Shown here: in pieces, positions 1 to 64,000 of the stretch
Layout: the number at the start of each line of letters is the position of its first letter
Position numbering within the stretch: position 1 is the first letter of the stretch
Source of the DNA: Xylographa opegraphella
Taxonomy: Eukaryota
Direction: 5' to 3'
DNA length: 64,000 bases
Assembly (NCBI GenBank): GCA_022813865.1
Contig: JALDZX010000007.1
Location: forward strand, 186,001-250,000
Program-made: the position numbers and the translations under genes
The notes under the pieces: model-generated
What the model saw: only the letters and a program-made list of their open reading frames with translations
Told to the model about the DNA's origin: nothing
Database searches by the model: none

Positions 1-241
1 GATATTCTTGACTCGAGCACGACGCAGTACCTTTACCGCAGTCACCCCTAGCAGGCGGCCTTGGCAGTTCAGGGTCTCGCCAAGCGTCCGGATGGCGGAA
101 ACGAAGAGTGTTTCGCGGCAGTAGTCATGCGCCATTCTCCACGTCCCTCATAGGCGCGAAAGTGGAGGAAACACGATGGGGAGAGCTGGAAGAGGGAGAT
201 GGGGGGGGGGTGGGTGTTGGGGTAGGGAAAGGGGCCTGGAG

Positions 242-308
242 TGGTGCTGGTGCTGGTGCTGATGCTGGTGCTGAGACTGAGACTGATACTGATACTGATA
301 CTGATACT
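242..308. repeat. Compound hexanucleotide microsatellite, (GGTGCT)n grading into (GAGACT)/(GATACT)n
   Basis: Read directly; it produces the GAGAGA/DTDTD and LVLVL/ILILI pseudo-ORFs in the track. Confidence 0.85.
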
Positions 309-1894
309 ATTGATGCCTGCTACTGCTGCTGCATGCTTTCCACAAGTACCTGACCTGACCTCATGCTCGTGGATTAAGGTTGGAATCTCAACGAAGGAGC
401 GGGTGTTCCAGGGGGGGGGAATCCCTGCCCCGCGATGCTCCATTGCTTCACGATGCGTCGCCCGTTACGGTCAAGCGCGTATCTATCCTTAGCATCCACC
501 CAGCCATGGTGGAACTTCTTAGCCCGCACTTCGCATTCCGCATCATCGACCCGGTCAGCAGCAAGCAACGCAACGCACCGCAACGGCAGAGAAACGACCC
601 GGTAACTTGAGTCCGAGAGTAGCAGTGTTGGGCAGTAAAGAAGAAAGCATCCACAAACGGTCAGAGCTCACACATTGACACATTGATGATGACATCCATC
701 TCTTCCCTCCCTTCCCTCCCTTCCCCCCCATACTCCCTTCATCAAGACCCCTGCATCAAAGGCCTCCCACCATCCACTCTGCTACTCTACCTTAGTCTCC
801 ACCTTCAACGGTCCTCCGCTGGAGTCTAAATCAAGTCGAAACCGTGCTCATGACCGACTACTCTCTCTCCCCGGTCCGGCACGGTACGAGGTGGAAGAAG
901 GTTGTCAAAACGTCCCCAGCTTATGGCCGGGATGAGCTCGGATGTTCTGCTTTGCTCCCCTTCGCGCATCCTAGTCCGGCCATTGGTGCTGGCTGCACTC
1001 CCTCGTCCCTTTTCTCTCTCCCCTTCAGCCTTCAGCACAACAACCCCCCCCCCCCCCCCGTCATTGGGGCGGTGCTCGCGACTGCAGCCAGCCAATCGTT
1101 CCGCATCCCACCGGCTCCATCCCCAATCCTCCGCCAGATAGACAAGTCACTCCCTTTTCCACGCATAGCCAAAAGTATCTGCTTCGCAACATAATACATA
1201 ATCCCGTCGCGGTGCCACCTGGCGTGGGAGGGAAGAAAAGAAAAACAGAACGGTTTCCAACCTTGCTTCGACCCTTCTCTCTCCCTCCCCTTCCCTTTTC
1301 TCTTCCCTTTCCCTCTCTCATCATCGTCTCCTTCGTTCGCCATGAACGAGGCCGTCATTGTCCAGATATAACGCACCGCCCGCACGTCGCTTTCGACGAC
1401 ACCCACACTCGTTTGCCCACGAACCACTACATTTCCTGCTAGTTATTATAATACCATCATAGATACTAATGCTTTTGTCCTTTCTGGCCCTTCCGCTTTC
1501 CTGCTGAGACGTCCTCGCCCCACCACCCACCCCCCCCCCTCCCCCGGCACCATCTCCGGTCCACACCCGCATCCATAATTCGCCACGCTGCTGCCCGTTC
1601 GTTCGCTCGCTCCTCCAGCGCTCGTGGTGGTCGACTGGCCGTTCGATTCTGCTCTTACGCCCGTTCCATTGCGGCCGAAACTGGTCCCCTTCGCTTTCAC
1701 CACCGAGGCCTGCGCATCGGGTCTCTCACCGGACTGGAAGCATTCGGACGACGGGGCAAGGAACGGGAGACGAGGTCAGGTCCGCGCATCGCTTCTGGGC
1801 CGGCGGTGTCTGTGCTCGAAGCATACCGATTCCTCCTGACGAAAGGCCGCTGAAGAAAGACGTCGAACTGCAGCACGGTAGGGGGAGTCCAGCG

Positions 1895-1952
1895 CCAGCC
1901 TCCAGCCTCCAGCCTCCAGCACTCCAGACTTCCGACTCCAGACTCCAGACTC
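1895..1952. repeat. Heptamer repeats (CCAGCCT)n followed by (CCAGACT)n
   Basis: ccagcctccagcctccagcctccagc actccagacttccgactccagactccagactc. Confidence 0.8.
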
Positions 1953-2803
1953 TTGGTTCCCGAGCTTAGCCACATCAGCTGGTGTCGTGCACCCACTTGG
2001 GTCCCTAGTGCTCGTGCGGCTTCATCCTCAAGCCCATTCTGCATCGTCCGGTAGGGTTCGTGACTGACCCCACCAATGCCCGCCCTCCCCCATCCCTTGC
2101 ACCGCAGTGCCAGTCCGACCGCCTTACCTCCACTGCACCTTTCCTCCCCCATCTCTTCTCTTGCGTCGATCACTTTCTCACCTATGGCAGGGTCGCGTTC
2201 TTTCTCGTCTGCTTCTCCTTCGTCCTCTACTCCCTCCTCCACCTCGCCTCGTCAAGGCCCTCTTCCGGACGAGACATACGCCCGCGACCTGAGGAGCTCA
2301 TCCTTCTCATCCTTTGTTCCTCTGTGGTAAGACCGGCGAATTCTCCACTGCAAGTACGCGGCAGCGGGAACCCCCCCCCTTCCCCCCCCCTCGCCCCCAT
2401 TCCATCCATCACGGTGCTGATGAGTGTTCCAGATCCCCCAGCAGTCGTTCATTGTCGCCGTTTCGACTGCATCTCCTTCCCGAAACCTCGAGCGGAACTA
2501 AACCCTTAGCGCGAACGCTTCATTATCTGGCACGAACCTCCAAGAAGTGCTCCCGTGGCTATAGATATAGGATCTATGTGTCCCGAAAGACACCCGATCC
2601 ACAATAGAGCACAAGCAAACCACGTTCCCCAATCGCCAGCTGCTCCAGTGACTTCGTGATTGGATGTAGAATCCCATCTCCTCCCTTCCTCTCGCACTCA
2701 ACCGGGCACACCGTGCTGCCCTTACGTTCGCTTTTTCCACACCCCGCCTTCCGCCGCTGTCCTTTCTGTCACTCGCTTCAGAGAACCATTTCCTCCATTT
2801 TCA

Positions 2804-5386
2804 ATGACGAGTACCGTCACCTCCGCTCTTTCTACGGGATACCCAACTTGTGAGGTACGTCCCCCTTTCGAGCAAATCTCTCATTTCCGTCGGGCAAAGG
2901 CCAGTCTGCCTTGGGCCAGCCGAGGAATGCCTGTTGCCCGTTCAACCGAGCACCTCGTACCGACTATTCAATACACTTCCCCCGACGAGGATGGCTTTAC
3001 GAGAGTGGCACTAACATGGACCGTTGAACACAGGAGTCGCACGCTGCAGCAGTGCTTCCGGTAATTTTTGACGATTCGGTGGATTCTACGGGAATTGGAG
3101 AATTTGGAGACGGCGAGCCTCAAGGTGAAGGCGTCCTGGGAAAGGCTGAGCTACGGGCGGCACTGCTGTCCATGTCAGGCTACGGGAAGCCTGAATATCC
3201 GGACTCAAAAGGTGAGCTTGATGCCCCGTCAGTGGCGATCGAGCAATCTGTGTGGACTCTAGGCTCGGAAATGATGGCAAATGACGAGGGCTGACAGAAG
3301 CCATCGTAGATGATGAGAGCAGTCACCCCTTACCACACCCGATGTACTTGACCTACGCTCAGCCTGGTTTCGCCCAGCCTCATGGGCTTTCCTCCTCAGG
3401 TGCCTACGCTAGGCATACTAATCAACAAAACTTTGCCGCGAACGCCCTGTTTCAGCCGCAAGAACCCTTCAACGAATCCGGTCTATCCTTTTCCACCGTT
3501 CGATCCCGTCAGATTCCGCAGGTGGTATCATTTGCACCACATCAAGGTTCCCAAGGAACGAGGATCTTCATCAGTATTTCTGCTTACGATGAGGACGCTA
3601 TCTCGTCGCTGACCTTCTACGCAATGTTTGCCACGAGGCGCTGTTCGGGGTCCTTGTCGAAAGCGGGGAACGAAGCCGCCTATGGACAATACACGTTGTC
3701 CGTTGATGCTCCGCCGTTTCCTTCGACCGGATGGACAAATCGACAAGTACCGTTACGGGTACAGATACAAGATCGTTCGAGGTTGGACGCGGAATTGATT
3801 GATGTCGGGCTCTTCACTTATATCGATGCCAACCAACAAGCGCCACAGCTTTCACCCCAAGACTTGTCTCGCAAAAGGAAGATCTCCATCGAATGTGGAG
3901 AACCTCCGAGGATACCGGCCAAGCGACCATCCACCCAGCAACTACGACCCGGCAGTGCTGAGCTCTACGGAGCGCAAGTATACCTTCAGCAACCAGGTCC
4001 CACGTACATGCAGCAACCGCCGCTGGAAGTGGAGTCGTCCCTCACCAATCTCATCCCAATCTACAACCGCCCGCAAAGTCAAGGGGGATACCAGCAGCAA
4101 GAGTCCCCGAGAAGAATATCGCACCACTTGTCCACCAGCTCAGGGAGCTCTCTCTCCCAAATGAGGGTTCCCTCCCCTCAAACACCATCATGGAGTCCCT
4201 CCACGGTTACAGCGACTCATTCCACCAAGAGTCCTAATTTGGCCGCGCCTATCACAAGAGTGTCCTCTGTCTCGTCCCCCGCAAGTTCCACCACTCCAAT
4301 TTTGATCCGTACCTCGACTTTGCAGCAAAGCCCGAGCCCGGGCACAACCCCAGTCGGACCGTCCGCCTCCGCTCCCTTCAACCCATATGCCATGTTTCCT
4401 CACAAGGCAATCCTCAAGATCAATGGCGATCTGGATCTGATGGCGGAAGACTGGACGGAGGATGAGTTCGACGTCAAGAGGCGGCTGGTGCAGTTTTGGC
4501 GATCGCAGAACGGGAGTACCATCAACACCAACTTCAAACCCGTCACGCCCGACGATCGTCAACCCAACTCGATCTGCATCAGTTGTATATGGTGGGAATC
4601 GAAGAAAGAGTGCTACGTCACCAGCGTGGATACCATCTTCCTCCTCGAGTCGCTCGTGGCCGTCCGATTCACCGTGGAAGAGAAGAATCGCATTCGTCGC
4701 AATCTCGAAGGCTTCCGGCCGATGACCGTCAGCAAGGGCAAGCCGGACAGCGAAGACTTCTTCAAACTCATCATGGGCTTCCCGAACCCGAAGCCGCGCA
4801 ACATTGAGAAGGATGTCAAGGTGTTTCCGTGGAAGATTTTGTCACATGCGTTGAAGAAGATCATTGGCAAATACGTGAGTACCATTTATCCAGCACCCGT
4901 CTGAAGCTGCAATGTGACTCTAACCACGCATCGCAGTCCGCTAGCTACTCTTCCACGGCCGGCACGCTCCCGCCTTCGGCCGGCTCGTCGTATGGGGATG
5001 CGAGACAGCCCTATTTAGGCAACGAGCTCCTGTCAACAACATTGCCCAGTTCAGCCTCACAGTCGGGTTTCACAACCGGTTTGACTTCGACTCGATACTC
5101 GCCCGCCGCGGTATCTTACTCGTCCGCCGGGTCTGGGATGCTACAGGTCACGCAGCCTCACGCGTACTCGCACCCGGCGCCGAATCACACAGGCGCATCG
5201 TCGACGGTGATGTCGTCGATGGATCCCCTGCAACGGGCTTCGTGGGACTTTTCGTCCTACCTCGAGGCCAACCCAGCCAACACCGCCCCTGGGCTGCAAG
5301 GCATATACTATCAGCCGCGCAATGGTGGCCATCCAGAGGCATCATCGGCTGCCTATCAGATGACTCACACATCGTCCGGCCCGTGA
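2804..5386 (+). CDS. medA: Developmental transcriptional regulator Medusa (MedA/ACON-3 family)
   Basis: Spliced model 2804-2854, 3034-3211, 3310-4874, 4937-5386; all GT..AG with branch sites and frame preserved. Conserved MedA domain: KRRLVQFWRSQ, ISCIWW, TSVDTIFLLESLV, FTVEEKNRIRRNLEGFRPMTVSK, FFKLIMGFPNPKPRNIEKDVKVFPW, HALKKIIGKYSASYSST. The start could instead be the internal MSGYGKP ATG near 3172. Confidence 0.92.
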
Positions 5387-6467
5387 GACGAGGCGATTAA
5401 GGTTGCGCCACACTTTGGCTTACCGGTCTCGGCCATCGTCGATCATGCGCCCCCGACGATATCGCACTAGTGCCGCAGCGACCAATCATACCGCGCACCC
5501 GCCTCGCCACCAAGAATTCTTCCGGCGCTACGGCACCCCAGCGTGCGCATCGCATCTTGCATCGATTACCAGTATTCCCATCCCTACCTTATGTTCGTCT
5601 TTGAAGCGAGTCCATTGGCCCTTTTCTCTTTCCAGCGCGCATGACCGCTTTCGACTATTTCCACGTCCGAGGATGACGCAATCCCGCCAACCCCAGCCGA
5701 TTTAATACCGGCACCTGCAGTCCGGTTCGTGATATGATTGTATTAATACGATTGTGCTTTTCTTGCATGAGCGAAGGTGTTCGAATGGGTTGGAGCGAGG
5801 GCTGGCCTTATCATGATGCATCGTTGAGGCGTGTGGGAAGGTCAGTGGGGGGGGGGGGTGTTGCTGGCATATGATACCACATCGACTATCTATAGAAGAT
5901 CTGCATCCATCCTATTAATTCTAATATATAATATTATTTATCTCCGTTTCCCCATCGAAGCACGAAAAAAAAAAAAAAGGCCGGTGTCGCTCAGTCGTGC
6001 AACGTTTCTGGTGCTGCCGCCTGAGGTTGGGCTTTCAGCCAGTCGGAGCGATACCGCGGTGGGAAACCCCTATCCCGTCTCCCGCCTCCCTGGCCGCAAC
6101 CAGTGAAGCCGACAGGGGAAAATGTCAGATTTTTACAAAATTCCCCATATCACTCCGTGGTGTTGCGTCGAGTTACACAGCCAAAAGGCGGTGACTGCGA
6201 GCGGGAGGAAAGGAAAGGCTTCGGCGAGCGGGATGCGGGATGCGGTTTAGACTAGGCTATTTCCGCCTAGCGTCCTCGGCTACTGTCATGATCGGGAGCG
6301 TCGGCAAACGCGGCTGTAACCCGCATGCTCCAGGGGTAGTTCGCGCCCCCCACCAATCCCCAGATCCGGCCATCCACAGGGATCGAACACCTCACCTTTT
6401 TCCCGCCATTCCGTCCGCGCGCGCCTCGCTCGCACGATGCACCACCTCTCCGCCACCACCACCCCGT

Positions 6468-7710
6468 ATGCCTCCACCGCACTTCGAGCGCCTCGCACTC
6501 CGCTGGCTGCTGCGCGCCGCGCTGCTCGGCACCGTCGCCGTCGCCGTCTGGAACACGCTCGCTCGTAGCAGCCAACCCTCGCAGCCGTCGCGCGCGGACC
6601 GGGGCAACGCTCTCGTGGTCGTGAGTCAGCGCGGCGACGACGTGTCCTGGCTCGAGGGCGTGCTGCCGGGGTGGGAGCGCAACGTGTATGTCGTGGATGG
6701 GGAGGCGTTGCGGGAGGGGGCGCGGTTGCGGATTCCGAGGAATAAGGGCAGGGAGGGGATGGCGTATTTGAGGTGGGTTGATGGGTTGCTAGGCCTTTCG
6801 TTCCCCATTACCTTCAATGGAGGAGTGCGGGGAAAGCACGCACCGACTGATGGACGGAGGCTGATTTCACGCAGCTTCATCATCGACCACTACGACCGCC
6901 TGCCCAACGTCACGATCTTCCTGCACAGCGCGCGCTACCAGTGGCATAATGATGATCCGGACTACGGTACTCCTTCATCCCCCATTCTTCCCCTTCGACC
7001 CTCATGCGAACCTGCACACTCGCTAACAACCACTCCCCACACAGACGGCGTCCCCATCCTCCAGAACCTGCGCCTCGCGCACGTCCACGCCCAAGGCTAC
7101 GCCAACCTCCGCTGCGGCTGGACGCTCGGCTGCCCCGCGGAGATCCAACCCGCCCGCCACGCCGCACCATCCCCGCCTCCCACCTCCGCGGACACCGACA
7201 CCGACGCCCAGCGCACTGAGCACTACTACGCCGAAGCCTTCCGGGCCCTCTTCCCCGAATACCCCGTCCCCGAAACCGTGGGCGTGGGCTGTTGCGCGCA
7301 GTACGTCCTTCCCTCTTCCCCCTCTTCCCCCCCCCCCCCCACATATCCTCGCACTCACTCACTCACGCCCCACTAGGTTCGCCGTCACGCGCGCAACGCT
7401 GCTGGCGCGCCCGCGCGCCGACTACGAGCGCTACCGCGCCTGGCTGCTCGCGACGCCGCTGCCGGACGCCGTGAGCGGGCGCGTGCTGGAGTATAGCTGG
7501 CATGTTATGTTCGGGAAGGCGCCCGTGCATTGTCCGGATGCGGGGGCGTGTTATTGTCATTCGTGGGGCTTGTGTGCGTTGGAGTGCTCGAGGGCGGAGT
7601 GTATGGGGCGCTATGTGTTGCCGCCGTATTCGACCCTGCCCGAGGGGTGGCCGCGGGTGGGGTGGGGGGGGGAGGAGAGGGGGGGGGGAAGGGGGGATGG
7701 TGGGGGGTGA
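6468..7710 (+). CDS. DUF3431-family protein with N-terminal membrane anchor
   Basis: About four exons (approx. 6468-6772, 6874-6967, 7045-7301, 7378-7710). Hydrophobic segment LLRAALLGTVAVAVW; motifs NKGREGMAYL, FIIDHYDRLP, FLHSARYQWHNDDPDY, GYANLRCGWTLGCP, CCAQF, GRVLEYSWHVMFG, CYCHSWGLC. Confidence 0.85.
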
Positions 7711-8566
7711 TGGGAGGGGTTGGCGAGGAAAAAGGGAAGGGTTATGAGGGTATGGGGGTTGAGGGGGGAGGGGGAAGGTATTTATATATATATCTATATA
7801 TCGGAGTTGACAGGATTCCGGAGGGTGCAGTGACGCTTCTTCCATTTTGGCGGCACGGGATGTTGTGGATACCTTGGTCTTACCTGCATGGCGGACCGTG
7901 CTATAGCGAAACACGCGGATTATTTAACGATTGGATATCCTATATCCCAAAAGGGGGTTTGGGGCTGGTGTCGAATTATGGAAATGACCGCATTTACTTG
8001 TCTTCACTGCAGCCTCGAGCTACTCGTACTCCACTTCGCTTGAGATGGAGCTGTAACGCGAGCTGTGCTCGCTTTGTTCACGCGTCCTCGAGCCGTCCTT
8101 TTTTTCCCCTGATATACGAGCTTGACTCTCGGCGTTGTCGATGCAGCACCGCTGTGTAGCTCAGGGCGGATGTTTTTGGTCCGATGAACGATAGCGTAAA
8201 CGACGGAGTAGACTAATCCAGATATTTTATCGCTTCGCTAGGCATTTGTGCACTGCTGCGCTGAGGGCCCGGTTGCGCTTGTGCTGCCTTTTGGCGCTGG
8301 AGATCTCTGAAGGTAGGGGTTCTGGAGTGGTTGACAGTCTTGGGATTCTGGTTCGGTGGTCGGATCTGTGAAAGGAGGGTTTGGGGGGAGGGGTGATCGT
8401 CGTTGCTATTCTTCTGACTGAGTGAGGGGGGGGCTTTTCTTGTTTTTTTGGTATCGACGCTTCATGCTGGTCAGCTTCAGCCAGGGATGCTCTTGTTCTG
8501 GAGCATTGCTTGTGCTTTGGATTCGGGGTTCTTGGCTATGGCTACCGCGAAGAGGAGTACCTTCAA

Positions 8567-8641
8567 TATGGTTTCCGTGTTTATGGTTTCCGTGTTTATG
8601 GTTTCCGTGTTTATGGTTTCCGTGTTTATGGTTTCCGTGTT
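8567..8641. repeat. Perfect 15-bp minisatellite TATGGTTTCCGTGTT x5
   Basis: Five identical adjacent copies read directly. Confidence 0.95.
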
Positions 8642-8681
8642 GAGTGGCACGCTGTAGTGCGTGGGTATGTATCGACGCATT

Positions 8682-8751
8682 TCTTGGACTGATGAGCTCT
8701 TGGACTGACGACCTCTTGGACTGACGACCTCTTGGACTGACGACCTCTTGG
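8682..8751. repeat. 16-bp minisatellite TCTTGGACTGACGACC x~4.4
   Basis: One diverged copy (TCTTGGACTGATGAGC), three perfect copies and a partial copy. Confidence 0.93.
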
Positions 8752-9720
8752 CTCGTCATAAGCACTGCTGCGCGTTGTTGCGATTTCTCTGTGCTACATG
8801 CTTTATACAGAACATTGAGAAGGTTCTGACGTTGCTACTCATAGTTATGGCCGGAACCGATTCCCATCACTCCACCGGAGTCACCTGTCCTCTCACCGGC
8901 AAGTCCAAGGCGCAGCGCTCATGATCTGGTGGCCTGAGTTTGCAAGCTCAAGGATCGTGAGAGACGCCTTGCAAACATCAGACGGCTGGGCCATTGGTCA
9001 ACTACGATGCTTATTGTATGTTTGCCACACGCTCTGGACTCCTTTACGAAGGACCCACCCCAGTTTTCATCGTCAGACACTCGTATCTCTATCCTAACTC
9101 CGCTCATCGAAAGCTACCCTTCACCGCAACTTCAGCTGCAGACATGTTTCTGACCTCCGGCGCTCGCCGTTAATAATCGTTTGTCGCGCTGATGGGGCGA
9201 CTAACGGCTGTGTGCATCTCAACGCGCGATCTCACCGACAGATCATGCATGCGTCCTTTGATATCCCCGCCTTTGGAGCCTCTGTCCTTGATCGACTCGG
9301 GTCTGTACTCATGAATGTTCAGACGGCTTTTGCTCGCTTCAGCGAATGAACACGGCCAGAGAATTGGTGGTGGTTTGCTCCACCGCTTCCTTCAATGCTT
9401 GTTTGCAAGCCTTTCATGCATCGATGGGACGACCATTTCAGACCCCCGCTCTTCCATCTGCACAGACAAACACCGTATTGTCATTCTAGTGCTGGAAATC
9501 CCCTTGTTACACGAGTTCGATGTTTGATGCATTGAGGCAGATTTTCTTGGGCCCAGGATTTATACGGCTGTTTTTCGACCTGCATCCTTCCTACATCACT
9601 CTATTCTGCTTCATCGTGCTCGTCTCTCGTCTTGTTTTTGGCGTTATATCTCCAATCTGTTTTCAAAGCTCAGTCCCGATCATCGCAGCACCACCAGCAC
9701 GATCCCCTTCGATCCTGACT

Positions 9721-10839
9721 ATGGACTTCAGCCCCTTGATCACGGTCATCGTCCCCTGCCTCGGGCATAACCGATTTTCTGAATCGGTCAAGGTGTTCCA
9801 CATCGGCTCCGCTACGCTCAGCCAATACCTGCCCCTCCTCCAACTCGCCCCCCGCATCGACGCAGAACACCTGGTACCCCAGGTGAAATGGAGCACGTGC
9901 ATGCAACAGGCCTTCCTCTGGCTCTTCACACACATCCACGAAGTCTCCCTCCACGGCATCTCCGGCGCCCTCCTGCAAAGCCTCGAGACGTCCTACAAGC
10001 GCGACCGCCAGCGCGAGCGCGACCCCTCCCGGCCGCGCATGCACGGCATCATCCCCATCGGCCGCGCGGTCCACCTGCGCGACAACACGAGCTCCGTCTT
10101 CGACCGCTTGGCGTACATCCTACGCAACTACGGCTACCACGCCGACATCTTCGACAATATGGCCACCTTTTTCACTCGTCACTGCGACCGCATGGCCCGG
10201 CGTGAGCCCCGCGCCACGATGATGTACCTGCGCGCCCTGCGCGCCGCCGCCGGTGGTGGCGGCTTAAATAAAGTCCTCGCCTGCCTGTCCTGCCAGCCCC
10301 GCACCGCGGCGGCCATGGTGCAGTTCGCGGACGAGGCCGAAGCGCAGCACAAATCCATCATCATGCCGAACGACGTGCGCGACGCGCTCATGCAGCTGGT
10401 TGACCAGAAAGCCCTCCGGACTGAGCGGGAGCGGGGCCGTCTCATCGGCGGCCGCGGCCGGTGGGATGGGGCCATAAGGCGCCCGCCGCGGACGATACTG
10501 CGCGGCGACGAGCTGGGTCTGGAGGACCTGGAGGACATTTGGCTGGAGGAGCCGCATCGCATTGCGGTGGACGTCACGGGCCGGGAGGACATGTTCGCGC
10601 GAGAGGCGTACGACGACGACGGGCTCGAGGACGAGGACGCATACTACTACGACAGCAGCGAGAGCGAAGACCCCTTTTTCGAAGCGAGGGCGCGGAGGCG
10701 AGCGTATGCGCAGCCGCGGCAGAGGAGGCGCATCGAGGGCGTCAGGCACCGGGGGCTGGCATGGCAGCCGGAGGAGATGCGGCTCGGGGGCTATGGGGAG
10801 CGGGTGGGGGCGGGGGGATATCAGTTTTCGGAGCTGTGA
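9721..10839 (+). CDS. Hypothetical protein; possibly a divergent N-terminal BTB/POZ-like fold with an acidic/Arg-rich tail
   Basis: Long uninterrupted ORF (frame open from 9520). Strong C/G third-position bias begins at ATG 9721 (MDFSPLITVIV). ITVIV...KVFHIGSATLSQY...AFLWLFTHIH loosely follows the BTB pattern (inference only). Confidence 0.7.
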   Translation: MDFSPLITVIVPCLGHNRFSESVKVFHIGSATLSQYLPLLQLAPRIDAEHLVPQVKWSTCMQQAFLWLFTHIHEVSLHGISGALLQSLETSYKRDRQRERDPSRPRMHGIIPIGRAVHLRDNTSSVFDRLAYILRNYGYHADIFDNMATFFTRHCDRMARREPRATMMYLRALRAAAGGGGLNKVLACLSCQPRTAAAMVQFADEAEAQHKSIIMPNDVRDALMQLVDQKALRTERERGRLIGGRGRWDGAIRRPPRTILRGDELGLEDLEDIWLEEPHRIAVDVTGREDMFAREAYDDDGLEDEDAYYYDSSESEDPFFEARARRRAYAQPRQRRRIEGVRHRGLAWQPEEMRLGGYGERVGAGGYQFSEL

Positions 10840-11390
10840 GCTTGCTTGGTTGGCGGGGTGGGAGGGGGGTAGGGGTTAGACTGGGTAGTGCTGTAGGAGC
10901 GTGGTATCGTGGGTTATGTAGCGGGTTCGGTTAGCGAAAGGGAAAGGGGAGGTTTTTTTTTTCCCCCTTCTTTTCTTTATTTGGCGGGTTTTGCATTGCT
11001 AGCATGCGGTGTACCACGATGTGGCCGTGGTTACAGTTTGATTTAAATTCAAGATCGTGTTTCCGTGTTTCTGTTACTGCCGCCGGGGGTCATCTTGAAC
11101 TGAGGAGAAGGGACCGGGTCGTGATGCACTGCAACGACTCGGCGACGTCGAGGGCTCATGCACTTTGGCTGCTGGGGCGGAGATTGTCGCCACTGGGGTT
11201 TGAAGTGGCCAGGTGTCTTTTAGGGAGGGTCTGGCAAGCTAGGTTTGTGCAGGATTTCGCGGCATCTTTACTAGCTTGCTAGAATGGTTCTGTACCTATG
11301 TTGTAGAACGAACGGTACGACTCTTCACGAACCGTGTGCCACGTACGATCACGTAAGATATATACACCAACCACCCGCCCCCCCACCCTC

Positions 11391-12828
11391 TCACAATTTA
11401 CTCTCCCCTCCCTCCAACCCCTTCCCAGCCCCACCAAGCGCAATGACCAACTTCCCAAACTGCCTCCCGGCCTTCATATCCTCGAACAGGCTCTCAATCC
11501 CCTCTAAATTCTGCAGCCCACCGTCCAGGACCCTGCTCACGACGGGCCGGATCTTCTGCTTCGCGACGAACGCCACCATGGCGCAGAACTCGGCTCGAGA
11601 CCCCATGGTGGAGCCGCGCACTTCGACGTTGTTGAGGACGGCTTGCATGGTGTAGGGTAGAGATGGGGCGAGCGTCATGCCGTAGGAGACGATGGCGCCT
11701 CCGGGCTGGGTAGTTAAGGGGGAGTTAGCTGGGCTTTTGGGGAGCGTGGGGTGGGGGGATGTTAGGGAATTCTAGGAAAGGGTGTTTGAGGAGGCTGGGG
11801 ATAAGGGGAAGGCCTAAGTATAAGGTAGACAGAGGGAAGGCAGGATCCAAGTGTATGGTAGGTCGACGGTGGAGTTGCGCGATTCAGGAGTGATGGAAAG
11901 TGTTTCTCCGTACAAAAACCAGAAAGGCCATAGCAGACTCACTTTCAGCAATCTACCCCCTTTTAGCACGATATCGCCTCCGGCACCGTCAATAATCGCG
12001 TCCAGATACGGTCGCTCCTTGGGCAGCATGCCCTTCAACTCCTTCTCCCATCCCTTCTCCTTGTAGCTAACGCCTCCCGCAGCACCCAGTACTTTCGCCT
12101 TCGAGATCTTTGTCGCATCTCCGCTTGTCACCCACACTTTTACCCCCATTTGCACCGCAAACAGTAGGACAGTAAGCGCGACGCCGCCGCCGATTCCAGT
12201 CACGAGTAGATGCTTATCTTTCCCACTATATGTGCCATCGCTATTGCTGTCAATAATTCCGGCTTTTGTGACCAGCGCGCGCCAGCCTGTGAGACCGGTT
12301 AGGGGGAGAGCAGCAGCTTCGGCACCGGAGAGATGCGTAGGACAAGGCGCTGTTTCACTGGCGTCGACGACCAGAAAGTCCTGGGCGAGGCCAAGCGGGT
12401 TGGTAGAGGTACCCCCGAGGATGGCGAAGTTCGCTGGGGATTCAGGACCAAGAGGAGAGTCAATCCAGCCATGCGCTGGGTTCAGAAGTACACGAGGGGG
12501 TTCGGTGGATGATTTGTGGTGGGCCGAGGAGAGTACGACGCAGCAGGCATCAGAGAAGAGGGGCGTAGTGAATGAGGGGGAAGGATAGAGTGCCTGACGC
12601 AGGAAGAGATCGCGGTGATTGAGGGAGAGGTGCGTCGGGCGGATGAGAAGCTGAGAAGCAGAGGGCACAGGAGTGGGGACCGTGGTGAGCTGGAGGCTAG
12701 ACATCAGATCAGTGGATGTCAAGGATCTGGGGAGCAAGATGGGCGACGCACGGGTACCAGACTGCGCCGGGCTTCCCGTCGATCTTCTTCATGGTAAGGG
12801 CTTGATGGGTTCGAGGTAGAGACGCCAT
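11391..12828 (-). CDS. MDR-superfamily NAD(P)H oxidoreductase (zinc-type alcohol dehydrogenase-like / quinone reductase)
   Basis: ATG at 12828 (MASLPRTHQALTMKKIDGKPGAVWYP), two introns. Motifs LNHRDLFLRQALYP, EAAALPLTGLTGWRAL, LVTGIGGGVAL, DAIIDGAGG, GAIVSYGMT, VEVRGSTMGS, QFGKLVI. Confidence 0.9.
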
Positions 12829-14123
12829 GACTGGAGCGGCTGTCGATTGAGAATCAATTGCTACTCCTACAAAAGGACGGCGAGCTTTGATGGGGAGAAA
12901 CCTTTCGATTTGTGCTAATCAATAGGTAGGCCGGATATCTTAGCGTATACTAAGCTCCTTTTCTGAATTGCTGGGACTTTATAGCAACATAAACGCCTTT
13001 ATTCGTTTTCATTTCAGATCCAAGATGACCCAATCCCGTTACATAAAGTTGTACAGAAGTGCAGCGCGATGGGGAACAGGATGCTTGTGACTACCGGGCT
13101 AGGATAGCCATGATAGCCGCGGCTTAACGCGGCTGCTCTTCCGCGCGAGCTTACCTTAAGGAGAGGACCAGACGAGACACGCAGAGCTTGTTCCGGATTT
13201 ACGCAGCCAACTTCCGACTACCTAATAGCAAGGTACTCTGCACAATCTAGACAGTGGTGTGCATGGCGACAGGACCCACATTGTACAGATGCTGTCGCAA
13301 GATGGTCTCCCTAGCTGAGATCCAGTTCGTGTGCGTGTGTCGAATCCCCAGAGGTACCGTTGTATTTTATCTTTGTGACCTACTTGAGCACAAAGTCGGC
13401 TTCTGGGCACCCACAAGTCATGGGCCAGACCATCAGCTTTGTAAAACTCTATAATCTGTTTGTTGATCTTATATGTTTCCGGATCATGAGGTCAAATCCA
13501 TCTGGGCTCTTCGCCGCCTGTGTCCTCAGACTCCTTACTGCGGTGCGTAGAGCCTCAGCACTCTTAACTGAGGACTAAGCAACAGTCAAAGATGAAAGCC
13601 TTTCGACACTTTGTCTTCCTCGGAAGCCCTGATCAGATCTCGTGGAAGTGCCCGGAACATGGCTGAGTGAAAGTGGACCCTATCTTTCTCTTTAGCCCCC
13701 ATCATTCACCAATCTCGTAATCAGCCCCATAAGCTTCTCTTAGTTGAAATGGTCTTTTGTTGTTCTCCAGATCGTTGTTTATCACGGCTTAACCTTGGCC
13801 GCCTGCTTTCCAGTCACCATATTGCCCCGTCACACTGCCCAAGGAATCTTTACAGACTATTCATTGATCTCAGCACCAACTCTCATCTCGTCCATCTCCT
13901 TCTTGTTTTTAACCCAACACTTGGACGTGTCTTCTTGCTTCACCCGTGACAAGTTAACACAGACAAATCACGACATACTCCTCACACCTCCTCAGACTTC
14001 ACCTTGTCGTCCGTCTATTATCTTCAAAGAAAGCTTGCGTATCAATTCTGTGTTGCACACACTGCTGAGGTACGGATACTGTCAATCGTTGTTGATAACA
14101 TGTCTTCAAATACATGACGGTCA

Positions 14124-16443
14124 ATGCCACCACCTCCGAAACCACCTCAGGGTGGGTTTGCACCAGCTCTGGCAATCAAAAGACCTGCAAAAGATACGTA
14201 TGATCCGCATGCTGTGTCAACAGAGAAGTCATCGTTTGTGAAGAATGCCCTTGATGACGAGCCATTACGTGGGACTCTGACGACGATCGACGCCGAAACC
14301 GGTGTTCGAAACTGGGATCAACATCGTCGGATAGGGACCAGCACCCGTATCAGCGAGCGTGTGGATACTACCTCGAACTCTAGGAGAGGAAGTACTCGAT
14401 CAGGTAATGTGTGGGATAGCTGGGCAGAATCGTCCACCTCAAAATCTGCAGATCGCTCGCGACACGAGCGCAGTCCTTCCTCAATGTCTCTCACCAGCAA
14501 CGCTGACTTTGAAGACGAAATTCGTGGTCGCTTTGTTGGTATGAGCACTCTGATGAACGAGAACCAGAGATCATTGACGGATTTTGAGCGTCGGAACCAT
14601 TCGGTCTTATACCAAGGTAACATGGAAAGGCTGAAGAACATTGTTGGAGACAAGATTGTTAGTGTCACGCATCAACCTGTGGACGAAAGACTTCAGTACC
14701 TTGATGAGAATGGCAAATACAGAGATGGCATTGATCGTGGAGCCATCAAAAAGAGACTCATGGAAGAATGGCACAAAAGGCTTGCGGATAGATCGGCCGA
14801 AATGGAACATGTCACCAAGCTCAAGAGAGAATGGGATGCCCTGCCAGACTCGGAAAAACGACGAGGACTTGTACAAAGAGCAGCCAATACCTTGCTTTTG
14901 AGTGTGCTCGGTGCAGGTCTCGATTCGACAAACGATACCATAACATACGAAGGGGAAAACCTTCCTGAAATATACAGACGAGTCGATAAGCGGACTTTCA
15001 GTGAACCCGTTAGTGTATCTGATGGAGCAAGAAAACCAGATGCCACGTGTTCAGTCAATAAAGGGGCTCGTCCACAACTGCAGCGAAGAGGCCACTACTT
15101 CCCAACAGAACATACATTACCGATAACAGTCCGAGATACGCTTGTCGAGTCCACCGGTGGCAGTTCTAGTAGTGCTGTATTTGAAGGTGATATCCTTGGT
15201 TTCCATAGTCCGAGTCCCGACCGCGCATCTACGGTACAGGGCTTGTTCATACCCTCGACTGAGCGATATGGCAGTACTCCTAGCAGTGTTGAAAGCCGAA
15301 TGCAAAATCATGAATCTCGGAGAGAAGATCGCTACAACCCTCAACGGGAACCCTGGGAGCCTCAGGGGCCTCGCGCACGACCCCTAACAGGAAAGAGAAA
15401 GAGACCCGTGCGACCTCCTTCAACGGTTGCTACGCGGATACCGACTCCCCCTTCTCGGCCATTTCTGTCCCCCGTTACGCCACGACCGCGAATCAAACCA
15501 TCGGTGCACGCAAGTCCTAAACCCGCATCGTCTGCCACTTCTGAAACTACCGTTGCTTTCGACCATGTGCCAGATCTAGCTGTTCTGGCAGACTTACCCG
15601 AACGCACAGATATTGAAGATAGGTGGGGTGCGGGAGCCAGGTTCGATAAGATCAAAGACGCAAGCACCAAACATGGCCGAGTGGTTATGGTGAGACTACA
15701 CGAACCTGTACATTTCTCGTCCTCCGCAATTTCTGAGCGGCTGTTCGGCGGAGCCATCCAAGAGATCCAGTATCATCCCGCGGAACGCATGGCATTGGTT
15801 GTTTTCTTGTTTCCGTCAGACGCGAACGCGATGGTTCAACACGTCAAAACTATTCGGGAAAACAATGCTCACGAGTATCGAAGGTGATGTTATCACAGGG
15901 ACTGCCTCACCTATCCTCACTAACATCTTCATAGATTGCAAATCGACGTAGACTGGTACCAAAGCCTTGAGATCAAGGCAGTGTATCCAGCGCAAGTCTT
16001 TACTTTGGCCACGATGCTCACGGAACAAGCGAGTAGAATTATACTGGTGACGCACGTACCGGTGTTGAAGAAAATGCAGGACTTTGCGCAGGATATGAAG
16101 ACGGCCTTCCCGGATAAGATTCTCGTCAAGGTACGATATTCCCTTCAAGCGTTGAGGCTCAACCGTAAAATACTGATTTGCGATCTTTCTTCAGGCGGCG
16201 ATCTCGAAACCCATCCAGCGATATGTCCAGAAGCGGGATGGCAACAAGGGCATCCTGGAGTTCACCAGAATCATAGATGCCTTCGAGGTTATGAAGGTGT
16301 TCGAGAACCGAGGTGTGCTTGGGTATGAACGCTCGACCGTGGAATGGCTGAATGACAGCTGTGACGTGATCAGGCCGGCATTGCCCTTTTGCGATTGCCT
16401 GATGTGTAAGGGGAGGGTGATGAAGCTTGTGAAGCGATTCTAG
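14124..16443 (+). CDS. Hypothetical protein: long low-complexity N-terminus plus two degenerate RRM-like domains
   Basis: Exons 14124-15883, 15935-16130, 16195-16443 splice in frame. The C-terminal part has an RRM-like pattern twice (RVVMVRL..GGAIQEIQY..MALVVFLFPSDA; SRIILVTHVP..KGILEFTRIIDAFEV..VEWLNDSCD) and ends in CDCLMC. Confidence 0.7.
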
Positions 16444-16761
16444 ACTGATTTGTCAATTGCGGTCCCAGACCTACCACAGCAATCACAGTGCCAAGTTGAT
16501 TCTCTTACGTGAGGCGCTTCTACAAAATGTACTTACTAGAAGAAGAAAAGCATGTATCAATATATTCTGCTTGCTATGCCTATGAACCCTGACCACCCAG
16601 CCACAATAGACACTGCCCCATAAGCCATGAGTCGTTAACAGAGAAGAGATATGCACAGCTAGCAACCGCAAGCACGCCTTCCACTCGTGCCGCCACAATA
16701 TAGCGGACAGACGCCGTATCCTTTACGCCCTATCCATCCACACCGATCGATCAAAGCCCCT

Positions 16762-19700
16762 CTATCGATACAGCCTCAAGCTATCCTCCCAGCCAGGCCC
16801 GCCCCTCAGATCATGCTCGAAATTCTTCGCGACGTCCAACACGCGCTGGATATGCCCCATCCCCAGCTCCACGCCTTCATTGACCGCTAGCGCCTGGGCC
16901 GTGCGGACACTGTTCTTGATCTGGCGCCCATTCAGCACCGTCTTTGCGAGGCGGTCGTAGTCCGCGTCCATAAATTGGACCGTCTTGACGCCGTCGAGCT
17001 CGCGCACGCGCTGTAGGAACATGATCCAGATAGACTTGCGGGCCTTGTAGGTGAGCTCGGTGTAGCGCAGGGCGACGTGGATGCGGGACTGGAAGGCGTC
17101 GTCGAAGGTCTCGACGCGGTTAGTAGTCAGGAAGAGAATGCCTTGAAAGTATTCGAGCAGACGCAGGAAGATAGAGACGAGGGCGTTGCGGTGGATGTCT
17201 TGGACAGTGCGCTTTTCGAGGAAAACGTCTGCTTCGTCGAGGAGGAGGATGGCGCCCCTGGAAAAGAGGTTGTTAGCCAGGAGTATAGGGCGGATTCAGC
17301 ATGAAAAGGGGACTTGCCAGCTGTGAGCGATATCTAGGACCTTCTGGAGCTCAGCCTCGAGCTCGCGCGGGTTGGTGCCTAGTTCGCCGGCAGAGACCAT
17401 GTAGAGTGGGCATTTGAGGAGTTCGGAGATGGATTCGGCGGTTAGGGTCTAAGTTTTCATTAGCTGTGCAAGTGCTGTAAAGTACATAAGAATGGAAATC
17501 TTACCTTTCCAGTGCCAGGATTACCATGTAGGACGGCAACGAGCCCACGGCCTTTACCCTGGATGACATCGTCGATATTTTTCTTGCCTTGGAAGGAGTG
17601 TGACTCCACCAGCGCTTTGACAATTGATTTCTGGTCCTCCGGAAGCACCAGCGATTCAAAAGCACCTTCGTTCCACTCTATTTCGTTGATACCCGAGACG
17701 ATGAATTCAAGCCAGAGCTTTTCGGAGAACGCAAAGCCGAGAACAACAGGGCTTGCGATGAGAAGTTCTTCATCTGTGAAAGTCCGTTCGGGAGACTCGT
17801 CCTCTGTTGGCAGCTCGTCAATCTTTTCTTTCTGGATTTCCATTCCGTTTTCGTCGACTTCCACCTCGACGATAGCTGCATGGTCACGGTCATCCGTGAC
17901 TAGTTTCATCCGTATGCGAGGTTTTTCTGCGTCTTCGAAGTTCTGGCCAGTGGCTTGCGCATCTTCGTCTTCGCCGCAACCGCAGCTCTCTTCATCACTA
18001 TCGCGCTCTTCCTCAGGTAATAAATCCGGGTCTTCGGCTTTTACAGTTGATATAGGGTAGTTAGGATTGATTCGGCGGAAGTTTTTGCTATCAATCATCA
18101 CACGGCCATTGATGTTGACTTTAACAACTTGACGGCGCTTCTTGTAAAATGCGAGACCTATATTTCATTAGCCCTACAAGCAATTGAAGACAAAGATATG
18201 ATAACAGACCTTTGTGGAACTTGTATTGCATTCCCTTCAACCCCACGAATTTTCGTCCACGATCGACCAGTGTCTTTCGCAGTGTTTCGGGATCCTTGTG
18301 GTATTTTATTGGGTAGCACGGCAACGAATTGATAGGTCGTGCATTCTTGAAAGCTTCGACTTCGACTTCCATTGTGCCCATGCCGAAAGATTTCCCGTCA
18401 TACTCAAGGTACTTACCTTCAATTTCATACCATGTTCCCTTTCATCGTGTTAACAAAGTCATAATGTGGATAAGTTTGAGTGGTCTCACCTTCATGAAGG
18501 AGCTCTCCTTTGTGGCATATTCAACTTTGAACGCCCTTGGAAGATCAGGTGTGGAGTACACTGGGCAATAAGCAATTTCTCCGCTCTTAAACAAGGCCCA
18601 AAGTAAGTCGAAAGTGATTCGGCCCTCTTTAAGTAATGGATATAGGGTTTTTTTCGTTTCGGCATAGTCATTATCCAGATACTTGACAAGGACTTTCACA
18701 GTTGCAGCTTGAATAGTGGCAGCCTTGCGCTTCTTCTTTTTCTGTTCCAGCTTGGACTGTGCTTTAAGTTCTTTTTGGTAGTTCCGGAGCTCTTCTAGGT
18801 ACAAAAAGAGCATATTTGGGTCTATAGTTGGAGTTTCCTCGGCGAGCGAGACGCCTTTGCAGGAACCCATCACATGTACGAGGGCCTATCAACAGTCAAT
18901 ACGTTGAGAAGACATACGATTGTGAAACGCTCTTACGTCTTTAAGTACTTTGCTCTTGATATCCACCACCGTGTCAGAGTACTTCCCTTCCCAATCGAAC
19001 CTCCGACGAACGTGAAAAATATACTCCCCTAAAGAGGTATGTCAACAATAGTAAGAAGTAAGAAGTTTGGACACAACTGACCAAATTCATCTTCATTAGA
19101 CCTGTCTGCAGTTTCTGTAAGTTTGTAGTTATGAATCGTCTTGTCCCATAATTGGTCTACGCGAAAGTAATCTGGATTGCTTGGGTCAACTTTCTTCTTC
19201 GCTGACTTAGTGTCCGTGGTCTTCGGAATTATGTCAACAGGTATGCGACCAATTCTACGACTACCGGCAATGTTCCGGCGAAGGTTCAGAGCTTGTAATT
19301 GAGCGAGCTGCGCTCTGGCGTTGGCGTCGTCGTCATCAACCTGCTCCTCCTCCTCTGCCGCTTCCTCGGCGACTTTCCTTGCCCTGGCCTTTGCCTTTCT
19401 CTTCTTCGCTCTCCGTTTTTCCTCTTCATCTGAGCTAGAATCCAAGCTTGAATCAGACTCGTCACTTGAGTCAGCTTTCTTCTGCTTCTTCTTCCCCTTT
19501 GCCTTCTTCAGTGCTGCCTTCTTTTCCTTCAGTTTCTTTGCTTTCAGTTTGATCTTCCGCTTGGACTTCTCATCTTGGTCTTCGGAAGAAGAGTCGGAGG
19601 ATTCAGATTCATCGGACTCACTAGAAGAAGAGCTCGACGAGGAGTCACTATCCGCCAAAGCATCCTTCTTAGATTTTGACCGCTTCGATTTCTTGAGGTT

Positions 19701-20027
19701 GTCTTTACTAGAGACGTGCTTCTTGCATGGTTTCTTCGCAGCAGGCGGCGTTTTTTCTTCCTTGCTAATCGGAGGTTGTATTTGGGATTCCTCTGTCGCT
19801 GTACCATCCACCTTGGTATTATTCATCTCAGCTGCCTCGTCCATTCTGGCAATCTTGTCAAGAAGTTCGAAGTCGGTCGCGCGCTGTCCTATTGGAGGAG
19901 TATCTGCAGGTGTAAAGTCCGGAGTGTTCAGGGTGTTGTCGGGATGGCTGGAGGTTTCAGAGGTTAGGGCAGTAGATATGGGCTTCCACGAAGAGGCGTT
20001 AGGTTTGCCTGCGAGAGGAATGGTCAT
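16762..20027 (-). CDS. Fungal AAA+ ATPase with charged low-complexity N-terminus
   Basis: Multi-exon, joining ORFs 19029-20027, 18442-18873, 18121-18381, 17460-18101 and 16762-17022. Walker A LHGNPGTGK/TLTAE, Walker B ILLLDEADVFL, FLTTNRVETFDDAFQSRIH, lid motif LNGRQIKN, plus ITFDLLWALF and VLGFAFSEKLW. Confidence 0.92.
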
Positions 20028-20920
20028 CGGAGGATGCTTCTGGGATTCGTGCGCAGTTCAACTGGCAAATCACATCCTAAACACATAGACAGTGTGTAAG
20101 GTCAGCCAGAGTGCGAGAGTGTGATAGAACATGAAGGTGAGACCGAAGGAAGACAGCATTCATTCGACTCTATGTACACGACAGCCCTGATGCATGCCAG
20201 CCGTACTGTGCAGCATGTTGTGTAGCCTAGATATGTATGGCTTTCCGCATTGTGGTACGTACAGGAGTGATTGGTTGGGCGTGATAGGCAGCCGCACCGG
20301 CGGGCTCTCGATTGCGGAGGATAGCGAATAGGACAGGAAGCAGGCCTAGATCCTTGTTCCTTGTCAACCGCTATTCTAGGTCCTGCGCGGCGAGGCGGAT
20401 TTCATGTTGCGGCGAAGCGGCTTGCACGATAGCATTCAGCTCAAGTATAGGGACAGAAATATAATATCCGGATCTTGTAGAGGCTGAAAGTAAGCGTCAG
20501 TGCATCCAGTCCGACGCTGGGATTGTCACCAGGTCTGAGTCATCCAGTGCTATGAATATCAATTGACGAGTTCGAGCCACTACACTACCCTTCATAGCGT
20601 GGAGTGTTACAAGAGTCATTATTGTGCAGGAGTCATTCTTGCTAACTAAGGTACCTATCCTAGGCGTCCATATATGGATGTTTAAGCCAACAATGTGTGG
20701 CAATGCCGGCGGTGAGAACTATCGCGGTCCCGTATGAGTTGCGTCACAAAAAGCCTTTCTCCGTGATCACAGCGACATTTCTCCCCACAGGATTTTGTGG
20801 ATCTTCGACTCCGTAGATGGACCACAAATCCTTACTGATAAATTAAATGATGTACCAATGCTTTACCTCCCAACGACGGATCGCAGAAACACAGAAAGTA
20901 CTCGTGCACCCGAGCATCCA

Positions 20921-22244
20921 TCACTCCTGCATAAGCTCGTTGTCATCACCTTCATCCTGGCTGTCTAACGCCATTGCACCGGTGTTAGCATTTTCATCAG
21001 GCACACCGAGCTGTTCTGCTTGACCGACTTTCACCACTGCCTTGTCTGTGAGGGTTTCGTTTTTTTTGCCGGTCATGGTACCGATAGCAGCGACGGATGT
21101 ACCATTGGCCTGGCGTTCTGCAACCTTCTTGGCTTCCTTCATGAGAAATGCTGGTGCATACTTCTTCGCGCCATCGCTTTCCATATATCCGGAAATCGTT
21201 TTCCATTTCTCACTCTCATAGCGTGCAAGGGCTTCGGCAAGCCGTGCTTCATCGCCGGGCTCCAGATGTTCAAGATTGATCTAATTTCAATCAGAGGGCT
21301 TCGTACCCATGATCGAGATAGAAGCAGCATACCTTGATGCGACTGTAACGGTTAGGCAAGGTCGAACCGGCTAACTCTTTCCCGGTCTTGTTTTTCCACA
21401 TCTCACGGATCTCTGGCCATGATTTTCCAGCCTCTTTCATCCGCACCAGCTCTCGATCGGCTTCACTGGCCTCATCCCAGGACGAGGGAATGGCTTGTGC
21501 AGAAGCAGTGGTCTCGGCCTTGTTTGGTCCACGTTTACGCTCGGCAGACTTCGCTACGCCATTGGCATTCCCAGTCTTGGAGCCTTTGGGAGTCCTCGGC
21601 TTCTTGACGTTGGATTTGATATCGATATTTTCACTACTAACTTCGGTCTTCATATCCTTGGAAGGGTTTGCCTCGGTAGGCGAGACTTTGGCCTTTTTTG
21701 GACTGGCGACCGTAATAGCATTGGACACCGATGCACGCTTCTTGCCGACCTTCTCTGGGGTCTTCGGGATAATTTGAGCGTGCTCCTATTAGCGACGTAA
21801 GCAAAAATTGTTCATCAAGTGACTTGAAGTCCGCAGATTTGCCTTCGTTTGAAGAAGAATTCCCCACTTTGATGCGATGTATTATTACATCTCTTTAAAG
21901 TGTTCAAAAGATATCTACGCCCGAAGTGAACCACATCAGGCCGAACTTCGGCAATTTCATGCTAAAAAGATTGATCATAATATAATCAGGGACAGAAAAT
22001 TGCACGATAAACGACGGGCAGAAGTCATTAGAAGAGATGCACCAGACGAGTGTAGCAACGAGTCATAGTACACAGGGGTCATCCAGCTTGGGCTTACCTC
22101 GTCAACTTTGACATTCTCGATGAGATTTGCGGCGGAATCACTGGCCTCACTATCCTCTCCATGGAGACTCTGAGCCACCTGACTCACGTTTGCTGATCCA
22201 TCCGTAAGCATGTCAACTAAGTTCTCTTGCTTGAGGACCGCCAT
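20921..22244 (-). CDS. Nuclear protein with two Myb/SANT-like repeats
   Basis: Model 22244-22098, 21785-21333, 21280-20921, in frame. Repeat 1: WDEASEADRELVRMKEAGKSWPEIREMW..TLPNRYSRIK. Repeat 2: GDEARLAEALARYESEKWKTISGYME..KYAPAFLMKEAKK. Basic NLS-like stretches (SPKKAK, RKRGP). Confidence 0.75.
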
Positions 22245-22751
22245 TGCAAATACGGTATGGAATGGGGGTAGTCTGGGTTGATGGTAAGGAGCAAAAAATG
22301 CACGGTCGACGGCGATGAGCAAGATGAGAAGGATGGTTTGTATTGGCAAAAGAAGATGTTGAAGTAGAAAGTTGGGACGAAAGACCGGCGACGAAATTGA
22401 GGTTCAGCGTCTGGATTCACATGGATTCCAAGTGAATGAAATATAAATGAGGTTCTGGACTAGCACCGAATCACCGGCCGCAGCTGGAATTCTTGGATGG
22501 AACCAAACAAAGCACCTCACTTTCACCTGGATGCTTCTCGCGCAGCGATGAAGTGATTCCTTCTCGAGGTGGGACGCGAATATTTGACTCTACATAGAGC
22601 AGCTTTAGGAAGGTCGCTCATGATGCACGAAATGATCTTGTATAGAGATAGTGTACCGAGCGCTCGTCGAAGATACATGCAGTGATTCGAACACAAGCCA
22701 AGACCGTCGCAAACGCAGTACAGAGGTAGCTAAAGCAGACCTTACATTTCG

Positions 22752-23512
22752 TTACAATTCGTCATTGAAATCTGTGTCCATCGGATTGTAGTTCGATCCC
22801 CTATAGAGCTCTGTTCTGTGTCTATCCGCGGGGTAACGACCATAGACCCGTGGCATACCACCTTCATACTGTGGATACTCAACTTCATCTGCCCCGTGAT
22901 GACCATGGCCTCTGTAGTCCCGAGGAAATTGTCGTGAGGACTGATTTCTTGATCTACGACGTTCAAAACTACCCTGAACGTCATAATCGGAATCGCCATA
23001 TGAAAATTCCGACGGATCCATATCGTCGAAAATGCGGGGTTCGAATTCGAGTTCATCCTCATCCCATCCAGAAATGGTGCGAAACCGATCATCTGCACGA
23101 CGACGTACGTTCTCACGAGATTGAACTCGGCGATGCAGGGCTGCGCGTGGAAGCATCTGAGGTCTGCGTCCACCTATGTTATTGTTGTACATTTGAGGTA
23201 ACGTTCGAGGTACAGGTAGTTGGTGTCTTTGAGGTGGAAGGTGTCGTCGAAACCATGGCTGGTCATGTGTGACACGTTCATGAGATGGCGACAGATCTTC
23301 GTATCGGTCGAAAGCTGAAATGAAGTCAGATTTGCATATTTCAGAGATGATCAAACCATACGTCCTGCTACATGTCCAAAAGGACTGAATTGACCATGTG
23401 GGCTGCGAAGTATTCTCTCGGCCCGCAGGCTTTCTTTACGTTGTCGTTCTGCATCAATAAGTGGTCCAAACCCGACCATTCTGGCCAGGGGCTCTGCAAG
23501 TGGGGGCGGCAT
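22752..23512 (-). CDS. Hypothetical low-complexity protein
   Basis: ATG 23512 (MPPPLAEPL); a short GTATGG..CTGAC..TTTCAG intron joins ORF 23351-23557 to ORF 22752-23354 in frame. No recognisable domain. Confidence 0.5.
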
Positions 23513-23633
23513 ATCAGAAGGTGAAACTGCGCGTATATGTTGGAAATGACTCAACACACAGAATTGGTAGATGAACTAATAATTGCATAAAGTTGACAGC
23601 TATATTAATCATCATGCTCAAGGGTTAGACAAA

Positions 23634-23723
23634 GGGATGCTATATGACTGCGAGGGGATGCTATATGACTGCGAGGGGATGCTATATGACTGCGAGGGGA
23701 TGCTATATGACTGCGAGGGGATG
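23634..23723. repeat. 21-bp minisatellite GGGATGCTATATGACTGCGAG x4.3
   Basis: Four perfect copies plus GGGATG, no spacers. Confidence 0.95.
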
Positions 23724-24592
23724 TGCCACGTAACGAAGTTTGCTTGTCAAACAATACACATAATGCAGGTGGCGTCCGTAGGTGTGCTGAAAGTCGTTCA
23801 TGCCTGATTGTGTCCCACAAACCTAGATTTAAGCTATGGAGGCAATGAACTGAACGTCACTCTGCCTTTCTTAAAGTACTATTATACCGCATTGCCGAAA
23901 TTGGGGCATGTTCCAAAGAAAATGTAAGAACAGCAGCTCCTTCATGCTTGATTAAAAATCCCACACGCACGTAATAGATGTTTGTCTGGCCAACAGCGAG
24001 TACTATTGAATCCACAAATATTAAACGAGCTCAGCAAGCAGCCATTTGATCTCAGAATTCGAACGCGTCCCCTGTGCTTGCAGATAGACAGATAGTACAT
24101 GATTCACTAGAAAAGACGACATTCATTGAGGTCCGTGTTGTAGGCTCCGGATCAAGGCAAAAGAGTATTAGTAGCTCCAGCTCCGTACGGAGTAGATACC
24201 GAAAACCCTTGCATCATGGTCACAAGGTGAAAGTGGAGCATGGGGGAAAAAGAGGCGGATTAGCTGACCGCGATTTTACGCTTGCCTATGTTGGGTTTAG
24301 CGCTTTCGCGACAACATTTCATCCACTTGGAATTACGCTCACGTTCGTGTCTCGAGAGCAATAGTTGCCCTAACTCACAATTACTCGCAGATCCAGGATC
24401 GCTCATTGCGCTATTTATTTCGTTAATATCATCCCAGTACGCCAGATATTCCGACCATCACGAGTTTTGTTTCGTACGCTAAGTATACCGCAGGTTTATT
24501 AACAATCCACCTACACCCTTCGTCGAAGTTCACTATTCTACTCGCCTCCCATAGCAAGCACGGTCCCACCTATCGACAATTACCGTACAAGA

Positions 24593-27500
24593 ATGCCTTC
24601 CCAACTACCCACTAGCTTTGCTTCAGCAGCAGCTCCCAATGGCGTCAGCGACAACACTTTGAATGGGAGGAATACTTTGCGGGGCGACGGTAGCGGCGAC
24701 TGGTAAGATTTTCAGTGTTCGAAGCAATCGCCATGGAAAAGTAATAATGATCGCAACAATCTCGCTGGCATAATATGTGAACTTCATTGAGATCGCCTAG
24801 AGGCGAACGTTGGTTGTGACCGCTTTGGCGACCAGGGCTAACCAACCGTTCACACAGGTCCCGAGCACGTACGAACGGCGCGACACAGACTTTCCGACGA
24901 CCATCGCTGGCAACATCATCATCACATAATAGAGAAAACTCACAGAATGCAAATCCTCCATCCAGCGGGGGTGTCTACGTACCCCCACATCTCAACTCGA
25001 ACTACCACCAGAGTCTCCCGCGCAATAACTCTATGCTAGATTCGCGCTATTCTAAAGATCAACTATTAGAACTTTTCAGAGCGCAAGGAGATTCTGGCTA
25101 TTTGTATAAAAACTCTTCAGAATATCTCGTTGAGGGATGGAATCCAAACGCGTCTAGTGTGGCAAGCAACGGTGTATGGAACCGCCGAGATGACCATAAG
25201 GATGCAAGCAATGGACCGGAAATATGTTGGGATCATGAGGGTTCTATCCAACCGTTAGGCTTGATGGAACCGTCAGAGGAAGAGAAGGAGGTGCTTCCTA
25301 TCTACCATGATATGAGCAGACCAATTGCTAATCCATACATAGTTGTTCTCTATTTCCGTGAATTCGCCTTTGAAACCTCCGCCACAGAATACCAACAAGG
25401 AAGGGACGCCTACAACGGGGGCTAATGGACGAAAGTCATCAATATCATCGGCTCAGAATAGTGGACTATCACAGAGCGGAATGCAACCGACTATTCGACC
25501 AGGCCCTCGGCGCCGTGAAACTAGCGATTCGCTATCATTTAGCAATCCCCTGGCATCACCCACTACAAATCGGCGGCCCAAAGAAGAGCAACAGCTCTCT
25601 ACTCCTCCGCCGTCATCAGTGAGAAGGCGAACGGATTTCAAGGACAGTGTATTTGGCTCCAATTCGGGAGATAGGACGAAGGCTAGCGATCGATTCGAAA
25701 GCGCGCTTGATACGAGTTCGTCATTTGGTTCACTCAAGCGTACCGCCACTGGACCTCTGAGTGCTGGACTGACCGGCCCATTATCTCCTTGGTCAGCATT
25801 GCCTCAATCTGCAGGATTCCCATCAACGGGTGCATTTGGAAACTTTTCGTTGGGTGGCAGCTCTATACAACCTGCGACTCCGGGCGAGAAAAGGTCTGGT
25901 TTTGGCAGTCTTCGAGGAGAGAGCAGATTCAAAGGACTCATGACTCAAGACAGCTCGGAAGACAATTCTGTCAGAAGCAAAGACAAAGCTGCTGGGGGCA
26001 ATCTAGAAAAATTAACGGAAATGGAAAGCGAGCAACCAGCTACAAACTGGCCACCAAATCATCAACTCCGCCAGAGTGCAGAGTCAAATCCATTTGATGA
26101 GCTTGAACATCGCGTAGGAAGTGCTGCGCTGGGTGGTGATGTACCCAGCCCGCCTTTCTCAAATCAGGCAGACTTTCAACGTCCTCACGATGACATTGGG
26201 TTTTCTGTGTTCAATACGGCTTCAGATATGCCATCCTTCAGAGACATGATGCAGCAAAGACGCGAATTTGCTCAGCAACAAACGCCTCAGGGTAATCAAT
26301 ACACACCTTCAAACCACCAGGAACCCATGAGCCCCACCAATACAAACCCGTACCAAAGTCCCGAAGGGGAAAAGACTACTTCTGAGGATTTTGATGCAGA
26401 AGTCTCTGAAGTCATGAGCATGCATCAGAGTACATTTGGTCTTGGAGGCATTCCGACAAGACCTCTGAACGCGAACTTCGAGGGCACAGCAAGTGACCGA
26501 AGCCAAACGTCAAGCGCCGGGCCTTCAAGAGGCTTTCCTAACCTGGGCGGTCTCGGAAGCTTTGGGGGTATCGGAACTTCTGGCGGTTGGTCTGCGGCCC
26601 CGGGCAGTGTTGGCACTCCAAGCAGAACGAACGCTGCATTTAGCTCGGGTTTTGGGGATTCTATATTCAGCTCTTTTGGCGATACCCATTCCTCTAGCCA
26701 TGCCGGAGTTGGAGCATTTGGTAATACCGGCTTCGGAAATGTTGGCACTATTGGGCGTGGAAGCAAGATGGGCTCGTTGTTCCCACTTGCGATGCAGGAT
26801 CAGATGCGCGGCAACGAACCGGTGAGACAGGATCATGCCTTTACTGACAGCCGCGAGGCTGTAAAGAGTAACGCTGCGAGGAGTAGTATAGGCATGAACG
26901 CACCTGGGTTTGGTGTAGGTTCACGAGAGACCGATGGTTCTTCGCACCAAAATCGTGGCATTTTAGACGATTTATTTGGAAGTTTAGATGGTCGAGGACG
27001 TGGACTGCAAGGTCTGACCTCGTCTTTCCAGATGGGCGATGTGAATCCGAACATGTTTAGTCAAGGACCGTCCTTCAACTCAATACAGACACCTATATCG
27101 GCAAGTTCTAGCGTGGGTGGACTGCAGTCGACACTTGCGCCGTCGTCGGGCTCCAACCTTGGACGATCCCCCGATGCTGATTCATCCGCTGGGATATCCA
27201 GCCAGATGCCAGCAACGCAACAACGTCAAATGGTTATGCCTGATCGTATGCGTTGGATCTATCGTGATCCTCAAGGAAATACCCAAGGTCCTTGGTCAGG
27301 ACTTGAGATGCACGATTGGTATAAAGCTGGTTTCTTTTCTCCCGAACTGCAAGTCAAGAAATTGGAAGATTCGGACTATGAACCTCTCGCCCAGCTCATT
27401 CGCAGGATCGGTAACTCACGTGAACCGTTCCTTGTTCCTCAGATAGGCATTCCCCACGGTTCAGCGAGCGCACAGCCAAGCAATACCTCTTCTCTTCTGG

Positions 27501-29683
27501 GTGCTGTGCCTGCGGCGAGCCCTACCACTCAAAACGGGTCAGCTCAACCGCCGTTTGCCAGTAGCTTTCCAAGTTTCGGCACCACATTGACTGCTGAACA
27601 GCAAAATGCTCTTGAACGCCGTAAACAAGAGGAACAATACCTAATGGCACGACAAAAGGAACATCTTGCGCAGCAGCAGGTTATGATCAAGCAAATGCAG
27701 CATATGCAGGGTGGTCCACACGGCATACATGCTCAACAACTGCATCACCACTCTAGTGCGCATAGTCTGCAGAGCCAACCAAGCTATGGCAGTATTACAT
27801 CGCCCACAGGTTATCAACCTTCCTCAGCTCAAGCTTCTTTGCAACAACATGGAGGCATTCCTGGCTTCTTTGATCCCCAGGCTAGGTCATCAGCGCTGAG
27901 TATCACTCAAACTGGTGTTGTTCCTGATAGTCTCCTGCCTGCTCGGGAAAATGACCTAGTGGCAGCAATGGAGCGATTAAATGCTGGACGTCCTTCACAG
28001 CTTCCATTTGATAGCTCATCACAAGTTCGTGGTACCCAGGAACCGTTAAACCATCAGCAGCAAGTCATGGTTATGCTACAAGATCGTGCTCGACTACAAC
28101 GAGAGCAAGACCAGTTCGACCTTCTTCAACGGGCTTCACTTGGCGAAACTCAAGAGACTATGAATCGACTCGAGCAATACAAGCGGCTACGTGCACATGA
28201 AGAAGACACCGCTGAAGCATTTGGGAACTCTACGGTTGATCAGGCAACGGCACACCGACGCACTGGAGCCGAGAATCAAACGTCTCATGAAGACCTCGAG
28301 AAGCCTGCGGGCTTCCTTATAGGACAGGAAGGTCACCCAACTCTGCAGAGCAATCTTATCTCCATGTCCGAGCAAGTCGCTACCTCTAAAAAGCACGTCC
28401 TTCCTATGCAGACGCAATCCCCCTGGGCCACAGTGGAGACAGGAATGCCTATGCCATTTCCTCCACCTCAGTCCATTTCGCCATTACCAGCACCCTCAGC
28501 TCAAAGAAATAGGCAGAATGTTGCAGACACACTGGCAGTTGATTCACACTCACGTTCGCAAACTCCCTCAGTCGACACTCCAAGCGCAGTTCTTGCGCCT
28601 TGGGCCAAAGAAAACTCAGAAGGATCGAAAGGACCGTCGTTGAAAGAGATTCAAGAAGCGGAAGCTCGACAGACTGCGCAAGAGGAAGAAATTGGAATAG
28701 CGGCCCGACGCGCTCTTGCGGAGCAAGAACGGCAATCGCAGCTGCAATCGTCCGCTCCGGCCCCTGGGCTTCCATCTACTGCCAATTGGGCCAGTGGGAC
28801 GTCACCTGCGACTCCAACTTCAGGAGGTCCTTCAGCTTGGACAAAACCCCTTGCAGGTAAACAGCCTGTCTCCGTTCCGGGCTCTACAGCCAAAAAGACA
28901 TTATCTCAAATTCAGAAGGAGGAGGAAGCACGAAAAGCTCGAGTAGCTGCCGTCGCCGCCACCAACGTTGTAAATAATATGGCTGGAATACCCGCATTAC
29001 CGGGGGGTAAACGATATGCTGATCTGGCCAGCAAAGTCGCGACTCCGGTCTCTGCGGGAGTTGGGGGAGCCTGGACTACAGTTGGCGCAGGTGGCAAACT
29101 CAAAACACCAATAGGGCCCCCTGCAGCAATCACGCCAGTCCCTCGCGCTCTCAGTAGTGGCAGTGTGACAAGTCCTGCTACAGCAGCGAGACCCAAGCCA
29201 GCTATTGCACTGGTCCGTAGTACAGCTACAGGCGCGAGCTCTTCGGGACAAAGTGCTAATGATGAGCTATACAAATGGGCGAAAGGGGCACTCGGAAAGG
29301 GCCTAAATACTAGTATCAATGGTGAGTTATCGTACCCGGCTTATCATTACTGTGCTTACAAAGCCGCAGTCGACGATTTCGTAAGAAATATTCTTCAATT
29401 ACCGTCCGAGCCCGAAATTCTTTCCGAGGCAGTCTATGCCAATTCGCCGACTCTGGATGGAAGGCGCTTTGCAGAGGAGTTTATACGACGTCGCAAGCTC
29501 GCTGACAGGGGGATTATTCCAGATACACCCACCAGCCTTGGGTTTTCCACAAGTAACGGTGGCGAGAGTAAGAGTGGTGGTGGCTGGAGCGAAGTCGCAA
29601 AGAAAGGACCTGCAAATGGGGCTAAAGAGGAGCCTGCTTCAGCTTTCAAGGTGGTGGCGACGAAGAGAAAGGGGAAGAAGTGA
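24593..29683 (+). CDS. GYF-domain protein (GIGYF/Smy2/Syh1-like)
   Basis: ATG 24593 (MPSQLPTSFASAAA); introns approx. 24703-24857, 25290-25341, 29322-29369. GYF domain WIYRDPQGNTQGPWSGLEMHDWYKAGFFSPELQVKK; also ERRKQEEQYLM, SLKEIQEAEA, DGRRFAEEFIRRRK, GGWSEVAKK. Confidence 0.92.
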
Positions 29684-30306
29684 AAATCCTCTCTGCTAGC
29701 CAAAAGAACTTGTATATAGATTCGAAGCCCGATGATCTGAAACGATAGATGTAAAATAGATAGGAAAGAATCATGGCCTCTGGATCTTTCCCTCTTTGTC
29801 GAAGTCACCAGGCTTGACTTTATCACATGTCCAACTGCTGCCAACATGGCCGGCGGAATGCCAGGCTCCACGTCCGGGAGTTCTCTCATCCAACGATTGT
29901 CGGCTTCTGGGACAGGAATAGGATGCGGTTTGGTGTCCGAGTACTCAATATAAAGTATAAAAGTACAGAGTGATACCTCAGTCTACGCCAGTATCTAAGG
30001 GTAGAGAGCACATCAACGTAGACTCCTAATATGACTTTACAGGCGCGCGGTGAAGACCATTCACATCAGCTTACGGTTGAAGTCGATTTATGCTTAAAGT
30101 CTTGCGCGTTAAGGAGAATCGGGGGTGTTGCTTGAGGAAACATTCATGCGGCGACGATAAATGAGGACAAATCCTACCAAGGATCAGGACAACGTCCCTG
30201 TACGCTCACTGTGCTCACTTGCATGCAACCAGGATGACTTATTACAGTCCCCGGACCCAATACTTGACCCATACCGATCCCATCAAAAGATCCCAACCGC
30301 CCTTTC

Positions 30307-31166
30307 CTACGTCCCCTCCGCTTTCTTCCCCCCCGACAAATCCTCCGGCAACACTCTCCCTCCGACCACCACCTCCTCGGACCCAATCAGCACAAACACC
30401 ATGCGACACCACTCCGTCTCGCTCTTATTCCGCCACGCATGCATCGTCCCCCGCTGCACCACCACATCCCCGGGGCGCATCGTCCGCGTCTCCCCGCCGT
30501 CGAGCGTCAGATCCACCTCGCCGCTCACGACGATCCCGTAGTCGAGGCTCTGCGTCCGGTGCATCAGCGGCTCGGCTTCCTGGCCGGTTCCGTGGTTCGT
30601 GCTGACGCTCAGGGGGCCGATGTCGACGATGCGGCAGGTGCTGCCGTGGCGGACGACGAGCGGTGCGGTGGCGGAGTCGAGGGCGGCGTGGGCGTGTAGG
30701 TCGGTGTCGTGCGTGAAGGAGGGGGTGGGTGTGGTGGTGGTGTAGACGAGGTTCATGGCGATGTCTGGGGTTGGGGAGGGGGGTTTAACGGGGTATAATT
30801 TCGTGGGGGGTTGGAGAGGACGCGGATAGTATAAGGATGACGATAGAGATTGGGAGGAATTGAGGATGTAGTATTAAAGATTGACTTATACATTTGAGGG
30901 CAGAGCGAGCAATATGTGAAGTCAATGGAAGTATACTGATAGATTCAGGCAAAGGAAGCAAAGAATATCCTGGTTGGTACGAAAGCAGAGAATATATGAT
31001 TTCGAGAACAAGATGGATACGTACGCGGCGCCGTGACCTGCCAGGGGGTGGGGCCAGAGGAGGGGTGGAAGACGGCGAGGGCATCGGAATTGTGGGTGGT
31101 GAGGAGGCGGGACGGAGCGGGGAGGGGAGAGGTCTGCGAGGGGTCGCGGGGAGGATAGGAGGACAT
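30307..31166 (-). CDS. Cupin_2-domain protein
   Basis: Two exons (ATG 31166 MSSYPPRDP..LLTTHNSDALAVF; second exon starts near 30764). Cupin motifs MHRTQSLDYGIVVSGEVDLTLDGGE and PGDVVVQRGTMHAWRN..WCRMVFVL. Confidence 0.9.
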
Positions 31167-32747
31167 GTTCGGCGGACGGGTTGGGTGTTGGTATAATTGG
31201 GATTGATTGTTGATATTGTTAGGATGACAAGATGGAACTGAGGGTAAAGTTACTTCGACGTGTCTATTGGCAAAAGTTATAGTGCAGTTGAGGAATATCA
31301 GACACGACTTGCCGACCACGGGAGTGACATGCCGAGGTTCGCCTTGGTATTTGATGGATTTCTAGATTTAGACAATTACGTAATACACGGCTCTTGATTG
31401 CGGTCAATACAGGTGATTGGCATTACGAAGGCTCTCAAATCAATTATCAAATATCATTGATTGTGCAGCTTCAGGCGGGATGGCCAAGACCATCGCAACC
31501 AACCACCGCCCGTTTGATCCATAATCGTGTCTTCAGAATTTCCTTCTCTTATATATCGCTTCGAAGTCAGGAGCTCCTTATAGAGTGCTGAACTAATAGA
31601 GTCTCAACTCGAGATCCAGGGACGGCCTCATATTCAGCGCAGTTGTCGAAGGGACTGGACTTGGCAAAGTTGAAAACGTCACTGATCGTTTCAAAACGGT
31701 CGGTGATCAAAAGGATTTAGCTCCACTTAAGGAGTCGCGAAGAAGCCCCAGCAAGTGAAGTATATAGCATAAATCCCCCGAGCTTAATCAGGATTGGAAA
31801 ACGAAGCGCCAATAGAACGGTGAGGAGCAAACGTTGAAATCGAGACAATGAAGTCTCGTGGGATCTTGACATGTGAATTGACAAGGAGGTACGGAGCAGC
31901 AGGCTGATCGTAAGGTAGTGGAGTAAACCTCAGACAAGGAAGTATATTCAAGCTCGCAGTGTAAACATGAGAGACGAAGCACAAAGATACGATGAGGGAG
32001 AGCACTGAGCGTGGCAGGAAGTTGAGAATGACCGGCGCTTGCAACCTTGGATCAGGCCATCCATATGAGATCTTGAAGATAGAAGGTGGAGATGATTGAA
32101 ATCCTCAACACAATCCTTAGGAAAAACAATGTGATAAGTACACACGAATGATTTACCCTGTGGATATATGAACAGAAGAGCGAGTGTAATCGAGGAGAAC
32201 AGTGTGTGTAATTCGAACATACGCTATGGACATCCAAACGGAATTCTCCGCTGATATCACGTGACTATCCCTTCCTATCCTATCAGTGTTGCTAGGGCTC
32301 AACCTGATTATAAACAACGCAATCCCTCATTATTTGCAAACGAATCCTTCTTACGTCTTCTGATACTACAATCTCAAGTATCCTGTGATCAGATTGCACC
32401 CTACAACAAAAGCCACGATGACGTTTCGCCTCCACAATATCCAAGGTCAATACTTTCTTTTCGGCTAATAGCCGGCCCAAAGTGCCGAGCTTGGATATCT
32501 ATGGGCACACCCATCATGGACAGTGCAACTGCCAGCTATGGAGCCGCCAAACCTCACTTTTGTTTCAACCCGCCTGGCTGTCCCTAGCGCAATAGATGCC
32601 AATTGTGGGGGCAATCATGATGATCTGGGGCTTGGCTAGATCGTGTGGGGAATCGTGGGGCACGGCACATCAAAAGACGATGCGTTCCTCTATGGTTTCT
32701 GGTTATCTGATTTCTACAGACTCGGAATCATATACACTGAAATCACC

Positions 32748-34713
32748 ATGCCTTCAGCTACTCATGTTGCCTCCAAGTCCATCATATCTGCGCGCAGTGT
32801 GGACGATGTGCGGCCTCTGAAAGTCATCGGTATTGGTGCAGGTGTCTCAGGCATACTGGCTGCGATTCGTCTGCCTCGGAAATTGAAGAACTCCGAGCTA
32901 GTGATATACGATAAGAATGAGGAAGTGGGAGGTACATGGTTTGAGAACCGGTACCCTGGCTGTGCATGTGGTATGGTCTCTTGTCGACCTGATTGTGAAG
33001 AACTATACTTACACGCCCCTGGAACAGACATACCGGCTCATTGTTATCAATTATCTTTTGAGTCCAACCCTGCATGGAGCTCCTTTTATGCTAGAGCACC
33101 CGAGATTCTTGCATACTGGAAACGCGTTGCGGATAAATATGGCATAAGGAAGTACATGAAGCTGTCTCATAAGGCCATGCAGGCGCGGTGGGACGAAAGT
33201 ACCTCGAAATGGGTCGTAACACTCCAAAATATCACAACAGGAGAGGTATTCGAGGACACTGCGGATGCGCTGCTTACAGGAATAGGAGCCCTTAATGAGT
33301 AAGCTTTCATGTATTGAGTATAATTACCAGAACATCACTAATGATACTCGAAACAGATGGAAATGGCCAAGTATACCAGGGATAAAAGACTTTAAAGGCA
33401 AACTTCTTCACTCCGCCAGATGGGACGAATCATACGACTACAAAGTTTGTAGTTTTCCTCTCCAACAAACCAAGAAATCACTAACCACCGCTTAGGGTTC
33501 AAACGTTGCCGTAATCGGAGCTGGCTCCTCCGGAATTCAAATAGTACCCACTCTTCAGCCAGAGGTTAAGCGCCTTGATCATTATGTCAGAGGGAGGACA
33601 TGGATAGCAACGACTATAGCTGCAGATGAAGTGAAGAAAAGAAACGATACAGCCTCAAATTTCGATTTTACAAAGGACGAGATCGACGCTTGGCTGCGGG
33701 ATCCTACACTCTACTTGAGCTACAGGAAAAAGCTCGAAGCCGAGCTCCAGTCTGGTCATATAATCACCATGAAGGGCAGTGAAGCACAAAAGGAAGCACG
33801 GGCCTTCTTCACTCAGCTGATGAGAGACCGCCTGGCAAAGAAACCACAGGTTGCTGAGCACATGATCCCAGACTTTCCACCTCTATGCAAGCGGCTTACA
33901 CCAGGTCCTGGCTATCTCGAAGCACTGACAAAAGATAATGTCGACGTTGTGCCCACTGCAATAGAACGAATCACAGCTACAGGCATAATGACGACTGATG
34001 GAAAGCATCGTGAAGTGGACGCCATAATTTGTGCCACTGGATTTGATACTTCCTTTCAAAATCGCTTTCCAATCTACGGCATTGGTGGGGTTAAATTGGG
34101 TGAACGTTGGAAGTCTCGTGTGGACACTTATCTTAGCATGATGGTCGACGGCTTCCCCAACTTCTTCATGTCACTTGGGCCGAACTCCGGTGTAGGTGGT
34201 GGGAATCTTCTCATGCTTCTCGAGCGGATCGCCGAGTACACTGCGCAAGTACTGCACAAGATGCAGACAGAGAACATACTTACCGTCCAGCCAACTCACA
34301 AAGCTACACAGAACTTCACCGACTACTGTGACGCTTACTTTGCAGGTACAGTATTTAGCGAGGAGTGCAGCTCGTGGTATAAGGGCGGGACAGGCAAGAA
34401 TGGGCGAGTAGTGGCAATTTGGCCCGGAAGCAGTCTGCATGCTATCAAAACTCTAGAAAGGCCTAGGTGGGAGGACTTTGACTATACGTATGTGGATGGG
34501 AACGAGTTCGGATGGATAGGAGACGGGTGGAGTACGTTGGATAGACTGGATGATGCCGATAAGACTTACTACCTGGACAATCAGCAGATGATCCACCAAC
34601 CGCTCGAAGAGCGAACAGAGTTGGAGGGCCTGGCAGGTGATCTGGCAAGGACGGCGTTAAGTGAGGAGAACGGAAATAAAGGGAAGGAGGAGAACGGAAA
34701 TAAAGAGAAGTAG
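32748..34713 (+). CDS. FAD/NAD(P)H-dependent monooxygenase, Baeyer-Villiger (class B) type
   Basis: Three introns. FAD motif GAGVSG; GGTWFENRYPGCAC/DIP; BVMO fingerprint FKGKLLHSARWD; NADPH motif IGAGSSGIQ; KRLTPGPGYLEAL; DAIICATGFD; CSSWYK; WPGSSLH. Confidence 0.93.
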
Positions 34714-36493
34714 GCCGGCGCTGGCTTCACGGTAACCTTCACTTGTAAATTCGCCCCTGTGTGTATTTTTGATGTCGGTGTATATGCAGGAGAGATCGCA
34801 ACGCTGTGGATCTGCTACTCTGGATAACAGATGCTCGGGTTGTGTAGATAGGGCTATTACTTATTCAAGTACTTCGTACATTACGCTTGAATTGTGCGCG
34901 TAGCATAATCATGAGGATCGTCACATGGAATCACAATTTACCATGAAACCTCTGCGTTGATCTTCTTCTCATGATACCGCTCGTACGAGAGGACAATAGC
35001 CTTACTCAGTCTGTAGAAAAGTGATAGGTAGTACCGGGATCCTCTAAAGGATGGGCTTTAATTCCTTTTCGCCGGAAAGAAGAGCTGGCAGTTTCGTTTG
35101 AATCTACATAAATATAATATCGTTCGAGGCGATTTTATGTTTGTACAATCATCGCCCGGTTCCACCAAGGCGCGTTTGCGACTACCAGCATCACTCTTAC
35201 GAAACTTGGTCTAATCAATGAACGAAAACCTTGTCACAGTTCGTATGACACGACGCTGCCTGATCAAAATATGGAAGCTGTTCTGCACATCGTTCTTCAG
35301 CCTTTGCGGCGATGTTTTTGGATCGAGTACAGCCATATGGACAACACTCCTCCTATTTCTGGTTGCAGCTCACTCTTCACTACGACCCTGACTCGGGGAA
35401 AGCAGACTCACATTATGTCTTGTGACCGGTTTGCGGTTCGGGGAATTCTCTCCGTGTTTGGTGGATATTTTGGATCATCCTGAGCATGTATCTCTCTAGA
35501 TACCTTCACCAGCCAACCACGATATATTCTAGCTAGTATACTCTGCTCTTCCGGTGGCTTCTTGTTCGGGTGGCTCTTGTTCGGGTGTGGTCCACTGTAA
35601 CGAGTTAAGAAAATGTAGAATTTCCTTGACGTCTTCTCGAACGACGTGCGGGAACGGACGGCGCCGGCCGCTTTCACGTTGGCAATGGAGTAATTGGGCG
35701 GCATTGACAGGGTGAGCAGAACGGACGTCGCATGTGCTGCGGTTTAATATCCACTGCGTATATTCCTGATGTCCACCACCCACGAGATGCAGCAGATGCT
35801 GGCGACGAGGGCCAAGCGCGCGGGGCCGATAGTGTAGTGGACGAGGGAGAGGACGGGGGAGGCGGGACAGAGCGAAAGCTGCTGAGGGACTAGGTGAGTC
35901 GGTGCTGGTGAATTTGGTGCATGGGAGGAGCTGAGAGCTTTGGCTAAGGGACTTGAGTGATAGCCTGAGGTTCGGGATGTAATATTCCGAATTGTTGATT
36001 GCGCGGAACGGCATGCCATGATGCCAGTGGAGCTTGCACGAATATTCTACTCTGAGTTATACGGTTATTTTCTACGGATTCACAGGAGAGTTATTTGTAA
36101 TGTGTGATGTAGAAACGGTATTGACTATGAAATTAGAGCGAAATGACTTCCCAACAACGAAAAAGCTATACAAGCGACAAATTCATACATGAAGGATGGT
36201 CAGTCCTCGACGATGATGCAAAGAAACAAAGAATGGGCCATCGGTGGAGATGGTCAGTAACCCACCAACGTCAAACAAATGTCCACTGAGGAAGATGGTC
36301 AGTCCCCTCCAGTATCCAAGCGAAAGGTATCTGCTTTTCATGTAAACCAAGAACTCCGTTCCGATCTTATGACTCCGAACGCCGATTGTATGTGCGAAAC
36401 GAGTAGAGAATTCCCACAAAAAGGACGATGTATCCACCCAATCTCTATCCCACCCTCGCACAGCTCAAAGTATCGGCCAATTTTTTCTCCTCC

Positions 36494-39400
36494 TCATTGC
36501 GAAATGCTGCACAACAACTGAACCTGTGACTCGAGCGTGTCATGAACCAGCAACTCTTCCACCTTTACAGCGAAGCCTTCTTCGCGAAGCCTGAGGTGCA
36601 GCTGCACCACCATGATCAGATCACCTCCGAGCTCGAACAGTGAGGTGTCCAAGTTCAGCGACTTTTCGCGCGTGTTGCGCTCGTCACTAAAGAAAATCTC
36701 AAGCCATAACCGTTCGAGTACGAGCCGCGTTTTTGACAGTAATTTCTCGTCTGTGCACTCCCATTCGCCGACCGCGCTACCACAGCTACTGACAGGGGGG
36801 CTGATTTCTGGAAGCGGGATGATAGCTTCGGCGAAGTATGGTGTGGGGAGAGGTTGTTGCGGGCCAGACGAAAATGTTTCAATGGTGGAGCAGAGGAGCT
36901 CTAGGAGCTCGTCGGCGAGGCCAGATGGGATGACTTTGGGAGACCAGATGAGTGTGACTTCCATTTGCTCACCAGCGGGCTTGGAGTGAATGCCAATCAT
37001 GTCGAGCATCTCGAGTTCGGGTGCCACAGACCCTTGCTCGTAGTAGGTGTCCCCGAGCTGAAAGGGTTCATACTCGTCGATGTTCTGGTGCTGTACGATG
37101 GTATTGTAGAAACTGGAAGGCGACCAGTCGGTGCACTGTCGAATGATTTCACGTGAACCGAGGGTTTCGAAAGGTATGTTGTCGAGTTGCTGCTGTTGAA
37201 CTTGCTGGAGAAGATCGATGATCTTTTTGATTGGTTGCAAATTGACCCGTACCGGTACGACGTTGATACAGGGGCCTACAACATCGTCTCCACCAGCATT
37301 TCTTCCAGCTATAGTATGTCCGAATACAACGTCTGAAGAGCCAGAGATTTGGCTCAAGACATAGGCCCAGGCGGATTTAATGACTGTCGCGAAAGTGATC
37401 CCTTCGGAATTTAGAGGTGAGAAGGATATCGTACGGGTGGAGCGAATGACTGGACTGCGTGAACCTGCGACGAGCGAGGATTGTCGGTCCACAATGTCCA
37501 ACATTGCAGACCCAGAAAGAAGTTCGCGCCAATGAGCGTAGCATTCGTCGTTTTGTTGTAGCTTGGTCACGGCGGCAAATTCAGAGAAAGGATGTTGTTC
37601 CACGCTGGGCCGGCCTTCATAAGCTTCCTGGAGCGTTCCAATCAATTGCGGCCACGACAGTCCATCGTATAGTGCATGAGAAATGCGGACAATGATGCGG
37701 TGCTTTAGACTTTCTTTCTTCTTGACGACATAGAATTGGATCAATGGCTCTTCAAGTGTCAGGTCTTGCCGTAAGCCTGCGTGATAGATTTCATCATTCA
37801 CGGTAGCCAAGTCGCGATCAGTCTCGAAATAAGTCAACCTTGGCTGTACTCGCTTCAGGACCACTTGCCAAAACTTGGCCTGATGAAGGATGAAAACCGT
37901 TCGTAGAATCTCGATTCTATTTACCCATTCATTACATGCTTCTCTCAAACGTTCAAGATCCAGCGGGCCCGTACCCTCAAAATAGAAGTAGTTCAACATC
38001 CAGCGAGATTCTGTCATTGATGCAGCAAGTGCAATGTTCTGGATATCATTGGCCTCGAGGACGTTGATGATGTCTTCCATATTGACCTTGGCTCGGGGGG
38101 CAACAACATCTTGCAAGAAAGCTTGAACATTGGGAACGTCCAGTTGCGAAAATGGCTTGGGTAGCGCAACTGAATTACCAGGCTGTTGAACATAAGCTGC
38201 GACGCGAAGAGCAGCATCGGCAAGTCGTGGGTATTTGAACACGTCTGAAACAATCATCAAGAATCCGGCCTCCCTGGCGATGCTGACAAGCTTCATAGCC
38301 ACGATCGAGTCTCCGCCAAGCTGAAAGAAATTGTCGTCCAGTCCAACCGTGTCCGTAGCAATCCGTAAAGCTTGGGCCCATAGTGCTGCTAAAACCTTCT
38401 CCATGTCTGTCACTGGGGTCCGCCGTACACCATTTGCCAACGAATAATGCTCGAGCTGCTCTCTCGTGCCCGCGTCTAGTAGTCCGCGTAGGCCTTTCCT
38501 ATCCAGCTTTCCAGACACAGTGTATGGCATTCCTTCTACCAAGACGAACATAGAGGGAACCATATAGGGTGGAAGACTGGCGGGAAGTGCTGATTGTAAC
38601 TCGATAAGATCACTCTGCAGCATTTCGGACAGCGAAAGAAGAATACTGCCAGACTTGCCCGAACCCAGCTTTCCTTTATCGTACTGGAAGAATGCGGCCA
38701 GGGCTTTCTTTCCTCCCCGTGCAACTTGCTGAATGACCTCGACGGCAACATCTTGCCATTCAGGTCTTCGGCACTTTATCTGGAATTCAACTTCACCCGC
38801 TTCAATCCTTAATCCGTTCATCTTCATTTGCGAATCCCGTCGACCAAGAATTGATATCGTTCCATCCATGTTGTACTTGGCAAGGTCACCAGTTCTGTAT
38901 ACTCGCTGTCCGTGGACAGATCCACCGCACATTTCCAACCATGCAGGACTCTCAATGAATGCAGCAGCAGTTTTTACCTCGTCTCCAAGATAGCCGCGGG
39001 ATATGATCGGGCCTTCGATAAGCAGTTCACCGACGCACCCGATGGGGGTCAGACGGCTTGGATCATCAGATTCAGAGATCCAGAGACGAGAGCCGAGGCT
39101 TCGTCCAATTGTGGCAATATTCGTGCTTGGCGTAAAATTTGGATAGCATGCGCAATTGACGGAGGCTTCCGAGGGGCCATAGACGTTGATAAGGTTGATT
39201 TTGTGCGACCAAGAGGCAACCACTACTTCCGTCATTTTTTCTCCACCACAAGCAACAGCTTTCAGGCTCGGAATATTATCGGGGTTTAAGAGCCCGAGAA
39301 CGGTTGGGGTGAAATGAGCAAACTCGACCTTCATCGCGTCCATTGCACTCCCAAGATCATTCATTCTATCCTCATCAGATGGAATGCAAACAACGCCTCC

Positions 39401-42400
39401 GTGCGCGAGGGTGCCAAAGATTTCCATGATGCAGACATCGAATGTGAAAGCAGCGAATTGGAGGACTCGCAAACCTTGCACGATACCAAATGCTTCCGCC
39501 TGGGCTCTGACGCTCGTACAGATGGCGCGATGCTCAAGAATTGGGAACTTGGGCTTTCCGGTACTACCACTGGTACTGATTAGGTATGCTGGACAACTGG
39601 GATCCACAATCATTGTAGCCAGAGGCTTCAACGGCGGCGGGAAGTAGTTTCCAGGTCCGACAGCTACCACTGCTTGTGGTAGGCTGGCGAACATCCGGGC
39701 ATGTTTCGATGCGGCCACAACAAGATGAGCTGATGCGTCTGATATCTGATCTTCAAGCCGGGTAATAGAATGTGACGGATTGAGAGATAGAAAAGCTCCA
39801 CCGGCCTTTAAGACCGATAGCATGACCGCTGGAACCCATACACACTTATCGAAGCACAAAGCCACGACAACATTGGGTCCTACACCCAGAGTTCTGAGAT
39901 GGATGGCCAACGTATCTGAGAAGGCATCCAGCTGTTTGTAGGTGAATTGTCCATCCCACGAAAGAACTGCATCTGCATCTGGTGTTTTAAGGGCTTGCGC
40001 ATGTATCATATCGTGCATGCATATATTGAGTGTTTCCGGGTATTTCGGATTCCAAATCTTCAATTGATCTCGATCACTAGGTCCAAGCATCTCTATGTCT
40101 TTAAGATCAAGATCGGTAGACTGCTCGTTCAACTGTCGAAGAGTAGTGTCGAAGTGCGAGAGTATCCACATTATCTGCTCTTTAGAAATAACAGAGTCGT
40201 CGTAATGAGCCACTACTTCAATTTGGTTGGGTCCAGGCTCGCATTGGACAATCAATGCGTAATTATGAATATCGTCCTCATTGGTCCGCAAGGCTGTGCT
40301 GTTTGTGTTTGTAACATCAGTTGTTGAAGGCAAGATGATGAGCAAATTCTTGAAGTCGCAAGTGTTTGCCACAGATCCGCCCAAGCGGCGAATGTTTGGT
40401 AGACCCACTGTCTCGAAAGGCTCCATTTGTATTGACTGTTCTTGAACATTCTCTAAGAACTTGACCACGGAGTTGGTTTGCTCTTGCTCGAGAGAAACTT
40501 GAAATGGTACAAGAAATATTGCAGGATCGGCTAGATCTTCCCCAGTGACTTTGAGGCCAAAGAAAACATCCTTCGAATCAGACCAACGTCCAACAACGTG
40601 TGACCATGCACTTCGGACGATAGTAGTGCTAGAGATATTGGATGTCACTTCGTGGACTAATGATACAGTAAGTCGTTCGGTCTCATAAGCTTGTGGCTGA
40701 TATGTTTTCAAAGGTGACTGAGGAAAGCTAGTAGGTGCTGTTCCTGGAAACCGCGATTTCCAGAATATATCAGCTTCTGGTTCGAAACAATTGGTACTTG
40801 TAGGAAGTGTAGGATTAGAATTTGTGGATATCTGTTGGAAATGACTGTGGTCGCGGAGAAGCTTCAAGTCATTGATTGGCGAATCAGAATTCTCGGAGAT
40901 CGACTTGAGTGCCATTCGGAAGGTGTCCATCACGCCAGCAGCCTGCTGAGCAGACATATTCATGTCCCAGTAGATGAGTGTCAGCTCTACTTTTTCAGTA
41001 CCCGCCATCACATTAATAGCAACATCCCACTCAGTAGGATGAACCATTCCGACAATTTCGAGAGAGAGTTTCTGATCACTAGCAGAGGCCGGCACTGTTT
41101 GGAAAGACATTGCAGTGTTGAAGAGCGCGTTTCCGGATATTCCGAGACCACGCTTGATATCCGCCAGAGACGCGTGCTGATGTGGCAAGGCGTTTAAATA
41201 ATCGTTCTGCATTTGCTTGACGATGTCGGTCGGCATTTTCCCGTCCAGGTCAAGACGGCAGACGAGAAGATTGATGAACGGGCCAAGAGTCTCATCTGCA
41301 CCTTCAAGAGGAATGTCACGACCGGAGGTAAGATATCCAAAATTGACATTGTCCAATCCAGTATATGCACGTAGAACAAGGCCCCATGTGGCTTGAAGTA
41401 GATTGGCAAGTGACACCTCATACTTTCGGCAGATTCCTTGGAGGTCGAAGTCCTTTGCAAGATCTATTGTCATGAATTTTGAAATCCGGAGAAGTTCATC
41501 GCCAGATCCTTCAAGAAGAGGTGGAAAGCAGCATGGCGAAACACCCTCAAGATAGGTGTTCCAGTATTCTATTGCAGTGTGATCGGGTCGATCTTGTAAG
41601 TAAGCAATGTATTTACTGTAAAGGGGAGCTCGAGTCTTTGGTAGGCAGCTTTCATAGGCAAGAATGAGCTCATTCTCTAGGAAACCCAGGGCGGCGCCAT
41701 CAGAAAGAGCATGACTGATGTCCACTTGTAAGAACACCCTTCCATTTGTCTCGCACAAAGAAATTTGATGCGGAGGTTGTGAGAGACTTCTCTGCATCGC
41801 AGGCTGATTCTTCAGGAACGCAACAGCATCTGAGCCATTGTACTGGAGATAGTTTACGTCAACCGTGAAGGCTTTCATCACGAGCTGAGCAAAATGGCCA
41901 TCTCCTGTAGCGTTCTGAATAAAGATCGTTCTCAAGATAGGATGGCGATCTACCACTTCTTGCCACGCCGTCCGGAGTAATACTTTGCTGACCGGTCCTT
42001 CTGAGCTTCGTACCTCTGAGACTACACGAATATCGTATGCACCATGATCCTTTGCTTGGCTAAGCAATATACCTTCCTGCATTGGCGAACAGGAATAAAT
42101 ATCTTCAATGTTAGATTCTGGAACACCAATCTCAAGAATGACAAGCTTGATCAGACTTGACAAGCCAGTGTAATCTACTGGCAAAAGAGGGAAGTCGCTC
42201 AGCGTAAAGTGTTTTTGGGCCGAGTTCAACAACTTTACAGCAGGCTGGAAAGACTCTTCGAAATTGCCTATCCAGCGATTGATCTTATCTTGATGATAAC
42301 TGAAGTAGTTGAAGGTGAAAGAGACTTGAAGCTTCCTATCACTCACGACAGCAGCAACATCAAAAAGAGAAAGAAGTCTCATACTGGGACCAATATCTCC

Positions 42401-45400
42401 TGTGACTTCGAGTGGCTCTCTTTGCAGTAGCATATCAATGTTCTTAGGCTGATTGTCTTGGTCCATGTAGCTGAAAATTATTTCCATGGGCTCATTTCCA
42501 CGAGTGCAATTACCAGATAGCTGCCGACGTCCGTCTTTGACATGCCGCACCACATCCAGAAGTGTGTCGTTGATATTTCTCGCAAAATATATCGGGAAGA
42601 AATCCGTTAGTGGACCCACTGTGTTAGTGAGGTTGAATGGCGAGGCGCCTTTCATGCGCTTACGCTCTCTGCTGTAGACTAAGGGTGCTGGACGGTCGAA
42701 AAACACTTCACCGAATGAATGGAGAAGAATAGAGAGAATCAAATCCGCAGGTTCAGTCCGAAGAGCTTCGTTTGAAGATCCTAAGAGTAGGCAAGTTGCT
42801 TCTTCGTTGATCGTGATAGTCGCTTTCGAGAGGTTGCCATGCACCAAAGAAGATTCTGAGAGTCCCCAATAGCTAGACTGGCCAGGGATGTTGCTTGTCA
42901 GTTGGTGCTCCTTTGAGGGCATACGCTGATTCTGTTCCATTTGTAACATGTTCCATGTCTGAAATGATAGGCATTTCGAGATACTCTGATCTTTCATCAA
43001 GGTCTCAAAATCACGAACAATCACAAGCCACGATGCTTGGTCGACAATCAATTGATGTGCCAGAAAAGAGAGCAGCTGCGTTCCATCCTCAAGGTTGAAC
43101 AGATCGGCTTTGAACAAACGTCCAGTCTCGACATCCATGGTAGATTGTTGTTCTAAAATCGTCCGAACCATCTGCCCTCTTGAGACGCCATTATGGATCT
43201 CAAAATGGTAGCTACCAGATATCCGTCGCGGAATGATTTGCATCCTTGTGCCCTCTGTATCTAGAACGAAGCATGCACGTAGGATAGAATGGTGTTCCAC
43301 AATGCGATAAATCGCGTTGGCCACTGCTGAGTTTTCTATTCTTTGAGTGAAATTGAAAAGAAGACTCTCATTGTATTGGTGATCCGACGAGCATGGAAGA
43401 TCCAGTGGTATCACTTTGTCAAAGTAGGTTTTCTGCACTGAAGAGAGGGCGAATAGTACGTCAAAGACTTCTGGTCTTTCGAGCAGTGGTTTCTGGGTCA
43501 GAACAACTTTCTGCGCCAGTTCTGAGAGGCTTTTGCACTGGAGAATATCTTTGACAGTGACATTGATACTGTACTCGGTCTGACATCGGGATGTTACCTG
43601 CATTGCTGTAATTGAATCGCCACCAATGCCGAGAAATGAACGACTAACGCCGATTTGGTCCTTGGGTAGATTGAGTACATCACACCAGACAGTGTGGAGT
43701 ATGCGCTCTGCTTCAGTAGTAGGAACATCGTTCTCATCCGCCGCCACATCCATAATCTCATGATATATCTTATCGCTCATGTTTACGATGTAATTGGATA
43801 TCGGATTTCTGTTGATCTTTCTTGAAGGGGTCAATGGGACGCTATCCATCACCATCCACATGGTCGGTACCATATAAGACGGTAATAGTTCTTCCAGATA
43901 CTGACGGATCTTTGTGAGCAATTCCGCTGCAATAAGCTTCTGTTTCATATCTAGCAAAGTGACTTGAGCGCCTTCACGCATCATAGGCCGGAATTTCTTG
44001 AGGGCCAATGCAGCGACCAAGCGTCCATGACAAGGCCCAGAAATAGGTAGCGTCACCATAGCAGCCTCGACTTCAGAATGCACTCGCAAATGGTGTTCGA
44101 TTTCACCAAGTTCAATACGTTGGCCGTGTAGCTTTACCTGTGCATCCTTGCGTCCGGCAATTAGAATAGCGCCATCCTCAGCATAACGAGCTAAATCACC
44201 GGACTTGTATAGACGACACGGCGCAGGGTCGTCTTTCTGAAGCCAGGGTGGATCGACTATGAACGCGGTTGCTGTTTTCTCAGGCTGGTTCAGGTATCCA
44301 CGGGATAGAATTGGACCATCCAATAGTAATTCACCGACGCAGCCTATCGGAGTGAGTCGATTGTGGTCTGAAATCTCCGTAATCCAGTACCGACAACCAA
44401 CTGCATGCCCGACATTGTTGGGTTCGAGTGTACTGCAAGAAATCGAGCGTGAAGACCACGATGTTGTTTCTGCAGGCCCATAACCATTGTTGTATGTGAC
44501 TGCACCGGACCATTTCTGCTGCAGAGCGCTATTAGCAGGCTCACCTGCCGTAATTAACGTACCGACGGTAGGAACGTCTGCTGGGTTTATCAAGGTGGCG
44601 ACTGTCGGCGTCAGGATAAGTGTATCCACCTTCATAACATTGATAGCCCGGACCAAGTTATTAAGCCTATCATGATCGGAAGGTATACAAACGGTACCAC
44701 CATGCATCAACGTATAGAAGATTTCTGCGTTCGACAAATCGAAGGTATAGTGAGCAAATTGCAGCATGCGCATTCCAGCATTGTATCCAAAATGAGAACC
44801 TTGATGCTTGGCGGCGCTACACATTGCTCCATGTTCCAAGACAATACCTTTAGGCTCCCCAGTGCTCCCAGAGGTAAAAACCACGATCGCAGTATTGTGA
44901 GGTACAATATAAGCTTCGCATCGACTGGCTGTCGTAGAAATAATTGTCTTCTCAATAAAGTGTGAGTCGATAGAAACGACATTCTCATTTCCGCCAAGGA
45001 AAAGATGCCGATAATGAGGCGCAACAAGAACCGTAGGTGACTTAGTATCGTTGAGAAGACTTCTTAGGCGGTTGGCAGGATGTTCTGGATTAAGCATTAC
45101 GCAAGCTCCCCCCGCCTTCAAAACGGCCATCATAACCACAACAGTCCAGACTGATTTGTCAAAGCACATTGGAACGAGAATCTCGGCATGGATTCCCAGA
45201 GTTGCGAAGAAATAATGTGCTAGTCTTTCGGAGTGGTACTCCAACTCACAATAAGTCAGCTGCCCGTCCCAAGCGTCGACAGCTTGAGCGCTCGGAGTCT
45301 TCTGCGCTTGTCGCGATATCACCTCGTGCATCAGGTCGTTTTCAGGTGCGGGCAACAGATTATTCCATTTCTGGACTTGAAGTCGATCACGCTCGGAGAA

Positions 45401-48400
45401 CAGATCGACCTGTTCTAGCGTGGCGGTAGATTCAGTATTCATCTGCTGTAGAGTATGCTCAAAGTGATGCATCATCCGTTCGACCTTTCCACTAGAAATG
45501 ACCTTGCTGTCATAGAATACCATGAGATCAAGCCCATTTGTGCCAATTGTACACTCAACCACTAAAGCATAAGTTTCGACACTCGGCTTCTCAGGGTCAA
45601 CCGGCTCCATGCCTAGAAAATCTGCTCGATCTGTTGTGTTATCCGCTGTTTGGGTAATGAGCACGTTTTTGTAGTCGGTAACCGCTCGAGCGGCAGCGTT
45701 GATGCTTCTGATATTTTGCACTCCAAAGTGCTCAAAAGGTATCATCTCGCTAGCTTGTGTTTGCGTATCCCTCAGAAAGTCTGCAATAGTCTTGCTTTTG
45801 TCTAAGTGCATTCTGATTGGTACAACAGAGATGGTCGGACCAAGCATTGTCTCGATGTCGGGCACTGGCGCGTTTCGTCCAGATAGCGTTTGACCAAAAA
45901 GCACGTCTTCGGCGTTATCCAAATAGCGAGCAAGAACAACAGCCCAAGATGATCTTATCAGTGTAGATGTCGTAATTTCTGTCCCAGACCGACGCGTCAT
46001 TTTCACATTGTGAGTAAGCACGCTGTCAGTCTGAGGTTGATATGTAGCGGAGGGCATTCGTGGGAAGCTTGCCGGCGTCTCACCAGCAGTTTGCGCTTCC
46101 CAATATGCTTCACAGATTTTCCGGTCAGTACTATCAAGGAACTTAATGAATTTGGTATAAGGGACCTCTGGAGTAGCGTCGACGTCCTCCTTGTATACAC
46201 GGGAAATCTCATCAAATAGTAATCGAATCATCCAGCCGTCGTAGCAGGCATGATGAGCTGTCCACACAAAATGTATGTCATCATCTGTTTCTTTACCAAC
46301 GATGGCGTAGCGGAAAAATTCATTACCGAGGACAACGGGAATTTGATCGTCATGTTCGAGGTATTCCTTGAGGCTTGGACTGCTGTGCCAGTAGATTGGT
46401 GCAGGACGTAATACTACCTGGAACAGCTTAGAGGAATCTGTCTGAACAATTCTGGTCCGCAGAAGTGACTGTGCATCAACAACCTTCTGCCAGGAGTTCT
46501 TGAAGCGGTTGATATCAATTGACTTGGGCATTTTATGGACACTGCGTAGCATTGAAGCGCCCTGTAGGCGGGTCGACAGAGTTGCAAGACCTTCCTGGAG
46601 AGGAGCACAAGGATACACGTCTGAAATCAGTTCGGTCGTGACACAGCAATGGTTTGCGATCTCGGTGAGAAATTCATCCAGATAGCAACCCTCCGGCAAA
46701 AGACTTAACGGTTCAATCTTAGAAGTCAAGTCAACTGAGTTGGCTCCGTCAGAGGCGTCAATGACTGCGGCCATCTTCGAAAGCGTTTGAGAGCGGAAAA
46801 TATCGGCAACTGAGATAACTATCCCGGCGTTGCGAGCAGCGGTAGCAAGTTTCATTACAGTGACTGAATCACCACCCAACCGGAAAAAGCTATCGTCAGC
46901 TCCAATTGATCTCACTTTGCTTGGTAGAACCTCAGTCCATATGGCATAAAGTTTGGATTCCGTAGGTGTGGCCGGAGCCCTCTTCTGGCTATCGAGCAAC
47001 ATATAGACGGCCAGTTCATCGTCGGTGAGGGCCTGAAGCGGTCGACGCAACCCCGGCCGGTCAACCTTACCAGTGATTCCGATTGGGATCCTGGAGATTG
47101 GAACGAATATGGACGGTATCATGTATGATGGCAAAATGTGGGCCAGTACCTTTTCCAACGATTCGAGTTTTGCTCGTCTTGCAGAATCGGGCGGGTATAT
47201 GAGGTTCTTTGTGTCGGCTTCTGATAAATCGTCCTCCAGCAGCAAGAACGCTACTAGCGCTTGCCCACTTTCAAGAACGACCGCATCAACGATGACCTGG
47301 ACAAGACCCGTTAAACTCTTCGCGATAGCATGCTCAATCTCTCCCAGCTCGATCCGGAGGCCACGAATCTTCACCTGGTTATCCTTTCGGCCGATGAAGT
47401 TCATTGTACCATCCAGATTATAGCGAACAAGATCCCCAGTTTTGTAGAATGCTTGTGGCTCTTTCGATACTTCAAACTGCTCAAACCAGGCTGGGTTTTC
47501 AATAAATACCGCCTTAGTCTTTTCAGGTTCGTGAAGATAGCCTCGAGCTACTAGACGACCCTCAATGACAAGCTCACCGATAGTGCCCACCGGGGAAAGT
47601 CGATCAGAATGCGTCGGATCGGTGATCCAAAGTCGTGTGCCAACGCCCCGACCCAAGTTAAGTGGATCACTCAGATCTGTAAGAGGCTCTGTTCCCATGG
47701 CACAAATGGTCGTCTCAGTCGGTCCATAAGCAACGAAAACGTCCGAAGCAGCTATCCAAGGCCGTACGTCCTCTATAGAGACCGCTTCCCCTCCCAATAA
47801 GATAGATTTTAGCGTTGGTACATCCGAAGGAGATAGAGTGCTGGCGACTTTTGGGGTCAAGAACGACCAATTGACACACATGCGGTTCATTGCGCCAGCC
47901 AAATCTCTTACACGTTCTTGTTCGGATGGCACGCAAATACACCCACCATGGACAAGTACAGATATCGTATCTGAAATGCTTGCGTCGAAAGCGTATGCTG
48001 CGAACTGTAAGGCCCGCATTGTCGGAGAAAAGTTGAATTTGGCACCGTGTGCTCGAATGCTTGTGATAAGTGAGCCATGCTCGACTACTATTCCCTTGGG
48101 TTTGCCGGTTGAGCCTGAGGTGAACGAGACATATGCTGGTGATGTTGCTTTAACACTTGGAAGAGCTCCATGATATGGTCTGGACGACAGACTTTCCATG
48201 AACAGTTTATCAATGGCGATAACTTTCTCTGCCAACCCCACAAAGAGATGTGCATGTTGAGGCTGAACCAAAACGACAGTCGTACGGCACTCTTCCATTA
48301 TGGTTTGGAGACGAGTCACGGGATGGGCCGGACTCAATCCGACGAATGCACCACCAGCTTTCATTATTGCTAGGACGGTAATTGTTGCCCAGGCAGATTT

Positions 48401-51400
48401 ATCGAAGCAGAATGGAATCATGGATTCTGGTTTTAGGCCAAGGCGGATTAAATAGTGAGCAAGTCGTGTGGAAAGGTCGTCTATTTGGCGGTATGTAAAG
48501 TCACCATCCCAGGAACAAATAGCCGGTGCATCCGGGCATAAGTTGACCTGCTGATCAATAGACTGATGAACACATGCGTCAATGGCGACTGGGGCGGTGG
48601 CGTTCCAGCTTGCTATAAGACCAGCATCACGGTCGTTGAAGAGACTTATTTGGGATGCTCGCGCATGGCCGTCCATTACAATATTGGAGATTGCTCCAGA
48701 AAATATACTGGCGATGTTGGCAGCTTCACCAGGCGACATAACGGATGACCAGTATCCAAGTGAAATACGGAGGTCGGTATCGCCAACTTCTATACCTATA
48801 GCAATATCAAACTGCAGATTGTCATCAGTAGCTTTCGTATAGGCCGATTGCAACCACTTACATCGGTTGGGTCCACATCGCCTGTCAGTTCAAATGAGAC
48901 ACTCGATGTGGTGCAAGCTTCTACAGACACTGACCGCTGCAACGACAATATCGAATTGAATAGTGGCATTCCGGAAAGGTTCAAGGCATGTTGAATCTGT
49001 GCTAGCGAGCAGTGTTGATGCGGCAGCCCAGAGAAATAGTCGCTTTGCATTTTCTGGCCCAATTCGGCAACCGTATCTTTAGGCGCAACAATTTGGCGGC
49101 ACACTAGCATGTTAATACATATTCCAACCATGTTTTCAATTCCTGGAACTGGTATGTCCCGTCCTGATGCAACATAGCCAAAGCAAACATCATCCGAGCC
49201 AGTGAGAGTTCTGAGTACAATTCCCCATGCCGTTTTGAGGACATTGGCGACCGTTATCATGTTTTCTTTACAGAAACTGAATAGTTCGGCAATCTTGGAA
49301 AATTCCACTGTTGTTACCATGCTCTCAATTGGGCTAGTACTGCTGCCACCATAAGTTGGAGCAATGCACGGTTGAGCTCCGCCAAGGTAGGTTTTCCAGT
49401 ACTTCATCGCTTCGTCGTGAGGCTGATCTTGAAGGTAGGATATGAATTCACCATACGATGGCGCTGGCTGAATAGACAATTTGTCGTCATACGCAAGACT
49501 GAAGTCCCGTAGAAGAATCTCGGTGGAGCCACCATCGATAAGGGCGTGGTTAATGCTTAGCATGAAATAAACCTTGCCATTGAGTAAACGGCATTGAACA
49601 AGCTCGTATGGAAGTCCCCCGTTATCTGTTCGAATTGGGAGAGCCTTCAGGAATGATACAACGTCAGATTCACATCCTGATCCGATATATTCAACGTATT
49701 TGATATTGGCTTTTGCCTCGCGTAGCACAACTTGGTGGTATGAGCTATCGTCGGAGATATCGTCGGCAAATATTGTTCGTAACGAAGTGTTTCGATTGAT
49801 TAGCTTTTGCCAGGATTTATACAGGCAGTCATCGTCAAGTGATTCGGAGTTGTTCGATTGGCCACAAAAAATCTGTCGTATTTCGTAGCTACCAGGATTT
49901 TTCGCTTGGCCAAGTAAAATACCTTCTTGCATAGAGGAGCACATGAAGACGTCCTCAATGTGGTCGATAGATGATACTCCAAGCTTTGAAAAGTCGTAAG
50001 AAGCCAAAGTCGAGATCCTTTCAGAGAGTGGAAGACTCTTCGAGAGCGTGAGAGATTGCTCATTTAAGGCTGGTTCAAAGTAGCTAGCTCTTGATGCTGC
50101 TTCAGATAGGCTCTGGCTTTGCAGAACATCTTGAACAGCCAGCAAAATGTTCTTGGACCTACATTGAGTGATGACCTGCATCGAAGTGATTGAATCACCA
50201 CCAAGACTTATGAATGCGCAATTGAAACCAACCTCAGTGACGGGAATATTGAGAACGGTACTCCAAATTTGCTGCAGCTCTTCCTCAATTTTTGTAGCTG
50301 GGATTTCTGATTGGAGATGAGCTTCCGACCCGGTGACGATTGCGAATTCTTCCTCGCTGATGTTCTCGACCCATTTTCGAAGCAGCACGCGGTCGATCTT
50401 CCCGGAAGTTGTTCGGGGAACAGCTTCAAGGACAGCCCAAAATTCCGGAACCATGTATGTAGGAACAAGCTGAGATAGACGATCTCGAACTTCTGCAACC
50501 AAGACTCGGGCTTCTCGTCTATGCTGGGGTGGAAGCAGAGCCACCTCCGCCTCATTAGGGGCCATCTCAAAGTCCCGTAGCGATAAAACTCCAGTCAATT
50601 GCTGCTTACATCGGCCAGATTTAGCCAGCAGTACAGCGACTTGTTGAACATGATGATCCGCGGACAGATGATGTTCTATTTCTCCCAGTTCCAGGCGCTG
50701 GCCGCGAAGCTTCACTTGTGTATCCTTCCGTCCAATATAGTTGATTGTTCCATCCGAATTGTATCGGACAAGATCTCCTGTTTTGTACAACGACTTCACT
50801 CGCAATGCTTTATGTGTTCTGAGAAAAGCTGGGGCGTTGATGAAGACTTCACTAGTTTTCTCAGGGTCTCCAAAGTAGCCTCTTGCAACAATGGGACCCT
50901 GAATAAGCAGCTCCCCAATCGCTCCAATTGGCACGAGTTTATTATGATCTTTGGCGTCAACTACCCAACAAATTGCGCCCTTTCCGCGTCCAATGTTAGC
51001 AGGATCGGAGTTACACGAAAGCTTTTCGTTTATGGTAGAAGCCACCGAGCATTCCGTTGGACCATAGCCGTTGATGAGCTGGAGTCGATCTGCCCAAGTA
51101 ACAACATCCTTCGATGATAGCGACTCTCCTCCGAGCGCCAAGGTTTTCAGACCAAGTACAGAGTCTGGATTCAAGTGCCGAACAACTGAAGGCGTCATAA
51201 AAGTGAAGGTGATTTCGTACTTGTTAATAACGCTAGCAATTCCTTCTAGCAGGTCTGCTTCACCGGGAACACAGATGCATGCGCCGGCCGTCAAGGAGGT
51301 GAAAATCTCGAGCATACTGACATCAAATGTGTAGGGCGTCATCTGAAGAACGCGAGTCGAAGGTGTCATGTTGGCGGCGATCACTTGTTTCGCAGCTCCT

Positions 51401-52770
51401 GTTAAAAAGGAGGCATGTTCGACGACACAGCCCTTCGGGATACCCGTCGAGCCAGAGGTGAAGATTAGATAGAGGATGTTATCCGGTCTTACCCCCGTGA
51501 CAGGAGTGATAGGCGCCTTGTTATTTGAAGGTAAGCCTGCAACGCTTTCCGCATCTATCGCGAAAACGCCAGCTGTTCCCTGCCAAAGGGCACAATGCCT
51601 TCGTGATGTTAGTATCAGCTTCGCCCTTACCCGGGTAACAATCTCTGCCATTCGAGCTTTAGGTTGCTTCGGATCCACATTGACAATAGCACCACCAGCT
51701 TTGATAACGGCCATAATAGCAACGATGGCCCATAACGACTTCTCAAAACACAATGGCACAATAGTGTCTGGCCCGATCCCAAGACCGATCAAATGGTATG
51801 CCAGACGTGTTGAGATCTCGCTGAGAGCGGCATATGATAAAGAGCCGTCCCATGAGCTGATAGCCTCAGCTTCCGGACGAGCTTTCGCTTGTCTCTCGAA
51901 AAGATCGTGGACACATAGAGACACTGTTTCTGGGTACTCCTGGTTCCATGCCCAAATCTGCTCGACGTGGCTTGGACTCATGAAATTGGTTCCGCCAAGA
52001 AGCATGGAGGAGTTTTGCACAATCTCTGAAAGAACCTGTTCAAAGCTTGTGGCGAGGTTGAGCGCTTGTTTAGTGGGAAGAAAGGAAGGCTTATAGCTAA
52101 GTGCAGCTTCAATGTCTTTGCCGACTTCTCTGATCCTGATGGAGATGAATTTGTCCTGAAAACTCAGATTAGCTTATGACCGGAGCTAATCATATTTAGA
52201 CGGAATTATAACCGTTGGAAATCTTACTTGATCCCGGATCAGTTTCAACAGCGGCGCAACCGGCATGCCGTTAACGCCCTGGAAAACCACTGCTGTGTTA
52301 AAATCATGTTGGTAATGACCAATTACCGATGACCGCATATTAGCATGGTTCTCGAAGCTCAACTTAGTTTCCCGCTCGACATCTTTGAGGACACTCTCAA
52401 GCTCTCTGATGCTCTCCAGCTCAACGCGGCAGACTCCTTCTCTTTGCGTACTGGCATCGCTGGTTATGACAAGGAAACCAACCTTATCAGTACCCAGATA
52501 CCGTGCAAGAACAAGAGCCCAAGCAGTGCTGAAGAGTGTAGGGATAGATACGTCATGCTGGGCGCAGATGTAATTAAGGACTCGAGCAGAGCGAAAGGAG
52601 CCAAGATCTAACGAAGTAAGTTGCTGTACGGACCGCTGTCTGGGGGAATATGGTTCTATTATTCCGTCTGTCAGTAAGGGGAAAAGACATGTGCCAAACT
52701 CATCCTTTGTTTCCTGTTTCGGGGACAGTTGTGTTGAAGTATATGGAACAGCATCAAATGATGGTGCCAT
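36494..52770 (-). CDS. Multimodular non-ribosomal peptide synthetase, ~5,384 aa: half-C, A1-T-C, A2-T-C, A3-T-E*-C, half-C, A4-T-CT-T*
   Basis: Exons 52770-52228, 52155-48862, 48811-36494 with phase-0 GT-AG introns. Four A domains (TSGSTGxPK, YGPxE, LYKTGDL-type, A10 Lys). GGDS carrier motifs at 50191, 46865, 43613, 38306. C motifs NHALIDG (49531), HHACYDG (46235), SHALSDG (~41700), SHALYDG (37661). E-like region ~43453-42183. Terminal GGDL at 36617. Confidence 0.97.
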
Positions 52771-54629
52771 TGCTACAAGTTAATGGAGTCAAAGTACTAT
52801 ACGGATGAGAAGATGCTATGGAGAAAGATAGGTAGGATATGTAAGATACTGAGAGCGTGAGGCTGAGAGATAAAGAGGCAAAGACTGGAGACGTGCTGAT
52901 AGTGATAGCTCGTTGCGTTGGCGATGGTTCCACGAGTAAAGACGATCGGTAATGATGTCAAGAGGATCGATATATGATACAACATAAAATAAGAGGGCAC
53001 TGTGCGGAAGAAGACATAGATATGATCAACAAGGATGAACTCCTGCCCAAAAGGGTGTATGACCAAAACTCCTCGAGCTCAAGGCCCCGGTGTCAAGCGA
53101 CGACCACGCAGTTGCTGAGGTTGTTCCGCCCAGCCGAAACATTGTGGCAAGCGATCCATCCCATGGGCACATGGGCAAGGTACGCTGCGGAGCCACGCAG
53201 GAACCAATTCTGTGCAGCATTAAACTAGAGTATCTCAATGTGTAACAGCGTGGTAGCCGAGTCTATACACATGTGTCGATCCTGCCAGAGCTCGGTGAAA
53301 CAATCGAATCCACAATAGGTTGTGGGTAGTCGCAGTAAGATCGCGTACTGCGGTGGCCTGGACCTGTTCTAGCTTCAGTGAAGACGCGGTATAGAAAGAG
53401 GTGAAGTTAATGCTGGCAGGATAGACAAAACATTAGGTAAGCGTCTTTAGCGCCACCCATTTTACTGAGAGTGTAACCAATCAGAATGACCGTGGCTACC
53501 CGCACCTATCCGCTATGGCCTATCTTCATATCACCGCTGCTTGAATCTCTTCCTCCTGATATTGCGATACGCCTGACGGACCAGAAAATAGTATGAGTTT
53601 AGCTGGTACCGTGTGCGAGCTATAGGGCACCTCCTGCCCTCCGAACGCCTGGAAATTCTTTTAGTCGCTGGGAGCTTTGTCGTGCCTAAGCTCGGAACGA
53701 ACAGTGGAATGGGCTATGTAACTTCAGGTGGGATCTTGGCTTCATTTGACACACAGTCCTGACCATTAGCAGTCATCAGCGAATTTTTCGCTGGCCCTAG
53801 CTAGCACTATCCATGGGAGGGGTTGCTCAGACAGTAAAGCTTGGACGCGGATCAGACAACGTTCTCGGCTTTAGCCCGATGCCGTATTACATTTGCCTGT
53901 AAATGGTGCATTCAGCTCTTGGATGTAGTTCGAAAGCTCAGTGTCATCCTTGGCAGCCACGCCGCTCGTGCCTGTAAGCTTTTGCCCGTGGGTACACGGC
54001 CGGAATCAAGTGGGCGAGTGGCGTTTCCGTCCTTTTCGCAACGGCTCGGTCGTGAGTCCGCTCTCTTACTAGGGTTGTCCGTATCAGGTCAAGGATGCTC
54101 CACGTGGTGGTGGATGGGCTTACTTCGGCTCATCCAGTTTATTACCAGATAGTCCTTTGAGTTACATCAATCGGCCTTTTGCCCACCCGAGGTTTAACTT
54201 TGATGCTTCTAGGTGCTATGTATGTGTGGGACTCATCCCAGCCCCACGTGGAATGTGTAGGAGATCCGGGCATGAAGATCGTTTCGGATCTGCTGGACCG
54301 TAGCTTAGTGCACAGCGAGCTGTGTACACCGGCTGCAACCGCATTCTAGGATTTGTCGCCCTGCTGCACTGGCTTTGAAGCGGGCATCCACGTTTCGAAT
54401 CAAGCAATGACTTGTGTCTGCCAGACCGAGTGTGTTCTACAGTCAATGGTTTTCAATATTGAATGATCTGATCTCGATGACAATAGAAACGAAACAAACA
54501 TCTGATAGGATCTCTTCAATTTTCATTTTACCTTACCTTTCAATATTTTATGTTCTTCACTGCGTACTCTTTGCAATTTTTATTATATGTGAACTGTTAT
54601 AGATGAATACCGTCACCTTGGTCTTGCAT
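52771..54629. promoter_or_regulatory. Divergent (bidirectional) promoter region shared by the NRPS and the ABC transporter
   Basis: Head-to-head gene geometry, ~1.86 kb with no convincing CDS, a CCAAT element near 53477. No specific transcription factor site identified. Confidence 0.55.
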
Positions 54630-57600
54630 ATGTCGACAATATTGGCGACGCGCAGCTCGCCATGCACCATTGACGTAGAAGGCCAGTTTGGACCCAAAGT
54701 GGACGACGCATGTCTAGATGGATTCGATTTTACGTTACTCTTCGAGGAAAGCATATTGTCCATCTCTATCTCCGCTTTGTTGCTGTCTGCTGTTCCTCTA
54801 CGCATCGCATATCTCAGCCGGAAGCCGCAGAAAGCTGTTGGTGGAGTCCTTCATTTGGCGAAGCTGGTGAGAGATGTCCTACTAGCGACTGACATTAGTG
54901 CTAACTGGTGCTATTCCTAGCTTTCTTGGGCAGCTTTGACGTGCTTGTACATTGTGCTGTTAGCGATATATGCATTGCCTATCGCCCCGGGAACACAATC
55001 AACTATTCCAGCGGTGGTTCTCGCCTTTGCCTGCTCCGCCAGCGCTTTCTTTGTCTCACATTTAGAGCACATGCGCTCGATACAACCGTCGAAAATTCTC
55101 GAGTGCTATCTCTTCTTCTCGACTTTGTTAGACATTGCCAGGACGAGGACGTTATGGGCGATACACGGAGGCCGTGTGGCTGCGATATTATTCTCAACAA
55201 TTCTTGGCATGAGATGTCTCTTGCTTCTCCTTGAGTCAGCAGAAAAAAGAGGGCTGTTGAAACCGGCGTACCAGGGTTCTGCACTGGAAAGCACGAGTAA
55301 TATGTTTAGTCGGGGGTTGTTTTGGTGGTTAAATCCTCAGCTCTTGAAGGGATATTCCACCTTAATGTCGATGGCCGACCTTTCCGCGATCGACACAAAA
55401 TTGACTGGAAAAGGCGCAGGAGAAGACGGTTTGCAGCAACGCTGGAAAATCATCAAGAGCCGGGGGAACGGGAATTCCCTACTTCGGGCATGTCTGGGAC
55501 ATTATAAATGGGAGATTGGTGCTGGTATCATACCTCGCGCCTTACAAATCGGCTTTCTATTCGCGCAACCTTTCCTCATTCGCACAACAATCGCACTTAT
55601 GAGTGCTCCCGACAGCCTCTACACAACCTACGTAGGATATGCTATTATTGGATCCTATGCAATAGTATATGTTGGCATTGCCGTTTCCACGGTTCTAGCA
55701 AGGCATAAGGCGTTCCGAGTTATCACCATGATGCGAGATAGTATTGTCAGCATGATATATGACAAGACGATGAAGCTGCCGTTTTCAGGTCTAGACGGGA
55801 ACGGCCCCATTACCCTTATGAGCGCCGATATCGAACGTCTCGCCAGTGGGTTACGATACATGCACGATTCTTGGGCCAGCGTTATCGAGATATCTATTGC
55901 ACTATATCTGCTCTATAAGGAGCTAGGTATAGCAGGTATCGCACCAATTGTCATTGCTATGGCTTGTGCAGTCTTCGCCGTCATACTATCAGCCATGTCC
56001 CGCAACCGCCAGAAGATCTGGCTTGAGGCTATAGAAGCAAGGGTTGACGCAACTTCAAAGATGCTTGGATCGATGAAGGGCGTGAAGATGAGAGGTTTGA
56101 CGACAAAACTGTTCAGTATCATTCAAGGCATGAAAGAGGACGAGATAAAGAAGTCACAAAAATTTCGAGAGCTATTGATAGCAGCTGCTGCGGTAGCCTA
56201 TAGCAATGGCGCTATCGCTCCTGTTATATCATTTGCCATCTATTCTGTTGGTGGCTCCGGAGTTTTGACTACGGAAAAGGCTTTCTATGCACTTACCCTC
56301 TTTGCTCTCTTGAACGAACCTATTGGCACCTTGGTTGAGGCCTTGACTGGATTGGCTACTGCAAGAGGCTCCTTGGATAGAATTGACAAATTTTTAAAGA
56401 GAGACCCACACGTGGATGGGCGAGCGTCTGCTACGTCGACATATGATAGCGACTCTGAAGTACAACCGGACGCAACCGAGGACGCAGGAAGTGTGGAGAT
56501 AAAAAGATTGAACATTAGCGAGCAGACACTGCCAATATTATCATTCTCGGAGAAGACTCATGTTGGACTTGAAGCTCAAGTTATGTCTAACACTACAGTA
56601 TACGGCATCGAATCAGTAACCGAAATTGTGGCTGCTCGGCACCGGACTGCTGGATGGGTGCCGAATAGCGTCCCTGTTTTGCAAAATCTTAACTTTGACG
56701 TCCAACCTTCCACGTTCACGGTCGTCCTCGGCCCTACGGGTTCTGGTAAATCAACGCTCTTGACCGCTCTCCTCGGGGAAGTGCCAAAGTATAATGGATA
56801 CCTATACGTTTCTACTCCGCACGTTGCATACTGTGCACAAGTTCCTTGGCTTATCAACACGACTCTGAAGCAGAACATTCTTGGCGAATCTCTCTTTGAG
56901 CTTGACTGGTACCGGAAAGTGATTCGTGCTTGTGGACTAGAACAGGATTTCAGTATGCTTGCGTCGGGCGATCATTGCCTGGTCGGAAGTAACGGATCAA
57001 CGCTCAGTGGAGGACAAAAGCAGCGAGTGGTCTGTTTGAATCGTATCTCAGGACGTATTTGACACATATACTGACTATGAACCAGGCTCTTGCCAGAGCT
57101 GTATATTCCCGGAAGCTGACCGTAATTCTTGACGATCCGCTCAGTGGATTGGACCCCTCAACAGAAGAATGGGTAGTCTCCCATTTATTCGGAAGCAGTG
57201 GTCTTTTTCGGGAGATGGGAACAACAGTAATAATGGCATCGAATTCAGGTAAGCCAACAGTCGATATTGTGGCGTCAAAACTTACTGAATATCCAAAAGT
57301 GCAACATCTCTCCATCGCAGATCATGTCATCGTTCTTGGTACTAACGGTAGAATAACCCAGCAAGGTTCTTTCGAGGAATTGAACTCCGTTGAAGGATAC
57401 GTGCAAAGTCTGTCATTGGAAAAGCAGGAGCCATCTGCAATCCTAAAGCACGACATTGAGACCGTCCCTCTAATAATGCCTGATGCTCTTATTAATCTTT
57501 CTCCGGCGGACGGTGATCGGCGTACGGGAGATATGAGTCTTTATACATACTACATTCAGACTGTTGGAATCCCTCAATCTATCTTTTTCGTCGGGTTGCT

Positions 57601-59809
57601 ATCTTTATATGTTTTCTTTCTCTCTTTCCCAGGTACGTCGACTATTTGACAGCCACCAACACTAGGAGTAAAGCGGCTGATCTAGCTATGTATTTAGCTA
57701 TTTGGGTACAATGGTGGGCTGCAGCAAACGATATCGAGCCGAATTACAAGTTGGGCATGTATCTTGGTGTCTATGCTTGTCTTGCAGCCGGTGCAATGAT
57801 CTCTGTCGTGATCTCCTGCTGGTAAGTAGTCGAATGACCCGATCCGCCGAATCTCCTATTACTCGAACTCCACTAACGTATCTTAGGCATCTCATGGTGA
57901 ATATTGTTTCGAAGGCCGCCAGAGTGCTTCATACCAGGCTTCTTTCATCTGTGTTAAAGTGAGAACCTCCTGCCGGTATCATCAAAGAAGAACTACACTA
58001 AGATCTGTCTCAATAGTGCACCGATGTCCTTCTTCACGACGACGGATCGGGGCATCACCACCAACCGGTAAAATATCCGCAGCACGTATGTTTAAAATGA
58101 TATTAATGCATTTATAAAATAGGTTCACCCAAGACTTACAGCTCATCGACATGGAGCTACCGATATCGCTGCTCAATACCGTACTTGGTCGGTTTCTGAG
58201 ACTTCCTTCCTTATGAAAAATGCTGACCTGTACAGCTTCTCTCACGTGTTTGGCGCAGTTGATCATTATATCATATTCCACACGGTATCTAGCCGCCATC
58301 GTTCCTCTTTGTCTTGGCGTTTTCTATATGATCCAGCGATTCTATCTCCACACATCCCGTCAACTTCGGTTCATGGAAATTGAGATCAAGTCTCCTCTCT
58401 TCTCAAATTTTCTAGAAACCCTCAGCGGATTGGTCACGATACGAGCTTTTGGATGGGAGGATGCATATCGGCGCCGCAACCTGGAACTCGTGAAGACGTC
58501 ACAAAAACCTTTCTACCTTCTTTTCTGTGTTCAACGATGGCTCGAGCTGGTTGTGAGCTTAGCGGTTGCTGGCTTCGCAGTCTTGCTGGTTGGAGTGGCA
58601 GTTGCCACGAGGGGAAGTATCAGCGCTGGTTTCATAGGTGTCGCATTGATCAACATTGTCACGTTCAGTGAGAACATACAGTCGCTCATTATGCACTGGA
58701 CAGTCTTGGAGACATCTCTGGGAGCAGTGTCGAGAATCAGATCATTTACCAGTACGACTGAATCAGAGAACCTGCCTTCAGAAAACACCACACCTCCCAG
58801 TGACTGGCCAAGTGTAGGGGACATCCAATTTCGCGGCGTCTCTGCATCCTACACGAAAGACACATCACGACCAGCCTTGAAAGATATATCTATCTCGATC
58901 GCTGGCGGCCAGAAAGTTGGAATTTGCGGGAGAAGTGGGAGCGGGAAAAGTACCCTCGTTGCTACACTCTTGAGGATGTTGGACGTTGACAGTGGCTCAA
59001 TATGGGTTGATGATATCGACTTATCAACAGTACCGCGTCAAGAAGGACGATCAAGAATGATCGTTATGCCACAGGATCCCTACTTCTTTACCGGTTCGGT
59101 CCGACTGAACCTCGACCCAAATTGTGAGCTCTCCGACGCTATCATCATCAAGGCTTTGACAAAGACGCAAATCTGGGACACAATTCAGAAGCAAGGCGGA
59201 CTCGATGCAATGGTGACGGATGATTTCCTCTCCCATGGACAGCGGCAATTGCTATGTCTATCCGGTGCTATCCTACATGAAGGAAAAAAGATTTTCATTC
59301 TGGACGAAGCAACTAGCGGGTACGTGACACCTTCGATCCAGTTACAACGTTTTATCTGCTAAACCTTCTACAGCGTTGACAAGGTTTCCGATGAGCTCAT
59401 GCAACGACTTATCCGCTCCGAGTTCCAAGATCATACTGTGATAGCCATTGCCCATCGGCTGGACACAATCTTGGACTTTGACCAAGTGATTGTCATGGAT
59501 AAGGGTGCCGTCTTGGAAACTGGAAATCCCATGACTTTGCTGAGAGATGGCAAAACGAATGGGGAGCCGTCCCAATTCGCGCTATTGTATGAAAGCTTAG
59601 ACCGTTCAATGGTATCGTCGATGATGCCGACGAGTCCCAAGGGGGGAAAGCGGAAGTCGACAGCACATGCGACGCCGGGCCCTTCAAGCCGACGGACGAG
59701 CGTGACGCGGAGCATCTTGAGCAACCGTATGAGCTGGTTTCTGGAGGATGATGGGGATGTTGAGAAGAACGACCGGTGGTCGGGCCTGTGGCGCGACTTC
59801 TACTTCTGA
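54630..59809 (+). CDS. ABC transporter, ABCC/MRP type (full length, two TMD-NBD halves with N-terminal extension)
   Basis: Multi-exon, including short exons near 58017-58067 and 58123-58187. N-terminal FGP..C..FDFTLLFEESILS. NBD1: GPTGSGKST, LSGGQKQR, VILDDP. NBD2: GRSGSGKST, LSHGQRQL, FILDEATS, IAIAHRL. Confidence 0.95.
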
Positions 59810-61881
59810 GACTCCCTAGGATTGGATCGATATTTCCACAACATCCTCGTTCCCATTTCGGCGTTTATTTGGCATCAGACACGATAACAATGTCAGTAAA
59901 AAAAGCAATGCATTCCGTTCAGAAGAACGATTATACAGATTACTATCTACACAATTACTAGTTTTCAAAATATGTTTCTTGTGTTGAGTTAAACATAATA
60001 TGGTTCATGAATCCTTGTGTTGTTTGAGCGTAAACCCGGGTACGAAGTCATGACATTCAGAACCCGATGCCAGCTATAACGCCCCGTGAAGGTCGCCAGA
60101 GGTTGAGCCTGGGCTCACCGAACACTGGGAGTTCTGCCAGCCACGTCCAGAGAAGAGTTGTAAGCTTAGAGGGGTGATTAAGGGACCTCTGTCGGGAATC
60201 AGAGGCATTGACTGACCTCTGTTTGGCAGCCTGGGGCTTGTAGTCCAAAACAAGCAAGATCACCTTCACGTGACCGGGACATCGCCCGTTGGAGTCTCCC
60301 ATTACATACTTCGGCCCGAACTCGCTCAAGTGAAGTTGGAGTCCGGCCTGGGAGGCCGGACAACTGCAACGTTTCGTGTGGCCATACCGTGGGTGGGAAT
60401 GCGGGGTCATGCAACGGAACATCCGAGTCACAATTCGGGGGACTGGCAGTCGACACATTCGGCTCTAAATGAGCACACCATTTCCTTCCGGACGAAGTTT
60501 GGAAAGTATATCCCCAGCTCGACGGACGCCTTACAGTCTTCCGCAGGAAACCGTAGGCAGCGGGGAAGTCCCATACATTGTGGCTGTGCTTTAGCAGGGT
60601 ACACGCAACGTGGTAGCGAGTTGCTCAATAGCGCCTAGCACTGCTTGCCAATGTGATCACTCCCAGCGCAACACGTGTGAGATGCCGTTTTGTGTATACA
60701 CGAATGAGGGAGTCGCACATGATGGTTGATGTTGGGATTCCCGAATGCGGGCATGCCTCACGGGACAAGGGTCTGCCTGGTCGCTGCAATTGGAAGGGGT
60801 GTGTAGCCCCGCATTTATCCTAGCTGCCACGCCGAGCCCCTACTAGCTTAACGGATACCGCTTGCCCATACGGCTAAGGATGGCCAGTGTAATATTACGA
60901 GAACCAAGACAAGTTGGAACCGCAGTTTCCAATGCTGCACTGTGCCATCCAACTGCATCGTTGCGTGACAGCCAGCCACACTGCCCGTCCCTGCCGTCCG
61001 ATGTCGTCGTGGATGGCGTGATAGATGTTCTAGATGCCTCCACTCTGACTAGAGATCATAGTTCTTTCTCCGGACGACCCATGGGTGCTGCTCGCAGAGC
61101 GTTCCGCGCCGCCAAGGTACCTCCTGGTGCTCTCACCCACCACCTCTTTGCAGTGGACGTCCGTCCGAACCTTATCACTGGGCTATCGGACACGAGCGTA
61201 CACGTGGCTGGGCCCATAATTGTAGCTAACGCACTGCACTCGCTCCTCGGGAAATCCACCATGTTCAATCCCTAGTAAGGTTGCATTGCATCCCTGATTT
61301 GCGGAACCAAATTATACTTCTGATGTAGTCTGCAGTTATGACTTTTGCCCCCACTGCGTCTCCGCTCTCGTCCTTCCGCTAACCGCTCCTGATGCAAGTG
61401 TCAAAATCGGAGGGCCAGGCCTCTCCCACCCTCTCTTACCCTTTTTTCGTGCCTTCCTTCTCGAGAATGAAATTGCAAACAAGGCAAACATGATATTTCG
61501 GCCTCGCGGCGCAGCCTTAGGCAACCGTACCTAGCCGTGCTACTACTCTGTACAGTTGACGAGATGCAATTTGACGCCGAATGTAGCAGTGGACTCTGCA
61601 CGTATACTGAGGATGTCAATGGATCCGAAGGGCAGTGACTTTCTGTTAGGGATACCACTTAGTTCGTGCTCTCGATATAGAGGCTGCGGTCCGGCATATT
61701 GTTAAAAAACTTCAGGGTGGCTTTCTCGTCGTTTGTTGATCTCATTTACGTCTCAGTTCCGCTGTAATATCATAATTTGTATCCACCAAAAGCTCAACTT
61801 TTCATCATTTCCTTTCATTGCGAGATTTTCCTCTGCCCACTACATCCCTTCAATTAAACCCGGAATTTTTCCACCGCCATC

Positions 61882-63236
61882 ATGAGTTTCACCCCAGCGC
61901 TCGCCTCCGACATCGACTGGACCACTCTCGACCTCACCGTCCGCGATCTCGGCAACGGCCACATCGAATCCCGCTACAGCCCCCAAACAGGCATCTGGTC
62001 CGTGCCCAAACTGATCAACGACCCCTATCTCCGCGTACACGGCCTCGCCCCCGCTCTCAACTACGGGCAGCAAGCCTTCGAAGGACTGAAAGCGCACCGC
62101 TCGCCCGCCGACGAGATCCTCCTCTTCCGCCCCGGCAAGCACGCCTCCCGCATGCGGCACTCCGTCTCTGTAGTCAGCATCCCCGACATCCCGGAGGCGC
62201 ACTTCCTCCTCTGCGTCCGCCTGGCCGTCTCCCTTAACGCCGCCTTCGTGCCGCCCCACCGCTCCGGCGGCGCTCTGTACGTCCGCCCCGTCGTCTTCGG
62301 CTCCAGCGGCCACTTGGGCCTCAACCCACCCACCGAGTACACCTTCTGCGTCTACGTCCACCCCTTCTCCAGCTACCACGGCGCCGCGCCCATTGACGCC
62401 CTCGTCCTCGAGGACTTCGACCGCGCCGCCCCGCGCGGCACCGGCAACGCCAAGCTGGGCGGCAACTACGCCCCCGTCATGCGCTGGGCGGCCCGGGCGC
62501 GCGCCGACGGCTTCCCCATCACCCTGCACCTCGACAGCCAGACGCGCGCGCAGATCGACGAGTTCTCGACCTCCGGCTTCCTCGGCGTGATGAAGGCGGA
62601 CGACGGGGCCGTCACGTTGGTGCTTCCCGATAGCGATAATGTGATCAAGAGTATCACGTCCGACAGCTGCGTCGCGATCGCCAAGTCGCTCGGGTGGAAG
62701 GTGGAGATGCGCGCGGTATGTCCTCTCCTTCAACCCCCCCTTGCTAAGCTACACGCTATCTCTACTATATACCGACACCGTCTGATCCGCTAAAGATCCC
62801 CTACACCTCCCTCCCCCTCTTCGCCGAAGTTTTCGCCGCCGGCACCGCCGCCGCCCTCGTGCCCATCCGCTCCATCACCTGCCGCTCCCACGACCAGACG
62901 TTCACCTACCCCGCCACCGGCGCCACGGGCGGGCCGTGCTTCCAGCAGCTGTACGACTGCTTGAAGGGCGTCCAGGCCGGTCGGCTGCCTGATACCTACG
63001 GCTGGTGCGACACCGTGAAGGCGCCGAGCGCGTATGTATCTGATATCAAGACCGTGCTGGGCGGGAGGGAAGTGGAGGGCGCGGTGAAAGCGGAGAAAGC
63101 GAAAGGGGCGGCGAAGGAGAAGGAGAGGGGTTTCGGCAAGCAAAGCTACGTGCTGGGCGTGCTTTCGCTGCTGGTCGTGGGGCTGCCGTGGGCGAAGGCG
63201 TGGCTGGGCGGGATGGGTAGTTTTGGCACCGTGTAG
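61882..63236 (+). CDS. Branched-chain amino acid aminotransferase (PLP fold IV)
   Basis: Exons 61882-62715 and 62796-63236. Motifs LNYGQQAFEGLKA, LFRP, LYVRP, FDRAAPRGTGNAKLGGNYAP (PLP lysine), IDEFSTSGF, SITSDS, EVFAAGTAA. Confidence 0.95.
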
Positions 63237-64000
63237 TGCTAGATGTGTGAGCGGGCTTTGGGAGGGATGGTCGTTTGCTGTTTGGGTCGAAAGGATGGTG
63301 ATTGAGTTGGAAGTGGCAGAAAGAAATAGGGTGATTACTCTAGCGTAGAAAGCTGTCGCTCTCTCTCTCCCTCTACCAGGACCTTTTTTCGTAATTCGAG
63401 GCTCTGAAAGATTGATGCAGGGTGAGAATGTACTGATTTGTGAGAATGAAAGCCCCTCACCGCAGGTGACTGGATGGGTCCTCTACCAAATTATCTATGA
63501 TAACGTAACATTACGTGAAGCAGGAAGCAGGAATCAAACACCCCACGGCCACTCCGTAGCCGAAACCCCCAAACCAAAATCACTCAACAATACATCCCCC
63601 CTCCTACAATCCAAAACCCCAAGTACGCCCCACCCTTTTTGTCGCAATTCCAAGTCAACCGCACACATTGTATGCTCTAGTGTCTTCTGCGCACATGATG
63701 GGGCGAGAACGAGTCGCTGCGGGGTCTTAGAGAATGGCGAGGAAGAGGTCGGAGGAAACGACAGTATTTGTAACTTAATTTTCGGGGGGGGGCTGTGAGA
63801 AGGGCAGGGTGTATATTGATGGTTAGCAGCGTACGCTGTATCATAAGTGTCGTGGAGAAACGGATGGTCGGATATCGCGATGCCGGGGTAGCGTCAATAG
63901 TGTGCGCCACGTCTTGCGAGCGGTGCTGTTGATGACCACCCTGCAAATGATACCTTCGATATCAGTCCAATGTTTTCTTAATCTTTCTACAATACACCAA

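What the first reader, a model, noticed from the sequence alone, without database searches (positions are those of the whole stretch)
30307..63236. Candidate uncharacterised NRPS cluster: cupin + BVMO + four-A-domain NRPS + ABCC exporter + branched-chain aminotransferase
Seen: these five genes follow each other directly after the housekeeping GYF gene. Established: a terminal CT domain releases fungal NRPS products by macrocyclisation; cluster-encoded aminotransferases supply non-proteinogenic residues in the HC-toxin (ToxF), apicidin (Aps4) and aspercryptin pathways. Inference: the cluster makes a cyclic tetrapeptide with at least one unusual residue, exported by the ABCC pump and possibly oxidised by the BVMO/cupin. 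Domain order and gene set differ from HTS1/APS1, which have E in module 1 and an MFS pump, so the product may be new. The cluster may extend past the right edge.
Basis: partly seen in the sequence, partly recalled or inferred. Interest (0 to 1): 0.8.

Follow-up and report, generated by a model that had tools for sequence, protein, structure and literature searches.

The report
Lichen-fungus lipopeptide cluster with shortened NRPS
A lichen-forming fungus carries an intact, uncharacterised gene cluster that most likely builds a small ring-shaped peptide containing a fatty amino acid, using an assembly-line enzyme that evolution cut down from six modules to four; the type of pathway is known, the product is not.

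Summary
The five genes are real and intact, but the cluster was framed wrongly. It continues about 24 kb past the window with a P450, fatty acid synthase alpha, a thioesterase, RTA1 and fatty acid synthase beta; a separate housekeeping FAS pair lies elsewhere. FAS, P450 and the aminotransferase form the cassette that supplies alpha-amino fatty acids in the aspercryptin, apicidin and HC-toxin pathways. Module 1 has a code one residue from AtnA module 6. The 5,384-aa NRPS (C0-A-T-C-A-T-C-A-T-E0-C-C½-A-T-CT-T0) has orthologues in six Xylographa species. Domain trees make it a derivative of the orphan six-module family of A. flavus cluster 13 and P. rubens: modules 4 and 5 are deleted, leaving half a condensation domain before the last A domain, and the epimerase has lost its catalytic motifs. 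The BVMO and cupin are probably neighbours rather than members. Likely product: a cyclic lipo-tetrapeptide without an enzyme-made D-residue, so not of the HC-toxin/apicidin build. No expression or chemical evidence exists. New variant of a known kind.

The parts
36494..52770 (-). Four-module NRPS, 5,384 aa: C0-A1-T1-C1-A2-T2-C2-A3-T3-E0-C3-C½-A4-T4-CT-T0; two introns (52227-52156, 48861-48812)
50329..51957 (-). A1, code DVLFAGGVAK; predicted to load the long-chain alpha-amino acid
   Evidence: same code in 5 of 7 colinear relatives (Thozetella and Monosporascus differ), one residue from AtnA A6 (DVLFIGGVAK), shared clade 1.0 / 99.6
42179..43471 (-). Degenerate epimerase domain E0 (HQLIVDQ for HHLVVDA; EGHGRE and TVGWFT motifs altered)
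   Evidence: mean identity among six Xylographa orthologues 74%, lowest of all domains
40079..40786 (-). C-terminal lobe only of a condensation domain (no HHxxxDG), between C3 and A4; relic of the ancestral penultimate C domain
   Evidence: profile positions 182-423 of 425; tree 0.962 with the penultimate C of Monosporascus and Thozetella
38429..40054 (-). A4, code DVMHAGVVNK; descends from the last A domain of the longer relatives but with a changed pocket; substrate unassigned
   Evidence: (94% mean identity in the genus)
36497..38071 (-). Terminal CT domain (SHALYDG) followed by a T-like domain without the Ser (GGDL)
54630..59809 (+). ABCC transporter, 10 exons, 1,557 aa, divergent from the NRPS
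61882..63236 (+). Branched-chain aminotransferase, cluster type (ToxF/Apf4/AtnJ-like), 424 aa, with a hydrophobic C-terminal tail
63237..64000 (.). Intergenic stretch up to the window edge. The cluster continues beyond it on G000:C209: P450 250068-251939 (-), FAS alpha 254500-259603 (+, no PPT domain), 4HBT_2 thioesterase 260393-261318 (-), RTA1 about 262146-263357 (+), FAS beta 267818 to about 274447 (+); then elongation factor 3, the probable right border
32748..34713 (+). Type I Baeyer-Villiger-type flavin monooxygenase, 599 aa; probably a flanking gene
30307..31166 (-). Cupin_2 protein, about 199 aa, single match in the genome; probably a flanking gene, synteny not tested
35619..35851 (.). 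Broken remnant (stop codon, pieces on both strands) of a sugar-porter MFS gene that X. vitiligo has between BVMO and NRPS

Best explanation
The cluster runs from the NRPS to FAS beta (about 52 kb) and makes a cyclic lipo-tetrapeptide. Step 1 (inferred by analogy with apicidin and aspercryptin): the dedicated FAS pair makes a medium-chain fatty acid, released by the thioesterase; the P450 oxidises it towards the 2-oxo acid and the aminotransferase converts that to an alpha-amino fatty acid. Step 2 (code and tree shown, substrate inferred): A1 loads it. Step 3 (domains shown intact): A2, A3 and A4 add three further residues of unassigned identity; E0 is inactive, so residue 3 stays L. Step 4 (inferred): C3 joins the tripeptide to the residue on T4, while the retained C-lobe only preserves the native C-A4 interface. 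Step 5 (CT identity shown, chemistry inferred): CT releases the product by macrocyclisation; the ABCC pump exports it, possibly helped by RTA1. The NRPS arose by internal deletion of modules 4-5 from the six-module family found in Aspergillus section Flavi, Penicillium, Tricladium and Thozetella.
For: Gene set and open frames. Two FAS pairs in the genome, 2 matches for each subunit; only the alpha subunit on C182 has the ACPS/PPT domain. A. flavus cluster 13 lists NRPS, ankyrin protein, aminotransferase, P450, and AFLA_038640 is FAS alpha: the same order as here. The aminotransferase lies within 4 accession numbers of the longer NRPS in 9 of 12 comparable species. It groups with those cluster enzymes (0.77-0.91), apart from its own paralogue, which groups with Trapelia (0.97). 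One close P450 homologue is a gene model fused to an 'apf5' FAS alpha. A1 code and clade with AtnA A6. A1-A3, C1, C3 and CT each group with the positionally matching domain of the relatives, C2 with that of Monosporascus and Thozetella, and the half C with the penultimate C. A4, T4 and CT are the most conserved domains among six orthologues (92-96%), so the module beyond the scar is under selection. Pathway precedent: passages of PMC4109984, PMC3729494, PMC8262921.
Against: No expression, metabolite or enzyme data. A2-A4 substrates cannot be called. Support for A4 with the last A domains is uneven: 0.993, unresolved when a long-branch degenerate domain attaches there, 80 SH-aLRT. Closing an all-L tetrapeptide ring is strained (general knowledge). 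3 of 12 species did not show aminotransferase-NRPS adjacency (Tricladium, A. hancockii, one A. parasiticus strain). Synteny of P450, FAS, thioesterase, RTA1 and ABCC in other Xylographa species was not read directly. 0 of 55 metagenome loci with thioesterase relatives (36-51% identity) carried FAS, NRPS or aminotransferase. X. pallens has only one locus tag between BVMO and aminotransferase, so it may lack the NRPS or the pump. No pathway transcription factor was found. That AtnA A6 loads the C10-C12 amino acid is recalled from the original aspercryptin papers, which I did not read.
Confidence: 0.6

Rival explanations
1. Same cassette and A1 substrate, but the product is not a head-to-tail cyclotetrapeptide: CT closes the ring through a side chain or an oxidised lipid tail, releases a linear peptide, or joins two tetrapeptides.
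For: E0 is degenerate, so no turn-inducing D-residue is made; the A4 pocket differs strongly from the ancestral last module (DVMHAGVVNK against DIACVSAVWK); CT identity to TqaA shows the domain class, not the reaction.
Against: CT is intact and 95.5% conserved, and macrocyclisation is the usual outcome of fungal CT domains (general knowledge); A4 or A2 could load a proline-like or glycine residue that allows the turn.
Confidence: 0.2
2. One reading: BVMO and cupin belong to the pathway and oxidise the lipid residue, as Apf9/Aps9 do for apicidin, giving an HDAC-inhibitor-like side chain.
For: The BVMO lies within 1-2 locus tags of the NRPS in 5 of 5 Xylographa species with both tags; it is intact; a flavin monooxygenase does this job in apicidin F (PMC4109984 passages).
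Against: The BVMO follows lichen-fungus relatedness outside the genus; a sugar porter separates it from the NRPS in X. vitiligo, with a remnant here; A. flavus cluster 13 lists no such genes; neighbourhood among congeners is expected anyway.
Confidence: 0.12
3. The half C domain blocks transfer from T3 to T4, so the enzyme works non-linearly (modules 1-3 and A4-T4-CT as semi-independent units), or the gene is slowly decaying.
For: About 250 extra residues lie between C3 and A4; the half C (80%) and E0 (74%) evolve faster than the other domains (84-96%); X. pallens may have lost a core gene.
Against: Full-length open orthologues of 5,379-5,384 aa in six species with identical A1, A2 and A4 codes; the same full-C plus C-lobe junction exists in one unrelated Xylariaceae NRPS.
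Confidence: 0.08

Closest known systems
Orphan six-module family: A. flavus cluster 13 (AFLA_038600 / AO090011000043) and P. rubens Pc21g10790-type NRPS
   Same: Colinear C0-A1-T-C-A2-T-C-A3-T-E-C and terminal A-T-CT-T0 (32-57% per domain); identical A1 code; in A. flavus aminotransferase, P450 and FAS alpha follow in the same order. No product listed for Pc21g10790 (tables in PMC8788816 and PMC6262359). The link to AFLA_038600 rests on the shared 2,975-aa length and strain; the link to Pc21g10790 rests on architecture only.
   Different: Modules 4-5 deleted, half C relic, inactive E, different A2-A4 codes; ABCC instead of an ankyrin gene between NRPS and aminotransferase.
Aspercryptin (atn) cluster of A. 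nidulans
   Same: NRPS plus two FAS genes and aminotransferases for C8-C12 alpha-amino acids (PMC12918583, PMC8262921 passages); A1 groups with AtnA A6. P450, ABC, RTA1 and thioesterase genes in atn are recalled, not seen in a call.
   Different: AtnA has six modules, an intact E and a terminal reductase (linear product, recalled); per-domain identity only 29-46% and not colinear; here CT release and one aminotransferase.
HC-toxin (TOX2) and apicidin (APS/APF) clusters
   Same: Four-module NRPS plus FAS and branched-chain aminotransferase (both), and P450 (apicidin), for an aliphatic amino acid (PMC3729494, PMC4109984 passages).
   Different: Those have a working epimerase for D-Pro/D-Pip, an MFS pump and a bZIP/bANK regulator; here E is degenerate, the pump is ABCC, no such regulator was found, and no four-module HTS1/APS1 was recognised among the 120 best hits (many hits are unnamed, and one 6,475-aa hit at 35% carries the label 'HC-toxin synthetase').
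Thozetella (P0012) and Monosporascus (P0030) NRPSs, uncharacterised
   Same: Sister lineage for A2, A3, C1, C2, C3 and the half C.
   Different: Six and five modules, no E domain at all, complete penultimate C.

Membership tests
FAS + aminotransferase + P450 lipo-amino-acid NRPS clusters (aspercryptin/apicidin/HC-toxin type) | Dedicated FAS gene(s) beside the NRPS, separate from the housekeeping pair | tested here: met
FAS + aminotransferase + P450 lipo-amino-acid NRPS clusters (aspercryptin/apicidin/HC-toxin type) | Cluster-type branched-chain aminotransferase and P450 | tested here: met
FAS + aminotransferase + P450 lipo-amino-acid NRPS clusters (aspercryptin/apicidin/HC-toxin type) | An A domain for the alpha-amino fatty acid | tested here: met
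   A1 code and clade with AtnA A6; the A6 substrate is recalled; no enzyme assay
FAS + aminotransferase + P450 lipo-amino-acid NRPS clusters (aspercryptin/apicidin/HC-toxin type) | Product shown to contain the fatty amino acid; genes co-expressed | not testable with these tools
   needs chemistry and RNA data
Aspercryptin (AtnA) synthetases | Six modules with a terminal reductase domain | tested here: not met
   four modules, CT terminus
HC-toxin/apicidin synthetases (HTS1/APS1) | Four modules | tested here: met
HC-toxin/apicidin synthetases (HTS1/APS1) | Working epimerase (RTVGWFT motif) for a D-imino acid | tested here: not met
   the only E domain is in module 3 and lacks the motifs (motif from PMC4109984)
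HC-toxin/apicidin synthetases (HTS1/APS1) | MFS efflux pump and bZIP/bANK regulator in the cluster | tested here: not met
   ABCC pump; no regulator among the scanned frames; small or intron-rich genes could be missed
HC-toxin/apicidin synthetases (HTS1/APS1) | Direct sequence orthology to HTS1/APS1 | not tested
   neither sequence was identified among the proteins returned
A. flavus cluster 13 / Pc21g10790-type family | Position-matched orthology of modules 1-3 and the terminal module | tested here: met
   (A4 support moderate)
A. flavus cluster 13 / Pc21g10790-type family | Six thiolation steps and an intact E in module 3 | tested here: not met
   hence a derivative, not a same-product member
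Fungal CT-terminated NRPS | Terminal C domain of the TqaA CT class | tested here: met

The most novel reading that the evidence does not exclude
The enzyme is a working natural module deletion: two modules were excised with the break inside a condensation domain, the C-lobe stayed on A4 as a scaffold, the epimerase was switched off and the A4 pocket was re-tuned, turning a six-module lipopeptide line into one that makes a genus-wide cyclic lipo-tetrapeptide of a lichen-forming fungus. It would be a ready natural test of whether a fungal NRPS can pass its chain across a full-C plus C-lobe junction; cutting inside C domains worked in engineered bacterial NRPSs but not in fungal ones (PMC8788816 passage).
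Probability: 0.4. Interest if true: 0.68.

Novelty: new variant of a known kind. Interest (0 to 1): 0.47.

Why it matters
It places an orphan lipopeptide family of Aspergillus and Penicillium in a lichen-forming genus, where the enzyme is conserved across six species, and predicts a peptide product to look for there. It gives a traceable case of NRPS shortening (six, five-plus-relic, five and four modules within one family) with the junction preserved, which bears on how fungal assembly lines can be cut. Solving either this product or that of the six-module relatives would largely explain the other. The pathway logic itself is established, which caps the interest.

Tried and rejected
Single-sequence AlphaFold model of C3-half C-start of A4: mean pLDDT 32.6, unusable. 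Thioesterase scan of metagenome contigs: 0 of 55 loci had FAS, NRPS, aminotransferase, RTA1, ABCC, BVMO or cupin; 6 had a distant P450 at 24%; the hits are distant, so this is weak. ESM Atlas on the small frame at 35532-36008: no usable hit; the region later proved to hold a transporter remnant. ESM Atlas on the cupin: generic Cupin_2 only. Repeat scan of 29700-64000: nothing beyond T-domain codons, one short tandem duplication and chance pairs. Rejected: gene fusion of a three-module NRPS with a separate one-module NRPS, because the half C groups with penultimate LCL-type C domains and not with N-terminal C0 pieces. Rejected: recent duplication within the gene (A domains only 36-39% alike). 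Rejected: GC content as a sign of transfer, since it swings from 0.44 to 0.67 across the window, also upstream of the cluster. My recalled locus tag AO090003000945 for the A. oryzae orthologue was wrong. Substrate calls for A2-A4 were considered and left open.
Full report
Setting. The window is G000:C209:186001-250000 in a 24.7-Mb fungal assembly. The NRPS is identical to a database protein that its source names Xylographa opegraphella MMC26_001508, on a contig of the same length, 656,032 bases. Xylographa is a lichen-forming genus (own knowledge).

Observation. All five genes are present and open. The NRPS spliced at two GT..AG introns equals P0003, 5,384 aa. The ABCC model has 10 exons and no internal stop. 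The BVMO has the type I fingerprints (motifs recalled). The aminotransferase is 424 aa. The cupin has one intron in the model found.

The cluster is larger than the finding. The next 25 kb of C209 hold a P450 (250068-251939, 529 aa), FAS alpha (254500-259603, 1,648 aa), a 4HBT_2 thioesterase (260393-261318), RTA1 (about 262146-263357) and FAS beta (267818 to about 274447; last intron read by eye), then elongation factor 3. Each FAS subunit family has 2 matches in the genome. The C182 alpha subunit carries the ACPS/PPT domain; the cluster alpha subunit ends before it. The cluster pair is therefore the dedicated one. FAS, P450 and a branched-chain aminotransferase are the genes proposed to make aliphatic alpha-amino acids for apicidin F (PMC4109984, passages); FAS and aminotransferase for HC-toxin (PMC3729494, passages) and for aspercryptins (PMC8262921, passages; PMC12918583, passages).

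NRPS anatomy. The order is C0-A1-T1-C1-A2-T2-C2-A3-T3-E0-C3-C½-A4-T4-CT-T0. All 4 A domains keep the catalytic Lys and 4 of the 5 T-like domains the Ser. CT is closest to TqaA CT (E 7.7e-34). The E domain reads HQLIVDQ where 7 of 7 comparison E domains printed read HHL(V/I)xD, and lacks EGHGRE and TVGWFT; the full motif set was printed for 2 of the 6 Xylographa proteins, the first motif for 3. It is the fastest-evolving domain, 74% mean identity among six orthologues against 84-96% for the intact domains. Between C3 and A4 lies a 236-aa piece that matches profile positions 182-423 of 425 and starts after the HHxxxDG column: a C-terminal lobe with no active site and no T domain before it.

Origin. 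One search scored 1,615 candidates and listed 120. After 7 Xylographa-level hits (83-100%), the best were 5,400-7,200-aa NRPSs at 42-49% local identity. In A. flavus, A. aculeatus, Penicillium and Tricladium these read C0-A-T-C-A-T-C-A-T-E-C-(A or relic)-T-C-A-T-C-A-T-CT. That matches the table entry for P. rubens Pc21g10790, which has no product (PMC8788816 and PMC6262359, table passages), and A. flavus AFLA_038600, cluster 13 (PMC4073137, passage and one supplement part). In a tree of 95 A domains from 19 chosen proteins, A1, A2 and A3 group with the same positions in these relatives (0.995-1.0) and A4 with their last A (0.993). That last grouping was unresolved in a 67-domain tree where a long-branch degenerate domain attached beside it, and had 80 SH-aLRT after I dropped that domain and four unrelated proteins (45 domains). 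The half C groups with the penultimate C of Monosporascus and Thozetella (0.962) and of the other relatives (0.908; 14 proteins). The simplest history is one internal deletion from after C3 to the middle of the penultimate C. Of 124 proteins scanned, 11 have a full C directly followed by a C-lobe: all 10 Xylographa-level ones and one Xylariaceae NRPS whose A domains form a separate clade. The junction has thus arisen at least twice.

Substrates. A1 reads DVLFAGGVAK in all six Xylographa proteins and in A. flavus, A. aculeatus, two Penicillium species and Tricladium (Thozetella and Monosporascus differ); AtnA A6 reads DVLFIGGVAK and shares a clade with it (AtnA identified as P0605). That A6 loads the C10-C12 amino acid is recalled from the original aspercryptin papers, which I did not read. 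A2 (DASFLGAICK), A3 (DLAI[T/I]AGSWK) and A4 (DVMHAGVVNK) differ from the relatives and cannot be assigned; His and Asn in the A4 pocket hint at a polar residue (inference). A4, T4 and CT are the most conserved domains in the genus (94, 92, 96%).

Synteny from locus tags. Full-length NRPS orthologues were seen in 6 of the 8 Xylographa species that appeared. NRPS and aminotransferase are two tags apart in 5 of 5 species with both; the gene between is the ABCC here and presumed so elsewhere. In X. pallens only one tag separates BVMO and aminotransferase, and no NRPS was seen for it or for X. trunciseda. In the longer-NRPS group the aminotransferase lies within 4 numbers of the NRPS in 9 of 12 comparable species; the misses are Tricladium, A. 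hancockii and one A. parasiticus strain. In A. flavus the order continues P450, FAS alpha. In a tree of 119 aminotransferases (hits under 320 aa dropped) the cluster enzyme joins the NRPS-adjacent ones (0.77, 0.91), while its paralogue on C192 joins Trapelia (0.97).

Left border. The BVMO is within 1-2 tags of the NRPS in 5 of 5 species with both, which fits membership or plain neighbourhood. The X. vitiligo BVMO model is fused to a downstream sugar porter (Sugar_tr E 9e-77), whose broken remnant lies at 35,619-35,851 here. A. flavus cluster 13 lists no BVMO or cupin. Cupin synteny was not tested.

Mechanism and odds. Fatty acid to 2-oxo acid to alpha-amino fatty acid, loaded by A1; three more residues; no epimerisation; C3 condenses onto T4 across the C-lobe; CT cyclises; ABCC exports (0.6 as a whole; about 0.85 for the lipid amino acid cassette alone). 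Rivals: another release mode (0.2), BVMO and cupin as tailoring members (0.12), non-linear use or decay (0.08). Nothing here shows expression or a product.

Literature. Ten searches. 'Xylographa' with 'NRPS' gave 2 papers, seen as listings only. Locus-tag searches led to tables or primer lists without a product in the papers I opened (PMC8788816, PMC6262359, PMC4073137, PMC4647614); other listed papers were not opened. Passages only were also read in PMC3689640, PMC5381763, PMC6156440 (plus a supplement term search and file list), PMC7071103, PMC10967133 and PMC9786134. Most subscription chemistry journals are not held and MIBiG could not be queried, so a published product of the six-module family cannot be excluded.

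Verdict. A real, intact, widely conserved (within the genus) and apparently uncharacterised cluster of the known lipo-amino-acid NRPS kind, with a new module set and a traceable internal deletion. New variant of a known kind; interest 0.47.

Noticed in passing
window 63100-63236 (aminotransferase C-terminus): All six Xylographa cluster aminotransferases end in a conserved hydrophobic tail absent from the paralogue and from the Penicillium enzymes; possibly a membrane anchor that places it near the P450.
   Followed up: partly
window 35619-35851: Sugar-porter remnant with pieces on both strands, suggesting a small inversion during decay; extra locus tags at this position in X. bjoerkii and X. 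carneopallida may be the intact gene.
   Followed up: partly
P0095 (Xylariaceae sp. FL0662B), residues 3295-3962: Independent full-C plus C-lobe junction after an E-like domain, in a six-module NRPS whose last three A domains share one code.
   Followed up: partly
P0011, P0014, P0021 (Tricladium, A. flavus, A. aculeatus), fourth module: A4 is reduced to its C-terminal 120-150 residues while T4 and C4 remain; in Penicillium A4 is full length but degenerate. Module 4 decays repeatedly in this family.
   Followed up: partly
X. pallens locus tags MMC27_001013-001015: Only one gene between BVMO and aminotransferase, where other species have two or three: loss or a fused model.
   Followed up: no
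window 1-64000 and L001: GC swings between 0.44 and 0.67 by gene and even within the P450, whose last exon is GC-rich while its 5' exons are not.
   Followed up: no
L002:3400-7750: 4.4 kb between RTA1 and FAS beta with no Pfam match in the three longest frames scanned; a small regulator gene could be hidden.
   Followed up: partly
window 3285-23435: Upstream frames include DUF7082, DUF3431, a zinc-binding dehydrogenase and a fungal AAA ATPase; several long frames (9490-10839, 14118-15887, 19029-20088) had no Pfam match.
   Followed up: no
L004:4339-7515: Beyond elongation factor 3 lie a GroES-like dehydrogenase and a frame resembling the C-terminal part of a fungal transcription factor (resemblance recalled; no Pfam match).
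   Followed up: no
window 34663-34710: 24-nt tandem duplication at the 3' end of the BVMO, adding eight residues relative to most orthologues.
   Followed up: no
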